A DNA stretch of 64,000 nt, from contig OZ251459.1 in the NCBI GenBank assembly GCA_965242525.1, forward strand, positions 2,144,001 to 2,208,000. Reading direction: 5' to 3'. Origin of the DNA: an uncultured Candidatus Binatia bacterium (GTDB lineage: Bacteria; Desulfobacterota; Binatia; UBA9968; JAJDTQ01). The translations under genes were made by a program, and so were the position numbers. Under the pieces are notes generated by a model. The model made no database searches. It was given only the letters and a program-made list of their open reading frames with translations, and was not told the origin of the DNA. Position 1 is the first letter of the stretch; the number at the start of each line of letters is the position of its first letter. Positions 1 through 64,000 of this stretch are shown piece by piece.

Positions 1-437
1 GCACGGCCAACGCCTGGCGCCTGGAGCGGACCGTGCCCAAGCAGGAGATCCTGGAGCGCATCCGCGCGCGCTACCCGCTGGAGCCGGTGGGGAGGGACGA
101 CGGCAACGCGCCGTCCGTGGACTACGCCTTCCGGGACGGCAAGGGCATGGTCGGCGTGGTCGCGTCGGTGACCGAACCGTTCTGCGGCGCGTGCAGCCGC
201 GGCCGCCTGACCGCGGACGGCCGGTTGGTCACCTGCCTCTTCTCCCGCACCGGCCACGACCTGAAGGCGCGGCTCCGCAGCGGCGCGGGGGACCATGAGA
301 TCCGCCAATGGATGCACGCCGTCTGGAACGGGCGCACCGACCGTTTCTCGGCCGAGCGGCTCGACGCCATCCGGTCCCCCGACGGCTACGACCCGGAACG
401 GCGCCGGAAGATCGAGATGATTACGCTGGGGGGGTGA
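1..437 (+). CDS. moaA: GTP 3',8-cyclase MoaA, C-terminal part (5' end outside window)
   Basis: C-terminal Fe-S motif PFCGACSRGRLTADGRLVTCLF and the terminal MITLGG signature. Confidence 0.92.
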   Translation, partial: TANAWRLERTVPKQEILERIRARYPLEPVGRDDGNAPSVDYAFRDGKGMVGVVASVTEPFCGACSRGRLTADGRLVTCLFSRTGHDLKARLRSGAGDHEIRQWMHAVWNGRTDRFSAERLDAIRSPDGYDPERRRKIEMITLGG

Positions 438-503
438 CGCGCCGCCGCGGTCCGGGACGCGGGCGCCCTCCCCCTCCGACGCCCTTTCCGCCGGGAACCT
501 GAC

Positions 504-1589
504 ATGTTGCTCATCGACAACGAGACCGTAGAGGAAATCCTCGACATGAAGGGGTGCATCGCGGCCCTGGAGACCGGCTACCGGGACCTGCTGGCGCAGC
601 GTGCGGTGTACCGGCCCCGCATCGACCTGTACGTGCCCCAGGAAGAGCCCCACCGGATGTACCGTTGGGGCACCATGGAGGGCGCCAGCCGTTCCTTCGG
701 GGTCTTCGCCATCCGCATGAAGTCCGACATGCTGGAGTGGCCCGAGGGCCGAACCGTGGAGAAATACTGCATGGAGCCCGGGACCTACTGCGGCCTCGTG
801 CTGGTCTTCTCCGCGCAGAACGCCGAACCCCTGGCCATCATCAACGACGGCGTCATCCAGCACATGCGGGTGGGCGCCTGCGCCGGCCTCGCGGCCCGGT
901 ACCTGGCCCGGGAGGACGCATCGGTGGTGGGGATGCTGGGCTCCGGCGGCATGGCGGAGACCTACCTCCGGGCCTTCGCCGAAGTCCGGGAACTCCGGGA
1001 GGTCAAGGTCTATAGCCCCACCCCCGCCAACCGGGAAGCCTATGCGCGCAAGATGAACGAACTCCTCGGCATACCCGTGACCCCGCGCGAGACCGTGGAG
1101 GAAGTGGTGCGGGGCTCGGACATGGTGGCCACCTGCACCGATTCGGTCAGGGTGGTGGTAGAAGAACCCGGATGGGTGGAGGACGGCGCCTTCCTCACCT
1201 GCGTCCGCAGCAACGAATGGAACCCGAAGGTCCTCGACCGCTGCGGCCTCACCGTCAAGCTCGGGCGCGGCACCATCCATACTCTGGACGAAGGCATGCA
1301 GCGCATCGCCGGGTACGCCTCCTACGTGGCCGGCAGCGACCGCGAGACCGCCCGCATCGTCGCTCCCGGAGTCGATCTGTTCGCCGGCCAGTACCCCTTG
1401 CTCACCGAGGTCATGGACGGCGCCGCCCCGGGCCGGAGCAACGATTCGCAGGTGGCCTTCTTCCTGAACGACGGCACCCAGGGACTGCAATTCGCCTCGG
1501 TGGCAGGCTACGTGGTGCACCGGGCGCGGGATCTCGGGGCGGGCCGGGAGATCCCCAGGGAATGGTTCACCCAGGACATACGCGATTAG
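504..1589 (+). CDS. Ornithine cyclodeaminase / mu-crystallin family protein
   Basis: QHMRVGA, Rossmann GMLGSGGMA, VKVYSPT, TCTDS, GLQFASVA; 361 aa. Confidence 0.85.
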   Translation: MLLIDNETVEEILDMKGCIAALETGYRDLLAQRAVYRPRIDLYVPQEEPHRMYRWGTMEGASRSFGVFAIRMKSDMLEWPEGRTVEKYCMEPGTYCGLVLVFSAQNAEPLAIINDGVIQHMRVGACAGLAARYLAREDASVVGMLGSGGMAETYLRAFAEVRELREVKVYSPTPANREAYARKMNELLGIPVTPRETVEEVVRGSDMVATCTDSVRVVVEEPGWVEDGAFLTCVRSNEWNPKVLDRCGLTVKLGRGTIHTLDEGMQRIAGYASYVAGSDRETARIVAPGVDLFAGQYPLLTEVMDGAAPGRSNDSQVAFFLNDGTQGLQFASVAGYVVHRARDLGAGREIPREWFTQDIRD

Positions 1590-1637
1590 CCGTACGGAAA
1601 CTCTCGCGGGGGAACGGCAATCCAGGGAGAGAGACTC

Positions 1638-2627
1638 ATGCTCAAGGTGATTCCGGTGGAAGAAGCGGTGGGGATGCGCCTGGCCCACGACATTACCGAG
1701 ATCATACCGGGGGGCCACAAGGGTCCCCGGTTCAAGCGGGGGCACCTGATCGCCCAAGAGGACGTGCCAAGGCTGCTGGACGTGGGCAAGGCCCACATCT
1801 ACATCATGGAGCTGGCCCCGGACGAACTGCACGAAGAAGACGCCGCCCTCCGGCTGGCCCGGGCCGCCGCGGGAGGCGGCCTCAGGCTCTCGGACCCGAG
1901 CGAGGGCCGGGTCAACCTGGTGGCGGAAGGGGACGGACTGCTGGAGGTGGACCAGGATCGGCTGTTCCGCTTCAACGAGTTGGGGGACCTGATCCTGGCT
2001 ACGCTGCGTTCGGGGGAGTTCGTCCGGGAAGGCACGGTGGTGGGAGGCACGCGCACCATCCCGGTGGTGGTGAAGGAAGACTTGGCGGCCCGGGCCGAAG
2101 CCCTGTGCAAGGACGGGCCCATCGTATCAGTGGCGGCCATGCCCGCACGGAAGGTCTTCCTGCTGGTGACCGGAAGCGAGGTCTTCACCGGCCGCATCGT
2201 GGACGGCTTCGAGCCGGTGGTGCGCAAGAAGGTGGAGCGCATGGGCTCGACCCTGGAGCCCGCGGTCCTGGCCCCGGACGACCCGGACGTCATCGCCGGC
2301 CACATCCGGGAGTTCGCCGCCGGGGGCGCCGACGTCATCCTGGTGAGCGGCGGCATGTCCGTGGACCCTGACGACCTCACCCCCGAAGGCATCCGCCGAA
2401 GCGGCGCGGACGTGGTGTCCCACGGCTTCCCGGTGCTCCCCGGGTCCATGTTCCTCATGAGCTACCTGGGAGACGTGCCGGTCCTCGGCCTGTCCGGGTG
2501 CGTCCTCCACGACCCGATCACCGTCTTCGATTTCATGCTGCCCAAACTGCTGGCGGGCGCCCGTGTCACCCGCTGCGGCATCCTGCGCATGGGCCACGGC
2601 GGACTCCAGAAGAAGCACGACCACTGA
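1638..2627 (+). CDS. Molybdopterin-binding protein (MoeA/MoCF_biosynth-like)
   Basis: LAHDITEI, FKRGH, VTGSEV, SGGMSVDPDDLTP, PVLPGSMF. Confidence 0.8.
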   Translation: MLKVIPVEEAVGMRLAHDITEIIPGGHKGPRFKRGHLIAQEDVPRLLDVGKAHIYIMELAPDELHEEDAALRLARAAAGGGLRLSDPSEGRVNLVAEGDGLLEVDQDRLFRFNELGDLILATLRSGEFVREGTVVGGTRTIPVVVKEDLAARAEALCKDGPIVSVAAMPARKVFLLVTGSEVFTGRIVDGFEPVVRKKVERMGSTLEPAVLAPDDPDVIAGHIREFAAGGADVILVSGGMSVDPDDLTPEGIRRSGADVVSHGFPVLPGSMFLMSYLGDVPVLGLSGCVLHDPITVFDFMLPKLLAGARVTRCGILRMGHGGLQKKHDH

Positions 2628-2645
2628 CACCGGACAGGCGTCAAC

Positions 2646-2672
2646 AAACGTCAATACATCGTATTGACGTTT
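2646..2672. promoter_or_regulatory. Perfect 12-bp inverted repeat, putative operator overlapping a -35-like TTGACG
   Basis: AAACGTCAATAC-atc-GTATTGACGTTT; TTGACG (2664-2669) N17 TATCCA upstream of GTG 2700. Confidence 0.5.
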
Positions 2673-2699
2673 ACCCGTGTTTCCTGTATCCAACTCATC

Positions 2700-3191
2700 G
2701 TGGCGAAGACTGGACAGTTGCAGGTTCGCGTCAGTGCGGACGAGAGGGAGCGTATCAGGCAGCGCGCGGAAAACGCGGGCATGACCGTATCCGAATGGGT
2801 GCTCAGGCAGTTGCTGCCGCCCGTCGAGGATGAGTTCCAGGGGCTTTGCCTCGGTCTTGCGGAGCGGCCCGAATTCCGCACCCACGCCCTGGCCCATCTC
2901 CATGACTTCTTCCGGCGTCTGGGCGAACGGGAATTCTCCCTGGCCGTGCGGTACCCGCCGCAGGTGGAGTTGGCGCCGTTCGAGGCAAATTACGTGGCGG
3001 CGATGGTGGAGTACGCCGCGGTCCTCAAGGGGGCGCCGATGCCGGATTGGACCCGGGACGTGCCGCCCCTGGAGACGCCCTGGTTCGCCGCCCCCGAACG
3101 GAGCTTGCGGCTGCATCTGCTCACGCAGTCGCCGCCGCCGTTCCGCCGGCGCAACCTGTTCGTGGACGCCAGCGTCGGGAGCCGGGCATGA
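2700..3191 (+). CDS. RHH/MobC-like N-terminal domain protein, putative antitoxin/regulator
   Basis: N-term AKTGQLQVRVSADERERIRQRAENAGMTVSEWV fits a ribbon-helix-helix pattern; stop overlaps the next ATG (ATGA). Confidence 0.6.
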   Translation: MAKTGQLQVRVSADERERIRQRAENAGMTVSEWVLRQLLPPVEDEFQGLCLGLAERPEFRTHALAHLHDFFRRLGEREFSLAVRYPPQVELAPFEANYVAAMVEYAAVLKGAPMPDWTRDVPPLETPWFAAPERSLRLHLLTQSPPPFRRRNLFVDASVGSRA

Positions 3192-3754
3192 CGCCGCTGG
3201 CCCGAGAGGACATCCTCCGTTTGCTGCAACGGCTGAACGACGAGTTGGCGCGCGATGGCGTGTGCGGGGAACTCTACCTGGTCGGGGGCGCGGTGTTGTG
3301 CCTTGCCTTCGACGCTCGCCGGACGACGGTGGACCTCGACGGGTTCTTTCGTCCATCGCGCGAGATGCGTACGGCCGCGCGACGAGTCGCCGCGGCCGAA
3401 GGGCTGAACGACGACTGGCTGAACGACAGCGCCAAGGGGTTTCTCAGTAGCAAGGGGGACTTCCGACAACATCTGGCGCTGTCCAACCTGCGCGTGCTCA
3501 CGGCCAGCCCGGAATACCTGCTGGCGATGAAGTGTCTGGCCATGCGCCTCGGCGGAGAGTTCCACGACCGGGAGGACGTCAGGTTCCTGCTCCGTTACCT
3601 GAACGTCACGCAGCAGGACGCAGCCCTGGAGATGGTGAGCCGCTACTACCCGCCGGAAAAGATCCCGCAGAAGACGTTCTACGCGCTCGCGGAAATGGTC
3701 GAAGACCTGGCGGCAGCACAGGGTGTTGCACCCGCTTCGACCGGCAAGTGTTGA
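3188..3754 (+). CDS. Nucleotidyltransferase-fold protein (DUF6036/AbiEii-like), putative toxin
   Basis: LYLVGGAVL..RRTTVDLD, WLND, YLLAMK, DREDV; translationally coupled to the upstream gene. Confidence 0.7.
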   Translation: MTPLAREDILRLLQRLNDELARDGVCGELYLVGGAVLCLAFDARRTTVDLDGFFRPSREMRTAARRVAAAEGLNDDWLNDSAKGFLSSKGDFRQHLALSNLRVLTASPEYLLAMKCLAMRLGGEFHDREDVRFLLRYLNVTQQDAALEMVSRYYPPEKIPQKTFYALAEMVEDLAAAQGVAPASTGKC

Positions 3755-3863
3755 TACTCCGTCAGGTGTAGAGCGTCGTCCGACTACAAGGGTCCGAAAG
3801 GCCGAAGTAGTAGGCGGGCCCGTCCCGTTGAACGGGTCCCTGCGATGCAACCCGGGGCCGAGG

Positions 3864-3872
3864 TGCTATACT
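3864..3872 (+). promoter_or_regulatory. Extended -10 promoter element
   Basis: TGcTATACT ending 10 nt before ATG 3883; no clear SD, so possibly a near-leaderless mRNA. Confidence 0.4.
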
Positions 3873-3882
3873 GTTTGTCGCC

Positions 3883-5475
3883 ATGCGCTTCTTCAACACG
3901 TCGGGCCCCGTGGTCGCCGAAGACCACTACCGCATCCCGCCGCTGCAACGGGTGGATCTGGGCGAGGTCCTGGAGTTGATCCGGAGCAAGCGCTACTTCG
4001 TGCTCCATGCCCCCCGACAGACCGGCAAGACCTCCGTCCTGCTCGCCTTGCGGGACCTGCTGAACAGCGGCGCGGAGGGGGATTTCCGTTGCGTTTACGG
4101 AAACGTCGAGGCCGGTCAGGCTGCCCGGGAGGACGTGGGAGAGGCCATGCGCGCCGTCCTGGGCGAACTGGCGTCCAGGGCACTATCCTTGCACGACGAG
4201 TTCCCGGACGGCGCTTGGCCCGACATCCTCGCAAGGTCGGGTCCCCACGGAGCTCTCGGAGAGACCTTGACCCGCTGGTGTCGGGCGGACCCTCGCCCTC
4301 TGGTGCTGCTCATGGACGAGGTCGATTCCCTGGTGGGCGACACGCTCATCTCCGTGCTCCGCCAGTTGCGCGCAGGCTACGACCGGCGTCCCGAGGAGTT
4401 TCCGCACAGCGTGGTGTTGTGCGGCGTGCGTGACGTGCGCGACTACCGCATCCGGTCGAGCTCGGAGAACGCGGTGGTGGCCGGGGGCAGCGCGTTCAAC
4501 ATCAAGGCCGAATCCCTGCGCCTCGGGGACTTCACGGAAGCCGAAGTGCGCGCGCTGCTCAGCCAGCACACCACGGAGACCGGGCAGGCGTTCACCCCGG
4601 CGGCGCTGGATGCGGTCTGGCGGCAGACCCGCGGGCAGCCGTGGCTGGTCAACGCGCTCTGCCACCAGGCCTGCTTCCGCAACGAGGCCGGGCGCGACCG
4701 CTCCCACGCCATCACCCACGACGACGTCCTCGACGCCCAGGAACAACTCATCCTGCGCCGGGAGACCCACCTCGACCAACTCGCCGACAAGCTCCGGGAA
4801 GACCGCGTCCGCCGGGTGGTGGAGCCGCTGCTGACCGGCGGCGAGCCCCGGTACGGTTCGCGGGACCTGGAGTACGTGCGCGACCTGGGCTTGGTCACAC
4901 GGGAGTCCCCGCCGCGCATGGCCAACCCCATCTACGCCGAGGTGGTGCCGCGGGAACTGTCCCACGTGGTCCAGGACAGCCTGGAACAGGAAGTGGCCTG
5001 GTACGTGGACGCCGAGGGCGGCCTCGACATGGACAAGCTGCTCGCCGCCTTCCAGACGTTCTTCCGGGAACACTCGGAACACTGGCTGGGGCGCTTCGAC
5101 TACGCCGAAGCCGGTCCGCAACTCATCCTGCAGGCATTCCTCCAGCGGGTCGTGAACAGCGACGGCCGCGTCGAGCGGGAATACGGCCTGGGAAGGGGAC
5201 GAACCGACCTGCTCATCCTCTGGCCCCGGAAAGGCCGGGAAGCACCGGAACCCGCCGTGGACAAGTTCGTCATCGAGTGCAAGGTCCTGCACAAGAGCCT
5301 GGAGCAGAGCATCCGCGAAGGCCTGGAGCAGACCGCGGGCTACATGGACCGTTGCGCCGCCCAGGCCGGCCACTTGGTGGTCTTCGACCGAAACCCGGAC
5401 AGGCAGTGGGACGAAAAGATCTTCCGCCGGGACGAGTCCGTGGACGGGCGGGCGGTTACCGTGTGGGGGATGTAG
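3883..5475 (+). CDS. AAA-like P-loop ATPase with C-terminal PD-(D/E)XK-like domain
   Basis: Walker A HAPRQTGKT, Walker B LLMDEVD, C-term GRTDLLI...VIECK. Confidence 0.8.
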   Translation: MRFFNTSGPVVAEDHYRIPPLQRVDLGEVLELIRSKRYFVLHAPRQTGKTSVLLALRDLLNSGAEGDFRCVYGNVEAGQAAREDVGEAMRAVLGELASRALSLHDEFPDGAWPDILARSGPHGALGETLTRWCRADPRPLVLLMDEVDSLVGDTLISVLRQLRAGYDRRPEEFPHSVVLCGVRDVRDYRIRSSSENAVVAGGSAFNIKAESLRLGDFTEAEVRALLSQHTTETGQAFTPAALDAVWRQTRGQPWLVNALCHQACFRNEAGRDRSHAITHDDVLDAQEQLILRRETHLDQLADKLREDRVRRVVEPLLTGGEPRYGSRDLEYVRDLGLVTRESPPRMANPIYAEVVPRELSHVVQDSLEQEVAWYVDAEGGLDMDKLLAAFQTFFREHSEHWLGRFDYAEAGPQLILQAFLQRVVNSDGRVEREYGLGRGRTDLLILWPRKGREAPEPAVDKFVIECKVLHKSLEQSIREGLEQTAGYMDRCAAQAGHLVVFDRNPDRQWDEKIFRRDESVDGRAVTVWGM

Positions 5476-5508
5476 ATATCGAGAGGTCAACACAATGACC
5501 GACAGGTA

Positions 5509-5537
5509 TTGACACTTCACGGAGTATGGAGTATAGG
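5509..5537 (+). promoter_or_regulatory. Sigma70-type promoter for the low-GC operon
   Basis: TTGACA-N17-TATAGG; SD-like CAGGAG upstream of GTG 5586. Confidence 0.55.
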
Positions 5538-5585
5538 CCCCGACTAACTGATGCTTGGCCGCTTTCCCATGACAGGAGTTGTACC

Positions 5586-6620
5586 GTGACAGAACACCAC
5601 AAAATGCTCGAGGTGAATCAAATTGACTTCGACACTGAAAATCCCAGGATAAAAATGGCGTTGGAGAAATACGGTAGCCGTCTGAATGCCGAGCGCATTC
5701 ATTTTGCCTTGCGCTCCGCTACCGAAGGTTCCAGCGGTACTTCGTCCTACTCCAGCCTGAGAGATTCAATACGCTCTAGTCATGGGGTCATCGCGCCAAT
5801 CATCGTAAGACCTAAAGGCCACAGCTACGTCTGCATCGACGGAAATACCCGCCTGGCGATCTACAAACAGTTTCAAAGAGAAGAAATAGAAGGAGATTGG
5901 AGCAAAATCAAAGCCATTGTTCTCGATCATGCCGAACAGCGCGATATCGAAACCGTCCGTGTATCGGCACACCTGGTTGGCGCCCGAGAATGGCCTGCCT
6001 ACGAAAAGGCAAGGTATCTTCATTATCTCCGTAATCAGCAGTGTATGGATTACAGCGAAATGATAGCTCTCTGTGGCGGCAACAAAAACGAGATCGAACG
6101 TCAGATCGACGCATACCACGACATGAACTCATATTACCGAGATAAGGTGGACGACACCGCTTTTCGTATCGACCGTTATAGCGGATTCGTAGAACTTCAA
6201 CGGCCGCAGGTCAAGCAAGCCATTTTTGACGCAGAATTGGACCTAGAGGATTTTGGCGAGTGGATCCGCGATGGCAAAATATACCGCTTGGAGGATGTCC
6301 GCAAGTTGCCGAAAATCCTTCGAGACGATGAAGCCAAGCGGGTTTTCCTTGAAGGTGGACCTCGCTCAATAGAAGACGCCATGAAGGTTCTCGATCAGAG
6401 AACAGGGATCGGGGACTCTACGGACAAGGGGCAGACCAGAGTAGAACATGCCACCATCTACGAACTCGCGGACGCGCTCAGCCGGCGAATCAATGACATG
6501 CCCTATTCGCAAGTACGGGAATTGCGGGAGAAGACTGACGACGACACGGCAGATCAAATTACGCGATTAGAAGATCTATCCGTCAGGCTACGTAATTTGC
6601 TGAACGATGTCACAGAGTGA
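5586..6620 (+). CDS. ParB/Sulfiredoxin-like N-terminal domain protein (paralogue 1)
   Basis: ENPRI, PIIVR..YVCIDGNTRLA, HLVGAREWPAYEKA; start chosen from promoter and SD. Confidence 0.72.
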   Translation: MTEHHKMLEVNQIDFDTENPRIKMALEKYGSRLNAERIHFALRSATEGSSGTSSYSSLRDSIRSSHGVIAPIIVRPKGHSYVCIDGNTRLAIYKQFQREEIEGDWSKIKAIVLDHAEQRDIETVRVSAHLVGAREWPAYEKARYLHYLRNQQCMDYSEMIALCGGNKNEIERQIDAYHDMNSYYRDKVDDTAFRIDRYSGFVELQRPQVKQAIFDAELDLEDFGEWIRDGKIYRLEDVRKLPKILRDDEAKRVFLEGGPRSIEDAMKVLDQRTGIGDSTDKGQTRVEHATIYELADALSRRINDMPYSQVRELREKTDDDTADQITRLEDLSVRLRNLLNDVTE

Positions 6621-7050
6621 AACACACAGAAACCTGGTCCTCCAGGTCGCAAGAGCAATTGAGGACCGTTATGCCCAAATATCCGTCATTACCGATTTGC
6701 AGCAGAACCCTGGAGATACAGTGCCACCAATGATCTGCGGCCACCGCCCTGATGTTTACGCCTACGAAGAAGTACAGCGCCTCTGCATCGTTGCAGAGGC
6801 CAAGACCGATTCGGACCTCGACAATCTTCATACGCAACGCCAGTTGATGGCCTTTATCAACTATCTTAGCGACAGAGAAAAGAGCTTGTTCATCTTGTCG
6901 GTAAAGGGCACCAAGTCCGACCACGGGAAGACTCTGCTGCGGTTCACTCATCGACTTCTGGCTGTAAAGAACGTGCCTCTTGAAATTTTCGATGGTCATG
7001 ATTTCTGGTCCTTCAACCTACAGGACGAAACTACGTGGCATTTACTTTGA
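6607..7050 (+). CDS. Small PD-(D/E)XK-like nuclease-fold protein
   Basis: HRPDVYA...IVAEAKT...QL motif; overlaps both neighbours. Confidence 0.5.
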   Translation: MSQSETHRNLVLQVARAIEDRYAQISVITDLQQNPGDTVPPMICGHRPDVYAYEEVQRLCIVAEAKTDSDLDNLHTQRQLMAFINYLSDREKSLFILSVKGTKSDHGKTLLRFTHRLLAVKNVPLEIFDGHDFWSFNLQDETTWHLL

Positions 7051-8534
7051 GAAAACCACCCAGCCTGGTGGCAAGACACGAAGCCTATGCCTATCAGCTC
7101 GATGCTTTAAGAGCCGTAAAGGCGCTTCCTTATGCCGCCATATTCCACGAGCAAGGGCTCGGTAAAACAAAGATAGCTATTGACTTGATGTTGCTGTGGC
7201 TATCCAATGACTTAGTGGACACTGTATTTGTGATTACAAAAAAGAGCTTGGTTCAAAATTGGTTTGATGAACTTACCTCTCACTCATACGTAACTCCTCG
7301 AATTCTTTCCGATAACCGTCGCGAGAACAGCCTCGCACTAAACTCACCTGTATTGATCTATATTATGAACTACGAAGCAATCTCGGCAAATCTTCATTTG
7401 ATCGAGGATTTTCTCATTACCTGTAGGGTTGGCGCAATCCTTGACGAAAGTCACAAGATCAAAAACCCGCAAGCAAGGGCATCGATCTGCCTTCACTCTA
7501 TCGCCGACAAATTCTCGCGTAAGGTGATAATGACGGGAACGCCAGTGGCGAACCGTCCTTATGATCTTTGGTCGCAAGTCAAGTTTTTGGACGGAGGACA
7601 GTCTCTCGGGTCTTCTTTTGCTGATTTCAAAGCAACCTTTGATCTTCCCGGTCAGCCAAGTTGCACACAGGAATACAGTGAACGACTATCCAATATCATT
7701 GACAAGATTAGACATTTCTCGGTGCGAGAGACAAAGCGTACCGTAGAATTGAGCCTACCCGACAAGACAATACTAACTCATTTCGTGAACATGGCGCCTC
7801 GCCAAGCGGTAATATATGACTCCTACGTGACCGAAGCGGCCTACGAGATCAACCTTGGGGACGACCTGATTCTGGACAACGCCGAAGACATCCTGAAACG
7901 CCTGTTACGCCTGGTGGAGTGCGCCTCTAATCCTTTCTTGGTTGACAAGAGATACTCTGAGGTGCCAGGGAAGTTCTCCGAACTCTTGAAGCTTCTCCAG
8001 GAAATTGACTTACGAGCACATAAAGTGGTTTTGTGGACAGGGTTTGTTGATAATGTAGAATGGATAACTGCCCAATTGAAGGAGTTTTCGCCCTTGAAGG
8101 TTCATGGTCGTATGTCCATTGAGCAACGGAACCAGTCCATAAGCAGATTCAAAACCCACCAGAAACACCGTGTCTTTGTAGCCACGCCTGGCTCTGCAAA
8201 GGAAGGCTTAACTTTGACAGTAGCCAATCATGCTGTTTTCTACGATCGAAGCTTCAGTCTTGATGATTACCTCCAGGCGCAAGACCGAATTCATAGAATC
8301 TCTCAAACTGAAGACTGCTATGTACACAACTTGATCGCCAAACAAACCGTGGATGAGTGGGTGGATGCTTTGCTAAACGCAAAACATATCGCTGCACAGC
8401 TATCTCAAGGTGATATTTCTCAAGCTGAGTTTGAGTCTTCCTTTACCTTCAATTTAGCCGAAATACTGGCAGACATATTAACTTCCAGGTCGCTCGCTTC
8501 CAGGAGTCAGGAGAACGGAAAATGGCCGAAATAA
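7035..8534 (+). CDS. Compact SNF2/SWI2-family helicase/translocase
   Basis: EQGLGKT, ILDESHKIKN, MTGTP, EGLTLT, QAQDRIHRISQ. Confidence 0.88.
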   Translation: MAFTLRKPPSLVARHEAYAYQLDALRAVKALPYAAIFHEQGLGKTKIAIDLMLLWLSNDLVDTVFVITKKSLVQNWFDELTSHSYVTPRILSDNRRENSLALNSPVLIYIMNYEAISANLHLIEDFLITCRVGAILDESHKIKNPQARASICLHSIADKFSRKVIMTGTPVANRPYDLWSQVKFLDGGQSLGSSFADFKATFDLPGQPSCTQEYSERLSNIIDKIRHFSVRETKRTVELSLPDKTILTHFVNMAPRQAVIYDSYVTEAAYEINLGDDLILDNAEDILKRLLRLVECASNPFLVDKRYSEVPGKFSELLKLLQEIDLRAHKVVLWTGFVDNVEWITAQLKEFSPLKVHGRMSIEQRNQSISRFKTHQKHRVFVATPGSAKEGLTLTVANHAVFYDRSFSLDDYLQAQDRIHRISQTEDCYVHNLIAKQTVDEWVDALLNAKHIAAQLSQGDISQAEFESSFTFNLAEILADILTSRSLASRSQENGKWPK

Positions 8535-9565
8535 AGATCCTCAAGGAATCGGTGCAGGTAGTCAAGGAAGACTATGTGCATATCTACGAACTGAAGTTCC
8601 TGAAAGACAACCCTCGCGTATACGCGTGTACACATGAGTACCCGAATTTCGATGACTTGATGGAAGAGCAACAGCAAGACGTCATTTTCGATAAACTAAA
8701 GGAAGAGACGAGCGTCAAAAATCTCCGTCCTGAGATAGAACGGCATGGGGGCCTTATGGAGCCGATACTGGTTCGGCTCGATACACGCCAAGTCATTGAA
8801 GGCAATTCTCGCCTCGCTGTATACCGCCTGCTGTACGAAGGGACGAGGGAGAGCGACTGGGAATATATTCCGTGCAGCATGGTAAGTGGGCTAACAGAGC
8901 GTCAACAGGCCGCTTTTCTCAACGAAGTCCATGTGAAGGGCAAGACTCAATGGTCCCCCTACGAAAAGGCCAACTTCGCCTATGTCCGCAGGGAACGAGG
9001 TTGGAGTCTCAGTGACATCGCCGAACTTTTCGGAGAGTCAGTAAATACGATTAGAACCCGAGTAAAGGTCATTGAAACCATGAAAGGGAACTCGGATGGC
9101 ACAAAATCTCATTTCAGTCATTACGATGTACTAGTTCGAATACCTGCTATAGAGAAGGAGCTTTCTCAAAATGACGAGCTGCGCAATCTTCTTTACGCGG
9201 AGATCAAGAAGATCGATCCCAGAGACGACAAGAGCGCGAATGAGGACGAAACTGGCGAAGAGGACGAAAGCGGTTTCACCGCGCAGGAACTCAGGAGGAA
9301 ACTGCCCGCGATCATCGAGAAACCTAAGGTTTTGCGAAAATATATCGAAGGTGAAATAGATTTGGACGAAGGCTACCAGCGTGCGAAGATCAGCAACGCG
9401 GAAACCCGAGTTCGGAAAGCAAAAGGACTTTTGGAGGACGTTTCTCGAGAAGAGGTGACAAGGCTCGAACAGAATCGCTTCAATGCGTTCAAACAGGATG
9501 TACGGAGGATATCCCGCGTAGTGGAGCGCCTCAATGAGATCACAAAGGACCGTGAGACACCATGA
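8522..9565 (+). CDS. ParB/Sulfiredoxin-like N-terminal domain protein (paralogue 2)
   Basis: DNPRV, EPILV..VIEGNSRLA, HVKGKTQWSPYEKA followed by HTH-like WSLSDIAELFGESVNTIR. Confidence 0.72.
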   Translation: MAEIKILKESVQVVKEDYVHIYELKFLKDNPRVYACTHEYPNFDDLMEEQQQDVIFDKLKEETSVKNLRPEIERHGGLMEPILVRLDTRQVIEGNSRLAVYRLLYEGTRESDWEYIPCSMVSGLTERQQAAFLNEVHVKGKTQWSPYEKANFAYVRRERGWSLSDIAELFGESVNTIRTRVKVIETMKGNSDGTKSHFSHYDVLVRIPAIEKELSQNDELRNLLYAEIKKIDPRDDKSANEDETGEEDESGFTAQELRRKLPAIIEKPKVLRKYIEGEIDLDEGYQRAKISNAETRVRKAKGLLEDVSREEVTRLEQNRFNAFKQDVRRISRVVERLNEITKDRETP

Positions 9566-11202
9566 TTCCGTACAATGTACTGCTAGTCGAGCCCGGATAC
9601 TTCAACAAGTATCCGCCGCTTGGGTTAATGAAGTTGGCAGCATATCATGGCGCTCGCGGTCGTGGCGACCGGGTCCGCTTCGTCAAAGGTGAGGATCGTG
9701 AAGTGTCGCTGGAGTCGTGGGATCGAGTTTATGTAGCTACATTGTTCAGTTTTGAATGGGCGCGTACTGCCGCGGCAATTGATTTTGCCATCCGGACCGT
9801 GCGCGGCCAGACAGAACGGGTATTTGTAGGCGGCATCGCCGCATCGCTTATGCATGAGCACTTTGAGAACGAACCACGATGGTCGGGTGTCCGTTTTATT
9901 AAAGGACTATTGACTGATCCGCCGGCAGTTGCGCTGCGTTTATCAGCAGAAGATTGTGATTTTGGCTTTGACGACCACCAGGGACCCCCTATCGAGGAGT
10001 TGATTCCAGACTACTCCATTCTCGATCAGATCGAATATTCCTATCCTGTCCGAGACGCCTACTTTGGATACGCTTCACGTGGTTGCGTTCGGAAATGTGC
10101 GTTCTGTGGCGTTCCTAAACTGGAAGGCGCTCAGCGCGAAATGCCTTCCCTTACTTCCTTGGTCAAAGGAATCGAAGATGCATACGGACCCAAGAAGGAC
10201 CTGGTGTTGATGGATAATAACGTCACGGCATCCCTGCGATACAAGGAGATAATTGCTGAAATCCGGGATCTCGGCTTCACGCCAGGCGCTAGGCTCGAAC
10301 GCAGTGGGCGACCGCCGATCAAGCGACGCGTGGATTTCAATCAAGGCGTTGACGCGAGGATTCTTGCCAAGTCCCCGCTCTTTCTTAGGGAAATGGCAAA
10401 AATCTGTATCAGTCCTCTTCGTATCGCCTTTGACCACCTTGGGGTACGAAAAGTATATGAGACTTCTGTTCGAATGGCAGCACACCACGGAATCACCTCC
10501 TTATCAAACTATATGCTCTATAACTTTATGGACACTCCCGCAGATCTATACGACCGCATGCGTTTGAATATTACCCTCAATAACGACTTGGGCATCCGTA
10601 TTTGGTCATTTCCGATGCGTTATCAGCCAGTCTATCTCAAGGACCGTTCCCACGTAGGCAAAAATTGGACGAGATACCAACTACGCTCCTTTCAGATTAT
10701 GCTGCAGGCGACTCGAGGGGTTGTTAGCGGCAACCCTTCCTTCTTCATGCGGGCTTACGGAGAAGACAAACGCGACTTCGAACAACTTTTGAGTTTGCCA
10801 CATGCTTTCATTTTTCACCGTGATTACTACGAGAGAGGACCAGGACGAGGCATCCGAGATGACTATGAGACGGCACGACGGCGCCTTTCCAAGTCTCAAG
10901 AACAGGAATTGCTTGGTTTGCTGGAAGGCTCGGACAGTGTACCGGGTTTTCGAAGGGATCGGCTTCGCTCTTTGGTAGCCGACCCTGGCATTGACACATC
11001 TATTCGTAGAGTCATTCGATTTCACTTGCTGGATACAAAAGAGAAACCGCAGAACCCCATTCTGCCGCTCTTCCCCGACCTTAATCCTGATCCAGCTTTC
11101 CCTGACGACGATGAACTTGTCGAGGACGCCGGACTCTTTGATCACGAACACGCCTTGGAACAATCTGAAAAGGCCATCAAAGGAAACCATCATGGTCAAT
11201 GA
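9562..11202 (+). CDS. Radical SAM protein with B12-binding-like N-terminus
   Basis: RGCVRKCAFC (CxxxCxxC), N-term LLVEP..YPPLGLMKL, MDNN, DFNQGVDAR. Confidence 0.85.
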   Translation: MIPYNVLLVEPGYFNKYPPLGLMKLAAYHGARGRGDRVRFVKGEDREVSLESWDRVYVATLFSFEWARTAAAIDFAIRTVRGQTERVFVGGIAASLMHEHFENEPRWSGVRFIKGLLTDPPAVALRLSAEDCDFGFDDHQGPPIEELIPDYSILDQIEYSYPVRDAYFGYASRGCVRKCAFCGVPKLEGAQREMPSLTSLVKGIEDAYGPKKDLVLMDNNVTASLRYKEIIAEIRDLGFTPGARLERSGRPPIKRRVDFNQGVDARILAKSPLFLREMAKICISPLRIAFDHLGVRKVYETSVRMAAHHGITSLSNYMLYNFMDTPADLYDRMRLNITLNNDLGIRIWSFPMRYQPVYLKDRSHVGKNWTRYQLRSFQIMLQATRGVVSGNPSFFMRAYGEDKRDFEQLLSLPHAFIFHRDYYERGPGRGIRDDYETARRRLSKSQEQELLGLLEGSDSVPGFRRDRLRSLVADPGIDTSIRRVIRFHLLDTKEKPQNPILPLFPDLNPDPAFPDDDELVEDAGLFDHEHALEQSEKAIKGNHHGQ

Positions 11203-12700
11203 AGCAAGTGCTATGACGACGACGACACGGCAGTCACTTGACTCGATTGGCAGCGACATTCTCAACCTAATTACCCTTGGAATGTACAATAACCCTCTTG
11301 CCATCTATCGCGAGTACATCCAAAACGCTGCGGATGCGCTTGCACGTTCTGGAAGTCGCACTGACGGCCAAGTGGCAATCCATTTTGACAAGTCCGCATC
11401 GTCCATAACGATTCGAGACACCGGACCAGGCCTATCACCGAAGTCCGCAAGACGCGCACTTTTGCCCATTGCCAAGAGCGAAAAGGAATTCCAGGCTGAA
11501 CGCGGTTTTCGCGGCATCGGTCGCTTGTCCGGACTGGCTTTCGGCAAATCCGTCACCTTTCTTACGCGAGCACGAGGAGACCAGCCAGCAACAAGTGTCA
11601 AATGGGACGGACTGAAACTTCGGACAAACATTGACCAGCGCAAACCGATTGAACGGGTACTCAAGGAAGCTGTTACGGTAGAACCGCTAACAAGACCAGA
11701 TTTCCCGCCACACTTCTTCGAGGTCCAAGTGAACGGTATCGCGCGACACGCAGCGGGACTGATACTCAATCGAGACGCGGTCCGGACGTACATTGGCGAA
11801 GTATGTCCTGTCCCTATTTCCCGATCCTTCCCCTTTGCAACCCGGATCCTCGCTTTATTCCAAGCGGAAGCTCCTTTATTCGCGCTGAACCTTGTCTTGG
11901 ATGGCACCCCCGGCCCTGTCACACGCCCCTTTGACGACGCGATTCGATTTTCGGATGACAAGCTAGACAAGTTCACGGAGTTTCAGGAAATCAGGATCCC
12001 ATCGGTAGACCGAGAAGGACATGCGGCAGTTGGCTGGATTGCACATTCAAATTATTTGGGCGCTATTCCCAAGGAACACGCCATTCGAGGTGTTCGAGCA
12101 CGTGCGGGCAACATACAGATTGGGAACGAAGCTGTCTTTGATCACCTTTTTTCTGACGATCGCTTTAATCGCTGGTGTGTTGGCGAACTCCATATCATGG
12201 ACTCGCGTATCATCCCCAATGCTCGCCGTGACTACTTTGAGCCGGGTCCACACATCCGAAACCTGGAGAACCAGCTTATCGCTGTATTTCGAGAAGTAGT
12301 TGCGCGATGCAGGAAGGCATCCGCAGAACGCAACAGGGAACGAAGGTTGCAGTCCGGATTGCGGGAAATCGAGGATGCTTATCACTTGGCACAATCCGGC
12401 TATTTGTCCATGGGAGATTCTCAAGCCTTGATCGCGCGCGGTCTCAACCGTCTCCAAGACTTCCGGAACAACTGGAGCGAGATGAACGCCTGTGCAAAGA
12501 CGGAATTGGAAAACCTTGAATCGAACCTTCAAAAATTCCAGCCTTCACATAGTCATCTACCCGTGGCTAATTTGTCAAAGTTGGAAGCGGCAACGTACAG
12601 AAAGCTTTTTCACGCTTTGGTAGAGACGTCCCCTTCCCCGCGCATTGCCAAAGAAACAATCGAAGCTGTCCTTGTCCACCTACAGCGCAGGGTCGCATGA
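11192..12700 (+). CDS. GHKL (HSP90/MORC-like) ATPase
   Basis: REYIQNAADA, IRDTGPG, GFRGIGRLSG; ATG 11192 overlaps the radical SAM stop. Confidence 0.82.
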   Translation: MVNEASAMTTTTRQSLDSIGSDILNLITLGMYNNPLAIYREYIQNAADALARSGSRTDGQVAIHFDKSASSITIRDTGPGLSPKSARRALLPIAKSEKEFQAERGFRGIGRLSGLAFGKSVTFLTRARGDQPATSVKWDGLKLRTNIDQRKPIERVLKEAVTVEPLTRPDFPPHFFEVQVNGIARHAAGLILNRDAVRTYIGEVCPVPISRSFPFATRILALFQAEAPLFALNLVLDGTPGPVTRPFDDAIRFSDDKLDKFTEFQEIRIPSVDREGHAAVGWIAHSNYLGAIPKEHAIRGVRARAGNIQIGNEAVFDHLFSDDRFNRWCVGELHIMDSRIIPNARRDYFEPGPHIRNLENQLIAVFREVVARCRKASAERNRERRLQSGLREIEDAYHLAQSGYLSMGDSQALIARGLNRLQDFRNNWSEMNACAKTELENLESNLQKFQPSHSHLPVANLSKLEAATYRKLFHALVETSPSPRIAKETIEAVLVHLQRRVA

Positions 12701-12713
12701 GAGGAAACGGCGT

Positions 12714-14195
12714 TCAGAGTTTCTCTACGCGGCTTGCCCTCGAACGCAGAAAGTTGAAATCGGCGTCGTCACCGACATCCGGCATCGCGAGCAAGCGTTC
12801 GATAAAAGTCTCCGGCTGACGCTGCTTCCGCTGTGTCTTCAAGCCGCCCCGCCATTCCAGCAGGACGACTTCTTCTCGAAGCTGTTCGCCGGTCACCGTC
12901 GAAGGGCGTGTCCGAAAGAGGTCGATGCCCATGACCCGGTAGTGCAACGACCGGGCCAAGTCGGCCAGGAGTCGGCCCGTGGGGATACGGACCCGCAGAT
13001 ACGACGCCTGGTCGCCGACCACGTAGGCGAGCCTGGCCCCCGGCTTGAGGACGGCGCGGAGCGACGCGAGGTGTTTCGCCATGCCGCCGAAGTAGAGCCG
13101 CGTGACGCGCGGATACAACCGCTCGAAGCCGGAGGTCTTGCCCAACTCGATACGGCGCTTCTCGATGGCTTCGGCGATGTCCCGTATCTCGGCATGGTCG
13201 GCAACCTCACGATCGTCCGTGTCCGCCTTATAGACGCCCCGGGTGTTGGACCGGATCAGGTTCCGTTTCATGGACCGCAATTCCTGCCGGTCGCGCACCA
13301 GTCCCAGGATGACGGACTCCAACCGTGTGGTGCGCGTGTAGTCCTTTTCGTTGGGATACGGCGGGGAGGTGATCACGGTATCGACGGACCCCGGCTCCAG
13401 CGCTCGATGGATCGCGCGGGCGTCCGCCTCCACGACCCGGGACGGCGCGTCCGTCCGGCCCTTGAGGAGTTCCAGGTCGCCGACGATGGTTCGGAAGCAG
13501 TCGAGCCAGGCGTCGACGGCCGGCGCGTCGTCCTTGATCCGGCCCACGCCGACTTCGGGACCGAACTTCAGGTTCCCGATGCGCAGCACCAGCGCGTTGG
13601 CAAGCGCCAGGCGGCCATAGGGCCGCAGTTGCGGCCGGTCGTGCCGGTCCATGGCGTCCAGCAGGGTCAGCGTCTTGTGGAGGGGCAGCGGACTGATGGA
13701 GTCCTTCAGCAGCAGTTTCGACCGGTCGGGGGGAAGACCCTGCAACACGGGTGGTCCGCTCCCGTTCGCGGCGAAGAGCGGAAGCCCCGCGGCCTCCCGG
13801 ATGCCCTGCCGTTCCAGCGTCCTTCGCGCCGCCGCCGCAACCCGACGGGAATAGTCCGAAAGCGCCGCCGGGTCGGCCGACCAATCGACCTTCACCGAAC
13901 TCGCAAAAGACCCCATGGGGTTCGACTCGACGCCCACGCTGGGAATGCCGAGTTTCTTGCACTCCACCAACGTCGTGCCCGTGCCGCAGAAGGGGTCCAG
14001 GACCGTATGGGAGCGGTCCACGCCGAGCCGTTCCATGTAGTCCCTTACCAAGTGGGGCGGGAACGACAGGACGAACCGATACCATTGATGGGCCGGACGG
14101 TCTTCAGGCCGCAGCCTGTTCCGGTCGCCTTGGGTTCCGCCGGTGTCGGCAACCGCGGCCCGGCCGCTGCGCGTATCGGAAATCAGATCCGCCAT
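12714..14195 (-). CDS. Amino (probably N4-cytosine) DNA methyltransferase, alpha motif order, no adjacent cognate REase
   Basis: Motif I LDPFCGTGTT precedes motif IV ITSPPYPN; AGGA SD before ATG 14195. Confidence 0.85.
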   Translation of the reverse strand: MADLISDTRSGRAAVADTGGTQGDRNRLRPEDRPAHQWYRFVLSFPPHLVRDYMERLGVDRSHTVLDPFCGTGTTLVECKKLGIPSVGVESNPMGSFASSVKVDWSADPAALSDYSRRVAAAARRTLERQGIREAAGLPLFAANGSGPPVLQGLPPDRSKLLLKDSISPLPLHKTLTLLDAMDRHDRPQLRPYGRLALANALVLRIGNLKFGPEVGVGRIKDDAPAVDAWLDCFRTIVGDLELLKGRTDAPSRVVEADARAIHRALEPGSVDTVITSPPYPNEKDYTRTTRLESVILGLVRDRQELRSMKRNLIRSNTRGVYKADTDDREVADHAEIRDIAEAIEKRRIELGKTSGFERLYPRVTRLYFGGMAKHLASLRAVLKPGARLAYVVGDQASYLRVRIPTGRLLADLARSLHYRVMGIDLFRTRPSTVTGEQLREEVVLLEWRGGLKTQRKQRQPETFIERLLAMPDVGDDADFNFLRSRASRVEKL

Positions 14196-14259
14196 CGGAG
14201 TTCCTGGCCGAACGGGTCGAGGGAGTCCAGCCTTTCCATGGCAACACGTGCGAGAACCG

Positions 14260-14973
14260 TCAGTCCACCGGAACGCAGGTGACCTCCACCCGTCCGTCAC
14301 CGTGCAGTCGAACCGCGTTGACCGTGCCGGCGTAGGTCGGAGACCCCGAGTAGTAGGCGGGCACCCCGTCTTCGCCCACGCGCACGGCGCGGTTCCAGTG
14401 GCCCAGAGCCACGTAGTCGGCGCGGCTGGCGGCCAAGTTCTCCTGCCGGATCAGCCACGAGCCCAGCAGCAGGCCCGCCCGGGGCGCGTCCTCCACGTAA
14501 TGGCCGTGGGCCACCGCCAACTGCCAGCGGGTGCGCCGCTCGGGCGGCTCGGGCAGGGGCATCATGTCCAGGTAGTCCACGTGGGGACGGCCCCATACCT
14601 CCAGGTCCAGCTCGGGGAAGCCGCTCCGGTCCTCGGTGAGGCCCAGCACGCGCACGTTACCCGCGCCGGCGAACTCGGACCGGCGATAGACCGAATCAGG
14701 AGTCAGGGGGTCGTGGTTGCCCGGCAGGACCACGATGGGGAGGCCGGAGTCGGCCATGACTCCGGCCGCGTCCTCGATGAACCGGGGACCCTGGCGGTTG
14801 TGGTCGAAGGTGTCCCCCGCCAGGATCACCAAGTCGGCGCCCTGGGCGCTCGCAATCGAGAGCACCTGTTGCAGCACCGGCAGGTTGCCGGAATCGTCTT
14901 CGTTCAGGACGCTGTCCGCGCCCAGGTGGAGGTCCGATGTGTGGACGACGAGGACTTCACGCGGTGCGTTCAT
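14260..14973 (-). CDS. Metallophosphoesterase, SbcD/Mre11-like
   Basis: SDLHLG, AGDTFD, PGNHD, AHGH, LGHWN, YSGSP. Confidence 0.8.
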   Translation of the reverse strand: MNAPREVLVVHTSDLHLGADSVLNEDDSGNLPVLQQVLSIASAQGADLVILAGDTFDHNRQGPRFIEDAAGVMADSGLPIVVLPGNHDPLTPDSVYRRSEFAGAGNVRVLGLTEDRSGFPELDLEVWGRPHVDYLDMMPLPEPPERRTRWQLAVAHGHYVEDAPRAGLLLGSWLIRQENLAASRADYVALGHWNRAVRVGEDGVPAYYSGSPTYAGTVNAVRLHGDGRVEVTCVPVD

Positions 14974-15175
14974 GCTGGCGGTTTCTCCCTTCCCGGTGCG
15001 CCGCGGCCTGCGGGGACGCGGCTCCGCGGGCCGCAAGCGCGTCCGTCCCGGGGGCCTGGACCCGCCGGACACCGAGGGCCTGCCGGACGGAGGCGCCCTC
15101 TTCCAACGGCATGTGGTCGGGAGCCCTGGCGCCGGCTGCGGGACGGAAACCGCTGCGGAAGGCCTGCGGCCCGGG

Positions 15176-16198
15176 CTACTTCATCAACTCGGCGTTGATC
15201 CGGTCGAGTTGGAGCTGGGACGGCTGCACCGCGTCCTGGGTCAGATACGCCAGGGGCGTGTCGCAGAGGTTCAGGTCCTCCACGAACTCCGGCCGCTCTT
15301 CATCCAGGTAGATGAGGCCGGTCAGGAACTTGCGCTCGGCCACCGCGGCGTGGAGCGCCGTCACCGCCTGCATCCGGTTGGTGGGGTCGTAGTTGCGTCC
15401 GAGCTTGTGCAGCGTCACGCGGGAACCGTCGTGGAGCGTGACCTCCTGGTCGGTCCCCTCCTCGTAGTCCACCTCGATGTTCTCGTACGGCGGAATGAAG
15501 TCGATGTCGTGGAGCGGGTCCAGGTGCTCCCGGATGTACTTGAGGCTCTTGGTGGAGCCGTGATGGTCGTTGAACGTGACGCAGGGGCTCAGCACGTCGA
15601 GGATGGCGCTCCCCTTGTGGGCCACCGCGCCCTGGATCAGGGGCGCGAGCTGCTTCCGGTCCCCGGAGAAGCTCCGGGCCACGTAGGTGGCGCCCAGGGT
15701 GATGGCCAGCTCGCACAGGTCGATGGCGGGCATGTCGTTGATCTTGCCGCCCTTCATCACCGTGCCCTCGTCCGCGGTGGCCGAGAACTGGCCCTTGGTC
15801 AGGCCGTACACGCCGTTGTTCTCGATGACGTAGGTGATATTCACGTTGCGGCGCATCATGTGGCAGAAGTTCCCCAGCCCGATGGCCGAGGTGTCGCCGT
15901 CGCCGGAGATGCCCAGAGGGATCATCCCGTGGTTGGCCACGTTGGCCCCGGTGGCCACCGACGACATCCGCCCGTGCACCGCGTTGATGCCGAAGGCCTG
16001 GTTCATGAAGTAGTTGGGGGTCTTGGACGAGCAGCCGATGCCGCTCAGCTTGATCACGTTGCGCGGGTCCACGCTGCTGGCGAAGAACGCGCGCATGATG
16101 GACGCGGAGATGGCGTCATGGCCGCAGCCGCGGCACATGGTGGATTCCGCCCCCTTGTAGTCCTTTTCCGTCAGATCGACGCGATTTGCTTTTGCCAT
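15176..16198 (-). CDS. korB: 2-oxoacid:ferredoxin oxidoreductase beta subunit
   Basis: CRGCGH, SGIGCSSK, HGR, TPP motif GDGD..ENNGVYGLTKGQ; substrate specificity not determinable. Confidence 0.9.
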   Translation of the reverse strand: MAKANRVDLTEKDYKGAESTMCRGCGHDAISASIMRAFFASSVDPRNVIKLSGIGCSSKTPNYFMNQAFGINAVHGRMSSVATGANVANHGMIPLGISGDGDTSAIGLGNFCHMMRRNVNITYVIENNGVYGLTKGQFSATADEGTVMKGGKINDMPAIDLCELAITLGATYVARSFSGDRKQLAPLIQGAVAHKGSAILDVLSPCVTFNDHHGSTKSLKYIREHLDPLHDIDFIPPYENIEVDYEEGTDQEVTLHDGSRVTLHKLGRNYDPTNRMQAVTALHAAVAERKFLTGLIYLDEERPEFVEDLNLCDTPLAYLTQDAVQPSQLQLDRINAELMK

Positions 16199-18021
16199 GG
16201 CTCGTCCACCTTCGTTTCGATTTCCTCTTCGGTCGTCTCCCGATGCTCCCGGATCTGCCGGACGATCTCGCCCGCGGTGGCGGGGAGGCCGTCGTAGATC
16301 AGCACGCTCACGATCCTCGTGGCGAACTCCGGGTACTCCTCCTTGAAGATCGCCGCCATCTGCGCGTCCCGGTTCTGCTCCATGAGATAGACCACCTCAT
16401 GCGACGCCAGGAACTCCCCGACCTCTTCCGTCAGGGGCAACGCCCTGAGCAGCAGGTGGTCGGTCTCCACCCCCGCAGCCCGAAGCCGGTCCCGGGCCTC
16501 CCGCACCGCCTCGTAGCTCGACCCGAAGCAGACCACGCCGGTGTTCACGCCCGGGCGGCTCTCCACCCACGGCTTGGGCACGAAACCGCGGGCGGTCTCG
16601 TGCTTGAGCCGCAGCCGGTCCAGGGTCTCCTTGTAGTCCTTCTCGTCTTCCGAGTAGCGCGCCTGGGCGTCATGCCCCGAGCCCCGGGCGAAGTAGGCCG
16701 CCTGGGGATGGCGGTTGCCGGGGATGGTGCGCTGGGGCACGCCGTCGCCGTCCACGTCCCGGTACCGCCCGAACCCTCCCTGCTTCTCGATGTCCTCGGC
16801 GCTCACGAGCTTGCCCCGGTCGAAGGGCTCCTGCAGCAGTTCCAGCGGGTCGGAACCCCAGAGGTTCATGCCCAGGTCCAGGTCCATCATGACGAACACC
16901 GGGGTCTGGAACCGGTCCGCCAGGTCGAAGCTCCGGCGCCCCAGGTCGAAGCACGACTTCATGTCGTGGGGGATCAGGACGATGTGGCGCGTGTCGCCGT
17001 GGGAGGCCAGGTGCATCAGGTGGATGTCGGCCTGCTGGGTGCGGGTGGGAAGCCCGGTGGAAGGGCCGCCGCGCTGGATGATGAAATAGACTCCGGGGAT
17101 CTCGGCGAAGTACTGGAGGCCGATGGTCTCGTTCATCAGCGACAGGCCGGGGCCGGAGGTGGAGGTCATGGCCCTGGCGCCCATCCAGCCCGCGCCCGCC
17201 ACCATGTTGGTGGCGCTGATCTCGTCCTCGGCCTGGATCACCGCATAGGTGGCCTTGCCGTCGTCGTCCTTGCGCAACCGCGGCAGGTACCGTTCCAGCG
17301 CCTCGGCCAGGGAGCTGGACGGGGTGATGGGGTACCAGGCCACGAACGTGACCCCGCCGTAGATGGCCCCGATGGCGCAGGCGGTGTTGCCCTCGGTGAC
17401 GATCTTCCCCTTGTTGCCGTCCGGGATCTGCTCCAGCATGGCGATGGACTGGCTCGAACCGTTGTCGCGCATGTGGTCGTAACCGAGCTCGATGCAGAGC
17501 AGGTTGGACTCGATGACCGCGGGCTTGTTGCCGAAGGTGTCGCTCAACACCGCGCGGATGGTCTCCATGTCGATGCCGAACAGGTAGGCCAGCGCTCCCA
17601 CATAGACCATGTTGCGCTGCTTGGCCCTGAGCGGACCCGCCTCCACGTGTTTCTGCACGAGGCCGTTGGCCGGGACCCCGAGGTACTGCACGCCGCCGCG
17701 CTTCAGGGAGTCGGGCAACGGCTTGGTGTCGTCGTAGAGGATCAGGCCGCCGTCCCGGACCCGGTAGATGTCCTTGTCCGCGGTGTCGTCGTTGAACATC
17801 ACCATGACGTCGATCACGTCCTTCCGCCCGAGGTAGCCGTCGGCGTTGGCCCGGATCTGGTACCAGGTGGGCAGGCCCTGGATGTTGGACGGGAACATGT
17901 TCTTGGAGGAGCACGGGATCCCCATCTTGAATATGGACTTGAACAGGATGTTGTTGGACGAAGCGCTTCCCGAACCGTTGGCGGTAGCGACGCAGATGCT
18001 GAGATCGTTGACCACGGGCAT
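16171..18021 (-). CDS. korA: 2-oxoacid:acceptor oxidoreductase alpha subunit (gamma-alpha fusion)
   Basis: WYPITPSS, QAEDEI, TSTSGPGLSLM, QRGGPSTGLPT. Confidence 0.9.
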   Translation of the reverse strand: MPVVNDLSICVATANGSGSASSNNILFKSIFKMGIPCSSKNMFPSNIQGLPTWYQIRANADGYLGRKDVIDVMVMFNDDTADKDIYRVRDGGLILYDDTKPLPDSLKRGGVQYLGVPANGLVQKHVEAGPLRAKQRNMVYVGALAYLFGIDMETIRAVLSDTFGNKPAVIESNLLCIELGYDHMRDNGSSQSIAMLEQIPDGNKGKIVTEGNTACAIGAIYGGVTFVAWYPITPSSSLAEALERYLPRLRKDDDGKATYAVIQAEDEISATNMVAGAGWMGARAMTSTSGPGLSLMNETIGLQYFAEIPGVYFIIQRGGPSTGLPTRTQQADIHLMHLASHGDTRHIVLIPHDMKSCFDLGRRSFDLADRFQTPVFVMMDLDLGMNLWGSDPLELLQEPFDRGKLVSAEDIEKQGGFGRYRDVDGDGVPQRTIPGNRHPQAAYFARGSGHDAQARYSEDEKDYKETLDRLRLKHETARGFVPKPWVESRPGVNTGVVCFGSSYEAVREARDRLRAAGVETDHLLLRALPLTEEVGEFLASHEVVYLMEQNRDAQMAAIFKEEYPEFATRIVSVLIYDGLPATAGEIVRQIREHRETTEEEIETKVDEPWQKQIASI

Positions 18022-18169
18022 TTCCTTCTCCAGGGTTGTTTCGGGAGACAGATTCTTGACGGGTCCCTATTGTACCAACACAACGTAGCCTTAACAAGGA
18101 CTTAACCGTTGCCCCGAGGACTTTGCCGCTCCTCGGGCCGGGGGATGCGGCGACCCGACGGCCTCCTCC

Positions 18170-19030
18170 CTATCCCGGCGTGTAGTTCTGGTCGGACTCC
18201 CAGAACTCCTCGATCTCCTTCCATGCCTTGCGCACCACGTCGTCGATGTCGAGCGCCTTGGCGTACTGGAGCACGTCGCCCATGGTCACGATGCCGGTCA
18301 GGTCGCCGCCCTCGCCGGCCACCGGCATGTGCCGGAACCCGTTGTCGCGCATCTTCGCCAGCACTTCCTGGACCGGCGACGCGGGGGCCATGACCAGCGG
18401 GTCGGGCGTCATCACCTCGGCCACCGGCACCTGCCCCATGTCCCTGTCTTCCAGGGCGACCCGGGTGAGCACGTCCCGCTCGGTGAAGATGCCGCGGACC
18501 TTGCCCTCCGCGGAGACCATGACGCAACCCGTCCGGCCGCGCGCCAGCCTGTCGATGACCTCGGTCACCGGCGTGCCCGCGTCCACCGTGGGCACCGCGC
18601 CGGACACCACCTCCCCCACCGTCCGGGTGTCGCGCAGGTCGGCGCCCAACTCCACCACCAGGTTGAGTATCCGCCGCATGGAGACCAGGCCCGCGGTGCG
18701 GCGATCGTCGTCATAGACCAGCAGGTGCCGGGACCGGCCCTTGTACATCATGCCCAGCACATCGACGATGGGCGTCCGCTCCGGCACCCCGGGAAGCGGC
18801 GTGGTCATGACCCGGCGCACGGGGGTCTTGTGGACGTCGAGGGTCCGGTTCATCACCCGCCGCAGGACGTCCTGCTCGGTGAAGATGCCGGACGGCTCGT
18901 CGCCCTCGGTGACGACCACGCGCCCCACCCGGCGATCCACCATGAGCCGGGTCGCTTCCCGTACGGTGCTCGACGGCTCGGCCGTGATGATCGAGCGCGT
19001 CATGATCTCGCTTACCCTGTTGGTCAGCAT
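18170..19030 (-). CDS. Tandem CBS-domain protein (4 CBS)
   Basis: Repeated GIFTEQD/GIFTERD, VMT, FRHMPV. Confidence 0.85.
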   Translation of the reverse strand: MLTNRVSEIMTRSIITAEPSSTVREATRLMVDRRVGRVVVTEGDEPSGIFTEQDVLRRVMNRTLDVHKTPVRRVMTTPLPGVPERTPIVDVLGMMYKGRSRHLLVYDDDRRTAGLVSMRRILNLVVELGADLRDTRTVGEVVSGAVPTVDAGTPVTEVIDRLARGRTGCVMVSAEGKVRGIFTERDVLTRVALEDRDMGQVPVAEVMTPDPLVMAPASPVQEVLAKMRDNGFRHMPVAGEGGDLTGIVTMGDVLQYAKALDIDDVVRKAWKEIEEFWESDQNYTPG

Positions 19031-19109
19031 GGAAAACCTCCTTGGCGCCCTGCGCGGCCCCGCGGTCGCCGGGGACCGAAGCGTTGCCTCCGGCCGCGTA
19101 TCATACTAA

Positions 19110-19303
19110 GGAACCTCTGGACAATCGGTACAGGCGACATGAGCGCGTCCTTCGACTCCGCTTCGCTACGCTCAGGACGAACGGGGATAGCTCCGCTTCG
19201 CTCAGGACGAACAGGGAGAGATCCTCTACGCTCAGGACGAACGGGGATAGGAGTGTCAGGGTGAGGGAATCCATCCTGGATGTCTCGATTCTTCACAGGC
19301 TCC
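19110..19303 (+). mobile_element. MITE family 1, copy A (194 bp, 3 internal units)
   Basis: TIRs GGAACCTCTGGACAATCG / CGATTCTTCACAGGCTCC; flanks CTAA/CTGA; core CCTTCGACTCCGCTTCGCTACGCTCAGGACGAACGG. Confidence 0.8.
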
Positions 19304-19370
19304 CTGATTGTAGTGCCCATCGCGCGCGACGCCAAGCATAAACACGGCAAGCCGTCTTCCGCAATTTCCC

Positions 19371-20525
19371 ATGGAACCCTTCTCGCTCTACGTCCACATC
19401 CCCTACTGCGTCAGCAAGTGCCCCTACTGTGACTTCAACTCCCACGTGGCCGCCCGCATCCCCGAGGGGGAGTACACCGGCGCCGTGGCCCGGGAGCTGC
19501 GCCATCATGCCGGTTCGGAGCGGTGGGCCAACCGGTCCGTCAGGACGGTCTTCTTCGGCGGCGGCACGCCTTCGACCTTCCACGGGGACAGCATCGCCGC
19601 GCTGCTCGACCAGGCCGCCGGGCTGTTCCGCTTCGAGGAGCGGATGGAGGTCACGCTGGAAGCGAACCCCGGGGCCGCGGACGCCGGCCGGTTCCGGGAC
19701 TACCGGGGCTGCGGCGTCAACCGCATCAGCGTCGGCGCCCAGACCTTCGACCCCGGGCTGCTGCGGTTCCTCGGCCGCAGCCACGGGGCCGCGGAGACGC
19801 GCCGCGCGCTGGAGGGCGTCCGGGACGCAGGCTTCGACAACTTCAGCCTCGACCTGATCTACGCGGTCCCGGGGCAGACCGTGGACGGCGTGGACCGGGA
19901 CCTCAAGCTGGCCCTGGAAAGCCGGCCGCCCCACCTGTCCGCCTACAACCTCACCATCGAGGAAGGGACGCCCTTCCACGCCCGCTACCGCCAGGGCCGG
20001 CTGCGCCCGCTGGACGAAGAGACCGAGGTCGAGATGGCCCGGCGCATCGACCTCACCCTCGCCCGGGCCGGGCTGCGGCGGTACGAGATCTCCAACTACG
20101 CGCGCCCGGGCTTCGAATCGCGCCACAACGTCAACTACTGGGAGGGCGGCGACTACCTCGGCGTGGGCGCCGGCGCCCACAGCCATTACCGAAGGCCCGG
20201 AGACCCCCTGGGCGAGCGCTGGCAGAACGAGCGGTCCCCCGCGGCCTACATGCAGCGCACGCGCGAAGACGGCCACGCGGTCACCCAACGCGAGCGTCCG
20301 GGACCGCGCCAGGCCATGGCGGAACACCTGTTCACCGGGCTGCGGATGATCGAAGGGGTCCCGGTCCCCGCCTTCCGGCGCCGTTTCGGGACCACGCCCC
20401 GGGACGCTTTCCCCGCGGTCGGGGAGTGGCTCGGCGACGGCCTCCTGGCCGAAGAAGGCCAACGCCTCCGCTTCGCGCCCGAAGGGCTGCTGCTGGCGGA
20501 CGAACTCTTCCTTCGACTCGTGTGA
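19371..20525 (+). CDS. hemW: Radical SAM heme chaperone HemW
   Basis: LYVHIPYCVSKCPYCDFNS, FGGGTPS, YEISNY, HNVNYW. Confidence 0.9.
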   Translation: MEPFSLYVHIPYCVSKCPYCDFNSHVAARIPEGEYTGAVARELRHHAGSERWANRSVRTVFFGGGTPSTFHGDSIAALLDQAAGLFRFEERMEVTLEANPGAADAGRFRDYRGCGVNRISVGAQTFDPGLLRFLGRSHGAAETRRALEGVRDAGFDNFSLDLIYAVPGQTVDGVDRDLKLALESRPPHLSAYNLTIEEGTPFHARYRQGRLRPLDEETEVEMARRIDLTLARAGLRRYEISNYARPGFESRHNVNYWEGGDYLGVGAGAHSHYRRPGDPLGERWQNERSPAAYMQRTREDGHAVTQRERPGPRQAMAEHLFTGLRMIEGVPVPAFRRRFGTTPRDAFPAVGEWLGDGLLAEEGQRLRFAPEGLLLADELFLRLV

Positions 20526-20608
20526 ACGGAGGCTCGCCGGTCATCCGGCCGGGCGGCAACGCGCGTCCGGGCGGAAGCCGCTGCCGGGGGCCGTCAGGCG
20601 CCCACCCG

Positions 20609-21883
20609 TCACGTGCCCATCTCCCAGGAGGACAGGTAACGCTTCTGTTCCCGGGTGAGCTTGTCGATCCGGGCGCCCATGGCGGCGAGCTTGAGGCTCG
20701 CCACCCACTCCACCAGGGACGAGGGGACGTCATGGACCCGGGCCGACAGCTCGTCCCCCTGCTCGACCGCCCATTCGGAGGCCAGGGCCTGGGTTGCGAA
20801 GCTCATGTCCATGACCGAGGCCGGATGGCCTTCGGCCGCGGCCAGGTTCACCAGTCGGCCTTCGCCGAGCAGGAACAGGCGCTTCCCCCCGGGCAGGGTG
20901 TAGCAGTCCACGTGGTTCCTCACGTTGCGCTCGCGCTTCACCGCCATCTCGGTGAGGCCCTCGATGTCGATCTCGATGTCGAAGTGGCCGGAGTTGCAGA
21001 TGACGGCGCCGTCCTTCATGGCCCGCAGGTGCTCCTTGCGGATCACGTGCATGTCCCCGGTCAGGGTGATGAAGAGGTCGCCGGTCCGGGCGGCATCCTT
21101 CATGGGCATCACGTCGAAGCCGTCCATGGACGCCTCCAGGGCGCGCACCGGATCCACTTCGGTGACCGCCACCCTGGCCCCCATGCCCCGGGCCCGGGAC
21201 GCCACGCCCCGGCCGCACCAGCCGTAGCCGGCCACCACCACCCGTTTGCCGGCCAGCAGCACGTCCGTGGCCCGGATGACGCCGTCGATGGTGGACTGGC
21301 CGGTGCCGTAGCGGTTGTCGAACAGGTGCTTGGTGGCGGCGTCGTTGACCGCGATGATGGGGATCCTGAGGGCCCCGTTGGCCTCCAGGGCGCGCAGCCG
21401 GATGACCCCGGTGGTGGTCTCCTCCATGGACGCCACCATGCCGGAGGCCAGGTGGGCGTACTCCTGGTGCAGCATGGACACCAGGTCGGCGCCGTCGTCC
21501 ATGGTGATGACGGGCCGGTGGTCCAGCGCCGCCCGCAGGTGCCGGTAGTAGGTGTCGTGGTCCTCGCCGCGCACCGCGAACACCGGCACGCGCTCCTTCT
21601 TCACAAGGGCCGCGGCCACGTCGTCCTGGGTCGAAAGCGGGTTGGACGCGCACAGCGCCACGTCCGCGCCCCCGGCCTTCAACGTGCGCACGAGGTTGGC
21701 GGTCTCCGCGGTGACGTGGAGGCAGGCCGAGAAGCGCAGGCCCTTCAGGGGCTTCTCCTGCTCGAACCGGGCGCGCACGCTCCGCAGCACCGGCATCTCC
21801 TGGTCCGCCCACAGCACCCGCTTCCAACCGTCCGCGGCAAGGCCCGGGTCCGCCACGTCGAACTGCAACTTCGATCTCGCCAT
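20609..21883 (-). CDS. ahcY: Adenosylhomocysteinase
   Basis: CLHVTAETA, SNPLSTQD, EETTTGV, FDNRYGTGQS, GRLVNL, GHP. Confidence 0.97.
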   Translation of the reverse strand: MARSKLQFDVADPGLAADGWKRVLWADQEMPVLRSVRARFEQEKPLKGLRFSACLHVTAETANLVRTLKAGGADVALCASNPLSTQDDVAAALVKKERVPVFAVRGEDHDTYYRHLRAALDHRPVITMDDGADLVSMLHQEYAHLASGMVASMEETTTGVIRLRALEANGALRIPIIAVNDAATKHLFDNRYGTGQSTIDGVIRATDVLLAGKRVVVAGYGWCGRGVASRARGMGARVAVTEVDPVRALEASMDGFDVMPMKDAARTGDLFITLTGDMHVIRKEHLRAMKDGAVICNSGHFDIEIDIEGLTEMAVKRERNVRNHVDCYTLPGGKRLFLLGEGRLVNLAAAEGHPASVMDMSFATQALASEWAVEQGDELSARVHDVPSSLVEWVASLKLAAMGARIDKLTREQKRYLSSWEMGT

Positions 21884-21965
21884 GTTCCTCTCCCTCTCCG
21901 GCGGCCCGCGCGCACCGGGGCCGCCCGACGGTCACCGCCGGAAGGGCGCCGGGTGGGTCTCCAGC

Positions 21966-23141
21966 CTATTCTTCGAGTCCGCTCTTCAGGCCCGCCGCCC
22001 GGTCGGTCCGTTCCCACGTGAACAGGCCGTCCTCCGGGTTGCGGCCGAAATGGCCGTAGGCCGCGGACTTCTGGTAGATGGGCGCTCGCAGCTTCAGGGC
22101 TTCGATGATCCCCTTGGGGGTGAGCTCGAAATGCTCCCGCACCAGCCTCGCGATCTCGCGGTCCGGGGCCACGCCGGTGCCGAAGGTGTCGATGGCGATG
22201 GACACCGGCTCCGCCACGCCGATGACGTAGGCGAGCTGGATCTCGCAACGCCGGGCGAGGCCCGCGGCCACCACGTTCTTGGCCACGTAGCGGGCCACGT
22301 AGGCCGCGCTCCGATCGACCTTGGAAGGGTCCTTGCCCGAGAACGCGCCGCCGCCGTGGCGCCCCATGCCGCCGTAGGTGTCCACGATGATCTTGCGTCC
22401 CGTAAGGCCGCAGTCGGCCTGGGGGCCTCCGATCTCGAAGCTGCCGGTGGGGTTCACCAGGAACTGCGTGCGGTCGTCCAGGTATCCGGCCGGCACCACC
22501 GCCCGGACGACGCTGTCGATGATGGTCTCCCGGAGCTTGTCGTAGGGGACCTCCGGGACGTGCTGGGTGGAAACCACCACGTTGCTGACCCGGTGCGGCC
22601 TGCCGTCCCGGTACTCGACGCTGACCTGGGACTTGGAATCGGGCCGAAGGAAAGGCGCCTCCCCCGACTTCCTGACCTTGGCCAGGTAGCTCACCAGGTT
22701 GTGGGCGAGCTGGATCGGCAGGGGCATCAACTCATCGGTGTCGTCGCAGGCGTAGCCGAACATCATTCCCTGGTCGCCCGCGCCCTGCTCCTTGAACAGC
22801 CCCTGGCCTTCCGTGACCCCCTGGGAGATGTTGGGGGACTGGCGCTCCAAGTGCACGAGGACCTTGCACGTGTTGCCGTCGAAGCCCTTGGCCGGGTCGT
22901 CGTAGCCGATGTCCAGCGCCACCCGGCGCGCCACGCTCTCGTAATCCACCTTGCCCTTGCTGGTGATCTCCCCGGCGATGACCACCAGGTCGTTCTTGAC
23001 CAGGGTCTCGCATGCGACCCGGCTGTCGGGGTCCTCCGCCAGGTGGGCGTCGAGGACCGCGTCCGATATCTGGTCGCACATCTTGTCGGGGTGCCCCTCC
23101 GAGACCGATTCCGAGGTAAAGACAAAATCTTTGTTCGTCAT
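21966..23141 (-). CDS. metK: S-adenosylmethionine synthetase
   Basis: [35 protein letters not shown]. Confidence 0.98.
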
Positions 23142-23180
23142 GGATGTTCCCTGTCCGGCCCTTCCTTCCCGGAAGGGCCG

Positions 23181-23462
23181 CTAGTCACTCTCGCGAAACT
23201 TGTCGTCGATGAGCTGCTCGATGGCGAGCATCGCTTCCCGGGCGTCGTCCCCCCTGGTCTCGACGCGGATCTTGCTCCCCTTGGCGGCTCCCAGAGTCAG
23301 CACGCCCATGATGCTGCGCGCGTCCACCACGTTGTCGTCCTTGGAGATCTTCACCTCCGAGGAGAACCGGTTCACGGTCTGCACCAGCAACGCGGACGCC
23401 CGGGCGTGCATCCCGAGGCGGTTCTTTATCTCGATCCTCTTCTTGACGCGGTGCATGGGCAT
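23181..23462 (-). CDS. ptsH: Phosphocarrier protein HPr
   Basis: NRLGMHARAS (His15) and DARSIMGVL (Ser46); start approximate. Confidence 0.92.
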   Translation of the reverse strand: MPMHRVKKRIEIKNRLGMHARASALLVQTVNRFSSEVKISKDDNVVDARSIMGVLTLGAAKGSKIRVETRGDDAREAMLAIEQLIDDKFRESD

Positions 23463-23544
23463 GGGCCAGCGTCCCGGCTCCCCGGCCGGGCGCGCCGCGG
23501 CCTCCAACCCACTAGCAAAAAACCGGGCGGGAAGAAACCGCGGG

Positions 23545-24006
23545 TCACAGGTCCCGTTCCTTCTCCTCGATCAGGCTCACCACTTCCTCCGGGGTCTCCA
23601 CGCGCATGAGGCGTTCCCGCAGCCCGGCGTCCTTCACCAGCCGCGACACCCGCGCCAGGGCGTTGAGGTGCTCGGAAGTCGATCCTTCGGGCGCAACCAG
23701 CAGGAAGAAGATGTGGGTCGGGGCGCCGTCCTGGGCGTCGAAATCGACCCCTTCCGCACTGCGGGCGAAGGCGACGAACAAGCGCTCCAGCCCCGGGAGC
23801 TTGCCGTGGGGTATGGCGACTCCTTCCCCGATGGCGGTGCTGCATATCCTCTCCCGGGCACGGATCACCTCGAGCAGCCGCTGCGAGTCCTCGAACCCGT
23901 AGTGCCTCGACACCCGGGTCACCATCTCTTCCAGGACAGCGCCCTTGTCCCGCGCCCGGAGGCTCGGAATCACCGCTTCCGGGTCCAGAACGTCCGTGAT
24001 TCGCAA
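23545..24006 (-). CDS. ptsN: PTS EIIA, nitrogen-regulatory type
   Basis: RERICSTAIGEGVAIPHGK, HLNALARVSR; TTG start with GGAGG upstream. Confidence 0.88.
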   Translation of the reverse strand: MRITDVLDPEAVIPSLRARDKGAVLEEMVTRVSRHYGFEDSQRLLEVIRARERICSTAIGEGVAIPHGKLPGLERLFVAFARSAEGVDFDAQDGAPTHIFFLLVAPEGSTSEHLNALARVSRLVKDAGLRERLMRVETPEEVVSLIEEKERDL

Positions 24007-24050
24007 CCGCCACCCTCCTTTCCGGGGCTGCCGCGCCCGGCCCGCCGGCG

Positions 24051-25493
24051 TCAGCCGGAGCGGACCCGACGGCTCGCCAACGGCTCCCGTCTCCGGGACG
24101 AAGGCAGAATCCCCAGTTGGTCCCGATATTTTGCCACCGTACGGCGCGCAATGTCGATGCCGAGGTCCGCGAGCGCGCCCGCGATCTCCTGGTCGCTCAG
24201 GGGCTTCCCGGGGTCCTCGGACTCCACCATCGTCTTGATCCGGTCCCGGACCGACTCCGAGGAGACCACACCGGAGCCCCCGTTGTGGGGTATCCCGCTC
24301 TGGAAGAAGAACTTCAACTCGAAGACGCCCTGGGGGGTGAACGCGTACTTGTTGGAGGTGGCGCGGCTGACCGTGGACTGGTGCATGCCGATCTCCGCGG
24401 CCACGTCGCGCAGCACCAGCGGCCTGAGACGGGCGACGCCGTGGTCCAGGAACTCGCGCTGGAAGCCGAAGATGCTCTCGCTCACGCGGTAGAGGGTCTG
24501 CTGGCGCCAGTGGACGCTCTTGATCAACCACATGGCCGCCCGGACCTTCGCCTCCAGGTATTCCCTGGCCTTGCGCGCCTCTTCCCCCTTCTCCCGGGCC
24601 AGGCGCCGCACCAGCGGACTCACCCGCAAGGGCGGGACGCCGTCGTCGTTCAGGGAAACCGCGTACTCGCCTCCCACCTTCTGGACCACCACGTCGGGGA
24701 CGATGGCGCGGACCTCGCCGTCGTCGAACCCGCGAGCCGGCTTGGGCTCCAGGCAGGCGATGAGGCGGGCCGCCTCCACCACCTGGTCCAGGCTCGCCCC
24801 GAGGCCGTCGGCGATCCTCTCGTACTGCCGGTACTCCAACTCGTGCAGGTGGTTCGCCACCATGCGGGCGGCCAGGCCGTCCTTCATTCCGGCGTTGCGG
24901 AGCTGCGCCAGCAGGCACTCGCGCAGGTCCCGGGCGGCGATGCCCACCGGGTCGAAGGACTGGACACGGGCCAGGACGTCCTCCACCGCGCCGGGGTCCG
25001 CCCGAGCCAACTCGCCGACCTCCTCCACGGACGCCTCCAGGTAGCCCCGTTCGTCCAGGTTGCCGATGATGAACATCCCGATGCTCTCGCCCGCGTGGTC
25101 CAGCCCGGCCATGCGGAGTTGCCACAACAGGTGCTCCTGCAGCGTCTCCTTGCGGGTGACGGTGTCCTCCAGCGACGGGAAGTCCTCGTCCTCCCGGGCC
25201 GCCTCGGGACTCCCCATGTCGTGGCGCGAGTTGGCGTTCAGGTAGTCCTGCCACTCCAGGATGCGGTCGGTGACCGTGGCGTCGGGGGTCGATTCGGGCT
25301 CCCGGACCATTTCCGGGGCGCCGTCGTCCTCGCCGGGGGCTTCCTCCAGGGCGGGGTTCTCCTGCAACTCCTGGGAGACCCGCTGCTGGAGGTCGAGATG
25401 GGACAACTGGAGCAGCTTGATGGCCTGCTGCAACTGGGGCGTCATCACCAGTTGCGGCGCGAGCTTCTGGGAGAGCTTGATCTCGAGCGCCAT
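24051..25493 (-). CDS. rpoN: RNA polymerase sigma-54 factor
   Basis: MTPQLQQAIKLLQL, HQSTVSRAT, RpoN box ARRTVAKYR. Confidence 0.97.
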   Translation of the reverse strand: MALEIKLSQKLAPQLVMTPQLQQAIKLLQLSHLDLQQRVSQELQENPALEEAPGEDDGAPEMVREPESTPDATVTDRILEWQDYLNANSRHDMGSPEAAREDEDFPSLEDTVTRKETLQEHLLWQLRMAGLDHAGESIGMFIIGNLDERGYLEASVEEVGELARADPGAVEDVLARVQSFDPVGIAARDLRECLLAQLRNAGMKDGLAARMVANHLHELEYRQYERIADGLGASLDQVVEAARLIACLEPKPARGFDDGEVRAIVPDVVVQKVGGEYAVSLNDDGVPPLRVSPLVRRLAREKGEEARKAREYLEAKVRAAMWLIKSVHWRQQTLYRVSESIFGFQREFLDHGVARLRPLVLRDVAAEIGMHQSTVSRATSNKYAFTPQGVFELKFFFQSGIPHNGGSGVVSSESVRDRIKTMVESEDPGKPLSDQEIAGALADLGIDIARRTVAKYRDQLGILPSSRRREPLASRRVRSG

Positions 25494-25511
25494 CCCGGTG
25501 TCCCGCCTCCG

Positions 25512-26234
25512 CTACAGGCTGAACCCCTCGCCCAGATAGACCTTGCGGGCCTCGTCGCTGGAAGCGATGTGGCCCGGGGTCCCCTCGGCGAGCACCACCC
25601 CCCGGCTCAGGATGTAGGCCCGGGTGCAGAGCCGGAGGGTCTCCCTGACGTTATGGTCCGTGATGAGTATGCCGATGCCGGACTCGGTGAGCCGCCGGAT
25701 GACCGACTCGATGTCCGCCAGGGCGATGGGGTCCACCCCGGTGAAGGGCTCGTCCAGGAGCACGAAGAAAGGCGACAGCACCAGCGCCCGGGCGATTTCC
25801 ACGCGCCGCCGCTCGCCGCCGGACAGGGTGTCGGCCCTCCGGTCGGCCAAGTGGACGAGGCCGAACGTCCCCAGGAGCCGGCGGCTCCGTTCCTCCTCCT
25901 CTTCCTTGCCGAGCCGCAGGGTCTCCAGTATGGCCAACAGGTTCTGCCTGACCGTCAGGCCCCGGAACACCGAAGACTCCTGGGGCAGGTAGCTGATGCC
26001 GGCCCTGGCCCGACGGTAGATGGGCGCCGCGGTCAGGTCGGTCCCGTTGAGGGCGACCTTCCCTTCGTCGGCCCGGACCAGGCCGATCACGATGTGGAAC
26101 AGGGTGGTCTTGCCCGCCCCGTTGGGACCCAGGAGCCCCACGACCTCGCCACCGTGGACCTCCAGCGTGACCCGGTCCACCACACGCCGCCCCTGATATG
26201 CCTTGACGATTCCTTCCGCGTTGAGAACGCTCAT
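25512..26234 (-). CDS. lptB: LPS export ABC ATPase
   Basis: GPNGAGKT, LSGGERRRVEIARAL, ITDHNVRETL. Confidence 0.95.
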   Translation of the reverse strand: MSVLNAEGIVKAYQGRRVVDRVTLEVHGGEVVGLLGPNGAGKTTLFHIVIGLVRADEGKVALNGTDLTAAPIYRRARAGISYLPQESSVFRGLTVRQNLLAILETLRLGKEEEEERSRRLLGTFGLVHLADRRADTLSGGERRRVEIARALVLSPFFVLLDEPFTGVDPIALADIESVIRRLTESGIGILITDHNVRETLRLCTRAYILSRGVVLAEGTPGHIASSDEARKVYLGEGFSL

Positions 26235-26255
26235 GGGGGAGCTACCCGGCGGGCC

Positions 26256-26840
26256 TCAACGGTTCCACTGGCCGGGAAAGATGACCGCCTTGACCCGTCC
26301 GCCGCGGTTCTCGACGACGCTGCGGTCCTCTTTCAGGTAGATGGTGACGCGGCCGCCCGAGACGCTGTTGTCGCCGTCGCGCATGACCGTGTTCCCGGAC
26401 ACGGTGATGGTCTCGTTCGAGTCGTCGAAAACCGCCTTGTCGCCGGTCATCTCGCGGGCGCCCTGGCTCACCCGCACCTTCCCTTCGGCCACCACGGTCT
26501 TCAACGATCCGTCCCCGGGGTCGTAGCGCGCCGACAGGACGTCGCTGCGGATCTTCACGTCGCCCCGCTCCGCCAGCACGTTCCCCCTATAGACGATGAG
26601 GTTCTCCTTGCGGCGGAGCTCCATGCGGTCCGCGGTGATCACCAGGGGCGACTCCCGGTCCGGGGCGGCGCGGCCCGGGGCCGGCTTCGGGGCGTCCGGG
26701 CCGTCGTCCGCGGCCCAGCCCGCGGGACCCGCGGCGTGGAGCGCAACCAGCACCGCAAGACACGCCAACCGCCATCGCCGTCCCGGGCCGGACGGCTTCC
26801 CGTGAGGGACCTCCGTTCCGTGAGTCGTGGGGCGCTTCAT
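26256..26840 (-). CDS. lptA: LPS transport periplasmic protein LptA
   Basis: Signal-like hydrophobic stretch, ITADRM..YRGNV, GRVKAVI; position between lptC and lptB. Confidence 0.85.
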   Translation of the reverse strand: MKRPTTHGTEVPHGKPSGPGRRWRLACLAVLVALHAAGPAGWAADDGPDAPKPAPGRAAPDRESPLVITADRMELRRKENLIVYRGNVLAERGDVKIRSDVLSARYDPGDGSLKTVVAEGKVRVSQGAREMTGDKAVFDDSNETITVSGNTVMRDGDNSVSGGRVTIYLKEDRSVVENRGGRVKAVIFPGQWNR

Positions 26841-26862
26841 GGAGCCGTACCCGGTCCTCCGG

Positions 26863-27456
26863 TCAACTCCCGGCCACGTTCGCCAGGACCGGGCGCCGCG
26901 GCGGAAGGGTGGTCCTGACCGCGCCCCGGACCTCCAGGACCTCGTCCCGGAGCGAATAGCTCATGTCCCGGCCCTCGAACTCCACCCCGTCCACCCTGGC
27001 CCGGAACTTGCCGGGGCAGACCACCCGCTCCTCGGCGTGGAGGTAGATGAGCCGGTCGGCCCGGAACCGCGCGTTGTCGTAGGTCACGTCCACCGGACCT
27101 TCCAGCACCGCCCGTCCCAGTCGGCCGCGGGGAAGGAACACTTTCCCCTCCGGGCTCGCGGCTTCCAGGGTCTTGCCGTCCGGATGGTGGAACACCAGTT
27201 CCGGGCGCACGATCACCGCCCTTTCCTCGGACTCGTACCAGGCGCCTTCGGCGCCCTTGACCTCCCAGGTCTTCCGTCCGTCCTCGATCATGCTCCGATG
27301 GAAGTCCTTGACGTGCAGGGCCGCTCCCGGGGTGAGTTGCAACAGGGCCCGGGGATCCGGAAGCGCCTGCCCCCGCATGTGCCGCGCGACCTCGACGACC
27401 ACGAAGGCCACGCCCAGAGCCGTGGCCAGCAAGAGTCCTGTCCTTACGGACCGCAT
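26863..27456 (-). CDS. lptC: LPS export protein LptC
   Basis: N-terminal TM segment, beta-rich WEVKGAEG region, synteny. Confidence 0.75.
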   Translation of the reverse strand: MRSVRTGLLLATALGVAFVVVEVARHMRGQALPDPRALLQLTPGAALHVKDFHRSMIEDGRKTWEVKGAEGAWYESEERAVIVRPELVFHHPDGKTLEAASPEGKVFLPRGRLGRAVLEGPVDVTYDNARFRADRLIYLHAEERVVCPGKFRARVDGVEFEGRDMSYSLRDEVLEVRGAVRTTLPPRRPVLANVAGS

Positions 27457-27599
27457 ACGTTCGACCTGCGGGCATTCCCCCGCACGACGCCCTGCCGGTT
27501 TCGGGATAACAGTTCCGCGGTGGAGTGTAAAGCAACGGGCATGGGAACGGGCATGGAATTTGCTTGAACGCCCCGGGTCCGCGGGCGGCGCCCGGGGGG

Positions 27600-28586
27600 T
27601 CAGACCACGCCGGCCTTGAGGAGGTCGTGGAGGTGGATGATCCCCTGGGGCCGGTCCGAGTCGGGAGCCTTGACGAAGAGGGAGGTGATGGAGAACCTTT
27701 CCATCAACGCCACCGCTTCCGCGGCCAGCGCCTCGCCGCCGATGGTCTTGGGGTCCCGGGTCATGATCTCCCCGGCCGTGCAGTCGAGGACGTCCGCCTT
27801 GCCGCCGCTCCGAGCGAGGCAGCGTCTCAGGTCCCCGTCGGTGATGATCCCCGCCAGCGCGCGGTTTCGGGTCACGACCCCGGTGACCCCCAGGCGCTTG
27901 GACGTGATCTCCAGCAGCACGTCCCTGAGCGGCGTGTCTTCGCCGACCAGGGGTATTTCCTCGCCCCGATGCATCAGGTCCCCGGTGCGAAGGAGCAGCT
28001 TCCGGCCCAACGCGCCGCCGGGGTGCCGGAGCAGGAAGTCCTCCTTCCCGAACCCCCGGCGCTCCAGCAGCACCACCGCAAGGGCGTCCCCCATGGCCAG
28101 GGCCGCGGTAGTGCTCGCGGTGGGCGACAGCCCCAGGGGGCAGGCTTCCTCGGGGACCCCCACGTCCAGGACCACGTCCGCGGCCAAGGCCAGGGCCGAA
28201 CGTCCGTTGCCGGTCATGGCGATGAGCTTGAGTCCCCAACGCTTGACGAAGGGCAGGACCTTCAGCACCTCTTCGGACTCGCCGCTGTTGGACACCGCCA
28301 GGACCACGTCGTCCCGCATGATCATGCCCAGGTCCCCGTGGCTGGCTTCCCCGGCGTGGAGGAAGAAGGCGGGGGCGCCGGTGCTCGCCAGCGTGGCGGC
28401 GATCTTGCGGCAGACGAGGCCCGACTTGCCCACGCCCGTCACGATGACCTTGCCGGGACAGCCGCGGAGGATCTCCACCGCCCGGGCGAACTCTTCGCCC
28501 ATGCGGTCCCTGGCCGCGGCGATCCCGCGGATCTCCATGTCCAGCACGTCACGGGCCTTGCGGACCGCGTCCGGCGCCCCGCCCAT
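27600..28586 (-). CDS. kdsD: Arabinose-5-phosphate isomerase (KpsF/GutQ)
   Basis: GVGKSG, HGDLG, EACPLGLSPTAST, HPGGALG, two CBS domains. Confidence 0.93.
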   Translation of the reverse strand: MGGAPDAVRKARDVLDMEIRGIAAARDRMGEEFARAVEILRGCPGKVIVTGVGKSGLVCRKIAATLASTGAPAFFLHAGEASHGDLGMIMRDDVVLAVSNSGESEEVLKVLPFVKRWGLKLIAMTGNGRSALALAADVVLDVGVPEEACPLGLSPTASTTAALAMGDALAVVLLERRGFGKEDFLLRHPGGALGRKLLLRTGDLMHRGEEIPLVGEDTPLRDVLLEITSKRLGVTGVVTRNRALAGIITDGDLRRCLARSGGKADVLDCTAGEIMTRDPKTIGGEALAAEAVALMERFSITSLFVKAPDSDRPQGIIHLHDLLKAGVV

Positions 28587-28587
28587 G

Positions 28588-29420
28588 TCATCCGCTCCCG
28601 TGTTGCTTGACCCGGCGGTCGATGTCCTTGACGGTCCGCAGCAACTCGTCCAGGCCGGACAGGGGGAAGGAGGTGGGGCCGTCGCTCAGCGCCCGATCCG
28701 GGTCTTCGTGCACTTCCATGAAGAGGCCGTCCACCCCCACCGCCACCCCCGCCCGGGCGAGGGGCGCGATGAACCGCCGGTCGCCGCCCGACGCCCGGCC
28801 CAGGCCGCCGGGAAGCTGCAAGCTGTGGGTTGCGTCGAAGACCACCGGGAAACCCGTGTCCCGCATGATGACCAGCGAGCGCATGTCCGACACCAGGTTG
28901 TTGTAGCCGAAGGAGGCCCCGCGCTCGGTCAGCAGCACGTTGGCGTTGCCCGCGGCCACGATCTTGGCCGCCACGTTCTCCACGTCCCAGGGAGCGAGGA
29001 ACTGGCCCTTCTTCACGTTGACGACCTTGGCGGCCCGGGCCACTCCCGCGACGAAGTCGGTCTGCCGGCAGAGGAACGCGGGGATCTGGACCACGTCCGC
29101 CACTTCCGCGGCCGGCCCCACCTGGTCGGGCTCGTGCACGTCCGTGAGCACCGGGACCCCCAACTCCCGCTTCACCTCCTGCAGTATGCGCAACCCTTCG
29201 TCGAGGCCCGGACCCCGGAACGATTCCAGCGAAGTGCGGTTGGCCTTGTCGTAGGACGACTTGTAGATGAACGGGATGTCCAGGCGCCGGGTCAGCTCGC
29301 GCAGGTACGACGCGTGCCGGAACGCCGAGTCCCGGTCCTCGATGACGCACGAACCGGCGATCAGGGCCAGCGGCCGGCCGCCGCCCACCCGGACCTCGCC
29401 GATGCGGACCTCGCCGGCGC

Positions 29421-29424
<4 letters not shown>
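28588..29424 (-). CDS. kdsA: KDO 8-phosphate synthase
   Basis: [35 protein letters not shown]. Confidence 0.96.
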
Positions 29425-31071
<1,647 letters not shown>

Positions 31072-31079
<8 letters not shown>

Positions 31080-31827
31080 GGCCCTCACTCGCCCGGACTC
31101 GGCTCCAGTAGGCCTCCGCCCGTTCCAGGTCCTCCGGCGTATCGACTTCCACCCCCGTCTCCGCGGCGTCCACGACCCGGATGCGGAAACCGTAGTGCAG
31201 GACGCGCAACTGCTCCAACCCCTCGGCCAGCTCCGCCGCCGCCGCGGGCATGGAGGCGATGCGCAGCAGGAACTCCCGCCGATAGACGTAGATGCCCAGG
31301 TGGCGATGGCCCCAGCATACGGGCTCCGCGGGCGGCGTCCGGGGCCAGGGGATCGGCGCCCGGGAGAAATAGCACGCGAAGCCGTCCCGGTCGGTCACCA
31401 CCTTGACCACGTTCACGTCGCGGAACTCGCGCTCCGAGGCGATGGGGGTGCGCGCGGTCGCCATGGGCGCGGCCGGGTCCCGCACCAGGCAATCGACGCT
31501 CTCGCGGATGGTCTCCGTCCGAATGAACGGAAGGTCCCCCTGGACGTTGACGATCCACTCCGCCCGGAGGTCTCCGGCGACCTCGGCCAGGCGGTCGGTG
31601 CCGCTCGCGTGGTCCCCGGATGTCATTACCGCCTCTCCGCCAAAGCCCCGCACCGCGTCCAGGATGCGCGGGTCGTCGGTGGCCACCAGGGTGCGGCGGA
31701 CCAGGGGCGCGTTGGCCGTGCTCTCGTACACGTGCTGGATCATCGGCTTGGCGCCGATCCTGGCCAGGGGTTTTCCGGGGAACCGCGTCGATCCGTAACG
31801 CGCCGGTATGATCGCTACGACGGACAT
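31072..31827 (-). CDS. kdsB: CMP-KDO synthetase
   Basis: [30 protein letters not shown]. Confidence 0.95.
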
Positions 31828-31929
31828 GGGGTTCGACGCGACGGCAGGCAGCGAGGGGACGCCCCGACGCCGGATACGCCGATGGTCCGCGGCATCATAT
31901 CCCCGGCCCGTGGAAACTGTCAAACCGAA

Positions 31930-32086
31930 GGAGCCGGTAACGACCGAGACATCCGGGATGGATCCCCTCCCCCTGGCCTTCCTGTCCCCGTTCGTCCTGA
32001 CACTCCTATTCCCGTTCGTCCTGAGCGTAGCGAAGCGAAGTCGAAGGACGCGCTCATGCCCCCTGTCCCGATTGTCAAGAGGTTTC
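31930..32086 (-). mobile_element. MITE family 1, copy B (reverse orientation)
   Basis: Right end CGATTGTCAAGAGGTTTC; left end degenerate; perfect 4-bp flanking repeat CGAA/CGAA. Confidence 0.78.
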
Positions 32087-32247
32087 CGAAGTCCGCCCGG
32101 AGGTCCGGGCGCGGGGAATCAACTTGATTTCGACGCGGATTTTCTATATCGTGCCGCCATCCGTCAACTTGCCGGGTGGCGCGGGGGCGGGGCGGTTTGC
32201 AAAGACTCCCGTGCATGGTCGGCGCGCGCTGCCAAGGAGGAGTGGAG

Positions 32248-32430
32248 ATGGAATTGCCGAAATGTCAGAAATGCGGCAATGGCACGTTGATCCCCCTGTC
32301 GGACTATGGCCAGGACGGCGCTTCCGTGATGTACAAGGCCTGGGTCTGCACCATGCCTGATTGCGGGTTCTCCCTCAGGATAGACAAGGGCGAGGTCAGC
32401 TTCGGGCGCAAGATCGACCTGAAGCGCTAG
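32248..32430 (+). CDS. Small zinc-ribbon protein (60 aa)
   Basis: Strong SD AAGGAGG; CQKC...CTMPDC. Confidence 0.7.
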   Translation: MELPKCQKCGNGTLIPLSDYGQDGASVMYKAWVCTMPDCGFSLRIDKGEVSFGRKIDLKR

Positions 32431-32490
32431 TGCGGGACGGCGCGCCGGACGGGGGCGCCCCGCGGCGCCGAACCGTCAGCACCCGGATCG

Positions 32491-33213
32491 TCAGCCCTTG
32501 TCCCGGCTCGCGAAGAAGTTCGCCAACCGCGTAACCCCGTACTGCGCCGCGGCGCCGGTGGACCACTCCGCGGTGTCCCGGAAGAACGCCTTGGCGGCCC
32601 GGAGGCCCTGTAGGTCGCGGCTCGCCAGGGTCTCCATCCAGCGCCGCTTCTCCTCCGCCAGCCGCTCCGGCGGCGCCACCCGGTTCACCAGGCCTTGCCG
32701 CTCGGCCTCCTGTGCGCTGACCTCGCCTCCGGTCAGGACCAGTTCCAGGGCCTTCTTCCGGTGCATCCATCGGCTCAGGTAGGACATGACCACGGTGGGC
32801 GGGAACCCGGCGCGGATCTCCGGGAACGCGAACCTCGCGTCGTCCGCGGCAAGTGTCACGTCGCTCTGCACCGCCAGTCCGCAGCCGAACCCGAAGGCCT
32901 TGCCCCGGACCACCGCCAGGCTGACGCCCGGGAACGATTGCAGCAACTCGTTGACGCGGACGATCCGACCGAGGGCTTCCGCCCACTGGGCGGCGTTTTC
33001 GGGCCTGGGCGCGTCCGGCTCGCGCCCGGAGCAGAAGTGGTCTCCCCTCCCCTCGATGACCAGGAGCCGGAGCCCCTTGTCCGCGGCCGCCTCGGCCAGG
33101 CTCTCCGTCAGCAGGGCCATGGTCTCGGAGTCCACCGCGTTGCCCTCGTCCGGACGGTTCAGAGTGAGGCTCGCCGCGTCGCCCGTCTTCTCCAGGATCA
33201 CCTTGTCGGACAT
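32491..33213 (-). CDS. Enoyl-CoA hydratase/isomerase family protein
   Basis: LTLNRPDEGNA, FCSG, AFGFGCGLA, FAFPEI, GLVNRV. Confidence 0.88.
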   Translation of the reverse strand: MSDKVILEKTGDAASLTLNRPDEGNAVDSETMALLTESLAEAAADKGLRLLVIEGRGDHFCSGREPDAPRPENAAQWAEALGRIVRVNELLQSFPGVSLAVVRGKAFGFGCGLAVQSDVTLAADDARFAFPEIRAGFPPTVVMSYLSRWMHRKKALELVLTGGEVSAQEAERQGLVNRVAPPERLAEEKRRWMETLASRDLQGLRAAKAFFRDTAEWSTGAAAQYGVTRLANFFASRDKG

Positions 33214-33224
33214 GGGGGGTCTCC

Positions 33225-35657
33225 CTATCCGGCCGCGCCGCGGCTCGCGCCCCGGGCCTCCCGGATGAGCGACCAGAGGTACTGCGGCGTGAGCGGGAGG
33301 CGGCGGACGGCGACGCCCAGGGGCTTGAGCGCGTCCTCCACCGCGTTGGCCAGCACCGCGGGCGGCCCCACCGTGCCGGTCTCGCCGGCGCCCTTGAAGC
33401 CTCCGGGCGTGAAGGGGTTGGGGGTCTCGATGTGCTCCAGCACCAGCTCGGGGATCTCCATGGCCGTGGGCAGGAAATAGTCCTTGAAGCTCGCCGCCAT
33501 GGGCTGGCCCTCTTCCGTGTAGGGCAACTCCTCGTAGAGCGCCCCGCCGAAACCGTGGGCCAGGGCGCCCACGTGCTGGCCCCTCACGATGAGCGGGTTC
33601 AGCATGTTGCCGCAGTCGTGGACGGAGACGAACTTCAATATCTTCAACAGGCCGGTGTCCGGCTCCACTTCCACCGCCGCGGCTTCGGCGTCGTAGGGGA
33701 AGCTGCTGAACATGGCCACGCGGCCGCGCTCGTCCGCCTCGAACTCGATGTTGGGGTCGCGGAAGTGGTACAGCACCTCCAGCCCCGGGTCCATGCCCTC
33801 GGGCAACTGGAACGGGTAGAAATAGGCGGTGCGGGCGACCTCCGACAGGGACACGGCCCGGTCCGGGCGGCCTTCGACGCACACCCCGCCGGCGGAGAAC
33901 TCCAGGCCGCCCGGAGGATGCCGCAGCATGACCGAAGCGATCCCGGTGATCTTCTCCCGCAGCGCCCGCGCGGCCAGGGTCACCGCGGTGGTCCCCACCA
34001 CGGAGAAGCGGCTGGAGTACGAGCCGGAGCCGTAGGGACAGGCGAGGCTGTCCCCCTCCACCACCATGACGTCGTGGAAGGAGACCCGGAGCTCGTCCCC
34101 CACGAGCTGGGAGATGGAGGTGGCGTGGCCCTGGCCGTCGTCGCTGCCGCTCGGGAACACGTAAACCCTGCCGTTGGGGTCCATGCGCATGCGGACGCTG
34201 TAGTAGCCCGCGTTGTAGGAACCCATGCGGGTGGAGCTCGACGGCTCGATGACCAGGCAGGTCCCGACGCCCACGTAGCGCCCCCGGGCCGCGAGCTCCG
34301 CCCGGACCTTGCGCCAGTGGTCGTAGTCCAGCAGCTCCAGCGCCTTGTCCAACGCTTCCCGGTAGCGGCCGCTGTCGTAGCGCGGGCCGGTGACGGAGCG
34401 GTAGGGGAAGGCGTCCGGGGGGATGAAGTTGCGCCGCCGCACCTCCACCGGATCCATGTCCAGGCGCGCGGCGATGCGGTCCACCAGCCGTTCGATGACG
34501 AAGCAGGCTTCCGACTTCCCGAAGCCCCGGTGCGCGCCGTAGGGGGTCTTGTTGGTGACCACCCCCAGCACCTCCCCCTGGTAGTTCTCGATGCGGTAGG
34601 CGCCGGGCACGAACATGCCGGTGGTGACGATGGAGGCCAGGCCGCCGGTGGGATAGGCGGCGCCGATGTTGGCCACGATCCGGTCCTTCACCCCGAGTAT
34701 GGCGCCGTCCCGGCGCACCGCGGCCTCGATGTGGTGGGTCTGCTCCCGGGCGTGGATGGTGCCGGTCATGTGCTCGCTCCGGGTCTCCACCCACTTGACC
34801 GGACGGTGGGTGAGGATGGACAGCAGCGGCAGCAGGATCTCCTCCGGGTAGAACGCCCACTTCTGCCCGTAACCGCCGCCGATGCGCCGGAACATCACGT
34901 GGACCTTCAGGTCCGGGAGCGCGATGGTGTTCTCGATCAGCGTTCCGATGACGTGCCCGATCTGGGTGGTGCTCCACACCCTCAGCGTCTTGCCGCCGGC
35001 GTCGTAGCTGGCCGCCACCGCCCGGGTCTCGATGGGCGTGCCGGTGAAGCGGCCGCTGTGGATCTCTTCCCGGACGATGACGTCCGCCTCCCGGAACGCG
35101 GCCTCCACGTCCCCGCCGGACACGCGGAACGTCAGCATGACGTTGTCGTCCCAGTCCTCGTACAGGCGCTCGGCTTGGGGCTCCAGGGCCGCGGCGGAAT
35201 CCACCACCGGCGGCAGGGGCTCCAGGTCCACCTCCACCAGGTCCAGGGCGTCCTCCGCCACGTAACGGTCCACCGCGGCCACCGCGGCCACGGGCTCGCC
35301 CACGAACCGCACCTTGTCCCAGGCGAGGCAGTAGTGGTCGAAGAACTTGATGGTGGGGTTGCCCCGGCGGAACGGGTCTCGGCTCTGGAACGGGAAGGGC
35401 GACAGCGGGTTGACGTAACCGAGCCGCCGCACCTGCTCGCCGGTCAGGCCCGCCACCACGCCGGGCAACTCCAGCGCCCGGGAGAGGTCCACTCGCCGTA
35501 TCCTCGCGTGGGCGGCCGGACTCCGATAGACGGCCACGTGGAGCATGTCCGGCAGGTCCACGTCGAAGGTGTAACGGGCCTCGCCCCGGAGGATGTCCGG
35601 GTCTTCCTTGCGCACCAGGGGTTGGCCCACGAGGGGCGGGCGCTCTGCGGAGCTCAT
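33225..35657 (-). CDS. Xanthine dehydrogenase family molybdopterin-binding (large) subunit
   Basis: GGGYGQK, AHRGFG, GQGHAT, KGAGETG. Confidence 0.92.
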   Translation of the reverse strand: MSSAERPPLVGQPLVRKEDPDILRGEARYTFDVDLPDMLHVAVYRSPAAHARIRRVDLSRALELPGVVAGLTGEQVRRLGYVNPLSPFPFQSRDPFRRGNPTIKFFDHYCLAWDKVRFVGEPVAAVAAVDRYVAEDALDLVEVDLEPLPPVVDSAAALEPQAERLYEDWDDNVMLTFRVSGGDVEAAFREADVIVREEIHSGRFTGTPIETRAVAASYDAGGKTLRVWSTTQIGHVIGTLIENTIALPDLKVHVMFRRIGGGYGQKWAFYPEEILLPLLSILTHRPVKWVETRSEHMTGTIHAREQTHHIEAAVRRDGAILGVKDRIVANIGAAYPTGGLASIVTTGMFVPGAYRIENYQGEVLGVVTNKTPYGAHRGFGKSEACFVIERLVDRIAARLDMDPVEVRRRNFIPPDAFPYRSVTGPRYDSGRYREALDKALELLDYDHWRKVRAELAARGRYVGVGTCLVIEPSSSTRMGSYNAGYYSVRMRMDPNGRVYVFPSGSDDGQGHATSISQLVGDELRVSFHDVMVVEGDSLACPYGSGSYSSRFSVVGTTAVTLAARALREKITGIASVMLRHPPGGLEFSAGGVCVEGRPDRAVSLSEVARTAYFYPFQLPEGMDPGLEVLYHFRDPNIEFEADERGRVAMFSSFPYDAEAAAVEVEPDTGLLKILKFVSVHDCGNMLNPLIVRGQHVGALAHGFGGALYEELPYTEEGQPMAASFKDYFLPTAMEIPELVLEHIETPNPFTPGGFKGAGETGTVGPPAVLANAVEDALKPLGVAVRRLPLTPQYLWSLIREARGASRGAAG

Positions 35658-36151
35658 GGAGTCCCTCCCTCGCCGCCGGCCTTCCGCCCCCGGGCCGCGG
35701 CCTCCACCGCTTCCACCACCGGCAGGTATCCGGTGCAGCGGCACAGGTTGCCGATGATCCCCCGGCGTATCTCGTCCCGGGAGGGGTTCGGGTTCCGGGC
35801 GAGCAGCGCATGGGCGGACATGACCATGCCGGAAGTGCAGAAGCCGCACTGGAGCGCGTGGGCCTCCTGGAACGCGGCCTGCAGGGGATGGAGCCCGCCT
35901 TCCGCGGCAAGGCCCTCGATGGTGGTGAGCTCGCGCCCGTCCGCCTGCACCGCCAGGAAGGTGCAGGACTTGGCGCTCCTGCCGTCCATCACCACCGTGC
36001 ACGAGCCGCAGTTGCTGGTGTCGCACCCGTAGCGCGTGCCCTTGAGGCCGATGACGTCCCGGACGTAGTCCACCAGCAGCATGCGCGGCTCGGCCTCGCC
36101 CTGGTGGAGCCTTCCGTTGACCGTGACCGAGATCTTCCGCCTAGCGGACAT
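35654..36151 (-). CDS. Xanthine dehydrogenase family (2Fe-2S) subunit
   Basis: GCDTSNCGSCT, QCGFC, GNLCRCTGY. Confidence 0.93.
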   Translation of the reverse strand: MSARRKISVTVNGRLHQGEAEPRMLLVDYVRDVIGLKGTRYGCDTSNCGSCTVVMDGRSAKSCTFLAVQADGRELTTIEGLAAEGGLHPLQAAFQEAHALQCGFCTSGMVMSAHALLARNPNPSRDEIRRGIIGNLCRCTGYLPVVEAVEAAARGRKAGGEGGTP

Positions 36152-37043
36152 GCCCTCCCTCCACCGTTTCGCCTCGATGGCGCCGCAGGGCCACGTCCAC
36201 CGCCTTCCGGAACAACGCGCCGCATACGGCCCGCTTGTAGTCGCTCGAACCGCGGACGTCGGCCAGGGGGCTCGCGGCGTCGCGGACCTGTTGGGCCGCG
36301 GCCTCCACCACGTCCGGGTCCATGCCCTGGCCCCGGAGGGTCTCCTCGGCCGCGGTCGCCCGGATGGGCGTGAGTCCGGCCGCGCCCAGGGCCACGCCGG
36401 CGTCCCGGCAGCGCCCGGACTCGTCCAGGCCGAGCTGGACCGCCACGCTGGCCACCGCGAAATCCCCGGCCCGACGCTCCAGCTTGAGGTAGGCGCCCGC
36501 GCTGCCGGCCGGCGGCAAAGGCGCCCGGACTTCCGTAATCAACTCGTCGTCGGCCAGGACCGTGGTGTAGGCATCCACGAAGAACTCCCCGGCGTCCACC
36601 ACCCGGCTCCCGCGCGGTCCGACGCACACCACCTGCCCCCGCAGGGCCTGCACCACCGGACCCCAGTCCCCCGCGGGGTCTGCTTCGGCCAACGCCCCGC
36701 CCAGGGTCCCCCAACCCCTCACCTGGGCGTCGCCGATGACTCCCGCGGCCTCGGCCATCAACCCCAGCTTCTCGCGGACCACGGGGGACGCGCCCACCTG
36801 CGCGTGCGTGGCCAGGGCGCCCACCAGCAGGAGGCCCGCGGCCTCGTCTTCCCGCACGTGCGCCAGCCCGGGAACCCGTCCGATGTCGATGACCCGGGTC
36901 GGCCGGACCAGCCGCAGCTTCATGAGCGGCACCAGGCTCTGCCCGCCGGACAGCAGCTTGGCCCCTTCTCCCGAACCCTGGAGCAGGTCGATGGCGTGTT
37001 CCACAGAATCGGCGACGGCGTAGTCGAAGGAGGCGGGGTACAT
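36141..37043 (-). CDS. Xanthine dehydrogenase family FAD-binding (medium) subunit
   Basis: LSGGQSLVP, QVRGWGTLGG, ADPAGD. Confidence 0.92.
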   Translation of the reverse strand: MYPASFDYAVADSVEHAIDLLQGSGEGAKLLSGGQSLVPLMKLRLVRPTRVIDIGRVPGLAHVREDEAAGLLLVGALATHAQVGASPVVREKLGLMAEAAGVIGDAQVRGWGTLGGALAEADPAGDWGPVVQALRGQVVCVGPRGSRVVDAGEFFVDAYTTVLADDELITEVRAPLPPAGSAGAYLKLERRAGDFAVASVAVQLGLDESGRCRDAGVALGAAGLTPIRATAAEETLRGQGMDPDVVEAAAQQVRDAASPLADVRGSSDYKRAVCGALFRKAVDVALRRHRGETVEGGHVR

Positions 37044-37266
37044 GGTGCGAGGACCTGACGTGAGAGACGCGACGTTGATAGCCCAACGCTACCCGTGAGT
37101 CAAACCAGGCAGGCGCAGGCCACGGAGAAAGACGCCTTCCATTGCGAACATGGTGACCGGCATCCTCCGTCCACCGGCTCGACCGGGACAGGAAGACGTG
37201 CTAAGCAGGAACCTGCGGTGGCGGGATGGACCGGGCGGGCCGTCATCGTGAGGAGGCCGAACATTC

Positions 37267-37536
37267 ATGGAAAACATGGAAGACAGAGAGCTATTGAAAC
37301 GCATCGAATTGAATCCAGGGGTGATGGGAGGGAAGGCCGTCATCAAGGGCACACGTTTGACGGTGGAACACATCCTCAACCTGCTCGCCCACGGCGAGAC
37401 CGTTGAAAAGATCACGGCGGAGTACGACGGAATCGCCCAAGAAGACGTTTTGGCCTGCGTCCTGTTTGCCGCGAAAGCCCTGGGGGACACCACCTTCGCA
37501 CCGTTGGCTGCAGAGACGCCTGGATGCGGTTCCTGA
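37267..37536 (+). CDS. DUF433 family antitoxin
   Basis: RIELNPGVMGGKAVIKGTRLTVE. Confidence 0.88.
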   Translation: MENMEDRELLKRIELNPGVMGGKAVIKGTRLTVEHILNLLAHGETVEKITAEYDGIAQEDVLACVLFAAKALGDTTFAPLAAETPGCGS

Positions 37537-37877
37537 TAGACGAATGCGTTGGCCCCACGGTAGCGCAGTGGTTGCGACAAGAAGGGCACGACGTATTCTC
37601 CGTCTTCGAGGAGGCGCGCGGCGCAACCGACGAAGAACTCGTTCGCAAAGCGCACCGGGAGAACCGAATTCTCCTGACGACCGACAAGGATTTTGGCGAG
37701 AAAGCATTCCGAGAACGCAGGTCGCACAGGGGGATTGTCTTGCTGAGGCTGCAAGACGAACGCCCAATGAACCAAGTGAGGGTCATTCGGCGCCTCCTAC
37801 AGCTTTACGAAAATCAACTGCCGGATCGATTCTCGGTAGTCACGGAGGCTGGCGTTCGGTTCGCCATGAACATGTAG
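37524..37877 (+). CDS. DUF5615 PIN-like toxin
   Basis: MRFLIDECV, GATDEE, LTTDKDFGE; overlaps the DUF433 gene. Confidence 0.88.
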   Translation: MRFLIDECVGPTVAQWLRQEGHDVFSVFEEARGATDEELVRKAHRENRILLTTDKDFGEKAFRERRSHRGIVLLRLQDERPMNQVRVIRRLLQLYENQLPDRFSVVTEAGVRFAMNM

Positions 37878-38034
37878 CGAGGCGCGTCCGATCGGATTTG
37901 CCTGAGCCGTTGACGGCGTGCCGGGGCCGAGCCGTCCCGCGCAACGCGGCGCCATCTCTTCGTACCCGCCCGGCGAGGCAGGGGTAGCCGCCGCTCACCG
38001 GCCGGCGGTCTCGCCGCCGGCCGGTGAAAACCTC

Positions 38035-38700
38035 ATGATCGACGTCCGGTCACTTTCCGTCACGGGGATGCAGTGGCGGGCGGGCCGACTGTGGCTTGCG
38101 TCCGCGGACGAGTCCCTGGTGGCAGCCTACGACCCCGCAAGCGGGTCGTGCGACGAGGTCCTTTCGTTTCCGGGGGTCCGGCACGCCTGCCCGTCCAACG
38201 AAGGCCTCTGGCTCATCACCGCCGGCGGACGGCTGGGGCAACAGTTGCTCCTGTGGTCCCTCGAAACCAACCGGGTGACCCGGCGTTTCGACTGCCCTGA
38301 CGGCGCCGCGTCCGGCGTCACCGTGCTGAACGACAAGCTGTGGCTGAGCCACCGGCGCAACCGCAAGCTGTTCTGCATGGACCCGCAGAGCGGCCGCCCA
38401 CTGTGGACCATCCGCACCGAGAACCAGATCCTCAACCCCACTTCGCACCAGGGCGAGCTCTGGTTCGTCGAATGCGACCCCGGACCCTTGGGAGACTGGA
38501 GCGACGAGAGCCAGGCGGGGTACTCGTTCCTCCGTTACGACCCCGTGCGCGAACTGGCGGCGGAGCGTCTCCCCGTGCCCTTTCGCCCGACGTGCCTGGC
38601 TCTGGACGGGGAGCGTTTCTGGTACGCCGTGCAGGACGAGCCCGGCCTCCGTGTTCGGAGCCGGAGGGCGCTGCTTCCCCGCAGACGGATGCTCGACTGA
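38035..38700 (+). CDS. Hypothetical beta-propeller protein
   Basis: Repeating W-rich blades (GRLWLA, EGLWLI, DKLWLS, GELWFV, ERFWYA). Confidence 0.6.
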   Translation: MIDVRSLSVTGMQWRAGRLWLASADESLVAAYDPASGSCDEVLSFPGVRHACPSNEGLWLITAGGRLGQQLLLWSLETNRVTRRFDCPDGAASGVTVLNDKLWLSHRRNRKLFCMDPQSGRPLWTIRTENQILNPTSHQGELWFVECDPGPLGDWSDESQAGYSFLRYDPVRELAAERLPVPFRPTCLALDGERFWYAVQDEPGLRVRSRRALLPRRRMLD

Positions 38701-38910
38701 CCGTCCGGGGCTCCCGCCCAGTCAGGCACGACTGCGTGGGATGCTGTTGCTCAGCCGGCCTCCCTTGATGAGCCTCTTCCCCGCCAAGCACGGCTACATC
38801 CTTACCCTGGCCGCCACGTGGGCGGGAAGCATCGGAGGGCAGGGGATAGCTGCCAACGGACCGTCTCCTTGACACGACTCGAAATGTAAAGCAGGATTTC
38901 ACAACCGAAA

Positions 38911-38963
38911 GGAACCACTGAACAACGATCCTCGTTCATCCTGAGCGAAGGCGAAGGTCGCGC
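38911..38963. repeat. Degenerate MITE family 1 remnant
   Basis: GGAACCACTGAACAAC followed by CGTTCATCCTGAGCGAAGGCGAAGGTCGCGC. Confidence 0.5.
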
Positions 38964-39191
38964 CTTTCCATAGGGAGAAGGAACTCAAGCCGAGTTGGAT
39001 CAGACGGTCCAAAAGGCAACCAGAGATCTTGCCATGGTCACATCCACGATTACCCTAAGGGCAGACCACGCTGCCCGGCTTCGATCCGTTGCGACAGCTA
39101 TCCATGGCCGACGGACCTTACAGCTACCAGACCGACGCGGATTCCTGTGCACGGACCACCAGCAGACTGAACGCGCGAAGGAGGTCTTGTC

Positions 39192-40538
39192 GTGGACGCG
39201 AGAGAACTGATCTTGCAGGACGTACGCTGCTTCCAGGACGAACAGCGTGGCCGCTTGCGGCCCGTCACGCTGCTCGTGGGCGAGAACAGTACCGGCAAGA
39301 CGACCTTCCTGGGCTGTTACAGGGTGTTGCATGGGATGTTTTCCAATCCAGGGATCGGCGAATTCCTGGATTTCAACGGAGAGCCTTTCGTCATGGGTTC
39401 GTTCCGCGACATCGTCCGGTCACGACGCGGCCCGAGCGGCCGTATCGACGAGTTCAAGATCGGGGTCCGAGTCGATCGATCGCCAGACGACGTCATGTCA
39501 CCGTGTGAGCTGTCGGTTGCTTTTCGCGAGAAAGGCTCGGAACCGGTGGTCTCGTCCTTGCGTTTCCAGTTCGATTCCGATGCGTTCCTAGAGATGAGTT
39601 CAGATGAGGAAGGAACCATCGTGCAGATTCCAGGCCTTACCGAGCACGCCAAGGGTGTTCCGCTTGTTCGCACGATGGCCATGTTGGACTTCGTGATCCG
39701 CGATCCCGATTTTTGGGGAATGCCCCCCGGATGGTCAAACTTGGAAACCAGCTTCGAGTATCTCCATGGCCTGTTCTTCCGCCGAGGAGCCGCAAAGAGA
39801 AAACACACCGAACTTCAATGGCCTTTCGACGACGAGCTCCCGCGTTTGCCCGACCTGATTCCGGTCGCACCGCTTCGTTCCAAGCCCAAACGTACCTACG
39901 ATCCGATACGCGAGACCGCTTCCCCGGAAGGGGAACATGTCCCGATGCTGATGATGAGGCTGGATCGCACGGACACGCCGCACTGGAAATCGCTGCACAA
40001 CGACCTCGTGAAGTTCGGCCAGGGTTCCGGGCTATTCGCCGACATCAAGGTGAAACGCCACGGCAAGCAGATGAGCGACCCTTTTCAGTTGCAGGTCAAG
40101 GTACGATCCGGACCTCATTCGAACCTCATGGACGTCGGTTACGGCGTCAGCCAGAGCCTGCCGATTCTCGTGGATGTGCTGAAAGGGTCCAGCAGCGGAC
40201 GCAAGTGCGAGTTCCTGCTCCAGCAGCCGGAGGTTCACCTGCACCCTCGAGGCCAGGCGGAACTCGCCAGTCTGTTCGTCCAAGCGTTCAAGCAGAGTGG
40301 AAACCGGTTCCTGATCGAGACCCACAGCGACTACATCATCGACCGCGTGCGCATTTCGGTCCGAAAAGGGCTGCTGAAGCCCGACGACGTGTCCCTTCTC
40401 TACTTCGAACCCAAGAGCAACGCCGTCGAGATCCACAACATGACCCTGGACGAGCATGGAAACCTCCTTGGCGCGCCGAGGGGATACCGTGACTTCTTCC
40501 TGAAGGAAACCGACAGACTGCTGGGGTTCACGGACTGA
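39192..40538 (+). CDS. ABC-type AAA ATPase (AAA_15/21, DUF3696-like C-terminus)
   Basis: GENSTGKT, DVGYGVSQ, QQPEVHLHP, ETHSD. Confidence 0.85.
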   Translation: MDARELILQDVRCFQDEQRGRLRPVTLLVGENSTGKTTFLGCYRVLHGMFSNPGIGEFLDFNGEPFVMGSFRDIVRSRRGPSGRIDEFKIGVRVDRSPDDVMSPCELSVAFREKGSEPVVSSLRFQFDSDAFLEMSSDEEGTIVQIPGLTEHAKGVPLVRTMAMLDFVIRDPDFWGMPPGWSNLETSFEYLHGLFFRRGAAKRKHTELQWPFDDELPRLPDLIPVAPLRSKPKRTYDPIRETASPEGEHVPMLMMRLDRTDTPHWKSLHNDLVKFGQGSGLFADIKVKRHGKQMSDPFQLQVKVRSGPHSNLMDVGYGVSQSLPILVDVLKGSSSGRKCEFLLQQPEVHLHPRGQAELASLFVQAFKQSGNRFLIETHSDYIIDRVRISVRKGLLKPDDVSLLYFEPKSNAVEIHNMTLDEHGNLLGAPRGYRDFFLKETDRLLGFTD

Positions 40539-40550
40539 GGGCCACCGAAG

Positions 40551-41030
40551 ATGTGCATCATCGTGGACGCCAACAAGCTCGATGTCTTTCTCGCCGACCC
40601 GGCCGACGAGAATTCCAGGCCGATACGCAGGTGGCTAAGTCAGGGCGCGGGGAGCATCGTGTATTCGACGGAAGGCAAGTTTGCGCAGGAGATCCGAGGT
40701 CGAGCCAAGGCCAAGCTGGCCGATTACGTTCGAGCCGGCAGAGCGAAGCACGTCCCCGCGAGCCTGTTCGCCGACGAAGAACGCAAGCTGGAAACTCACG
40801 CAGACCTCCGCTCCGATGATCCGCACGTGCTCGCGTTGGCGAGAGCGACCGGTGTACGTCTCCTGTACACCGCAGACGGGAAACTCACGTCGGACTTCAA
40901 GAACAAGAACATCATCGACCGGCCGAGGGGCAAGGTTTATTCCGGCGCAGGCAATGCCAATCTGCTGACCCCCTCGGCATGTGCGTCGTCATGGCCAAGG
41001 TCTGCTTCGAAATCATGGCCGACTTCATAG
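40551..41030 (+). CDS. PIN-domain-like protein
   Basis: IIVDAN, SDDPHVLALA, LYTAD. Confidence 0.7.
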   Translation: MCIIVDANKLDVFLADPADENSRPIRRWLSQGAGSIVYSTEGKFAQEIRGRAKAKLADYVRAGRAKHVPASLFADEERKLETHADLRSDDPHVLALARATGVRLLYTADGKLTSDFKNKNIIDRPRGKVYSGAGNANLLTPSACASSWPRSASKSWPTS

Positions 41031-41077
41031 ACACCGGCATCGCCGGGAACCTGAAGCGTCCGGGATCCAGCAATTGA
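40991..41077 (+). pseudogene. Probable 3' remnant of an overwritten gene
   Basis: MAKVCFEIMADFIDTGIAGNLKRPGSSN* with strong GC3 codon bias, overlapping the PIN gene tail in another frame. Confidence 0.35.
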
Positions 41078-41100
41078 GGACAGGATCGAGAAATCCGGCA

Positions 41101-42861
41101 ATGCGGTTCAGCGACGCGGACATCGAGCACCGGTTGCGCTTGGGCGAGGACAGCGCCTGGGAGTTCAAGCAGGTCGAGTTCGCCGGGAACCGTCCGAGCC
41201 GCCCGAGCCGGGACGACTGGGCGGACGAGATCGCGGCGTTCGCCAATGCGCGCGGCGGCGTGTTGCTCTGCGGCGTCAGCGACGATGGACAGGCGCAGGA
41301 CATGTCGCGGGAGCAGATGGCCGCACTGGATGCCTTGCTCGTGGAAGTCAGCACCGATTCCATCAAACCGCCGGTACGCGTCCAGACATGGCACAGGATG
41401 CTGCCGGAGGGCAGGCGGGTGCTGCTGCTCGAAGTCCCGGAGAGCGACTCGCAGCACGACAGCCCTGGCGGAAGCTACCTTCGAGTAGGCGCCTCGAAGC
41501 GCAGGATGACGAACGACGAGCGATTGCGTCTGGCGCAGCGGCGGGGACAGGCGCGGTTCCGCTGGTTCGACGAACAGACCGTCCCGAATACGGGCTTCCG
41601 AACGCTGGACGAGTCCCTGTGGCGGCATCTGCTCAGCGCCGAGGGCGCGGCGAATCCCGAGGCGGCGCTTGAAAAACTGGCGCTCCTGGCGCCCGACGAG
41701 GCCGGGGTCATGCGGGCAACCGTGACCGGCGTGTTGCTGTGCACCCGGAACCCGGAGGAGCGGCTGCCCAACGTCGGCATTACGGCGACGCACTATCGGG
41801 GAAGGGACCGCGCCTCCGGCCAGATCGACGCACGCGAGATCGGCGGCCCGCTGGACCAGCAGGTTGCGGACGCGATGGTCTTCGTGGCGCGGAACATGCG
41901 GGTGGCGGCGCGCAAGGAGCCGGCCCGCGTGGACGTGCCGGAATACAGCGACCGTGCGCTGTTCGAAGCCCTGGTCAACGCAGTGGCGCATCGCGACTAT
42001 TCCATGCGCGGCAGCCGCATCCGGCTTTCCATGTTCGAAGACCGCCTGGAGATCCAGTCGCCCGGCTCGCTGCCGAACAACCTGACGGTGGACAGCATGG
42101 CGACGCGGCAAGCCGCCCGCAACCAGACGTTGACCTCCGTGCTCGGGCGCATGCCGGTGGGAGGAATCCGGGGTTCCGAGGAAAGACGGTATTTCATGGA
42201 ACGGCGCGGGGACGGCGTTCCGATCATCCTGCGCGAAACCCGGGGGCTTTGCGGGAGACCGCCCGAATACCGGGTGATCGACGACGCGGAAGTCTGCCTC
42301 GTCATTCCCGCGGCGCCGCAGGAGCCGAGCCCCGTCCGCGCCGTCGTCAGCGTGCAGTGCGCCGGGAAGCCGCTGGCGGATGTGGACGTGCTGGCGCTGT
42401 TTCCCAACGACACATGGAAACGCGCCGCCACCGACGAACACGGAGAGGCGCGCCTGGAACTGCACTCCGGCCGTCTGCCGATGACGGTGTTCGCCGCGGC
42501 AACGGGTTTCTCCGCCCATGTCCGTCTCGACTGGCTGCCCGCGGAGGAGGGCCGTCTCCGTCTCGAACTGGATGCCTTGCCCGGCGGCGGCGCAGTCATC
42601 CTCACCGAGGACACCGGCGCGCTCCCGGGGCTCAAGGGAACGTTGAATCCCGTCCGCGACGCCCTCGACCGCACCTGGCTGTACGCCTCCAACATCGCCG
42701 TCAACCAGGGCCAGCCCCAGCCCGTGCACTTCATTCCCGGCGAAGACCTGCGCCTCACGGACGCCGACGGAAACGAGGCGTGGGCGCGTATCGTCGCCGT
42801 CACCGGCAGGTCGTCGCTGGTGGAGTACCGCCCGGCGGCGAAGCAGGGTCAAGTGAAGTAG
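41101..42861 (+). CDS. Schlafen/AlbA_2 domain + HATPase_c_4-like domain + extra C-terminal domain
   Basis: GEDSAWEFK, IAAFANARGGVLLCGVSDDG, EALVNAVAHRDY, MERRGDG. Confidence 0.82.
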   Translation: MRFSDADIEHRLRLGEDSAWEFKQVEFAGNRPSRPSRDDWADEIAAFANARGGVLLCGVSDDGQAQDMSREQMAALDALLVEVSTDSIKPPVRVQTWHRMLPEGRRVLLLEVPESDSQHDSPGGSYLRVGASKRRMTNDERLRLAQRRGQARFRWFDEQTVPNTGFRTLDESLWRHLLSAEGAANPEAALEKLALLAPDEAGVMRATVTGVLLCTRNPEERLPNVGITATHYRGRDRASGQIDAREIGGPLDQQVADAMVFVARNMRVAARKEPARVDVPEYSDRALFEALVNAVAHRDYSMRGSRIRLSMFEDRLEIQSPGSLPNNLTVDSMATRQAARNQTLTSVLGRMPVGGIRGSEERRYFMERRGDGVPIILRETRGLCGRPPEYRVIDDAEVCLVIPAAPQEPSPVRAVVSVQCAGKPLADVDVLALFPNDTWKRAATDEHGEARLELHSGRLPMTVFAAATGFSAHVRLDWLPAEEGRLRLELDALPGGGAVILTEDTGALPGLKGTLNPVRDALDRTWLYASNIAVNQGQPQPVHFIPGEDLRLTDADGNEAWARIVAVTGRSSLVEYRPAAKQGQVK

Positions 42862-42878
42862 AGGGGAGAGATTTCGCC

Positions 42879-43112
42879 ATGCTCACGTCCGCGATTACCT
42901 CGAAGGGCCGGACGACGCTGCCCAAACCGGTTCGGGAGGCCCTTGGAGTGGGGGCCGGAAACCGTGTGCGCTACGTCATCCTCGACAACGAGGTTCGGGT
43001 TCTGCCCATGCGGCCCATCGGGCGGTTGTTCGGCGCACTGAAGCACGACGGCCCGCGGGTTACGGTGGAGGACATGGAACGCGCCATCACGGAAGGGGCG
43101 TGCGAGGAATGA
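42879..43112 (+). CDS. AbrB/MazE-type antitoxin (cognate toxin lost)
   Basis: SAITSKGRTTLPKPVREALGV; SD GAGGGGAG upstream; not listed as a separate ORF in the track. Confidence 0.8.
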   Translation: MLTSAITSKGRTTLPKPVREALGVGAGNRVRYVILDNEVRVLPMRPIGRLFGALKHDGPRVTVEDMERAITEGACEE

Positions 43113-44440
43113 GCGCGTTGGACACCAACTCCGCAGCCAGTAGAAAACCGCCGGCTAGCTGGCTCTATCGTCCACTGTTTCCGGCTCATTGGGAGCGCAG
43201 GCCACTTTACTCCATGGCGCAATGGGTCAACGGACTGGCCTATCGGAATATCGAGTTCAGTGCGGCGGGACGCCCGATTATCAAGATCGCAGAGATCAAG
43301 GGCGGCATCTCGGATCAAACCAGGTTTACATATCAAAACTTCGACGAATCGGTACGCGTGCGTGCAGGCGACCTATTGTTTTCCTGGTCTGGACAGCCGG
43401 AAACTTCCATTGATGCGTTCCGGTGGCGTGGTCCGGAAGGCTGGTTGAACCAACATATCTTTCGTGTCACTCCCGCCGCCGGAATCGATGCCACCTTCTT
43501 TTTCTATCTCTTGCGATACCTGAATGCTCATTTCGTTGCCATTGCACGGAACAAGCAGACGATAGGTCTCGGACACGTCACAAAGCACGACCTGGAAAAT
43601 ATCGAGGCGGCTCTACCCGACCGCCAGGAGCAACGCGCCATCGCTCACATCCTGGGCACGCTGGACGACAAGATCGAGTTGAACCGGCGCATGAACGAGA
43701 CGCTGGAGGCCATGGCGCGGGCGCTGTTCCAGTCATGGTTCGTCGATTTCGATCCCGTGCACGCCAAGATGGAAGGCCGTGATACCGGCCTCCCCAAGCC
43801 AATCTCCGACCTCTTCCCCGATCACCTCGTGGATTCCGAGCGTGGCGAGATCCCCGAGGGATGGAAAATCAAGTCCCTGAGAGAATGTTTCCGTCTTACG
43901 ATGGGGCAATCACCCCCGGGCAACACCTACAATGACCGTAGCGACGGGTTGCCTTTCTTTCAGGGACGAACTGACTTCGGGTTTCGATTTCCCGAGAATC
44001 GGAAATTCTGCACTGCTCCAACGCGGGTCGCTCAACCTGGGGATACGCTTGTCAGTGTCAGAGCGCCCGTGGGAGACATCAACATGGCATGGGAAGAATG
44101 CTGCATTGGACGCGGCGTTGCCGCACTCCGGCACCAGTCGGGTTCAAGCTCGTTCACCTATTACTCGGCTTGGGCAGTACAGAACAAAATCAGAGAGTAT
44201 GAGGACACGGGTACGGTGTTCGGAGCCATCAATCGAAAACAATTTGAAGCACTCCAGACGCTGGAACCCTCACCGGATATTGTCAATGCGTTCGACGCCC
44301 AAGCTGGACCGGTAGATGTCCGCATCAGGAACAACGTAACCGAGTCCCGAATCCTTACGACCCTGAGAGAAATCTTGCTGCCCAAGTTGATCTCCGGCGA
44401 AACCCGCCTCCGAGACGCCGCGGAGCAGGCGGATTTGTAG
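43109..44440 (+). CDS. hsdS: Type I restriction-modification specificity subunit, orphan
   Basis: Two TRDs; conserved EQRAIAHILGTLDDKIELN..LFQSWFVDF..GEIPEGW; C-term LLPKLISGE. Confidence 0.92.
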   Translation: MSALDTNSAASRKPPASWLYRPLFPAHWERRPLYSMAQWVNGLAYRNIEFSAAGRPIIKIAEIKGGISDQTRFTYQNFDESVRVRAGDLLFSWSGQPETSIDAFRWRGPEGWLNQHIFRVTPAAGIDATFFFYLLRYLNAHFVAIARNKQTIGLGHVTKHDLENIEAALPDRQEQRAIAHILGTLDDKIELNRRMNETLEAMARALFQSWFVDFDPVHAKMEGRDTGLPKPISDLFPDHLVDSERGEIPEGWKIKSLRECFRLTMGQSPPGNTYNDRSDGLPFFQGRTDFGFRFPENRKFCTAPTRVAQPGDTLVSVRAPVGDINMAWEECCIGRGVAALRHQSGSSSFTYYSAWAVQNKIREYEDTGTVFGAINRKQFEALQTLEPSPDIVNAFDAQAGPVDVRIRNNVTESRILTTLREILLPKLISGETRLRDAAEQADL

Positions 44441-44448
44441 GCCATCCC

Positions 44449-44667
44449 ATGAAAAACCAATCGAAGTATTCCAGTTCCGAGACCATCGCCGAGACTTTTC
44501 GATATCTGGGACTTGACGATCCAAAACTGCGCAGTCGATTACGAGGGTTCTCCAAACCGGGGATATCGCCTCCTCGAGTCGAGAGACGCAGCAGCAAACT
44601 TGTCACTCGGAACAACACCGCGCCAGATCAAGGAGACGATCATGCCCAACTGGAATCAACTACTTGA
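44449..44667 (+). CDS. Hypothetical 72-aa protein
   Basis: ORF overlapping the start of the downstream protease. Confidence 0.4.
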   Translation: MKNQSKYSSSETIAETFRYLGLDDPKLRSRLRGFSKPGISPPRVERRSSKLVTRNNTAPDQGDDHAQLESTT

Positions 44668-45368
44668 CGAGATTCGCGCCGCTGGCAGCATGTATGATGT
44701 GGTTCGCCGTCGGTATCTGTCCAGGATCCATGAACTGACCGGTCGAAATGTGATAGTCTATTCCTCAGGTTGGCTTCAAAGAGGCAACTTGCCGGGCGTA
44801 GAGATCAACGATGATGACAAGAACGGATTCATGACCGTCATTCATCAGATGAAGCGCGATATCGGCCTCGATCTTGTCTTGCACACCCCTGGCGGCGATG
44901 CGGCTGCCATCGAATCCATCGTCGATTACCTGCGCTCCATGTTTCAAACAGACATACGGGCGCTCGTGCCACAGCTCGCCATGTCCGGCGGTACGATGAT
45001 TGCATGCGCATGCAAGGAAATATTCATGGGAAAGCAGTCGAGTCTCGGTCCGATTGATCCTCAATTGGGAGGTATTCCAGCCCATGGCTTGGTGGAAGAG
45101 TTCAACCGCGCCAAACTTGTCCATCGAACGATGCCGGGAGATGGGCCTGAAGGTCACCGAACTCGAAAAGAGTCAAGAGCTACAGGACGCGGTACTTTCA
45201 TTGCACCATGCTTGCATGCTCACATTTACAGCTACTTCGGCCTTCAAGATCATCGAAAATCATAGGGGAATTGCATTCATCAAGATGGCACAGCCGGTCC
45301 TGGTCTCCGGGGCGCCGACCGGCAACCCGGAGCCAAGCAGGGCGCCACTGGAGCAACCGGAGAAGTGA
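44642..45368 (+). pseudogene. SDH/S49 Clp-fold serine protease, frameshifted near 45113
   Basis: LVLHTPGG, AMSGGT, LGPIDPQ in one frame; C-term LSIERCREMGLKV..LQDAVLSLHHA..KIIENH in another. Confidence 0.75.
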
Positions 45369-45419
45369 TCGCCTTGGGGAATCGCAAAGCGGCGCTTCGG
45401 CAATCCCGGAGATGGTACA

Positions 45420-46661
45420 ATGATCCCGATGATCCCACAGCCCCATGAACCACCGCGCGTCCAGCGCTTGAAAGTCCGTAACTTCCGCGCCTTGCGGGAG
45501 GTCGAGATCAGGAACCTGACGCCGATGACGGTGCTGCTCGGTCCCAATGGCAGCGGCAAGTCCACCGTGTTCGACGTGTTTGCGTTCCTCTCGGAGTGCT
45601 TCGCATCCGGACTTCGGCGCGCATGGGACCGTCGCGGCCGGGCCAGGGAGATCAGGACCCGCGACGCCGAAGGGCCGATGACGATCGAGCTTCAATACCG
45701 CGAGCAGCCGAAACCGCCGCTCATCACCTACCACTTGGAAGTGGACGAGCACCGGGGCGCGCCGGTGGTCGTCCACGAATGGCTGCAATGGACGCGGGGC
45801 AGAGCAGGGAAGCCGTTCCGTTTCCTCGAATACCGGAACGGCTTGGGCAAAGCGACCAGCGGCGAGGCGCCCGATGCGGAAGACGAGAGGCGGGAGATCC
45901 CGCTCAAATCGCCTGATCTGCTGGCGGTCAACGCGCTTGGGCAGTTCCAGGAACACCCGCGCGTGGCGGCGCTTCGCGACTTCATCATGGGCTGGCACGT
46001 TTCGTACCTCTCCGCAGACAGTGCGCGCGGCCAACCCGAAGCGGGGCCGCAGGAACGGTTGACCACCACCGGCGACAACCTCGCCAACGTGGTCCAGTAC
46101 CTGAGCGAGCAGCATCCGGCGCGGCTCGACGCCGTCTTCGAGACGCTGCGCAGGCGCGTGCCTCGTATCGATCGCATGTGGACCGAGCTCATGCCGGACG
46201 GCCGGCTGTTGCTGCAAATCAAGGACGCCCCGTTCAGCCACCCGGTTCTGTCGCGCTTCGCCTCCGACGGCACACTGAAGATGCTGGCCTACCTGGTGCT
46301 GCTGCACGACCCGGAACCGCCGCCGTTCATCGGTATCGAGGAGCCGGAAAACTTCCTGCACCCGCGGTTGCTTCCCGAGTTGGCGGAGGAGTGCCGCGCG
46401 GCCTGCGAGCGCACGCAGTTGATGGTCACTACCCACTCGCCGTTCTTCCTGAACGCGCTGAGACCCGAGGAAGTCCGCGTCCTGTGGCGCGACGAAGCGG
46501 GCCATACGCGGGTGCAGCGGGTCGCCGACCTGGACCGTGTCCGTGCTTTCGTGGATGAAGGCGCACTGCTCGGCGATCTGTGGATGGAAGGCCAGTTCGG
46601 CGTGGGCGATCCGTTGACCCGGCATGGAGCTCCGGCGCGCGGCAGCGGAGATCGTCGATGA
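45420..46661 (+). CDS. ABC-type ATPase (AAA_21/COG4637-like)
   Basis: [27 protein letters not shown]. Confidence 0.88.
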
Positions 46662-47275
46662 CGGCCGCGCGGCACCTGGAGTTCCTGGTCGAAGAACAGT
46701 CGATGGAGGCTTTTCTGCGAGGACTGCTACCGCGCCTGCTTCCCGAAGGCTGCACGTTCGAAATTCGTGTATTCCAAGGCAAACGCGATCTGATGCGACG
46801 ACTCGATAGTCGTCTGCGCGGCTACAGACACTGGCTGTCCGATGAATACCGGCTCGTGGTGATGGTCGATTGCGACCGTGACGATTGCCGAACGCTCAAG
46901 GCGCGGCTCGAAGATGCGGCAGCCGGTTCGGGACTGCACACTCGTTCGCGAGCCGAAGATGACCGCTGGCAGGTGCTCAACCGCATCGTGATCGAAGAAC
47001 TGGAGGCGTGGTATTTCGGCGATTGGGAAGCTGTGCGCAACGCCTTTCCCCGAGTGTCTTCCACAATCCCGAATAAACCGCGTTACGGGAAACCCGACGC
47101 GATCCCGGACACATGGGAGGAATTCGGGCGCATACTGAAAAAGCACGGATACCACAGGGCCGGGCTGCGCAAGATCGAAGCCGCACGGCTCATCGCGCCG
47201 AAGATCAATCCGGCGCGCAACCGTTCGCCGAGCTTTGCGGCCTTTCGCGATGTCCTCGCCGAGGCGACCGCATGA
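46658..47275 (+). CDS. DUF4276 family protein
   Basis: [38 protein letters not shown]; ATGA-coupled to the ATPase. Confidence 0.82.
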
Positions 47276-47354
47276 GGCGCCTGCCGACCGGGAGCGGCGG
47301 CGCATAACGGGACGACGGGCGGCGCGGCACAGGGACGGCGCAAGGACAGAATCG

Positions 47355-48953
47355 ATGACACAATCGGAAACGGGTTCGGACCCGCGCGCAGCGCGGCGGA
47401 AACTCCCCATCGGTATCCAGACCTTCCGCGAGATCCGCGAAGACGGCTGCTACTACGTGGACAAGACCGCCTACGTCCAGCGGCTGGTGGACGAAGGCAA
47501 GCACTACTTCCTGTCGCGTCCGCGACGCTTCGGCAAGAGCCTCCTGGTGGACACCATCAAAGAGCTGTTCGAAGGCAACGAGCCGCTGTTTCGGGGTCTC
47601 GCCATCCACGACAGGTGGGACTGGTCCGCTCCTCGTCCCGTGCTGCGCTTCGACTTCGGGGACGGCGGCTATGACGAACCCGGCCTCGTGCACAAGGAGG
47701 CCGCGGCGCGCCTGGGCGCCCTGGAGCGGGGGTTCGCGGTCGCCCCCCACGACGACATCGCCCCGGCCCGTTTCCGGCACCTGTTGCAGACGCTGCACGA
47801 ACGCACCGGCCGGCGGGCCGCGGTGCTGATCGACGAATACGACAAGCCGATCCTGGACGCGCTGAGGTCGCCGGAGACAGCCCGCGCCAACCGCGACTTT
47901 CTGCACGGGTTGTACTCCGTCATCAAGTCCGCGGACGCACACGTCGAATTCACCCTGCTCACCGGGGTGAGCAAGTTCTCCAAGGTCAGCCTGTTCTCGG
48001 GCTTGAACAACCTCAAGGACATCACCCTGGACCCGCGCTACTCCGCCATCTGCGGCTACACCGAGGCGGACCTCGACACGGTGTTCGCCCCGGAGTTGCT
48101 GGGACTGGACCGGGGCGAGATCCGCCGCTGGTACAACGGCTACGGCTGGCTCGGCGACGAGAAGGTCTATAACCCCTTCGACATCCTCCTGCTCTTCGAC
48201 ACCCGACGGTTCAAGGCATGGTGGTTCGAGACCGGCACGCCGACGTTCCTCATCGACACGCTGCTGGAGCGGGGGGTCGGCTCGCTGGCCCTCGAGGACA
48301 TGCTCGGCGACGATGCCTTGCTGTCCGCCTTCGACGTGGGCGCCATCGCCACCGAGGCGCTGCTGTTCCAGACCGGCTACCTCACCATCCATGACGAACG
48401 GGACGTGGGCGGAGAGGCCGCTTACCGGCTGGGCTATCCCAACCGGGAGGTGCGCCAGAGCCTGAACCGGAGCCTGTTGAGCCGCCTCGCGGACGATCCA
48501 TCCGGCCCGACAGGGCACCGCGTCCGGCTGTACGACCTGTTGCGGGACAACGATTTCGACGGCATGGAGGCGCTGCTCAGGGCATTCTTCGCCGGGATTC
48601 CGTACCAGTGGCATACGAAGAACGACATCGCCGACTACGAAGGCTACTACGCGAGCGTGTTCTACGCCCTGTTCGCGTCCGCGGGGCTGGACATGACGGT
48701 GGAAGACAGCAGCAGCCGCGGGCGGGTGGAACTCACGGTGCGCCTCGACGGCAGCGTGTACCTGTTCGAGTTCAAGGTGGTGGACCCGGCCCCCCCGGGG
48801 TCGTCGGCGCAGCAAAGCGCCGCGATGACCCAGTTGCGCGAGCGGGGCTATGCGGACAAGCACCGGAGTTCCGGCCGGCCGATCCACCTGATCGCAGTGG
48901 AGTTCAGCAAGGAGACCCGCAACCTGGCCGTGTTCGAGGCAGCGCCGGCCTGA
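47355..48953 (+). CDS. AAA-ATPase-like + PD-(D/E)XK nuclease domain protein
   Basis: KLPIGIQTF, YYVDKT, SRPRRFGKS, IDEYDKP, YLFEFK. Confidence 0.88.
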   Translation: MTQSETGSDPRAARRKLPIGIQTFREIREDGCYYVDKTAYVQRLVDEGKHYFLSRPRRFGKSLLVDTIKELFEGNEPLFRGLAIHDRWDWSAPRPVLRFDFGDGGYDEPGLVHKEAAARLGALERGFAVAPHDDIAPARFRHLLQTLHERTGRRAAVLIDEYDKPILDALRSPETARANRDFLHGLYSVIKSADAHVEFTLLTGVSKFSKVSLFSGLNNLKDITLDPRYSAICGYTEADLDTVFAPELLGLDRGEIRRWYNGYGWLGDEKVYNPFDILLLFDTRRFKAWWFETGTPTFLIDTLLERGVGSLALEDMLGDDALLSAFDVGAIATEALLFQTGYLTIHDERDVGGEAAYRLGYPNREVRQSLNRSLLSRLADDPSGPTGHRVRLYDLLRDNDFDGMEALLRAFFAGIPYQWHTKNDIADYEGYYASVFYALFASAGLDMTVEDSSSRGRVELTVRLDGSVYLFEFKVVDPAPPGSSAQQSAAMTQLRERGYADKHRSSGRPIHLIAVEFSKETRNLAVFEAAPA

Positions 48954-48979
48954 AGCGCCCGGCCGTACGGCACGCAACG

Positions 48980-49945
48980 TCACCGCCGCCGCACGTGCGG
49001 GTCCAGGGCGTCGCGCAGGCCGTCGCCCATGTAGTTCACGCTCAGGACCGTGAGCGAGATGGCGAGACCCGGCCAGAGGACCCGGGCGGGGGTGATGCCG
49101 AGGAAGGGCACGCCATCGTAGAGCAACCGGCCCCAGGTGGGGAAATCGGACGGGAAACCGAGGCCCAGGAAGCTCAGGGCGCTCTCGGTGATGATGGCAT
49201 GGGCGATGCCGAGGGTGGCCGCCACCGTGATGGGGTTCAGGGCGTTGGGGAGGACGTGCTTCACGATGACGTGGTGCGGCCCCGCGCCCATGCCGCGGGC
49301 GGCGAGTACGAACTCCCGCTGCTTGACCGAGAGCACCTCCCCGCGAACGATGCGCGCGGTCTGCATCCAGCTCGTCATGCCGATGACCGCGACCACCAGG
49401 ACGAATATCCCGAGCTCCGGTCCCAGGGCGGCGCGCAGCGGGTCCCGGAACAGCATGATGGCCACCAGCAGCAGCGGCAGCACCGGCAGGGCCAGGAACA
49501 GGTCGGTGAGCCGCATGAGCGGACCGTCGAGCCTCCGGAAGAAGCCTGCGGTGACGCCGGCGAACGTCCCCAGTGTCAGTGACAGCACCATTGCGCCGAC
49601 TCCCACCGCGAGCGAGACCCGCCCGCCCGCCAGCACCCGGGCCAACATGTCGCGGCCCAGGTTGTCCGTGCCCATGGGGTGGGCCAGCGACATGCCCCGG
49701 TTCCGGGCCGCGTAGTCGAGGTATTGCGGATCCACGCCGTGGACCGCGGACCCGAGCAGCACCGCCAACGCGACCACCGAGAACACCGCGGCGCCGGCCA
49801 GGGCGCCCTTGTGTCGCAGGAACTGGCGCCACACGTCCCGGGCCGGCGAGGGGCGCGCCGGCGCCGCGGCCGGTCTCCGGTCGAGCGAGGGGCCTCCCGA
49901 TCCCGCGGCCGGTTCCCGGGCGGACTCCGGAACCCCGTCAGTCAT
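48980..49945 (-). CDS. Peptide/nickel ABC transporter permease (DppC-like)
   Basis: HPMGTDNLGRD, EFVLAARGMG, ESALSFLGLG. Confidence 0.92.
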   Translation of the reverse strand: MTDGVPESAREPAAGSGGPSLDRRPAAAPARPSPARDVWRQFLRHKGALAGAAVFSVVALAVLLGSAVHGVDPQYLDYAARNRGMSLAHPMGTDNLGRDMLARVLAGGRVSLAVGVGAMVLSLTLGTFAGVTAGFFRRLDGPLMRLTDLFLALPVLPLLLVAIMLFRDPLRAALGPELGIFVLVVAVIGMTSWMQTARIVRGEVLSVKQREFVLAARGMGAGPHHVIVKHVLPNALNPITVAATLGIAHAIITESALSFLGLGFPSDFPTWGRLLYDGVPFLGITPARVLWPGLAISLTVLSVNYMGDGLRDALDPHVRRR

Positions 49946-50049
49946 GCCGGTCCCTCGAGTCCGGCGCGCCGCGGCGGCATCCGCCTCCGGATGGAACGCC
50001 GTGACCGGCGCCGCGAAGAGGAACCCCGGGAACGCCGCCGTCCAAGACG

Positions 50050-51063
50050 TCAGTCATACCGGATCCTCGGGTCCAGCACGCCGTAGAGGACGTCCGCTGC
50101 CAGGTTGAACGCCACGATCAGCACCGCGAAGAGGAAGGTCACGGTCTGTACGGTGGGGATGTCCGCGCTCTCGATGGCGCCGATGAGCAACTGGCCCACG
50201 CCGTTGATGCGGAATATCTGCTCGGTGATGATGGCCCCTGCGAAGGTGGACGGCAGCCCCAGGGCCGCCACCGTGACCACTGGGATCATGCTGTTGCGCA
50301 GCACGTGGACCAGGACCACCACCGGCTCGGCCAGCCCCTTGGCCCGGGCCGTGCGCACGTAGTCCCGGTTGAGGTTCTCCAGGACCGCGGAGCGCGTGAA
50401 CCGGCTGAGTTGCGCCGCGTTGAACAGGCCCAGCACCGTCACCGGCATGATCATCTGCTTGACCTGGTAGCCGAAGCTCTCCAGGTCCGTCACTCTATGG
50501 GTGGTGTCGTAGATGGACGGCAGCCAGTCGAGGCCGACGCTGAAGACCACGATGAGCACCGTTCCGGTGAAGAACGTAGGGATGGAGAAACCCACCATGG
50601 TGACGAAGGCGCCCACCTGGTCGAAGACCGAATACTGCCGGTAGGCGGAGAAGACGCCCACCGGCACAGCCAGGACCAACGCCGCCAGGTAGGAGAGGCC
50701 CACCACGGTCAGGGTCTGCGGCAGCCGCTCCGCGATCAGGTCCACCACCGGCGCCCGGGTGGACCAGGAGCGCACGCGCAGGCGCTCCGCGGAGTCGCCG
50801 ACCTCGATCCCCCACAGTCGCTCGACGAGGTTGAGGGGCTCGTTGACCATGAACTGGCCGAGCCACCTGAAATAGCGCACGTGGAACGGTTGCCCGAGCC
50901 CCAGGCTCTCCCGGATGGCTTCCCGGGTCTCCGGAGGGATCGTCAGCGGGAGCCGGGCCGTGGGGTCGTTGGGGGCGAGGTCGAGCAGGGCGAAGACGAT
51001 GAAGCTGATGGCCAGCAGCGTCGGGACCGAGAACAGCAAGCGTCTGGCCGCGTACCTGGACAT
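50050..51063 (-). CDS. Peptide/nickel ABC transporter permease (DppB-like)
   Basis: DYVRTARAKGL, HVLRNS, LDPRIR. Confidence 0.92.
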   Translation of the reverse strand: MSRYAARRLLFSVPTLLAISFIVFALLDLAPNDPTARLPLTIPPETREAIRESLGLGQPFHVRYFRWLGQFMVNEPLNLVERLWGIEVGDSAERLRVRSWSTRAPVVDLIAERLPQTLTVVGLSYLAALVLAVPVGVFSAYRQYSVFDQVGAFVTMVGFSIPTFFTGTVLIVVFSVGLDWLPSIYDTTHRVTDLESFGYQVKQMIMPVTVLGLFNAAQLSRFTRSAVLENLNRDYVRTARAKGLAEPVVVLVHVLRNSMIPVVTVAALGLPSTFAGAIITEQIFRINGVGQLLIGAIESADIPTVQTVTFLFAVLIVAFNLAADVLYGVLDPRIRYD

Positions 51064-51128
51064 GGACGGGACCCGTGCGCCCTACCGGCCGGGGAGGGCG
51101 CGGGAGGAGTTGCCGTGCGGGTCCCGGA

Positions 51129-52856
51129 TCAGCGCGGCGGCCGGCGATGCCACTCCTGGACGTTCCACAGGGTTGCGTCCCAGGCGTTGTGGCGCACCCC
51201 TCCGAGGGACAGCGCCCGGGCCGCCACCTCGCCCCGGTGGACCAGCGGGATCACCGCCCCGTCGCCCACCAGCATGTCGTTCATGCGCTTGGCGATTTCG
51301 GCGCGCCTCCCGATCCCCGGAGTCTTGGCAAGCAACGCCGCGAGTTCGTCGTACTCCGGGTTGCAGTAGCGTGAGATGTTGCGGCCGATCCACTGGTTCC
51401 CGGGCGCCGGGATCTCCTCGCACAGCCAACCCTGCAGGTATGCCTGGGGATCGGTGCCGTCGAAGTTGTTGGTGTACATCTGGATGTCCGCGTAGAACTT
51501 CTGGTAGGTGTCCGGGCTCGCCGGATCGCTGCCGAAGAACACCGACCCGCTGATGTTCTTCAACTCGGTCTCGACGCCGATCTCCCGCCACATCTGCTTG
51601 ACCAGGGCCTGGGTGCCCTGGCGGACCGAATTGGTGGAGGTCTGGTAGAGGATCGAAAGCCGCACCCCGTCCCTGGCGCGGACCCCGTCCGGGCCGCGCG
51701 CCCAGCCGGCTTCGTCCAGCAGCCGGTTGGCCCCGGCCACGTCCCGGGTCCTGCACCAGTCGTTGGCCGCGGAGGCATAGACCGGCGGGGCCGGGAGCAC
51801 GTTGCAGGTGACCCGACCCGCGGGGCCGTAACCCGCGTCCACCAGGACCTCCCGGTCGATGGCCATGGACAGGGCGCGCCGCACCGCGGGGTCCGAGAGG
51901 AAGGGGTGGGGGTTCCTGCCGTCCTGATAGGTGGAACGCTTGGCGCCCAGGGCCGGATCGGGGTTGGTGAGCTGCACCACCAGGCGCTCCACCAGGGTGC
52001 CGAAAGCGGACAACACTTCGCCCTTGCCCGCCTTGGCCATGACGGCGAGGATCTCCGGCTCCACCTGCAGGTTCCAGCCATAGTCGAACTCGCCGGTCTC
52101 CAGCACCGCCCGAGCCGACGAGACCGCGTCTCCACCGCCCTTCAGCAGGACCGAGGAGAAGGCCGGGCGGTCAGGGTCTCGGTAGCGGTCGTTGAGTACG
52201 TAGCGGACCACGTCGTTGGCCCGGAACTCCTGCACCTCGAAGGGGCCGGTGCCCACGGGACCGAAGTTCTCCTCCGTGCACTCCGGCGCCCTGGCGCCCA
52301 TGCACTTCTCGAACTGCTTCTTCTGGAGGACCGGACAGACCGAGCCGGCGAACGGGGCATAGGGGAACGGCATGGGGACGGCGAAGGAGATCCGCACCGT
52401 GTGGTCGTCCACCGCCTCCACGGACGCCACGTTCTGGAACCGGCTGGCCGCGTTGCAGCCGCCCTCGGGATGCATGCAGTAAGCCGCGGTGAAGGCCACG
52501 TCCGCGGCGGTGAACGGCGTGCCGTCCGACCACACCACGTCCTTTCGGAGCTTCCAGGTGATGGACTTGAGATCCGCGGCGACTCCGCGGTTGGCCACGG
52601 TGGGGATCTCCGACGCCAGGGCCGGCGACATGACGCCGTTCTCGTCGTAGCGCACCAGCGGCTCCAGGACCAGGGCGGCCGCGTGGATGTCCTTGGTCCC
52701 CCCCGACAGGAGCGGGTTCAGGATCGACGGCGCCTGCCAGTAGAGCAGCTTCAACTCGCCGTCCGCGCCGCGCCCGGCTTGCGCCGGGGACGCCAACGCC
52801 GCCAGAGCCGCCGCGGCCGCGATGAACAGTCCGAGCAATCGCATCTTCGCCCTCAT
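51129..52856 (-). CDS. Peptide ABC transporter substrate-binding protein (family 5)
   Basis: Signal peptide, WSDGTPFTAADV, PVGTGPF, VRRALSMAIDRE. Confidence 0.92.
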   Translation of the reverse strand: MRAKMRLLGLFIAAAAALAALASPAQAGRGADGELKLLYWQAPSILNPLLSGGTKDIHAAALVLEPLVRYDENGVMSPALASEIPTVANRGVAADLKSITWKLRKDVVWSDGTPFTAADVAFTAAYCMHPEGGCNAASRFQNVASVEAVDDHTVRISFAVPMPFPYAPFAGSVCPVLQKKQFEKCMGARAPECTEENFGPVGTGPFEVQEFRANDVVRYVLNDRYRDPDRPAFSSVLLKGGGDAVSSARAVLETGEFDYGWNLQVEPEILAVMAKAGKGEVLSAFGTLVERLVVQLTNPDPALGAKRSTYQDGRNPHPFLSDPAVRRALSMAIDREVLVDAGYGPAGRVTCNVLPAPPVYASAANDWCRTRDVAGANRLLDEAGWARGPDGVRARDGVRLSILYQTSTNSVRQGTQALVKQMWREIGVETELKNISGSVFFGSDPASPDTYQKFYADIQMYTNNFDGTDPQAYLQGWLCEEIPAPGNQWIGRNISRYCNPEYDELAALLAKTPGIGRRAEIAKRMNDMLVGDGAVIPLVHRGEVAARALSLGGVRHNAWDATLWNVQEWHRRPPR

Positions 52857-52927
52857 GCCCCCGCCCTCCGGGTCTCTTCCGGAACCTCCGGTCAATTCCG
52901 GCTCGACGTGTTTCTCCCTGTGAAAAA

Positions 52928-52990
52928 GCGCGTCCTTCGACTTCGCTACGCTACGCTCAGGACGAACGGGGCAATCGTTCGGGGTTTCCT
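52928..52990 (+). repeat. MITE family 1 partial copy (core + right TIR)
   Basis: GCGCGTCCTTCGACTTCGCTACGCTACGCTCAGGACGAACGGGG...ATCGTTCGGGGTTTCC. Confidence 0.7.
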
Positions 52991-53011
52991 TCGGCAAGGC
53001 CCGGTCCGCGG

Positions 53012-53863
53012 TCAACTGAACAGGACCTTGGCCATCTCCGACCGGTACCGGTCCGCCAACTCGCTTCCCGGCCCCAGGACCTCGAAGATCCGGACCATCG
53101 CCTTGCGGGCGCCGTCGTCCTCGAAGGCGCGGTCTTTGCGCAGCACCGCCAGGAACTCTTCCAACGCGGCCTCGTAGAGCTCTTCCGCGGCAAGGGCCTG
53201 GGCCAGCCGGAAACGCAACTCCACGCTGTCCGGGGCCGACGACAACCGCTGCCTGAGGGAATCCACGTCCGCGCCGTCCCCCTGGCTCAACTGCTGCCGG
53301 GCGATCAGCCGGTCGGCCTCCCTGCGCTCGGGCGAGCCCGGGGGCACCCGCTCGAGCAGCGCCAAGCCGCGCTCCGCATCCGTACCGAGCAGGATGCGTC
53401 CCATGCCGAGCAGCGCCCCCGCGTGGGGCGGCGACTCGTCCAGCACCTGTTGGTAGATTTTCGATGCCCCTTCCGCGTCGCCCCGGGACCACAACCCGTC
53501 CGCCTCGGCCGCCATCTCGTCCTGACGCGAGGGCGCCACCGAACCCAGGACCTCGCGGACTCCGGCTTCGGGAAGCGCCCCGGTGAACTCCGCGGCAACG
53601 GCGCCGTCCTTGAAGACCTTGACCGCGGGGATCCCCTGTATGCCGAAGCCGGACGCAAGCCCGGGGTTCTCGTCCACGTTGACCTTGGCCAGGAGGAGCT
53701 TGCCCTCGTATTCCTCCACCACCCGCTCCAGCACCGGACCCAGGACCCTGCACGGGCCGCACCACGGCGCCCAGAAGTCCACCGCCACCGGCGTTTCTTC
53801 GGAACGCTTCAGCACTTCCGCTTCGAACTCGGCGTCGCCAACGTCGAAAACCAGCGATTCCAT
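53012..53863 (-). CDS. cnoX: Thioredoxin-TPR chaperedoxin (YbbN/CnoX-like)
   Basis: DFWAPWCGPC, TPR-like helical C-term ending ARKAMVRIF..YRSEMAKVLF. Confidence 0.88.
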   Translation of the reverse strand: MESLVFDVGDAEFEAEVLKRSEETPVAVDFWAPWCGPCRVLGPVLERVVEEYEGKLLLAKVNVDENPGLASGFGIQGIPAVKVFKDGAVAAEFTGALPEAGVREVLGSVAPSRQDEMAAEADGLWSRGDAEGASKIYQQVLDESPPHAGALLGMGRILLGTDAERGLALLERVPPGSPERREADRLIARQQLSQGDGADVDSLRQRLSSAPDSVELRFRLAQALAAEELYEAALEEFLAVLRKDRAFEDDGARKAMVRIFEVLGPGSELADRYRSEMAKVLFS

Positions 53864-53919
53864 GATGTTCCGGGACCTTTCCGCAGGGCCGGACCGGGTA
53901 CGGGCGAGAGCCCGGCCCG

Positions 53920-54405
53920 CTATTCCCCGAGCGGGTCGAAGTCCGACCCGTTGAGGGTGAACCGACGCTCCACCGGGGTGGGCTTCAGGATCGTCTGCAT
54001 GACGTAGCACCCGTTCTCGGCGTTGCGGACCACTGCGGCCACCCGCTCCGCGGGCTCGTCGGACTCCAGGTCCAGCCTGGTCTCGAACCCGACCCCCTGG
54101 GCCTCCACGGTCTCCCGCAGCACCGACCCCTGGCTCTTGAAACGCCCGGTCACGTGGACCCGGGCCTTGCCGATCTTCACCTTCATCATTTCCCCGTACC
54201 GGGAAACCTGGGTCAGCAGTCAGAACCCCAGGGAAAGCGCGAAGTACGCCAACGGCGGCGGCGCGCTGTTGTCGCCGCCGGTCCGCTCGGCCTCGTCGCA
54301 CAGGACGGTGAACCCCCGGGCCTCGCCGCTCTTCTTCTGCCGTTCCAGGGCCGCGGCGTCGGCCTCGATCACGATCTCCCGCTTGACGGTCACGTCTTCG
54401 GCCAT
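53920..54405 (-). CDS. OsmC-like protein with in-frame TGA (probable selenocysteine), 161 aa
   Basis: DE..GGDNSAPPP..ALSLGF-TGA(54220-54222)-LLTQVSRYG continuing in frame to AENGCY; hairpin just downstream of the TGA. Confidence 0.78.
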
Positions 54406-54437
54406 ATATCAACCTCCAGGGTTTGGTTTGCGAAACA

Positions 54438-54677
54438 GGAACCTCCGAACGATCGGGACAGGGGGCAAGGCTTCCTTCGACTTCGCCTCGCGTCCTTCGA
54501 CTCCGCTTCGCTACGCTCAGGACGAACGGAGATGGGAGTCCACGCTCAAGGCGAACGGGGATGGGAGCGCAACCCTTCCCAACCGACTCGTGCTGGTCAC
54601 CCATGTTCAAGGCGAACGGGGATGGAGTGTCAGGGCGAGGGAGTCCATCCCGGATGCCTCGATCGTTCAGCGGTTCC
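54438..54677 (+). mobile_element. MITE family 1, copy E (240 bp, expanded and degenerate)
   Basis: TIRs GGAACCTCCGAACGATCG / CGATCGTTCAGCGGTTCC. Confidence 0.78.
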
Positions 54678-54743
54678 AAAGGTAACCCATCAGCCGGAGA
54701 CCGTCAATCGACCCGGCTGCACGAAGCACCGTCAAGCACCGTC

Positions 54744-55244
54744 ATGGCCCGGCGACACGCAGCCCTGATCCCGCTTTCACGCGACCATCACCAGGGGTTG
54801 ACCCTGGCCTTGCGCTGCCGCAAGCACGCCCTCGGGCAGCTCAACCCCGGCGACGCCGCATCCCTGGAGGCATGCGCCGCGGAAGCCTCCCGTTTCTTCG
54901 GCGAGAGCCTGACGCCCCACTTCGAGGCCGAAGAGAAGGTCCTGTTCCCGCTGATGGCGGAATACCGGGAGAGCCGGGAGCTCGTGGCCGAGCTCCGGGG
55001 CGAGCACCGGGAGTTCCACCGTCTGCTGGCGCGGGCCGGGGATCCCCGCGGGCTGCGGAAGTTCCTGTTCGACTTCGGCGACCTGCTGGAGCGGCACATA
55101 CGGAGCGAAGAGCGCGGCCTCTTCCCCGCCTTCGAGAGGCTCGTGCCGCAGGAGGAAGCCGACCGGGCCGGCCGGGAGTTGCGGCAAACCCTGGAAGGGA
55201 GCCGTGGGGCGTCCCGAGACCCCGAACTGCCGGAGTCGTCATGA
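54744..55244 (+). CDS. Hemerythrin/HHE cation-binding domain protein
   Basis: LSRDHH, HFEAEEKVLFP, EH, HIRSEERGLFP. Confidence 0.85.
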   Translation: MARRHAALIPLSRDHHQGLTLALRCRKHALGQLNPGDAASLEACAAEASRFFGESLTPHFEAEEKVLFPLMAEYRESRELVAELRGEHREFHRLLARAGDPRGLRKFLFDFGDLLERHIRSEERGLFPAFERLVPQEEADRAGRELRQTLEGSRGASRDPELPESS

Positions 55245-55263
55245 CGAAACCCCGAACGGCCCT

Positions 55264-55307
55264 CCCCGTTCGTCCTGAGCGCAGCCGAAGCCGAGTCGAA
55301 GGACGCG
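55264..55307 (-). repeat. Stand-alone core unit of MITE family 1
   Basis: CCCCGTTCGTCCTGAGCGCAGCCGAAGCCGAGTCGAAGGACGCG. Confidence 0.7.
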
Positions 55308-55317
55308 TAGCGTAGTA

Positions 55318-55416
55318 TCCTGTAACAGTGTCCAAGTCACTGGCATGGAGTATCTTGTCATGCACGGAAAACATGTCTTGCGCCGCATCCCCGCTGACAG
55401 AGCGAATGTTACAGGG
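55318..55416. repeat. 99-bp repeat family 2, copy 1
   Basis: Terminal IR CCTGTAACA...TGTTACAGG; colinear with 55570-55668. Confidence 0.75.
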
Positions 55417-55418
55417 TA

Positions 55419-55559
55419 GAAACCTCTGAACAATCGGGACAGAGAGCATGGGCGCGTCCTTCGACTTCGCTTCGCTACGCTCAGGACGAACGGGAATAGG
55501 GGCGTCAGGGTGAGGGAATCGGGAATCCATCCTGGATGTCTCGATTGTTCAGAGGTTTC
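55419..55559 (+). mobile_element. MITE family 1, copy G (141 bp)
   Basis: Perfect 18-bp TIR GAAACCTCTGAACAATCG/CGATTGTTCAGAGGTTTC; perfect TSD GGTA. Confidence 0.85.
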
Positions 55560-55569
55560 GGTAGTAGTT

Positions 55570-55668
55570 CCCTGTAACAGCGACCGAGTCACTGGCGTGG
55601 AACATTCCATCATGCACCGCGAACATGGCTCGCGCTGTATCCCTGATGATAGAGTAACTGTTACAGGG
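55570..55668. repeat. 99-bp repeat family 2, copy 2
   Basis: Terminal IR CCCTGTAACAG...CTGTTACAGGG. Confidence 0.75.
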
Positions 55669-55677
55669 TAGTAGTTT

Positions 55678-55720
55678 CCCGTTCGTCCTGAGCGAAGCGA
55701 AGCGAAGTCGAAGGACGCGC
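55678..55720 (-). repeat. Stand-alone core unit of MITE family 1
   Basis: CCCGTTCGTCCTGAGCGAAGCGAAGCGAAGTCGAAGGACGCGC. Confidence 0.7.
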
Positions 55721-55756
55721 TTTCCCAAGGGAGAGCCGGCATTGAACGGACGTTCC

Positions 55757-55966
55757 ATGAACACCAAGACCGCGATCCTGTCCATCGACGGCCTGACCCC
55801 CGACACCGCAGCCGAGCTGTCGAAGACGCTCCGGGATGTCACGGGCGTCACCGAAGTCGATTTCTCGCTGGAACGAAAGGTAGTCGTGGTGGAGTTCGAC
55901 CCGGAGGCCGCAAGCGTGGACGGGCTCACGCGCGTGGTCCTGTCCAACGGCTACAAGGTCCTCTGA
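55757..55966 (+). CDS. HMA-fold (CopZ-like) protein lacking CxxC
   Basis: LSIDGLTPDTA..GVTEVDFSLE..VEFDP..GYKV. Confidence 0.7.
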   Translation: MNTKTAILSIDGLTPDTAAELSKTLRDVTGVTEVDFSLERKVVVVEFDPEAASVDGLTRVVLSNGYKVL

Positions 55967-56029
55967 CCCGCGGGGGTGAAACTCCCGTCCACGAGATGCG
56001 GACGGGGCCTTCGCCGTCTCGTTGGCCGG

Positions 56030-57628
56030 CTACTTGGTCACGTTGCGGTAATAGACCTGGTCGAAGTTCGAGCCGGCCACGAACCCCCGGACGTTGCGGC
56101 GGCGCGCGAACTGCTCGCTCTGCTGGAACATGACCACGTAGGGTCCCTCGGTCTGGAGACGCTCCTGTAGTTGCAGGTAGAGCTGCCTGCGCTTGGCCGG
56201 ATCCATCTCGTCGCGGGCCTGCACCACCATGGCGTTCAGGTCGTCCTGCGCCCATGCGTTGCGCCATGCGAGCACGCCGGTGAGCCCGGCCTCGGGGCGG
56301 TTGTCCGGGTTGTGCGCGAAGGAGTCCGCGTTGGAGTGCGGGTCCACGTAGTCCGGCGACCAGTGGGCCAGGATCAACTCGTGCTTGCGCCCCCGGTACC
56401 TGGGCCACAGGACCTTGCCTTCCCGGGCCACGACCCGGGCCTTGACGCCGACCCGCGCGAGGGTCGCCTGGACCGACCGCGCGATCAGTGGGAACGGCGG
56501 CGTGGTGAGGGTATCGATGCGCACTTCGAACCCGTCGCCGTGGCCTGCCTCGGCCAGCAGCGACTTGGCTTTCTCCACGTCGAGCCGGTACGGCGTCCCG
56601 GTATAGGCCGCCCACAGCCCCCTGGGCCAGAACGCCTGGTGCACCATGAACTGGCCCGCCAGGAAGGACTCCGCCATGCCCCGGTAGTCCACCGCGTGCC
56701 GCAGGGCCTGCACCACCTTGGCCTTGCCGAGGATCGGGTGCGATGCGTTGGCCGCCATATAGACCACCGTGCCGGTGGGAGAGCCGTCGATGGCCACGTC
56801 CGGGCGGCCCTCCACGGCCTTGATCTGGTCGGAGGTGAGGTTGCGCGCCAAGTCGATGTCGCCCTGCTCCAGCATCCGCCTCTGGGCGGAGGACTCGGGC
56901 ACGTGGCGCAGGACCACGCGCCGGGTCCCCGGAGGTCCCCGGCGGTAGTCGGGGTTGGCTTCGAGCGCCACCGACTCGTTGGCGGTCCAGCTATCGAGCC
57001 GGAACGGACCGGAGCCCGCGCTGTGGGACTTCAGCCACTCGTGGCCCAGGTCCCCGTCCTTCTCGTGGGCGAGCGCGAGTCGTTTGTCCACCACCGAGCC
57101 GACGCCGGCCGAGAGCACGTTCAACACGAGACCCGGGGAGAAGTCCTCCACGATGGTGACGCGCACGCGGCGTTGGTCCACCACCTGGACCAGGTCCTCT
57201 ACGTTGTCCGCGTTCCAGCCCAACTGGGTGAGGATGAAGGCCGGGGTCTTGTCGAGTTTCACCACCCGCTCCAGGGAGAACTCCACGTCCTCGGGACGCA
57301 CCGGGTTGCCGGAGTGGAACCTGAGACCCTGCCGGATCCGGAAGGTGACGGTCTTGCCGTCGGCGCTCACCGTGTGGCTCTCGGCGACGCCGCCCACGAG
57401 CCTGTCCGGGGCCTCGGGCTCGAACGTCATGATGCGGTCGTAGATGTTGGCCAGGAGCTCGCCGGCGGTGAACTCGAAGGCTTCGGCCGGGTCCAGGGTA
57501 ACCATGTCGGCCATGTCCTTGGCCATGACCAGGGTGTCCCCGGGGGTCACGGCCCGGACCGACGCCGCGGCAAGGATCAACGCCAACGCACACGACAGGA
57601 CGCCTGACAGGCGGAGATAAAGACACAT
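56030..57628 (-). CDS. ABC transporter substrate-binding protein (family 5, DppA-like)
   Basis: Signal peptide, TLDPAEAFE, FHSGNPV, GSGPF. Confidence 0.9.
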   Translation of the reverse strand: MCLYLRLSGVLSCALALILAAASVRAVTPGDTLVMAKDMADMVTLDPAEAFEFTAGELLANIYDRIMTFEPEAPDRLVGGVAESHTVSADGKTVTFRIRQGLRFHSGNPVRPEDVEFSLERVVKLDKTPAFILTQLGWNADNVEDLVQVVDQRRVRVTIVEDFSPGLVLNVLSAGVGSVVDKRLALAHEKDGDLGHEWLKSHSAGSGPFRLDSWTANESVALEANPDYRRGPPGTRRVVLRHVPESSAQRRMLEQGDIDLARNLTSDQIKAVEGRPDVAIDGSPTGTVVYMAANASHPILGKAKVVQALRHAVDYRGMAESFLAGQFMVHQAFWPRGLWAAYTGTPYRLDVEKAKSLLAEAGHGDGFEVRIDTLTTPPFPLIARSVQATLARVGVKARVVAREGKVLWPRYRGRKHELILAHWSPDYVDPHSNADSFAHNPDNRPEAGLTGVLAWRNAWAQDDLNAMVVQARDEMDPAKRRQLYLQLQERLQTEGPYVVMFQQSEQFARRRNVRGFVAGSNFDQVYYRNVTK

Positions 57629-57735
57629 GGGAAAGCCTCCTGGTATCACAGCGGTCAGCGGGGCCGCGCAGCCGGCGTTCTCATCCCTGCCATACGTGCG
57701 AGGCGAACACAATCTGGCGTCGCTCCGACACAACG

Positions 57736-57903
57736 CTATTTCCTGACGAAACCGACGTAAACGTAGAGCGCAACCAGAACGCCTGAGACCACCAGGCGGA
57801 TATTGCCGTAGAAGGGATCGACCCGGAGTCCCAGGAACATAGCCCCGGAAACGACGAGATAGAGAACCGCCAGGGCGACGACGTGAACCAGGATCTTCAA
57901 CAT
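57736..57903 (-). CDS. Small two-TM membrane protein (55 aa)
   Basis: Two hydrophobic helices separated by DPFYG. Confidence 0.5.
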   Translation of the reverse strand: MLKILVHVVALAVLYLVVSGAMFLGLRVDPFYGNIRLVVSGVLVALYVYVGFVRK

Positions 57904-57914
57904 GCCTAGGTCAC

Positions 57915-58100
57915 GGGATGGGAGTGCGATGATCGTCTCGTGCGCCGGAAGCGGAATGGCGCGCAACTCGGTGACGCATACTTGGGCGTTGCCGTTGACG
58001 GGTGGAAGCAAGTGTCGAGAAGGTGGCCGTTGTAGAGCGCCATCAAGCTCCATGCCTTCTCTTCTGAGAATGCGCCGCCGGACCGATGGACGTAGTTCAA
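57915..58100 (-). pseudogene. Frameshifted C-terminal remnant of a BsuBI/PstI-like (Eco57I-type) DNA methyltransferase
   Basis: LNYVHRSGGAFSEEKAWSLMALYNGHLLDTCF, then a frame change to VNGNAQVCVTELRAIPLP; resembles the NHLN..NS..D.YFR..NG.TQV.AT.LR tail of this family as I recall it. Confidence 0.55.
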
Positions 58101-58485
58101 AGGGTGCGGGCGGGGGGGACTCGACCCCCCCTGTGGCCTACTTGGCCCAGTGTTCGACAGTGAGTGGCTTCGTACTGCATGCGCATGTCCGCTCCCCTCC
58201 TGGAGGACCCGCTAAGCCACGAGCTCGCACACGCCATCAAGCCTGAGTTTGATTCGCATTTCTACCTCCTTCTCTGATATGAACTCAATGCCCACAGGGG
58301 ACACGAGACCCAAGAAGGATCGAACATGCGCGACAGCCTTGAAGCCACACACAAAGTCACCCACCATATTAGCCAAGCTCTGAAACTGAGGACAGGGTAG
58401 CAAATATCCCGTACGATTTCAATATGTAGAATTGTCCAATGATCCATCTACCTTCGATCTTTGCCACGGGACCGGTTCCCCTTGC

Positions 58486-61400
58486 CTACCGCGGCGCCGC
58501 CAGTAGCATGGCGTCCAGCAGGCGCTTCTCTTCGCTGACCGAAGGGTACAGAGCGGACAGGGCGTTGGCAAGACGCAGGAAGTCGGGGCCGCGCTCGTGT
58601 TCCGCCTTCAGCAGGTTGCGCAGGGCTTGGCTGCGGCCCGATGCCTGCAAGAGCATGGCCGCGTGCACCCGGTCCAGCGTGGTGGCGTCCGGGGCCTGCA
58701 TCTCCGCGTCGTCCGCGATGAGGACCTTCCCCCCGCGGCTTCGGGCGCGCTTCTTCCGGGGGGCAGCCTCCATTTCGGGGAAAAGCACCTGCTGGACGGT
58801 GACCCGCGGGTCGCGTTCCAACCATTCCGCGGCCGTGTCCGCGCCGTCTTCGCCGAAAAGCTGCTTCCCTCGCTCCGTGGCGTTTATCAGCCGCACCACG
58901 CCCTTGTCCGTCTCGATGATCCGTCCCTCCCATTTGGACAGTTCGATGCCCAAGGGCTGGGCCAAGCGGCGCGCCACGTCGAAGACGAGGCTGTAGCCCC
59001 CGGGCTTGTCGCGGGGCGCGTCGTCCGCCTCGTCGTGGTCCTCGTCCTCCGCAACCTCGCCGCTGTCTTCGGAGGCGTCGTCGGCTCCGGTGCTTTGCAG
59101 GGTCCAGAGGAACAGGGCAGTCAGGCGGGTGTCCTCTTCCAGCACCCCGGCCATGCCGTTGCGCGCCTTCGCCTCCGCAGCCCCGAGGACGTTTTCGAGG
59201 GCGGTGCGCCCGACCACTTCCCACACCCGTTCCAGGTACTCCGGCAGGCCCACCTCACGCCCCTCCGCGGTCTCCACCTGCCGGTAGCGGCTGTATATCT
59301 CCAAGGCCGGGCCGATGCAGGCGAAGACCAGGTCCGCGCCCCGGACCCCTTCGCCTTGCAGCCGTTCCATCCATTCGCCCACGCGGATGGGCAGTTCGCG
59401 CAGCACGTCCGCCCAATCGCCCACCGGCGCGTCGTCGAGGCGGGGCCGGCAGACTAGGTGAACGCTGGTGGCCAGGGACGCGGTATCACGCGCATTGAGA
59501 CGAGAACCCATCTCCGTTGCCACCGGCCAAGAGCCGGTGATGGTCCAGCCGCCGCTGATCATCCCGGACAGCAGCGCTTCCCAGCCCTCGGTGGTCTTGT
59601 GGGCGAAGACGACCGATCCGACACCGTCCTGGCGCAGGATGCGCCGCCCTTCGGCAAAAGCCCGAACCATTCCCGATTCGTAGGTCCTTGCCGTCTTGGT
59701 CGAACTGCTGAGCCGATGCGGTCGGTCAACGACGATTTCTTCTTCTTTCGGGGTCAGGTCGTGCGAGCCGGTGAGGTTGCAAAGAGCCATCATTTGTTCT
59801 GGCAAGGCGCGCTTGAGCCAGACCAGGAAGAAATCGGACAAGTGTGCATAGGGAACGGCGTCGTAGTAGGGCGGGTCGGTGAACCAGACACTGGCGGCGG
59901 CGTCGGGCAAAGGATAAGCCTTGGCGTCTGCGGGTTGCACTTGGCCAAGGTTGGATTCGGGCCATGAGTCAATAACATTGGCAATCCAGTCCAGCGCCCC
60001 GGCATAACCGCCAGTGGATTCCGAAAAGGGGTTGCTCTCGCTGTAGTCCCAGACCATGGGGAGAGCCTGTCGAGAATAGACGCCCTCATGCTTCTCGCCT
60101 GATGTATGCCATCGGCATAGCGAGCATCCTGCATTGGCGGTTCGTGTCAACGCCAGCGCCAGAGGTTGTTTCGCCATGTCGTCGATCGTTGGGAACCTCT
60201 GAACGATCGGGACAGGGGGCGTGAGCGCGTCCTTCGACTTCGCTTCGCTACGCTCAGGACGAACGGAGGTCTCCACTTCGCTACGCTCAAGATGAACGGG
60301 CGTCTCTGCTTCGCTACGCTCAAGACGAACGGGGATGGGATGGTCAGGGTGAGGGAGTCCATCCCGGATGTCTCGATTGTTCGGGAGTTTCGTTGATGAT
60401 TTCGTCAATTCCACCAGCGCCGCCTTCTGCCGCGCGGTGAATAGATCGCCCCATGTCGTCATTCCGTAGATTGGTACGCTGATGCGTCGAATCTCGTTCA
60501 GCGAAATCGGCTCGTCCGGCGCCGGACAAGGCCCCTGCCTCCCGCCCCGTTCCCATTCATCGAGAATCCCCGCCAGCCGCGCCTGCGCCTTGTGCACCGC
60601 CGCGTAATCGGCGTCCGTGGGTAGCCGATAGCGCCGGCCAGGCTCATCTTCCTTCAGCGTCACCACCGCGGTCATGCGCGCACCGCCCACGCGCTTCCCT
60701 TTGCCATCGAAGATCACGTCCGCACCGCCGCGCTGCTCGGCAAGTTGCGCCCGCACCCGCTCCGGCGGTAACACAACGCGGCAACACGGGCAGGTCGCCT
60801 TTGCCCGCGTCACCGTGCCCGCACGCACGTCCTTGTCGGTCTTCGGCTCGAAAATCTCCAACTCGACACGCGGCGGCTCCTTGGCCGGCTGCACGACCTT
60901 ATGGAACCTCTGAACAATCGGGACAGGAGGCATGAGCGCGTCCTTCGACTCCGCTTCGCTACGCTCAGGATGAACGGAGGTCTCCGCTTCGCTACGCTCA
61001 GGACGAACGGGGATAGGCGTGTCAGCGTGAGGGAATCCATCCTGGATCTCTCGATCGTTCAGATGTTTCTTGTAGCGGAGCGCCTGACGGCCTCGGACCT
61101 TGATTCGTTTGCCGCCCTCCCTCTTGAAGACCGCCTTCTTCGCAAGCCACAACGACCGTAGCAACGGAATCTCTGCCCCGCAGTTTGGAGCTTCGCACCG
61201 CACCGTGCGCGCCCACAAGTAGGCGATGGGCGTGCTCCCGTCCGGGTCCGCAGGGTAGAGGTCGGCCAGTTCCCGTTCCGCGGCCTGCCTGACCTCGCTG
61301 CCGACCTTGCGCAACTCATCGGCCAGCCCCGAACCGTGGCGCGGGATGTCTTCCAGCATCACCTTGAGGATCAGGCAGGCCACCGGGTTCAGGTCGCTGG

Positions 61401-61884
61401 CGAACGCCTCGCAGCCCAACCGCAATGCTTCCAACGGAATCGAGCCGCCGCCCGCGAACGGGTCCACCACCAGGGGCGGCTCCACGCCGTGGGCCGCCCT
61501 CACCAGCGCCCGGGCCGTTTCGAGCCGGACGCCGTTTGCGGCAAGGCTCCAGTTGGCGAAGTCGGCGATGAACTTGAGCAAGACCCGCCGCAAGCCCTCG
61601 TCCGGCTCGATGGCCTCGCTCCACCCTTCCGGCCGCCCGTGCATCTTGAGGAGGATCCGCCGCGCCTCCTTCTTGAACGCTTCCGGGCAATGCGGGTCGC
61701 ACGGGTCCGGCAGCAGCAGCGCCATCAGCATGGCCCGGGAGGAGGCCAGCGGCCGCCGCGCCCACCACAGGTGCAGCGTGGAAGGGTGCCCGTGCCGGAT
61801 GGACTTCTCCCGCGCCGCGTGCCGCGATACCTCGGCAATGGGGAAGTCCACCTCCGCCAGCCGCCTGCACTCCCTGGGGATCAT
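58486..61884 (-). CDS. DUF1156 adenine-specific DNA methyltransferase carrying two in-frame MITE insertions
   Basis: LHLWWARRPL, DPFAGGGSIPLE, Zn knuckles CEAPNC/CPCC, FTDPPYYD. Confidence 0.9.
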   Translation of the reverse strand: MIPRECRRLAEVDFPIAEVSRHAAREKSIRHGHPSTLHLWWARRPLASSRAMLMALLLPDPCDPHCPEAFKKEARRILLKMHGRPEGWSEAIEPDEGLRRVLLKFIADFANWSLAANGVRLETARALVRAAHGVEPPLVVDPFAGGGSIPLEALRLGCEAFASDLNPVACLILKVMLEDIPRHGSGLADELRKVGSEVRQAAERELADLYPADPDGSTPIAYLWARTVRCEAPNCGAEIPLLRSLWLAKKAVFKREGGKRIKVRGRQALRYKKHLNDREIQDGFPHADTPIPVRPERSEAETSVHPERSEAESKDALMPPVPIVQRFHKVVQPAKEPPRVELEIFEPKTDKDVRAGTVTRAKATCPCCRVVLPPERVRAQLAEQRGGADVIFDGKGKRVGGARMTAVVTLKEDEPGRRYRLPTDADYAAVHKAQARLAGILDEWERGGRQGPCPAPDEPISLNEIRRISVPIYGMTTWGDLFTARQKAALVELTKSSTKLPNNRDIRDGLPHPDHPIPVRLERSEAETPVHLERSEVETSVRPERSEAKSKDALTPPVPIVQRFPTIDDMAKQPLALALTRTANAGCSLCRWHTSGEKHEGVYSRQALPMVWDYSESNPFSESTGGYAGALDWIANVIDSWPESNLGQVQPADAKAYPLPDAAASVWFTDPPYYDAVPYAHLSDFFLVWLKRALPEQMMALCNLTGSHDLTPKEEEIVVDRPHRLSSSTKTARTYESGMVRAFAEGRRILRQDGVGSVVFAHKTTEGWEALLSGMISGGWTITGSWPVATEMGSRLNARDTASLATSVHLVCRPRLDDAPVGDWADVLRELPIRVGEWMERLQGEGVRGADLVFACIGPALEIYSRYRQVETAEGREVGLPEYLERVWEVVGRTALENVLGAAEAKARNGMAGVLEEDTRLTALFLWTLQSTGADDASEDSGEVAEDEDHDEADDAPRDKPGGYSLVFDVARRLAQPLGIELSKWEGRIIETDKGVVRLINATERGKQLFGEDGADTAAEWLERDPRVTVQQVLFPEMEAAPRKKRARSRGGKVLIADDAEMQAPDATTLDRVHAAMLLQASGRSQALRNLLKAEHERGPDFLRLANALSALYPSVSEEKRLLDAMLLAAPR
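60192..60391 (+). mobile_element. MITE family 1, copy I (200 bp, 3 units), in frame within the DUF1156 gene
   Basis: TIRs GGAACCTCTGAACGATCG/CGATTGTTCGGGAGTTTC; perfect TSD GTTG; 200+4=204 bp. Confidence 0.88.
60903..61069 (+). mobile_element. MITE family 1, copy J (167 bp, 2 units), in frame within the DUF1156 gene
   Basis: TIRs GGAACCTCTGAACAATCG/CGATCGTTCAGATGTTTC; flanks TTAT/TTGT; 167+4=171 bp. Confidence 0.88.
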
Positions 61885-61886
61885 GA

Positions 61887-62019
61887 GGAACCTCTGGACA
61901 ATCGGGTCAGGGGACATGAGCGCGTCCTTCGACTCCGCTTCGCTACGCTCAGGACGAACGGGAATAGGGGATCAGGGTGAGGGAGTCCATTCCGGATGTC
62001 TCGATTGTCCAGAGGTTCC
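61887..62019 (+). mobile_element. MITE family 1, copy K (133 bp), immediately upstream of the DUF1156 start
   Basis: Perfect TIR GGAACCTCTGGACAATCG/CGATTGTCCAGAGGTTCC. Confidence 0.85.
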
Positions 62020-62029
62020 AGAAATCTCC

Positions 62030-62077
62030 GGATTCCCGCCCCCGCTTCCGCGAGGACATGCTTTCGCGGGAATGACG
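62030..62077 (-). repeat. CGTC-type REP-like palindrome with internal insert
   Basis: Minus strand CGTCATTCCCGCGAAAGC-atgtcctcgcggaagcggggg-CGGGAATCC. Confidence 0.6.
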
Positions 62078-62132
62078 AGGGGTGGGGAGGGAGTGTCATA
62101 ACCCATACAAAAGCCGGAAGACCCGTTCCTCC

Positions 62133-63281
62133 TCACTCATTGCTCAATAGCTCACCAAGATCCGTCAATGCGCGCTCCATCGGCAGGGCGACAATATCAT
62201 CCATGTAAAGAGGCGTGGACCCGCCGAAGAACAGGTAGCACTTGGCTGGGGGATAGTCTTTCTTGAACTCCCGGAGCGCTCTCGCATCCCTGGGTTGGAT
62301 CCGGGTGGAGCGCTTGATTTCGATGGCCAGCAGGCCGCGCGGCCCGTACAGGACGAAATCGACCTCCAGGTTGTTTCGGGTGCGCCAGAAGAATATCCGG
62401 TAGCCGTATTCATGGTAGTCGTTGACCGCCCTCAGTTCCTGGAGCACCAGTGTTTCCAGCGCGGGACCGTCCATCTCGGCTTCGGAATCCAGAGGCCCCA
62501 CCGGTCGGATCGCCCGGAACACGCCCGTGTCGAAGAAATAGAATTTCTCGTGCGAGACGAGCTTGCGCTTGGCCCTGCGGGAGAACACCGGCAGGCGCAC
62601 GGCGATCAGCAGGTCTTCCAGGATGGAGAAATAGTTCTCCGCCGCCGAGCGTTCGATGTGCGCCTCGCGCGCGACGGAGCTGATGTTGAGGGTCGCTCCC
62701 TGGGAGAAACTCGCCACTTCCAGGAAACGGGAGAAATGGCCGATGTTGCGCGTCAGGCCCTCCTGCATGACCTCTTCCCGCAGGTATGTCTGCACATAGT
62801 CCTTGAGGTATCTTCCGGGATCGCTTTCACTGAACCGAGCAGGCAAATGGCCGAACTGCAAGGAATCGCGCAGGCGGAAGGCGTCCTGCTGCTCCGTCAC
62901 CGTCAGGGGATGCATGCGGTAGGTCAAGGCCCGCCCGGCCAGCAGGTTGACCCCTCTTCGCCTCAACGTCCTGGCGCTGGACCCTGTCAGGACGAAGTTC
63001 AGCCGGCGGGCTTCGATCAGGTCATGGACCTCGTTCAGCAACGCAGGGATACGTTGCACCTCGTCTATGATGACCCGGTCGGTATGATCCGGAGGAATGA
63101 GATCCCTGAGTTGTCCGGGGTTCGCGGACAGGCGGTTGTAGAACTCTGATTGCAGCAGGTTGACGAAGAGGGCCCGGGGGAGATGGCGCTTCAACCAAGT
63201 GGTCTTTCCCGTCCCCCTCGGCCCGAACAGGAAGAAACTCTTGCGTGATTCCAGGGGTTTCTCGATCAGCCGCTCGAACAT
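62133..63281 (-). CDS. AAA_14 ATPase with DUF4143 C-terminus (COG1373-like)
   Basis: GPRGTGKT, IIDEVQ, LTGSS, KFYFFDTGV, EVDFV..IEIK. Confidence 0.88.
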   Translation of the reverse strand: MFERLIEKPLESRKSFFLFGPRGTGKTTWLKRHLPRALFVNLLQSEFYNRLSANPGQLRDLIPPDHTDRVIIDEVQRIPALLNEVHDLIEARRLNFVLTGSSARTLRRRGVNLLAGRALTYRMHPLTVTEQQDAFRLRDSLQFGHLPARFSESDPGRYLKDYVQTYLREEVMQEGLTRNIGHFSRFLEVASFSQGATLNISSVAREAHIERSAAENYFSILEDLLIAVRLPVFSRRAKRKLVSHEKFYFFDTGVFRAIRPVGPLDSEAEMDGPALETLVLQELRAVNDYHEYGYRIFFWRTRNNLEVDFVLYGPRGLLAIEIKRSTRIQPRDARALREFKKDYPPAKCYLFFGGSTPLYMDDIVALPMERALTDLGELLSNE

Positions 63282-63419
63282 CAGCAACCCACTCCTGGCG
63301 AATTTGCGCACTATAGACCAATTCAGGGGCAAAATGCAGTCGGAAAGTGAAAAAAGGCCGGATTTTTTCGGGCCGGAAAGCCCGGCGGATTGGCAAAGGG
63401 AACGACGGAGGACGGCGCG

Positions 63420-64000
63420 CTAGTCGCCGGCCACGGTCATGCGCGAGACCTTGACCGTGGGTGAAGCGACCGCGGCCTGGGTGCGGAGGTCGTCGCCGAC
63501 CATCTCGATGCGGTCCAGCATGTCGTTCAGGTTCCCGGCGATGGTGAGCTCGGACACCGGATAGGCCAGCTCTCCCTTGTCGATCCATATGCCCGCGGCG
63601 CCGCGGGAGTAGTCGCCGGTCACCAGGTTGACGCCGAATCCCATCAGGTCGGTGACGTAAAGGCCCTGCTCCACCGAGCCGATGATCTCCGCCACGCCGT
63701 GGGCGCCCGGGGCCAGGTAGAAGTTCATGGGCGCCACGCCGGAGGCGGCGCCCGCGCCCCGGGAGGCGTTTCCGGTGGGCGCGCCGCCGAGCTTCCGCGC
63801 GCTGTAGGCGTCGAGCAGGTAGCTGCGCAGCACCCCGGCCTCCACCACGTGCTTGCGCCGAACCCCCACGCCTTCGGAGTCGAAGGGCCGCGAACCCAGG
63901 GCCGAAGGGATGGCGCCGTCGTCGATGAGGTGGACGAGCTCGGAAGCGACCCGTTGTCCGATCCGGTCGCACAGGAAGGAGGCGCGCTGGTAGAGGGCGT
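63420..64000 (-). CDS. pmbA: TldD/PmbA family protein, C-terminal part (5' end outside window)
   Basis: SRPFDSEG, TGNASRG, GVNLVTGDYSRGAAG, TIAGNL. Confidence 0.88.
   Translation of the reverse strand, partial: ALYQRASFLCDRIGQRVASELVHLIDDGAIPSALGSRPFDSEGVGVRRKHVVEAGVLRSYLLDAYSARKLGGAPTGNASRGAGAASGVAPMNFYLAPGAHGVAEIIGSVEQGLYVTDLMGFGVNLVTGDYSRGAAGIWIDKGELAYPVSELTIAGNLNDMLDRIEMVGDDLRTQAAVASPTVKVSRMTVAGD

Follow-up and report, generated by a model that had tools for sequence, protein, structure and literature searches.

An exchangeable nuclease and motor module beside a mobile radical SAM–GHKL gene pair: a candidate anti-invader system

Two DNA-modification systems, Dpd and Dnd/Ssp, offer the closest described parallels to the gene cassette analyzed here. 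Dpd carries out 7-deazaguanine DNA modification through DpdA, DpdB, and DpdC, accompanied by the helicase/nuclease arm DpdD–K, and both systems follow a pattern in which a constant chemistry enzyme is combined with swappable nuclease arms. DndB and DpdB belong to one family, the DGQHR proteins. In Dnd/Ssp (DndABCDE with DndFGH or other arms), the restriction arms are exchangeable, and one report describes them as functionally decoupled (PMC10853773). The cassette that we describe lies in a 64,000-nt window, the whole stretch of DNA that was analyzed. Like Dpd, it is a multi-gene, island-borne unit that encodes ParB-superfamily proteins and an SNF2 helicase, with the DGQHR type found only in sister loci, where DpdB-like DGQHR proteins stand just before the radical SAM (rSAM) gene. 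Its SNF2 protein matches the helicase part of DpdE models (PADLOC, 5e-37), and a modification core with a helicase/nuclease arm would be a shared logic. In contrast to Dpd, the six ORFs include no tRNA-guanine transglycosylase (DpdA-type) domain and match no Dpd models beyond DpdE, for which the NCBIfam score of 34.9 falls short of the cut-off of 500, and the rSAM enzyme is not QueE, having no QueE match and another two-domain architecture. To our knowledge, Dpd has no GHKL partner. The layout is analogous to that of Dnd/Ssp in joining an Fe-S chemistry enzyme to a DNA-associated ATPase, and sister loci encode a DndB-like DGQHR protein, whereas homologues of DndA, C, D, and E are absent among the six ORFs and the ATPase is of the GHKL rather than the SMC-like type.

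No system in PADLOC-DB v2.0.0 (2023) matches the core of the cassette, and a full-text literature search found no named system combining the six parts; within these two sources, the status of undescribed candidate system given by the initial annotation stands. The sole text found that names a conserved Hsp90-like and radical SAM neighborhood in an immune context (10.64898/2026.10.19.760177) presents an "HSP90 chaperone + Radical SAM enzyme" three-gene neighborhood with a PAACC effector. It does so in one sentence without accessions, so that a shared family with the pair described here is only a possibility, and its section on the neighborhood makes no mention of a ParB/SNF2/PD-ExK block.

The six ORFs are co-oriented on the plus strand (5586–12700), begin with GTG, ATG, GTG, ATG, ATG, and ATG, and overlap their neighbors by 14, 16, 13, 4, and 11 nt in order, in agreement with the 4–16 nt initially annotated. 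The longest ORF versions would begin at 5526 for gene 1 and 10991 for gene 6; alignment of homologues supports a predicted gene 1 start at 5586, and for gene 6 the internal ATG at 11192 was taken as the start, which gives the 11-nt overlap with gene 5. The entire cassette occupies a low-GC island (5476–12713; GC 0.499 versus 0.667 in the remaining window), confirming a contrast that had first been judged by eye, and 500-nt windows range from 0.44 to 0.56 within the island and from 0.63 to 0.74 outside it. On the left the island is bordered by a high-GC AAA ATPase gene with its stop at 5475, and on the right by a convergent high-GC DNA methyltransferase gene ending at 12714. Searches of the island flanks found no direct or inverted repeats of note, and the 64,000-nt window contains no tRNA genes. 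A plus-strand motif that had been annotated as a promoter, TTGACA-N17-TATAGG (5509–5537), can be read in the sequence ahead of gene 1, with TTGACA at 5509–5514, a 17-nt spacer, and TATAGG at 5532–5537. The motif is present, but its function as a promoter is unsupported because promoter-like sites between 5300 and 13000 are no commoner than in shuffled sequence (6 versus 6.3 ± 2.4); the site was not reported by a consensus promoter scan, which demands T at the final −10 position. A Shine-Dalgarno-like AGGAG (5574–5578) lies 7 nt ahead of the GTG of gene 1.

The first four genes encode a putative nuclease-motor block. Gene 1 (5586–6620, 344 aa) is a ParB/Srx-like protein in which an HTH-like segment comes after DxxNPR and DGNTRL motifs; its matches to ParB models are weak (ParB_N 1.6e-3, noc 1e-4, PRTRC ParB 2e-4), its family alignment contains invariant positions, and the family profile matches SbnI (5uje; E 0.028), which we take to have the ParB/Srx fold. 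Gene 4 (8522–9565, 347 aa) carries an EGNSRL motif and an HTH, the latter of the Sigma70_r4_2 type (3e-4). ParB_N was matched by three of 23 members of the gene 4 family (best 0.016), and profile comparison with the gene 1 family (hhalign probability 99.9, E 1.5e-31, 246 columns) identifies the second ParB/Srx-like protein, at the sequence level, as a paralogue of the first. Between them, gene 2 (6607–7050, 147 aa) encodes a small protein of predicted PD-ExK nuclease fold with D30, P48-D49, E64-x-K66, and Q79 invariant in a 19-sequence alignment; the AHJR-like REase family (PF18743) was matched weakly by five of these 19 proteins (best E 0.0029), and the window's own protein had no Pfam match. 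Gene 3 (7035–8534, 499 aa) is an SNF2-family ATPase/translocase (SNF2-rel_dom, PF00176, 5e-30; Helicase_C 5e-16; ResIII 8e-9) that consists of the helicase core only, without a fused nuclease, and carries GLGKT, DESH, and QAQDRIHR motifs. It shares this core with Zorya ZorD, DISARM DrmD, and Hma (PADLOC ZorD 2e-47, DrmD 5e-20, HmaA 2e-16), but the match is confined to the helicase region, as it is for the DpdE models, and NCBIfam scores fall far under their cut-offs (ZorD 79 versus 1500, DrmD 45 versus 950). The other Zorya and DISARM component models are unmatched by the six ORFs, none of which has a fused nuclease.

Gene 5 (9562–11202, 546 aa) encodes the radical SAM enzyme. Its Pfam match to the rSAM family is weak (1.6e-3), and the cluster motif C175-x3-C179-x2-C182 is invariant across 62 relatives. 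The AF2 model (pLDDT 89.6, pTM 0.89) predicts an N-terminal Rossmann (B12-binding-like) domain, an rSAM barrel, and a C-terminal helical domain with a conserved acidic tail, the last two being peculiar to this family. The same arrangement of a Rossmann/B12-like domain followed by a CxxxCxxC barrel is found in B12-binding-domain rSAM enzymes and methylthiotransferases (TsrM, MgmA, OxsB, AprD4, CysS, TokK; MiaB, RimO). Foldseek searches of the PDB returned E values from 5.6e-10 (TsrM) to 1e-6, with MgmA, MiaB, OxsB, and AprD4 also among the matches; TM scores of 0.39–0.48 and identities of 12–17% make the likeness an architectural one that is silent on substrate. The "B12-like" label in the initial annotation is therefore supported at the level of predicted fold architecture, and cobalamin binding is putative; sub-threshold matches to the B12-binding family PF02310 occur in four of 19 distant relatives. 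No second conserved cysteine triad of the MiaB/RimO auxiliary-cluster type was found in the alignment of 62 relatives, gene 5 has no TRAM domain, and it scores below the cut-off of every NCBIfam and Pfam subfamily. Distant homologues occur in phages, without a GHKL gene and among DNA-modification genes, as in a Bacteroides LoVEphage where the homologue lies near PAPS reductase and Dam.

Gene 6 (11192–12700, 502 aa) encodes a GHKL ATPase (HATPase_c_3, 1e-11) whose closest solved-structure relatives by sequence are HtpG/Hsp90 N-domains (family profile versus HtpG, 1.3e-13). Bergerat-fold motifs are invariant in its family (E41, N45, D48; D76-x-G78; G105...G110), and its middle and C-terminal region is conserved and belongs to no named family. 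It shares the Bergerat fold and a conflict-system context with GHKL/MORC-type ATPases (MzaB of Mza, TmtA of Tiamat, and the BbrUII/HgiDII family); the BbrUII/HgiDII restriction enzyme resembles it weakly in the N-terminal part (2.3e-6; 26.5 bits versus a cut-off of 550). It matches neither the MzaB nor the TmtA model of PADLOC and has no fused nuclease. All six domain assignments of the initial annotation were borne out by Pfam, hhalign, invariant residues, the HtpG profile, or fold, and the catalytic sequence motifs of the rSAM, GHKL, SNF2, and PD-ExK proteins are intact.

We compared the cassette with 80 related genome loci, drawn from over ten phyla and retrieved via the rSAM protein; the constancy of the rSAM gene is partly by construction because the loci were collected through it, and the reverse direction of the pairing was tested by plasmid searches with GHKL and ParB1 queries only. 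In 77 of the 80 loci the GHKL gene immediately follows the rSAM gene. The complete six-gene set occurs in 40, and the ParB–nuclease–SNF2–ParB block in 41, where it stands upstream of the rSAM-GHKL pair as in the window (31), downstream (9), or inverted (1), so that the annotated genes do co-occur, but not as a fixed six-gene operon. Because ParB2 accompanies the SNF2 block, not the rSAM gene, in the nine rearranged loci, no ParB-like protein is a fixed rSAM partner. Other modules, which take the place of this block or occur alongside it, include HerA with a GHKL paralogue (11 loci, 10 of them with a NurA-like c15 gene), PIN_8 with a GHKL paralogue (10), DGQHR-HEPN (11), GHKL with c19, a protein without an assigned family (8), and a short DGQHR/DpdB-like protein immediately upstream of the rSAM gene (13). 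A recognised accessory module is present in 70 loci. Five of the 10 loci without one lie on short contigs or near a contig end (L019, L038, L066, L072, L077); the remaining five are flanked by long stretches of sequence, and two of these (L009, L059) also lack GHKL. Two or more GHKL-partner pairs occur in 30 of the 80 loci. The GHKL paralogues are homologous to each other (24–33% identity over about 380–460 residues), and neighbors across the family are rSAM (79), PIN_8 (12), HerA (11), and c19 (10). Among the six genes, gene 5 shows the highest conservation (median identity 67%, range 58–75%), followed by SNF2 (57%), ParB1 (54%), GHKL (48%), PD-ExK (43%), and ParB2 (41%), a gradient that fits fixed catalytic chemistry with faster-evolving recognition or effector parts. 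The functional unit is thus not a six-gene operon: its core is rSAM and GHKL, to which the ParB/PD-ExK/SNF2/ParB block is joined as an exchangeable module. The initial annotation had grouped both ATPases with the nuclease as an effector; this suits the SNF2, PD-ExK, and ParB proteins, but GHKL, which travels with rSAM, probably does not belong to the nuclease arm.

The cassette is a compositionally foreign island, horizontally acquired and spread. The rSAM tree disagrees with taxonomy, intermingling Acidobacteriota, Nitrospirota, Chloroflexota, Pseudomonadota, Latescibacterota, Binatota, Gemmatimonadota, Actinomycetota, Spirochaetota, and others. On its well-supported branches alone, the ParB/SNF2 label changes at least 10 times and the HerA label at least four times. 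In PLSDB, each of the 12 records that cover 80% or more of the GHKL query also carries the rSAM gene, as does each of the seven with a ParB1 homologue. Conjugative plasmids such as pNL1 carry the system, and pNL1 and p187_1 encode a DGQHR protein directly upstream of the rSAM gene (TIGR03187 1.7e-40, PADLOC DpdB 1e-16).

We tentatively propose, with somewhat less than even confidence, that the cassette is a modular, horizontally mobile system against invaders, in which rSAM and a dedicated GHKL partner mark DNA and the attached modules restrict unmarked DNA. A GHKL dimer would, with ATP, clamp or scan DNA and position the rSAM enzyme, which would mark the host's own DNA covalently via a 5'-deoxyadenosyl radical; that the enzyme installs or reads such a mark was already the inference of the initial annotation. 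The module would serve as a restriction arm that patrols DNA and cuts where the mark is missing, here with two paralogous ParB-like DNA-binding NTPase-fold proteins, the SNF2 translocase, and the small PD-ExK nuclease; in other genomes the same core would be wired to alternative nuclease/motor arms. This Dnd/Dpd-like reading, including its immunity role and DNA substrate, is drawn by analogy from the constant pair with several swappable modules and from the DGQHR proteins right upstream of the rSAM gene. The conservation gradient, the horizontal spread, the intact catalytic motifs, and the setting of the phage homologues among DNA-modification genes agree with it. If true, it would add a widespread, undescribed bacterial anti-invader system built around an unnamed rSAM enzyme and its Hsp90-like partner. 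We know of no comparable radical SAM enzyme that modifies DNA, and a sequence-specific DNA modifier would not usually be as highly conserved as gene 5 unless a partner holds the specificity.

The pairing of GHKL paralogues with PIN, HerA, and c19 can equally be read as a GHKL switch joined to alternative effectors, and the main rival, which we consider possible but rather unlikely, is an abortive-infection-like system in which an NTP-driven GHKL switch detects a cue from an invader and turns on the enzyme encoded alongside it. The rSAM protein would then be one of several effectors (with PIN, NurA-like/HerA, and c19), damaging or altering nucleic acid, for instance by radical chemistry on DNA or by modifying RNA or ribosomal targets in the manner of MiaB/RimO, with no marking of self DNA. 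The homology of the paralogues and the many loci with multiple GHKL-partner pairs are consistent with such a switch, as are the passages of a 2026 preprint that read Hsp90-like NTPases as immune-system switches and the presence of RNA-modifying MiaB and protein-modifying RimO among the nearest folds. Against it, separate nuclease/motor modules would be redundant if rSAM itself kills, DGQHR/DpdB-like partners are typical of DNA-modification systems, the MiaB/RimO-type auxiliary cysteines are not conserved, and rSAM is the slowest-evolving component whereas arms-race effectors are often variable. The very high conservation of the rSAM enzyme across phyla would suit a universal small substrate. 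The prokaryotic viperins (pVips) are rSAM defence enzymes that act through nucleotides. Another rSAM system of this type, Ophion (rSAM, PHP, and PRTase), is described in a published text (10.1101/2025.09.30.679545), and OxsB and AprD4, with small-molecule substrates, are among the fold matches to gene 5. That rSAM converts a nucleotide or other metabolite into a viperin-like chain terminator or signal, with GHKL and the ParB/SNF2/nuclease arm responding or acting in parallel, nevertheless seems improbable: no viperin/pVip model in Pfam, NCBIfam, or PADLOC matches, the N-terminal Rossmann domain sets the architecture apart, the 80 loci hold no conserved nucleotide-metabolism partner (kinase, PRTase, or similar), and every partner is a DNA-handling protein.

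The strict adjacency of rSAM and GHKL, whose genes overlap or lie close together, would also suit an enzyme-substrate or enzyme-chaperone pair, and the top fold matches include the protein- or amino-acid-modifying B12-rSAM enzymes MgmA (MCR glutamine methylase) and TsrM. Maturation of GHKL or a ParB-like protein into an active defence factor is, however, the least probable of the readings considered, as the GHKL family has no standout invariant target residue beyond the ATPase motifs and the phage rSAM homologues occur without GHKL. We see only a slim prospect that the system serves mobile-element housekeeping (partition, maintenance, repair, or counter-defence by self-modification) rather than immunity. 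ParB-like proteins and SNF2 ATPases also act in partition and repair, conjugative plasmids carry the system, and DNA modification by the phage homologues would be counter-defence. On the other hand, nucleases (PD-ExK, PIN_8, HEPN, and the NurA-like gene) and motors of the restriction type predominate among the partners, defence systems typically show such shuffling of modules and such patchy occurrence, and neither the window domains nor the 80 loci place ParA, replication genes, or conserved mobility genes within the unit. Most flanks of 25 sampled loci are housekeeping genes, as the housekeeping role would allow. In favor of the anti-invader reading, an integrase, transposase, or defence-type gene is among the two nearest ORFs per side in nine of the 25 by raw count, and in the window the neighbors of the island are an AbiEii/NikA-like pair, the AAA ATPase, and the methyltransferase, which is type II-like.

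The six genes of the cassette, as read from the open reading frames, lie on the forward strand and overlap in turn by 14, 16, 13, 4 and 11 nt: a ParB-like gene (ParB1; gene 1, 5586–6620, its GTG start at 5586 backed by homologue alignment), a small putative PD-(D/E)XK-type nuclease gene (gene 2, 6607–7050), an SNF2 helicase gene (gene 3, 7035–8534), a second ParB-like gene (ParB2; gene 4, 8522–9565), a radical SAM (rSAM) enzyme gene (gene 5, 9562–11202) and a GHKL ATPase gene (gene 6, 11192–12700, an internal ATG at 11192 being taken as the start). The mechanically longest frames begin at 5526 for gene 1 and 10991 for gene 6. The cassette fills a sharp compositional island (5476–12713) with a GC content of 0.499, compared with 0.667 in the remaining window. 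Both the chain of co-oriented genes with overlaps of 4–16 nt and the drop in GC content had been described in the initial annotation, and both held. The promoter that it placed ahead of the cassette fared less well: the motif is present on the forward strand (TTGACA at 5509–5514, 17 nt, TATAGG at 5532–5537), but a consensus promoter scan did not return the site, and the six promoter-like sites within 5300–13000 are no excess over shuffled sequences (6.3 ± 2.4), so that we treat the promoter as a reading of the sequence and not as a supported feature. An AGGAG stands 7 nt upstream of the gene 1 GTG. A repeat search found no terminal or bordering repeats at the island borders, and there is no tRNA gene in the window and no integrase gene flanking the island. 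A 22-nt direct repeat inside the island (5989–6010 and 8949–8970, 86% identical) is the DNA trace of a W-P/S-x-Y-E-K-A motif common to the two ParB-like paralogues.

We assign gene 5 to the radical SAM superfamily from its CxxxCxxC motif and a partial TIM barrel in the structural model, which also predicts an N-terminal Rossmann/B12-type domain ahead of the barrel. All 62 relatives keep the three cysteines of the motif (C175, C179 and C182), and Pfam family PF04055 matches at 19.1 bits, under its cut-off of 29.5. A first model, based on 17 close homologues, was discarded for its low confidence (pLDDT 56.4); deepening the alignment to 62 sequences with 50%-identity representatives yielded an AF2 model with a pLDDT of 89.6 and a pTM of 0.89, which matched radical SAM structures with a Foldseek probability of 1.00. 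These comprised TsrM (5.6e-10), MgmA, MiaB, OxsB, AprD4, CysS, TokK and RimO, at TM 0.39–0.48 and 12–17% identity, and the matches to TsrM, MgmA, OxsB, CysS and TokK spanned 430–660 alignment columns. A sequence-profile search of the PDB returned only marginal matches to RimO/TM_1862 (E 0.04–0.06), and a BFVD fold search returned only generic phage B12-like radical SAM and MTTase proteins. PF02310 occurs in 21% of the members of an Atlas cluster neighbouring the rSAM protein and as sub-threshold matches in 4 of 19 distant relatives. AprD4, which has a similar architecture, works without cobalamin, and the architecture of gene 5 therefore does not decide cobalamin use. The CxxxCxxC triad supplies the sole invariant cysteines of the 62 sequences, to which the close family adds C282; because there is no conserved second cysteine triad, gene 5 is not a methylthiotransferase, and it gave no TRAM match in Pfam and only 18.6 bits to the NCBIfam RimO model (cut-off 357).

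The C-terminal tail of the rSAM protein, modeled at a pLDDT below 50 over residues 519–532, is variable except for an acidic motif, V-E-D-A-G-L-F-D-H (residues 520–528; window 11119–11145), that is nearly invariant in the close family and through which a partner could dock. Relatives of 680–820 aa carry C-terminal extensions without a Pfam match. Local HMMs detected no full-length fusion of the rSAM protein to GHKL, ParB1, ParB2, PD-(D/E)XK, HerA or two accessory proteins of related loci (c15 and c19) among 269 proteins; the lone match was a short one, of the C-terminal part of the GHKL profile to a 237-aa representative of the rSAM family (P0220).

The ATP-binding motifs of gene 6 (N-box ExxxNxxD, G1 box DxGxG and G2 box GxxGxG) identify it as a GHKL (Bergerat-fold) ATPase. 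HATPase_c_3 matched with 1e-11 and 45.3 bits (cut-off 25), and residues E41, N45, D48, D76, G78, G105 and G110 are invariant across 22 sequences. The family profile also matched the N-domains of HtpG/Hsp90 (1.3e-13), confined to profile positions 17–137. We rejected an Hsp90/HtpG chaperone proper, as gene 6 has no PF00183 match and scores 28.6 vs 371 against the NCBIfam HtpG model; a bona fide HtpG at one related locus (L017) matches PF00183 with 4e-115. The remaining ~350 residues of gene 6 matched no named family in an Atlas search, and a lead to Morc6_S5 in the C-terminal part was at chance level (0.77). Predictions of a complex between rSAM residues 1–546 and GHKL residues 1–450 (0.00, 0.46 and 0.01 in three runs) weigh neither way.

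Among the other four genes, gene 3 encodes a plain SNF2 helicase core. Both lobes are recognized (PF00176, 5e-30, 105 bits, cut-off 24.9; Helicase_C PF00271, 5e-16, 59.3 bits) and motifs I, II and VI are intact in the translation (GLGKT, DESH and QAQDRIHR), as predicted for a member of the SNF2 family; its PADLOC and NCBIfam matches to ZorD, DpdE and DrmD cover the helicase part only and fall far under the family cut-offs. Genes 1 and 4 are paralogous (hhalign probability 99.9, E 1.5e-31), each with an HTH behind its DxxNPR and (D/E)GN(T/S)RL boxes, and the DGNTRL, EGNSRL and NPR motifs are invariant in the family alignments. Matches to ParB families are weak but consistent: gene 1 matches ParB_N (1.6e-3, 18.9 bits, under the cut-off of 26.3), noc (1e-4) and SbnI (5uje; E 0.028), and in the gene 4 family 3 of 23 members match ParB_N and 5 of 23 an HTH family. 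Gene 2 is a predicted nuclease; its invariant D30, P48-D49 and E64-x-K66 (19 sequences) read as a PD-(D/E)XK signature, and 5 of the 19 family members weakly match the archaeal-Holliday-junction-resolvase-like REase family (best 0.0029), while the window protein has no significant Pfam match. The ParB and PD-(D/E)XK calls rest on motifs and profiles and not on curated thresholds. The six domain assignments of the initial annotation hold, those of SNF2, GHKL and radical SAM firmly and those of the two ParB proteins and PD-(D/E)XK as probable.

The rSAM family is very large and has no name. Among 8000 candidates at least 7082 clusters at 90% identity matched with E ≤ 1e-3, the best 120 of them 68–97% identical to gene 5; at 50% identity there were 1965 such clusters, 352 of them with E ≤ 1e-30. 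In a collection with one genome per species, relatives are encoded at no fewer than 484 places. The 80 best of these served as the related loci and represent more than 10 phyla, including Acidobacteriota, Nitrospirota, Chloroflexota, Pseudomonadota, Latescibacterota, Binatota, Gemmatimonadota, Actinomycetota, Spirochaetota, Poribacteria and Armatimonadota. Their gene content, determined by tblastn with the window proteins and by independent ORF clustering with concordant results, identified the rSAM–GHKL pair as the constant element. A GHKL gene lies directly 3′ of the rSAM gene in 77 of the 80 loci, and 40 loci contain the full set of six. The six-gene operon proposed as the unit in the initial annotation is accordingly too narrow. 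The ParB/PD-(D/E)XK/SNF2/ParB block occurs in 41 loci: upstream, in the window order, in 31, downstream of the GHKL gene in nine and inverted in one; where the block has moved, ParB2 accompanies SNF2 and not rSAM. Across the 40 six-gene loci, median identity falls from 67% for rSAM through 57% for SNF2, 54% for ParB1, 48% for GHKL and 43% for PD-(D/E)XK to 41% for ParB2.

The constancy of rSAM in the 80 loci is partly by construction because they were retrieved through the rSAM protein; the reverse direction was probed by two plasmid searches only. In PLSDB, all 12 records with a GHKL query coverage of 80% or more, and all seven with a ParB1 homologue, hold an rSAM gene. At two loci (L009 and L059) tblastn detected no GHKL gene within 10 kb of the rSAM gene; the former has a SMODS (CD-NTase-like) gene and a gene for an AAA_16-TPR protein in its flanks.

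Loci lacking the block carry other modules beside the rSAM–GHKL pair. Within the best 80, a HerA-like ATPase (8.6e-40 to PDB 7f6d) with a GHKL paralogue occurs at 11, and 10 of these 11 also encode c15, a 380-aa protein that we guess to be NurA-like from its place beside HerA and its two DGS motifs. A PIN_8 protein (3e-21) with a GHKL paralogue was found at 10 loci, and a GHKL paralogue with c19, an uncharacterized 336-aa protein, at eight; PDB profile searches with c15 and c19 gave nothing usable. Short DGQHR proteins (TIGR03187, 1.7e-40; PADLOC DpdB, 1e-16) are encoded directly upstream of rSAM at 13 loci, and a long DGQHR protein that includes a HEPN domain at 11. Neither the block nor any of these modules was recognized at ten of the 80 loci. 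Short contigs or a nearby contig end account for the position of five of them (L019, L038, L066, L072 and L077), and the other five, which include the two without GHKL, have long flanks. On a maximum-likelihood tree of rSAM, which cuts across taxonomy, the module label shifts repeatedly: on well-supported branches alone, no fewer than 10 times in the case of the ParB/SNF2 block and no fewer than four in that of HerA.

Two or more GHKL paralogues occur in 30 of the best 80 loci. By partner they fall into classes associated with rSAM (79), PIN (12), HerA (11) and c19 (10), which are 24–33% identical over ~380–460 residues. Paralogues within one locus are no more alike than those from different loci, and so give no sign of shared specificity domains.

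The pair is also found on mobile elements. Twelve PLSDB plasmids, for the most part from rhizobia and sphingomonads and in seven cases conjugative, have the gene order 'DGQHR domain protein / radical SAM protein / ATP-binding protein'. No blastn match to the rSAM gene was obtained in 5,426 complete E. coli genomes. Distant rSAM homologues (21–40% identity) occur in 15 phage records without GHKL; that of a Bacteroides LoVEphage lies near a PAPS reductase gene and Dam. In Marinitoga camini virus 1 (L083, record 37383–41209), HerA and an exonuclease gene adjoin, on the opposite strand, a gene for a 360-aa rSAM homologue (29% identity, E 3e-38), an arrangement that echoes the NurA-like/HerA module of 11 bacterial loci. 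Two loci, from a Gammaproteobacteria MAG (L040) and a Nitrospira MAG (L041), encode identical rSAM proteins and have equal tblastn identities for all six genes, reflecting either a very recent transfer or one contig binned twice.

The initial annotation had presented the cassette as a candidate undescribed system, and PADLOC-DB v2.0.0 (2023) matched no named system. No model in it matched gene 5 or gene 2; gene 6 matched only REase_II (0.0097), ParB1 weakly PDC-M38A (2.4e-6) and PD-Lambda-5_A (0.0067), ParB2 PD-Lambda-5_A (4.7e-5) and SNF2 generic helicase models. In Pfam, PADLOC and NCBIfam the six ORFs matched no transglycosylase domain and, apart from DpdE, no model of Dpd (DpdA transglycosylase, DpdB and DpdC), and the likeness of gene 3 to DpdE is confined to the helicase core. 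They likewise lack matches to the DndC/DndD/DndE and SspBCD families; Zorya and DISARM are matched by the helicase core alone, with scores far under the cut-offs, and the GHKL protein matched neither Mza nor Tiamat. Ophion, which combines radical SAM, PHP and PRTase, is a different radical SAM system. A full-text search of openly available literature found no described system with this combination; the 'HSP90 + Radical SAM' neighbourhood of a preprint (10.64898/2026.10.19.760177) may be the same pair. We conclude that the finding is real and widespread and, as far as checked, undescribed. We rate the cassette as a candidate multi-gene defence of the modification/restriction type built from known folds, with a real chance that its chemistry is categorically new. 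The mechanism offered in the initial annotation, in which the radical SAM enzyme would install or read a DNA or nucleotide modification and the ATPases and nuclease would form the effector, is plausible.

Any mechanism has to accommodate an obligate enzyme–ATPase pair, a steep conservation gradient, horizontal mobility, DNA nucleases and motors that are nearly constant companions and freely exchanged, and frequent immediate neighbours of the DndB/DpdB family. The Dnd/Ssp and Dpd systems mark host DNA through a chemistry module that is conserved and restrict unmarked DNA through helicase/nuclease modules that vary. This is the nearest known logic to an rSAM–GHKL pair with swappable modules, and for that reason we adopt a modification–restriction reading. 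We tentatively propose that the GHKL protein would act as an ATP-driven DNA clamp bringing the rSAM enzyme to DNA, that the enzyme would write a radical-derived mark, and that the two ParB-like proteins, SNF2 and the PD-(D/E)XK nuclease would form the restriction arm. In its more specific form, which we regard as doubtful, the pair would be a new kind of DNA modifier, an ATP-driven, Hsp90-like clamp that delivers a B12-type radical SAM enzyme to DNA. The covalent mark, for example a methyl or other carbon-linked group, would be set at an unactivated base or sugar carbon, as a self label for swappable arms (ParB/SNF2/PD-(D/E)XK, NurA-like/HerA/GHKL, PIN/GHKL and DGQHR-HEPN).

The strongest rival makes GHKL a switch and rSAM, PIN, NurA-like/HerA and c19 its alternative effectors. 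It takes the four partner classes of GHKL at face value, but separate nuclease/motor modules join rSAM–GHKL in 70 of the 80 loci and would be superfluous with rSAM itself as the killer; we consider this rival unlikely. Radical SAM enzymes are known in immunity chiefly as viperins, which act on free nucleotides, and a viperin-like small-molecule product of rSAM is a less likely reading; viperin/pVip identity was rejected for gene 5, which has no PADLOC match, for which neither Pfam nor NCBIfam returned a viperin family, and whose two-domain architecture differs from the single-domain viperin-type core of pVip. Maturation of a protein by rSAM, as by MgmA, one of its fold matches, is also less likely, as is a non-immune function serving mobile elements.

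If the more specific form of our reading is true, this would be the first DNA mark written by a radical SAM enzyme for self/non-self discrimination, and prokaryotic immunity would gain a new, widespread branch of the 'GHKL-coupled enzyme' type. The coupling of a radical SAM enzyme to proteins that handle DNA would point to new nucleic-acid chemistry, which could be a DNA modification or a radical attack on invader DNA. Since the family spans more than 10 phyla, a function found here would annotate thousands of genes, and one conserved core with at least five alternative nuclease/motor arms is a natural experiment separating 'marking' from 'cutting'. The pairing of GHKL paralogues with rSAM, PIN, HerA and c19 suggests a general GHKL-coupled design principle, one related to ATPases of the MORC and Hsp90 types, which take part in the defence of eukaryotic genomes as well.

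The genes beside the island include several of defence type. Just upstream, two overlapping forward-strand ORFs (2664–3754) encode a NikA-like/DUF6290 ribbon-helix-helix protein (7e-10) and an AbiEii nucleotidyltransferase (1.2e-5), likely a type IV toxin–antitoxin pair. They are followed by a gene for a 530-aa AAA_22/AAA_16 ATPase by Pfam (3883–5475, forward strand), flank-like in its high GC content and ending ~110 nt before gene 1. It gave no PADLOC match. Because none of the 80 related loci has an equivalent, it does not belong to the system. Downstream, a convergent gene for a 528-aa N6/N4 DNA methyltransferase (12714–14300, reverse strand; SPPY motif; 4e-35 to PADLOC MTase_II) has its end 13 nt away from the gene 6 stop, and its start overlaps a calcineurin-like phosphoesterase gene (14260–15072, reverse strand). 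Neither has a counterpart in the 80 loci by tblastn. We rejected the methyltransferase as the cognate modification gene, given its flank-like GC content (0.66) and a homologue in 0 of 80 loci; it looks like an orphan or a separate modification unit.

We sampled 25 of the 47 related loci with complete flanks, taking the two nearest ORFs per side (100 ORFs). Integrase or transposase genes adjoin five loci and defence-type genes (AAA_14/DUF4143, SMODS with AAA_16-TPR, HsdM, NERD and BglII) five; one or the other adjoins nine of the 25 as a raw count, and most other flanks are housekeeping genes. At four of the 80 loci (L066, L070, L078 and L079) a DUF5131 protein is encoded near the pair, matching the NCBIfam 'radical SAM mobile pair protein A' (2.4e-20) and the PADLOC candidate models PDC-M41B (8e-100) and PDC-M30B (1.3e-99). 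In the window itself, a HemN-like radical SAM gene and genes for SAH hydrolase and SAM synthetase lie 7–10 kb downstream (19371–23141); these are high-GC housekeeping genes, and it is probably by chance that they stand close to an island that consumes SAM.

Follow-up and report, generated by a model that had tools for sequence, protein, structure and literature searches.

Short elements with shared inverted ends recur along a stretch of a Candidatus Binatia genome, and we asked what they are, what moved them, and whether they are suited to insertion within genes. An earlier note on this DNA had described them as a frame-neutral MITE family with IS-like ends around an expandable, REP-like core. 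The stretch, hereafter the window, comprises 64,000 nt of contig OZ251459.1 (positions 2,144,001-2,208,000, forward strand) from assembly GCA_965242525.1, a MAG of 4.2 Mb. We refer to the genome containing the window as G000, to a sister genome as G036, and to the MITE reported in the earlier note as family-1. Our findings make it very probable that family-1 is a MITE and a non-autonomous derivative of an IS5-family IS, mobilised in trans, later changed in place, and located mostly between genes.

The TIR pattern of family-1 is G(G/A)AACCTCTG(A/G)AC(A/G)ATCG, 18 bp in length, with similarity that extends to ~23 bp. Direct reading of the window bore out the seven copies and the 18-bp TIRs that had been reported (Table 1), and we found 11 TIR matches at ≤2 mismatches compared to 0.03 expected, a number that 0 of 100 shuffles reached. 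When whole copies were folded, the TIR stem dominated the structure (z ~ -5). The flank repeats are perfect in three copies, match at 3/4 in two and at 2/4 in two, exactly as first counted. The proposed length scheme, built on a 134-bp base, accounts for the copies of 133, 141, 167, 194, and 200 bp but not for those of 157 and 240 bp. The 240-bp copy sits in the gap between divergently oriented genes and is upstream of an ORF with a hemerythrin domain.

Table 1. MITE copies, core repeats and the methylase ORF in the window (positions are those of the window).
Feature	Position	Strand	Remarks
Family-1 copy, 194 bp	19110-19303	+	Three core units, spacing 30+30; flanks CTAA/CTGA
Family-1 copy, 157 bp	31930-32086	-	Left TIR degenerate; perfect TSD CGAA/CGAA
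Family-2 copy, ~109 bp	52881-52989	+	
Family-1 copy, 240 bp	54438-54677	+	Three unit matches, spacing 29 and 61; flanks AACA/AAAG
Bare core repeat, no TIRs	55256-55308	-	
Family-1 copy, 141 bp	55419-55559	+	7-bp GGGAATC duplication form; perfect TSD GGTA/GGTA
Partial family-2 copy	~55676-55760	-	Core + family-2 left end
DUF1156-type DNA methylase ORF, 1143 aa (paralogue A)	58486-61917	-	Carries two in-frame family-1 insertions
Family-1 copy, 200 bp	60192-60391	+	Three units, 33+33; perfect TSD GTTG/GTTG; inside methylase ORF
Family-1 copy, 167 bp	60903-61069	+	Two units (one extra 33-bp unit); flanks TTAT/TTGT; inside methylase ORF
Family-1 copy, 133 bp	61887-62019	+	Directly upstream of methylase start codon; flanks ATGA/AGAA

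Throughout G000, the family-1 TIR gave 564 matches at ≤3 mismatches; as a control, the pattern read backwards gave 11, every one with 3 mismatches and none with ≤2. These matches include the ends of 171 two-ended copies, of which 70/171 carry a perfect 4-bp TSD and 37/171 one that matches at 3/4, while a shifted control yielded perfect flank repeats in only 1/171 and other TSD lengths were likewise at chance. The TSDs are AT-rich and without a consensus, the 70 perfect ones representing 51 different 4-mers. Since 64/171 copies have flanks in which at most 2 of 4 bases match, many copies are products of decay, recombination or replacement and not of clean insertion. Copy length ranges from 78 to 298 bp in 165/171, while the other six measure 335-385 bp; lengths peak at 131-134 and 139-141 bp, and the single commonest is 141 bp. 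The copies have no transposase gene and, interrupted by stops in most frames, translate into short peptides. At ≤1 mismatch, the TIR occurs 270 times in G000, 30 times in G036, and 0 times in the other 26 genomes of the genus. These counts describe what had been proposed, a non-autonomous element that has TIRs and reproducible TSDs of 4 bp, and family-1 combines the features by which a MITE is recognized: it is short and non-coding, has TIRs and a TSD of fixed length, occupies sites that are filled in one place and empty in another, and has an IS with matching ends.

IS5-group elements are, by ISfinder criteria, ~1-1.5 kb long, with ends starting GG/GA and a 4-bp TSD. The suspected relationship of the TIRs to this group proved correct, as PF01609 matches in G036 led us to a 1230-bp partner IS (L078:1740-2969; IRL GGAACCTCTGAACAATTC, IRR GGAACCTCTGATTTATTC; TSD TCAA/TCAA) whose ends begin GGAACC and whose 319-aa transposase (L078:1913-2869, minus strand) matches the NF033581 equivalog at 352 bits (cut-off 140), PF01609 at 115 bits, and PF05598. 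A second G036 copy (L079:4521-5750) differs from the first at 4/1230 nt and has no TSD (flanks AAGA/TTTA). The ends of family-1 match the partner IRL in 16-17 of the first 20 nt, an identity from which we infer that the partner transposase interacts with the family-1 TIRs. G000 contains a deleted relic of the same IS (C1:2465162-2466027), which lacks IS positions 334-694 and is flanked by the TSD TTTG; the partner IS thus fits the IS5 group in length, ends, and TSD (TCAA in G036, TTTG for the relic). Besides this relic, four end fragments are the only remnants in G000. No intact partner transposase was detected there by tblastn in an assembly that is 98.96% complete in 7 contigs and from which an unassembled copy may be missing, and PF01609 yielded one weak fragment in G000 compared to 15 matches in G036. 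Since the transposase source is intact in G036 and only deleted relics are present in G000, the ~170 two-ended copies in G000 are probably no longer mobile.

Pairs of TIRs spaced 600-6000 bp apart in G000 provided 16 candidates for a partner IS; no pair combined good ends with a TSD. When we searched a wider genome-contig collection with an 18-mer, at least 57 loci matched, compared to roughly 140 chance matches expected by our own estimate, and among the matches listed outside G036 there was no convincing second end at IS distance (≤5 mismatches allowed). Among the matches were two Chloroflexi records with an element end in common, flanked by ctag, and a 62-bp mini-palindrome in one Wenzhouxiangella record.

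The interior of family-1 has a different distribution from its ends. We found the ~45-bp core without TIRs in 16/18 same-genus genomes, while TIRs are present in only 2/28. Since the core occurs genus-wide without TIRs, the idea that the element captured an older repeat is supported, and from this distribution the core is older than the TIR-bounded element. The repeat had also been taken for a REP-like hairpin, and this part of the proposal does not hold: the core region (48 nt) folds as DNA at -4.5 kcal/mol with z = +1.48, 189/200 shuffles fold as well or better, and the core alone is not palindromic. In relatives (L003 and L004), it is seen as inverted doublets. The core is indeed expandable, growing in 33/34-bp units that form a minisatellite from its 3' part. 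Copies carry 1-8 units (1 in 115 copies, 2 in 31, 3 in 18, and 4-8 in 6), and the spacing between units is most commonly 33 bp (41/95), with 34 bp in 22/95.

A second family of MITEs, family-2, has different IS5-like ends around the core that it holds in common with family-1, so that in the G000/G036 clade no fewer than two MITE families carry the core between IS5 ends. The family-2 end occurs 92 times in G000, 86 times in G036, and 0-1 times in other genus genomes. Hybrids between the families are present as well: of 194 elements that could be assigned at both sides, 15 are candidates, and inspection of 6 showed 4 to be real, one of them with a perfect TGAA TSD. Moreover, one site can hold different families, both between G000 and G036 and among three methylase paralogues (A, B, and C). 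The G036 site orthologous to window 19110 has a ~96-bp family-2 element instead, the site of the 133-bp copy is occupied in the methylase paralogues by a family-2 element or a hybrid, and upstream of paralogue B family-1 and family-2 are fused at the core in one chimeric element.

Together, these findings suggest how family-1 may have been assembled and spread. Two ends, both apparently copied from the left end of the IS (GGAACCTCTGAACAAT...), flank the older genus-wide repeat of ~45 bp. An IS5-family DDE transposase would recognize these ends and move the element in trans, presumably by cut-and-paste, into AT-rich 4-bp sites that would be duplicated on insertion. Once in place, copies gain or lose units and, at the core common to both families, recombine with the second MITE family, which is probably the older of the two; such recombination gives rise to hybrid elements and to family switches at a fixed site.

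Empty alleles, which the earlier note expected of a mobile element, exist in methylase paralogue C, in the G036 methylase orthologue, and at the G036 counterpart of the site at window 31930, where there is a single CGAA. At the first methylase site, that of the 167-bp copy, exactly 171 bp (167+4) are missing in both paralogue C and the G036 orthologue. Including the TSD, this copy is read through in frame in paralogue A as 57 codons and the 200-bp copy as 68 codons. The methylase with both inserts is duplicated, and paralogues A and B are exactly one 33-bp unit apart at their common insertion site. Between A and B, dN/dS is 0.18 outside the MITE columns (dS 0.18) and 0.82 within them (5 synonymous and 13 non-synonymous changes), each a two-sequence Nei-Gojobori estimate open to distortion by gene conversion between A and B. 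It appears that the two insertions hit a variable region of the methylase gene and that the 57- and 68-residue inserts may now be near-neutral, with the rest of the gene probably remaining under purifying selection. The insertions survived because they were by chance in frame and stop-free.

These in-frame copies bear on a reading that follows the earlier note: the family would be frame-neutral by design (134+4 = 46 codons, with units of 33 bp), stop-free, and pre-adapted to land in genes, in the manner of Rickettsia palindromic elements. Lengths of 134, 167, and 200 bp do each give a multiple of 3 with a 4-bp TSD, 33 bp is the commonest unit spacing, and the methylase retains two read-through insertions in both paralogues at a low dN/dS outside the inserts. 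On the other hand, (L+4) mod 3 = 0 in 58/171 copies, and copy length is random modulo 3 (L mod 3 counts of 63, 50, and 58; chi-square p = 0.47), the very outcome that the note had named as telling against its idea. The commonest length of 141 bp is not a multiple of 3 after addition of 4 bp, 34-bp spacings are frequent too, and the MITE-encoded columns of the methylase have the higher dN/dS. Nor are the copies stop-free, with 2.1 of 6 frames open compared to 3.4 in random genome segments of equal lengths. By a strict codon-score test, 1/171 copies lie in spanning ORFs compared to 2345/4000 (59%) random positions, and by a lax test 23/171 compared to 2076/3000 (69%); both tests use our own codon-usage model, not annotation, and the lax one was added after the strict one missed the methylase, which has an atypical composition. 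Since the strict test missed this gene, a few genic copies in other foreign genes could be overlooked. Outside the methylase, 0 of 19 lax candidates were supported by Pfam on both flanks and 1/38 flank pieces had any match, missing matches that are no proof of non-coding status. Only 4/171 copies are credibly genic, all tracing to 2 insertions in a single methylase lineage, and nearly all copies are intergenic, which argues against pre-adaptation to genes. We consider frame neutrality by design extremely unlikely; where a few window copies are frame-neutral, this reflects the survival of rare insertions into genes and is no trait of the family as a whole.

Two further readings concern how the copies multiplied. 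If they had spread mostly by segmental duplication, gene conversion, and recombination, with the families reflecting concerted evolution, one could account for the duplication of the methylase together with its inserts, the hybrids, the different families at one site, and the many copies with poor flank repeats. We regard this as very improbable, given that perfect TSDs of 51 kinds lie at unrelated sites with diverse flanks, that filled and empty sites are clean, and that the TIR count is 270 in G000 compared to 30 in G036, beside a matching IS. Recombination is real but secondary to transposition. There is a close to negligible chance that a Y1 (RAYT-like) transposase, rather than an IS5 DDE transposase, spread the TIR-bounded elements as repeats of the REP/REPIN type. 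The core does resemble REP/REPIN repeats associated with a RAYT in being short, abundant, and genus-wide, with inverted doublets in relatives, and a Y1_Tnp gene is present as a single copy in 24/27 other genus genomes. However, the core lacks the hairpin that defines REP/REPIN repeats, the elements have 4-bp TSDs and IS5-family ends that are both foreign to REPs, and no core was found within the two 3.3-kb Y1_Tnp loci inspected. Moreover, there is no Y1_Tnp match in either G000 or G036, the two genomes that bear the TIR-bounded elements, and the syntenic locus shows a clean absence of the gene. A mobilisation switch would join the two histories: a REP/REPIN-like core, orphaned by Y1 loss in the G000/G036 clade, might have been rescued as cargo of a DDE transposon, with the MITE "families" amounting to a single set of end modules that recombine around a common core. 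We consider this scenario unlikely.

As an IS5-derived MITE, family-1 belongs to a known kind with 4-bp TSDs. Like other such elements (type II), it is small (~130-240 bp) and non-coding, has the TIRs of an IS5-family IS, a 4-bp TSD, and many copies, is mostly intergenic, and is presumed to be mobilised in trans. It differs in that both ends derive from one IS end (IRL), that the interior is an older genus-wide repeat with a minisatellite and not IS sequence, and that an intact partner IS is confined to the sister genome. BOX elements have a modular build, boxA-(boxB)n-boxC. Pneumococcal BOX elements, as named in a review (PMC10969869), and the BrickBuilt MITE of Porphyromonas gingivalis, as outlined by Klein et al. 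2015 (PMC4596501), resemble family-1 in having inverted-repeat ends around a tandem array of variable unit number and in being intergenic. As far as these outlines go, family-1 differs from BrickBuilt in its unit (33/34 bp compared to 23 nt) and from both in that the unit comes from a repeat existing alone across the genus and that a partner IS and TSD are identified. In Rickettsia conorii, nearly half of 44 RPE copies are in ORFs, each encoding a conserved peptide (Ogata et al. 2000, 2002, as related in PMC10969869), and in-frame insertions are described for the Coxiella QMITE (PMC5896051). The two in-frame methylase copies, read as extra peptide in a host gene under purifying selection, resemble these cases as reported there. 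Unlike the RPEs of that account, with their frequent in-frame ORF insertions and conserved peptide, family-1 is rarely genic, has stops in most frames, and encodes a peptide that appears near-neutral.

A full-text literature search found no paper describing this MITE, which is weak evidence of its being unpublished. Family-1 documents a MITE in an uncultivated Candidatus Binatia with its ends, TSD, partner IS, relics, empty sites, and lineage-specific bursts, and it gives a concrete case of a MITE built from IS ends and a pre-existing host repeat and then altered by minisatellite change and module swapping. For annotation, family-1 explains recurrent spurious peptides ('...PVRPERSEAE...') and the inserts in the DUF1156 methylase.

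The seven full copies that the earlier note placed in the window were borne out when the sequence was read directly, as were their lengths and 4-bp flanking repeats (three perfect, CGAA, GGTA, and GTTG; two matching at 3/4 positions and two at 2/4), and the TIR pattern at up to 2 mismatches gave 11 matches in the window compared to 0.03 expected. Its scheme of a 134-bp base with added units fits the 167- and 200-bp copies, which add one and two 33-bp units, the 194-bp copy, which adds two 30-bp units, and the 141-bp copy, which contains a 7-bp GGGAATC duplication, but fails for a 157-bp copy with a degenerate left end and a 240-bp copy. A short sequence (…ctgttacagggtagtag…/…ccctgtaacag…) is repeated at window 55330-55680, around the MITE at 55419 and ahead of the partial family-2 copy (55676), pointing to a local duplication or a further small repeat.

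Across the genome (G000; 4.23 Mb, 67% G+C, 7 contigs), we counted 564 TIR pattern matches, with 129, 141, 145, and 149 at 0, 1, 2, and 3 mismatches, while a reversed control pattern gave none at up to 2 mismatches and 11 at 3. Pairing opposite-strand matches 60-600 bp apart yielded 171 two-ended copies of this element, hereafter family 1. Their 4-bp flanks are identical in 70/171 and match at 3 of 4 positions in 37/171, compared to 1/171 identical when shifted by 10 bp, and these copies gave no duplication signal at lengths of 2, 3, 5, 6, 8, or 9 bp. The perfect TSDs are AT-rich and comprise 51 different 4-mers. A 137-position profile search of G000 returned 957 matches in 643 clusters, every one on the window's contig (C1), and the 53 best copies of 130-142 bp had a median identity to the consensus of 90%.

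The IS5 relationship proposed earlier held, since a matching IS5-family element is present in the nearest element-bearing relative (G036, OZ241979.1, an uncultured Candidatus Binatia bacterium MAG) and a relic of it in G000. PF01609 has 15 matches in G036 compared to one weak fragment in G000, and at one G036 locus the inverted repeats AGGAACCTCTGAACAATTC / GAATAAATCAGAGGTTCCT lie 1194 nt apart. This partner IS encodes a 319-aa product that scores 352 bits (cut-off 140) with the NCBIfam equivalog NF033581 'IS5 family transposase' and matches PF01609 and PF05598 as well. Over the first 20 nt, family-1 ends are identical to the left end of the IS at 16-17 positions and to its right end at 12. 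Besides the relic, G000 has four IS end fragments, and an intact transposase was not found there. We infer that an IS5-family transposase would have mobilized family 1 in trans and that family 1 is probably now immobile in G000.

Pairing of distant TIR matches within G000 gave no convincing candidate for a partner IS. At L078:1910-3889 in G036, the transposase frame of the intact IS continues into an open frame of 659 aa with an upstream part resembling a TIR-domain protein, so the IS may have landed within or beside that gene. In two Chloroflexi/Dehalococcoidia MAG records (L066:2501-2555 and L067:2501-2700), the same 18-nt end with a ctag flank opens an element common to both, and a Wenzhouxiangella MAG (L033:2501-2562) has a 62-bp mini-palindrome built of both ends; these could represent related elements of the IS5 type from other phyla.

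At up to 1 mismatch, TIRs number 270 in G000 and 30 in G036; the other 26 genus genomes have none. The ~45-bp core alone (query positions ~36-80) occurs at up to 100% identity in 16/18 same-genus genomes sampled and in 1/12 genomes from other genera of the order, and at three relatives' loci it lies without TIRs in inverted doublets (L003, L004) or direct repeats (L002). Since the core is genus-wide and TIR-free in relatives, it is older than the MITE, in agreement with the captured core of the earlier note; the core by itself does not form the REP-like hairpin envisaged there.

Many apparent bare cores in G000 are flanked by other IS5-like ends. These define a second family (GGAACGTCTGATCGATTCCGG - core - AATCGTTCAGGGTTTCC) with copies of ~110 bp, often with 4-bp flank repeats, and unit expansions as in family 1. 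Family-2 ends number 92 in G000 and 86 in G036; of the other 26 genus genomes, two have a single one each and 24 have none. It follows that family 2 is older than the divergence of the two species, whereas family 1 burst in the G000 lineage. The two families swap halves at the core: apparent hybrids make up 15/194 cores classified on both sides, and 4/6 inspected were real, one with a perfect TGAA duplication. At 19110, a family-1 copy in G000 stands where G036 has a ~96-bp family-2-type element, and upstream of the start of three methylase paralogues (A, in the window, and B and C) lie a full family-1 element, a family-1/family-2 chimera, and a family-2 element, respectively. Hybrids and family switches would arise from homologous recombination or conversion at the core.

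While the element kind, its IS5 origin, and its captured core stood, the frame neutrality and gene targeting proposed in the same note did not. Lengths of the 171 copies are distributed over residues 0, 1, and 2 modulo 3 as 63, 50, and 58 (chi-square p = 0.47), with length plus 4 divisible by 3 in 58/171, a modal genome-wide length of 141 bp, and unit spacings of 33 bp in 41/95 and 34 bp in 22/95. Copies have a mean of 2.1 stop-free frames of six compared to 3.4 in length-matched random genome segments. For gene location, each copy was excised in silico and a coding ORF spanning the site was sought with a codon log-odds model trained on long ORFs, which chose the correct frame in 385/400 test windows of 50 codons. 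A spanning ORF was found for 1/171 copies compared to 2345/4000 random positions in a strict test, and for 23/171 compared to 2076/3000 in a lax one. Methylase copies account for 4/23 lax cases, and a Pfam search of the other 19 found a domain on 1/38 flank pieces and never on both flanks. Family 1 thus has a strongly intergenic location, as MITEs usually do.

Coordinates of elements and methylase genes
Feature	Location	Strand	Description
Family-2 copy	window 52881-52989		
Bare core	window 55256-55308		
Partial family-2 copy	window ~55676-55760		
Methylase A ORF	window 58486-61917	minus	1143 aa, DUF1156 N-terminal; read-through of MITEs at 60192, 60903
Methylase paralogue B	C1:1634813-1638199		94% identical; MITEs at both sites, same flanks
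Methylase paralogue C	C1:2076900-2079959		open frame of 1040 aa; both MITEs absent
Partner IS	G036 L078:1740-2969		1230 bp; TCAA on both flanks
Second partner IS copy	L079:4521-5750		4/1230 nt different; no TSD
IS relic in G000	C1:2465162-2466027		lacks IS positions 334-694; 83-85% identical; TTTG both sides

The genic copies in the methylase come with empty sites, as orthologues in four other genomes (G036, G031, G006, and G016) also lack both MITEs. At site 1, exactly 171 bp (167+4) are missing from the empty genes, while site 2 lies within a stretch variable among paralogues. A further empty site is the G036 position orthologous to 31930, with a single CGAA and no element. At one insertion site, paralogue B has 134 bp compared to 167 bp in A, which amounts to the in-place gain or loss of one 33-bp unit; slippage or unequal exchange could produce such changes. 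Outside the MITE columns, A compared with B gives a dN/dS of 0.18 (dS 0.18); within them, it is 0.82 (5 synonymous and 13 non-synonymous changes). The methylase has been constrained since the insertions while the inserts drift, as expected if these are rare in-frame insertions that survived.

Methylases C and B are each preceded, at 300-500 bp upstream, by a further family-1 copy (C1:2076457-2076589 and C1:1638741-1638872, respectively), making the methylase neighborhood a local MITE hotspot. Neighbors of methylase A are an AAA_14/DUF4143 ATPase and two SBP_bac_5 solute-binding proteins (window 62133-63332 and 51129-57733, minus strand), with no obvious multi-gene defense system among its neighboring genes in the window.

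In-frame MITE insertions are already known from Rickettsia palindromic elements, ERIC, and Coxiella QMITEs (PMC10969869 and PMC5896051), and PMC4596501 describes a MITE with a minisatellite interior, BrickBuilt. A full-text literature search found no paper on the family-1 element.

In 24/27 other genus genomes there is one copy of a Y1_Tnp (RAYT-like) gene, ~336 aa long (such as L092:1456-2481 in G009 and L093 in G015), and no match was found in G000, G036, G002, or G005. The syntenic locus measures 127 bp in G000 (C1:2870071-2870197) and 167 bp in G036, compared to ~1.17 kb; these two genomes, both cleanly without Y1_Tnp, are the only two with IS5-type MITEs. Since the two inspected Y1 loci contain no core, we offer an association of the core with Y1_Tnp as a hypothesis. 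Y1_Tnp-like pieces also sit inside 1003-1272-aa open frames of DUF1156 methylase homologues in three genomes (G010:C1:756592-756828, G012:C1:3738923-3739150, and G032:C1:4612449-4612673), and one of them lies at the start of the G010 ORF.

Follow-up and report, generated by a model that had tools for sequence, protein, structure and literature searches.

How can a DNA methyltransferase gene take up two copies of a transposon and still be read as a single protein? The question is raised by a stretch of 64,000 nucleotides from an uncultured Candidatus Binatia bacterium, called the window below. An original prediction, made from the letters of the window and a list of its open reading frames, held that a MITE had inserted twice, in frame, into a gene with a DUF1156 domain. 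That observation is confirmed by our analysis, and the interpretation that accompanied it, in which the inserts are tolerated loops or modulate specificity, is partly supported. We also found what the prediction had missed: the gene stands alone as what survives of an operon of the Hma (helicase-methylase-ATPase) type, and the phenomenon reaches a second HmaB subfamily and other selfish elements. The explanation that we consider probable is that the MITE inserted three times at this one gene, with two copies in the coding sequence and one before the start, and that the enzyme is still under selection.

The gene encodes a DUF1156/HmaB-type N6-adenine DNA methyltransferase (Table 1). Pfam recognizes DUF1156 at its N-terminus (4.9e-22), the PADLOC profile for HmaB matches it (6.5e-110), and the homologues in our search table are 61-94% identical to it; no PDB chain matched the family profile by sequence at E <= 0.01. 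The ORF can also be read from an ATG further upstream (58486..61917, reverse strand, 1143 aa), but 14 of the 17 homologues in an 18-sequence alignment start at the position corresponding to 61884. Within motif I, D141, F143 and G145-G147 are invariant among 76 aligned sequences, and V139, V140, P142 and A144 are nearly so (at least 90%). The region between motif I and DPPY is the TRD insert of such enzymes, as described in sections of PMC12839542. Long open frames are easily found at 65% G+C, and the window contains many long spurious ORFs.

Table 1. Features of the methyltransferase locus and MITE copies in the window (residues are numbered in the 1132-aa protein)
Feature	Position	Strand	Basis or remarks
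CDS, DUF1156/HmaB-type N6-adenine DNA methyltransferase, 1132 aa	58486..61884	-	ORF; Pfam; PADLOC; homologues
DUF1156 N-terminal helical domain, residues 14-69	61678..61845	-	Pfam (residues 25-80 in the 1143-aa reading)
Motif I VVDPFAGGG, residues 139-147	61444..61470	-	motif and 76-sequence alignment
First Cys knuckle CEAPNC, residues 230-235	61180..61197	-	C230 and C235 invariant in 76 sequences
MITE copy J, 167 bp, two 33-bp units, residues 272-328	60903..61069	-	flanks 60899-60902/61070-61073
Second Cys knuckle CPCC, residues 365-368	60781..60792	-	C365, C367 and C368 invariant in 76 sequences
MITE copy I, 200 bp, three 33-bp units, residues 498-565	60192..60391	-	perfect duplication 60188-60191/60392-60395 (GTTG, + strand)
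Catalytic motif IV DPPY, residues 670-673	59866..59877	-	invariant in 76 sequences
Remnant, 5' end of HEC-01A-type ATPase gene	58387..58538	-	tblastn; homology to the DNA of the Binatia MAG locus L004 stops at 58440
MITE copy K, 133 bp, one unit, in-frame ATG at 61917	61887..62019	-	23-nt terminal repeats, 91% complementary
MITE copy, 194 bp, between CBS-domain ORF and radical-SAM/HemN-like ORF	19110..19303	-	
MITE copy, degenerate left end, just past start (31923) of cytidylyltransferase ORF	about 31930..32087	+	
MITE copy, 240 bp, upstream of Pfam-supported parts of divergent thioredoxin and hemerythrin ORFs	54438..54677	-	
MITE copy, 141 bp	55419..55559	-	perfect 4-bp duplication TACC

The inserted element is 133-240 bp long and consists of terminal inverted repeats of about 20-30 nt around one to three internal units of 33 bp. 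A 17-nt core pattern has 13 matches in the 64 kb where 0.08 are expected, and a 19-nt terminal repeat has 11 where 0.02 are expected; seven full and two partial copies are present. Terminal arms of 19-33 nt, 84-91% complementary, occur in J, K and the copy at 55419. Both ends of the element could be placed in six copies, whose flanking 4-mers are identical in two (I and the 55419 copy), agree at three of four positions in J and the 19110 copy, and agree at two of four in the other two. The 4-bp duplications originally claimed for both coding copies are thus perfect for I (GTTG on the forward strand), and for J are reduced to TTAT/TTGT, which agree at three of four positions. Compared with an empty site, the insert measures the element plus 4 bp in both cases: 204 bp against the homologue P0008 (at the protein level) and 171 bp against the DNA of L004. 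Presence and absence of the element also differ among relatives, J being missing from the homologue P0002 and from L004, and I from P0008, which carries the same cassette allele as the window protein. The inverted repeats, 4-bp duplications, multiple copies and presence/absence differences support its classification as a MITE, a non-autonomous DNA transposon. The window yielded no autonomous element sharing these ends: all 11 terminal-repeat matches fall at short copies. The four full copies other than I, J and K lie upstream of, and outside, the Pfam-supported parts of neighbouring ORFs and are therefore probably intergenic. Among 79 related loci we found neither an exact match to the MITE patterns nor a two-ended copy; a laxer blastn search of these loci returned as its sole match a core fragment of 49 bp that lies upstream of the gene in L004. 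We found no paper on MITEs in Binatia.

Three of the seven full copies are at the methyltransferase gene, as had been noted. Copy K stops 2 nt short of the start codon, which places element sequence immediately upstream of it; a promoter scan of 58300-62300 found no sigma-70-like promoter, and its only hit was a site resembling a terminator, past the upstream gene. Copies I and J lie in the coding sequence, between motif I and DPPY. With its duplication, copy I contributes 204 bp (200 + 4) or 68 codons, and copy J with its 4 bp contributes 171 bp (167 + 4) or 57 codons; a tandem period of 33 bp, with 2.8 copies, was detected at 60241-60333 within I. The same frame of the element is read in both and yields the quoted peptides, which are rich in Pro, Glu, Arg and Ser, and this frame is free of stop codons in five of six full copies. 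Since I and J add multiples of three nucleotides and sit in the sole stop-free sense frame of the element, the ORF continues through both, with 125 extra transposon-derived residues in the methyltransferase. About two of the six frames of the element are open, close to the number that we estimate from base composition by chance, and there is no need to invoke a special coding adaptation. Copy J follows a conserved ALR motif and lies between the two Cys knuckles, and copy I lies in a short variable linker past the conserved ARQKxALVEL segment. Excision of J in silico gives RQALRYKVVQPAKEPP, as in the homologues, and excision of I gives ELTKSSTIDDMAKQP, which matches KLTKLSTIDDAEKQP of P0008.

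If the element inserted into an existing gene, homologues should have clean gaps of 68 and 57 residues, as was predicted. Such gaps were first seen in the 18-sequence alignment and then in the 76-sequence alignment, in which insert I is cleanly missing from 73 of the 76 proteins and insert J from 74, leaving three proteins with I and two with J. At the DNA level, the window is longer than L004 at J by a net 171 bp. Two homologues share the inserts: P0001, on a 4.15-Mb contig, carries both I and J, and P0002, on a 294-kb contig, carries I. Copy J has two units in the window protein and one in P0001, and copy I has three units in these two proteins and two in P0002, such that indels within the inserts are always whole 11-residue units. 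No frameshift or stop occurs over the 3.4 kb of any of the three genes. From this distribution, I is the older insertion and J the younger. A trivial alternative, raised with the original prediction, is that repeat copies were misplaced into the gene during assembly; the element is indeed repetitive, and its relatives come from metagenome assemblies. However, the inserts recur in the independent assemblies of P0001 and P0002 and are thus not artefacts: P0001 has its own substitutions in them as well as a unit difference, and the junctions have a target duplication and return the homologue sequence on excision. The probability of this alternative is close to nil.

The inserts could instead be removed before the mature protein is formed, as introns, inteins or by programmed bypass. 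The terminal repeats could pair in the mRNA (MFE of -57 and -65 kcal/mol), but the corresponding fold z-scores are weak (-1.7 and -1.8). The region 54000-62300 has no Rfam match at an E-value of up to 1 other than one to a CRISPR repeat that is due to chance, there is no intein or Hint domain, with DUF1156 the only Pfam match, and the same element is common outside genes. Self-splicing introns are also typically much longer than elements of 167-200 nt. We therefore regard removal as very improbable. As translated parts of an enzyme that is still selected, I and J would form surface loops, as predicted from the gap patterns in the family.

Between the window protein and P0001, 44 of 991 core columns differ. 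The differences fall at 7 of the 522 columns with at least 90% conservation and at 37 of the other 469 (Fisher p = 5e-7), a comparison that sums both lineages and is blind to a very recent loss in that of the window. At 519 conserved columns, the window protein has 7 deviations, which equals the family median of 7. As the differences avoid conserved columns, this pattern indicates purifying selection on the insert-bearing methyltransferase since both insertions. It also suggests that the enzyme is still active despite its inserts. Mostly-gapped columns differ more often than the core (17 of 130, p = 3e-4); among the MITE residues, I shows 10 differences in 68 and J 2 in 46, in addition to one 11-residue unit. 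The insert sequences have drifted about three times faster than the core, with gain or loss of whole 11-residue units.

The surroundings of the gene call for a comparison with complete operons. In related Hma operons (L004, L005 and L010, annotated with PADLOC), a HEC-01A-type ATPase gene comes after the methyltransferase, and here its 5' end is left as a stub. No HmaC homologue was found in the window, and the sole HmaA match is a 30%-identical helicase-domain match at 7956-8363. By contrast, among the 79 related loci HmaA is found within the flanks of 57, HmaC in 67 and both in 53. The gene is therefore what remains of an Hma operon, and since the ancestral helicase and ATPase partners are lost, the enzyme would act as a solitary methylase. 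Moreover, in the closest genomic relative, L004, the gene is split by an IS3-type element, so decay of such loci does occur.

This context gives some credit to the idea that the gene is a non-functional leftover of the broken operon, kept open by short time and high G+C, with the in-frame state of its MITEs a matter of luck. Loss of the partners and the broken L004 copy would fit such decay, as would the replacement by copy K of the sequence just upstream of the start, with no promoter-like site, and the abundance of spurious ORFs. Nevertheless, the differences from P0001 shun conserved columns, deviations at such columns are at the family median, all three genes are free of frameshifts and stops, and the indels in the inserts are all whole units. 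From the lengths and frames of six copies, we estimate that two frame-keeping, stop-free insertions would arise by luck in about 3-6% of cases. A decaying relic thus seems unlikely to us. Continued selection on an enzyme whose inserts are tolerated loops, in contrast, fits the conserved columns, the faster change within the inserts and insertion hot spots across the family, and this part of the original interpretation agrees with our comparisons.

Those hot spots are evident in the wider family, in which the positions of I and J are variable in length and accept foreign inserts. In-frame inserts of at least 25 aa occur at the same few positions in 17 of 182 distinct full-length members, several of which are encoded in operons with HmaA and HmaC. 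In relatives from other phyla, the same loops hold in-frame RAYT/IS200-like (Y1 transposase), DUF559 and GIY-YIG domains. Several types of element, the MITE included, may fill the same three or four HmaB loops while leaving the enzyme unbroken. A possible reason is that a cell with active restriction partners could not do without its self-protecting methylase. Among the papers listed we found no relevant report of an in-frame RAYT within a methyltransferase, and in the papers searched no description of the HmaB recognition region as a home for selfish DNA, although the supplement of PMC12839542 may already note inserts.

To find the MITE itself in other proteins, we ran two peptide searches against 5.8 billion protein clusters (at the 90%-cluster level), in which an absence of matches is weak evidence. 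The sense-frame peptide has seven matches of at least 120 aa, six of them HmaB enzymes or fragments and one a 208-aa ORF without a family; the antisense open-frame peptide has one match, a 209-aa ORF without a family. In long proteins, the MITE peptide was thus found only within HmaB methyltransferases, of two divergent subfamilies that are only about 33-40% identical. When peptide I was compared with 1.84 billion representatives at 50% identity, the seven matches were six ORFs of 65-208 aa of MITE sequence and an unrelated 425-aa repeat protein. Since clustering at 50% hides insert-bearing members, this search at 50% cannot count coding insertions.

Beyond being tolerated, the inserts could be adaptive, which would be compatible with continued selection on the enzyme: the length of the linker might shift target specificity, or the MITEs might provide portable homology through which alleles and paralogues exchange cassettes. 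The number of units varies among orthologues (at J between the window protein and P0001, at I in P0002), and P0002 has the left junction of I in common with the window protein, after which it continues with a different cassette allele, that of P0003 and P0004. In P0128, MITE copies flank a variable cassette on both sides, and the confinement of the peptide, in long proteins, to HmaB enzymes is also in favour. However, the cassette mosaic exists in many phyla without the MITE, so shuffling does not depend on the element, and the faster drift of the insert residues argues against a sequence-specific function. We consider adaptive inserts at this gene rather doubtful, if less so than decay. Slightly better, though still speculative, is a broader hypothesis in which the target-recognition region of HmaB is a preferred in-frame home for selfish DNA, where MITE copies that bracket a cassette act as exchange handles and as length-tunable linkers that alter specificity.

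In-frame insertion of MITEs is already known, and the present case is a new example rather than a new principle. In Rickettsia, RPEs are short palindromic mobile repeats that insert in frame into coding genes and add a conserved peptide while the ORF is kept, as described in parts of PMC10969869 and PMC3184786; the review among these sources reports that the inserts were judged compatible with the fold of the host protein and counts 44 insertions in R. conorii, and RPEs lie in many unrelated genes. The MITE is similar in its in-frame insertion and retention of the host ORF. However, RPEs are spread over unrelated genes, while the coding MITE copies were found only in HmaB methyltransferases; the MITE also differs in its clear terminal inverted repeats, its 4-bp duplication and its variable array of 33-bp units, and its host belongs to a free-living, high-G+C lineage, with the closest locus from a Binatia MAG. 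Fusions of bacterial MITEs in frame are called 'not unusual' in a passage of the review PMC10969869, and part of PMC5896051 describes QMITE2 copies that lie in frame within the interior of hypothetical ORFs. ERIC, BOX, Correia, QMITE1/2 and Anabaena MITEs are likewise non-autonomous elements with terminal repeats, mostly intergenic and occasionally fused in frame. Yet those cases are mostly 3' extensions or concern hypothetical genes, whereas here two internal copies lie in one defined enzyme, conserved between genomes and under purifying selection.

With HmaB of the DUF499-centred, BREX-related Hma systems, as far as these are described in sections of PMC8565338 and PMC12839542, the protein shares DUF1156, motif I, a long TRD insert and DPPY, but the gene has neither the HmaA helicase nor the HmaC/DUF499 ATPase as a partner and carries the transposon-derived residues in addition. 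Inteins and homing-endonuclease genes are likewise selfish DNA in frame in a gene that the cell may not tolerate losing; here, in contrast, there is no splicing domain or motif, and the insert would remain in the mature protein. In type I HsdS subunits (EcoR124I/II), a short in-frame repeat lies in the linker between recognition modules, and its copy number controls specificity. The repeat found here has 11 residues and derives from a transposon, and a role in specificity is only a possibility.

What is new is the confinement of the MITE peptide in long proteins to HmaB, and the occupation of the same loops elsewhere by RAYT, DUF559 and GIY-YIG. The locus offers a clean, datable case, in which a well-understood enzyme received two insertions at different times and has remained under selection in at least two genomes, and it allows a direct test of how a DNA methyltransferase tolerates transposon peptides. 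The recognition region of a single defence methylase family seems to gather coding copies of the MITE and, in other phyla, whole selfish domains. Should this hold in whole genomes, it would indicate either that the scaffold is unusually permissive or that mobile DNA finds a safe haven in self-protection genes, and would suggest a possible route to new specificities. A low G+C content of the gene was rejected as the reason for its targeting: without its MITEs the gene has 66.6% G+C, compared with 64.8% for the window, and local A+T-richness was found at site I only.

The window's MITE family is recognized by a 17-nt core pattern, with 13 occurrences in the window (0.08 expected), and a 19-nt end pattern, with 11 (0.02 expected). 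Alignment of the copies reveals terminal inverted repeats around a variable middle; that of copy I consists of 2.8 tandem units of 33 bp. Both ends were placed by script in six copies, two of which (I and J) lie inside a methyltransferase gene and a third (K) directly before its start codon. The flanking 4-mers are identical at copy I and at the copy starting at 55419, match at three of four positions at J and at the copy starting at 19110, and at two of four at the other two. The sizes and duplications originally predicted for I and J thus stand, with one correction: the two 4-mers that flank J are not identical. The four remaining full copies in the window are probably intergenic, since they lie outside, and upstream of, the Pfam-supported parts of neighbouring ORFs. 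The 55419 copy is bracketed by two copies of another repeat, 108 nt long (55312-55419 and 55564-55671, 77% alike), and an inverted 45-nt copy of the MITE core at 55676-55720 is 98% complementary to 55452-55496.

Positions of the MITE copies, of methyltransferase motifs and neighbouring genes, and of other domains inserted into homologues
Feature	Position	Size	Strand	Remark
MITE copy I	60192-60391	200 bp
MITE copy J	60903-61069	167 bp
MITE copy K	61887-62019	133 bp
MITE copy, unlettered	19110-19303	194 bp
MITE copy, unlettered	54438-54677	240 bp
MITE copy, unlettered	55419-55559	141 bp
Seventh MITE copy	about 31930-32087			left end worn
Partial MITE copies	52929-52991 and 55676-55721
Motif I, VVDPFAGGG	residue 139 of methyltransferase
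DPPY	residue 670 of methyltransferase
Cys knuckles	residues 230/235 and 365/367/368 of methyltransferase
Stub, 5' end of HEC-01A-type ATPase gene	58387-58538		(-)	directly after methylase stop
DUF4143 AAA ATPase, gene upstream of methyltransferase	62133-63332		(-)	PADLOC candidate defence family PDC-S01, 3.5e-58
IS200-like Y1 transposase domain	J loop: P0051, L037:10706-11458, L046:6612-7346			Pfam
DUF559 nuclease domain	J loop: L052:1060-1686			Pfam
GIY-YIG domain	near residue 215: L019:10001-11698, L031:35-1756			Pfam

As had been claimed, the ORF that contains I and J (58486..61917, minus strand) is open throughout. Its start is likely the ATG at 61884, which gives a protein of 1132 residues; this start position is common to 14 of 17 homologues in an 18-sequence alignment. 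Pfam identifies DUF1156 as the N-terminal domain, and PADLOC matches the protein to HmaB, the Hma-system methylase that acts on DNA adenine (6.5e-110). A promoter scan of 58300-62300 found no promoter-like site upstream of the gene. The G+C content of the gene is not below that of its surroundings, so base composition does not explain why MITEs target it.

With their duplications, the elements add 204 bp (I) and 171 bp (J). I and J use one and the same frame of the element, and this frame is free of stops in five of the six full copies; one antisense frame is also open in five of six, and the remaining frames have stops in most copies. From base composition we estimate that about two open frames in six is the chance level at 65% G+C, so there is no need to assume an element adapted to coding. 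Only three of the six copies have a frame-keeping length, and by our estimate perhaps one random insertion in five would leave the ORF open. A pair of such insertions within a single gene points to a filter rather than to luck.

An alignment of the window protein with 75 homologues contains the clean gaps that had been predicted, a pattern first visible in the 18-sequence alignment. Insert J is present only in the window protein and the homologue P0001, and insert I only in these two and P0002, with gaps at exactly these places in all other sequences. Around site I the homologue P0008 shares the window's allele of the cassette (a variable segment, probably for target recognition) and has no insert; its TKLSTIDD corresponds to the TKSSTIDD that the window protein would have there if the 204 bp were removed. 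Among genomic loci the nearest one found is L004, which comes from a Candidatus Binatia MAG; its DNA alignment to the window begins at the start codon and runs to 46 bp beyond the stop, and at J the window is 171 bp longer. One 11-residue unit is missing from J of P0001 and one from I of P0002, so the inserts are independent sequences; this rules out assembly error as their source, the objection named in the original prediction. Removal of the inserts at the RNA level is also unlikely, since no Rfam family matches at the inserts and the predicted fold of the element RNA is little more stable than those of shuffled sequences (z-scores -1.7 and -1.8).

Passages of a 2026 paper on these BREX-related enzymes (PMC12839542) describe a helical N-terminal DUF1156 domain, a core methyltransferase whose strand 2 is followed by a target-recognition (TRD) insert, and HTH-like domains at the C-terminus. 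I and J both lie inside the TRD insert. J comes after a nearly invariant ALR motif and adjoins a stretch that is 12 residues shorter in many family members, and I is within a variable linker of 5-20 residues after a conserved ARQKxALVEL segment. The cassette directly after I occurs in discrete, freely recombined allele classes; residues of about 455-740 (roughly 59660-60520) form a mosaic of such classes, which recombine independently across phyla. The mosaic region around and after I is probably the target-recognition cassette. In P0002, the left junction of I is as in the window, and a different cassette lies to its right. This difference and the variation in unit number hint that the inserts may affect specificity. 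A sequence search found no solved structural relative; the inserts would be expected to form surface loops.

The genomic setting of the window gene differs from that of many homologues. In three related loci (L004, L005 and L010) the homologue's operon comprises HmaA (an SNF2 helicase that also has a NOV_C domain), HmaB, HEC-01A-type ATPases and HmaC (DUF499). When the flanks of the 79 related loci were examined, an HmaA-like gene was present in 57, an HmaC-like gene in 67, and both in 53. Neither gene is in the 64-kb window, where the sole HmaA match is a 30%-identical helicase-domain stretch (7956-8363). DNA homology with L004 ends downstream at 58440, and the HEC-01A stub marks the truncation point of the ancestral Hma operon. 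Upstream, homology stops at the start codon, the site of copy K. The missing genes and the stub indicate that the methyltransferase is, as judged from its neighbourhood, a solitary remnant of an Hma operon. Its neighbours are the DUF4143 AAA ATPase gene and a gene for an ABC-type solute-binding protein. A terminator-like hairpin (62132-62116) follows the stop of the DUF4143 AAA ATPase gene, and in L004 a solitary 49-bp MITE core fragment (9811-9859) lies about 140 bp upstream of the start codon.

A solitary gene could be a decaying, non-functional leftover of the Hma operon, which is the main alternative to a functional insert-bearing enzyme. Such loci do decay, since the L004 methyltransferase is split by an IS3-type insertion sequence (L004:11353-12809). 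However, the window protein and P0001, which share both inserts, differ at 44 of 991 core columns, only 7 of them among the 522 with at least 90% conservation and 37 among the remaining 469 (Fisher p = 5e-7; conservation judged on the other 74 sequences). At 519 conserved columns the window protein deviates 7 times, the family median, and P0001 10 times. Mostly-gap columns differ at about three times the core rate (17 of 130, p = 3e-4). At the level of these comparisons, then, the insert-bearing methyltransferase has been under selection; the test sums both lineages, and a very recent loss of function in the window alone would be compatible with it. Because of this signal, we regard a decaying relic as quite improbable. 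On the reading that the enzyme is functional, the inserts are presumably translated and the enzyme active. Of the MITE residues, I has 10 differences in 68 and J has 2 in 46; this higher divergence of I, which is also common to P0002, would fit an older insertion.

The same MITE is found in other HmaB enzymes. The proposed count of further coding insertions by peptide was run on protein clusters (5.8 billion at 90% identity, proteins of 120-2000 residues), and it returned only HmaB enzymes and ORFs of no family. Peptide I had seven matches: P0001 and P0002; P0128 and P0131, which match HmaB at about 1e-112 and are only 33-40% identical to the window protein; P0129 and P0130, which on reading their sequences are C-terminal pieces of P0131-like enzymes; and a 208-aa ORF of no family. 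A search with the antisense open frame had one match, a 209-aa ORF of no family. In the P0128/P0131 subfamily, in-frame copies from the same MITE family occupy the equivalent linker, one of them reversed and read in another frame, as well as a site a few residues before DPPY, where P0006 too has a related insert. P0131, P0001 and an insert-free paralogue, P0010, are on one 4.15-Mb contig. Coding copies of this MITE represent at least six separate insertions and, within the reach of word-based searches, which are weak for negatives, appear to occur only in HmaB enzymes.

Other selfish DNA uses the same positions. In a profile alignment of 182 distinct full-length family members (the window protein, 120 proteins and 61 locus ORFs), 17 have in-frame inserts of at least 25 residues, at only five positions. 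The Y1 transposase, DUF559 and GIY-YIG domains among them (see table) are hosted by methyltransferase homologues of other phyla. P0051, L052, L019 and L031 have intact ORFs. The copy in L046 contains a frameshift, and in L037 the ORF ends soon after the insert. The insert-bearing genes of L019, L016, L065 and L008 lie between HmaA and HmaC genes. Short peptide repeats stand beside several of the inserted domains.

The bare event, a MITE in frame within an ORF, is already known in kind. Passages of a 2024 review (PMC10969869) call in-frame fusions of intragenic MITEs with host ORFs 'not unusual' and treat Rickettsia palindromic elements, the precedent cited in the original prediction, as the extreme case; a 2011 review (PMC3184786) gives more such cases, and a Coxiella QMITE paper reports in-frame copies in hypothetical ORFs (PMC5896051). 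The present case differs from these in that its hosts belong to a single enzyme family, the insertion sites fall within the recognition region of that family, the inserts are kept under selection in at least two genomes, and other selfish elements use the same loops. Our literature search found no description of selfish inserts sharing these loops.

A few further features of the family were seen in passing. L031, from a Nitrospira MAG, contains several additional short inserts, also in frame, in which the motif AE(A/T)QRTQ recurs; they are probably another small family of repeats. The methyltransferase gene occurs twice within about 10 kb in each of L054 and L032, and in P0107 the C-terminal part of a NADAR domain is fused ahead of the DUF1156 domain.
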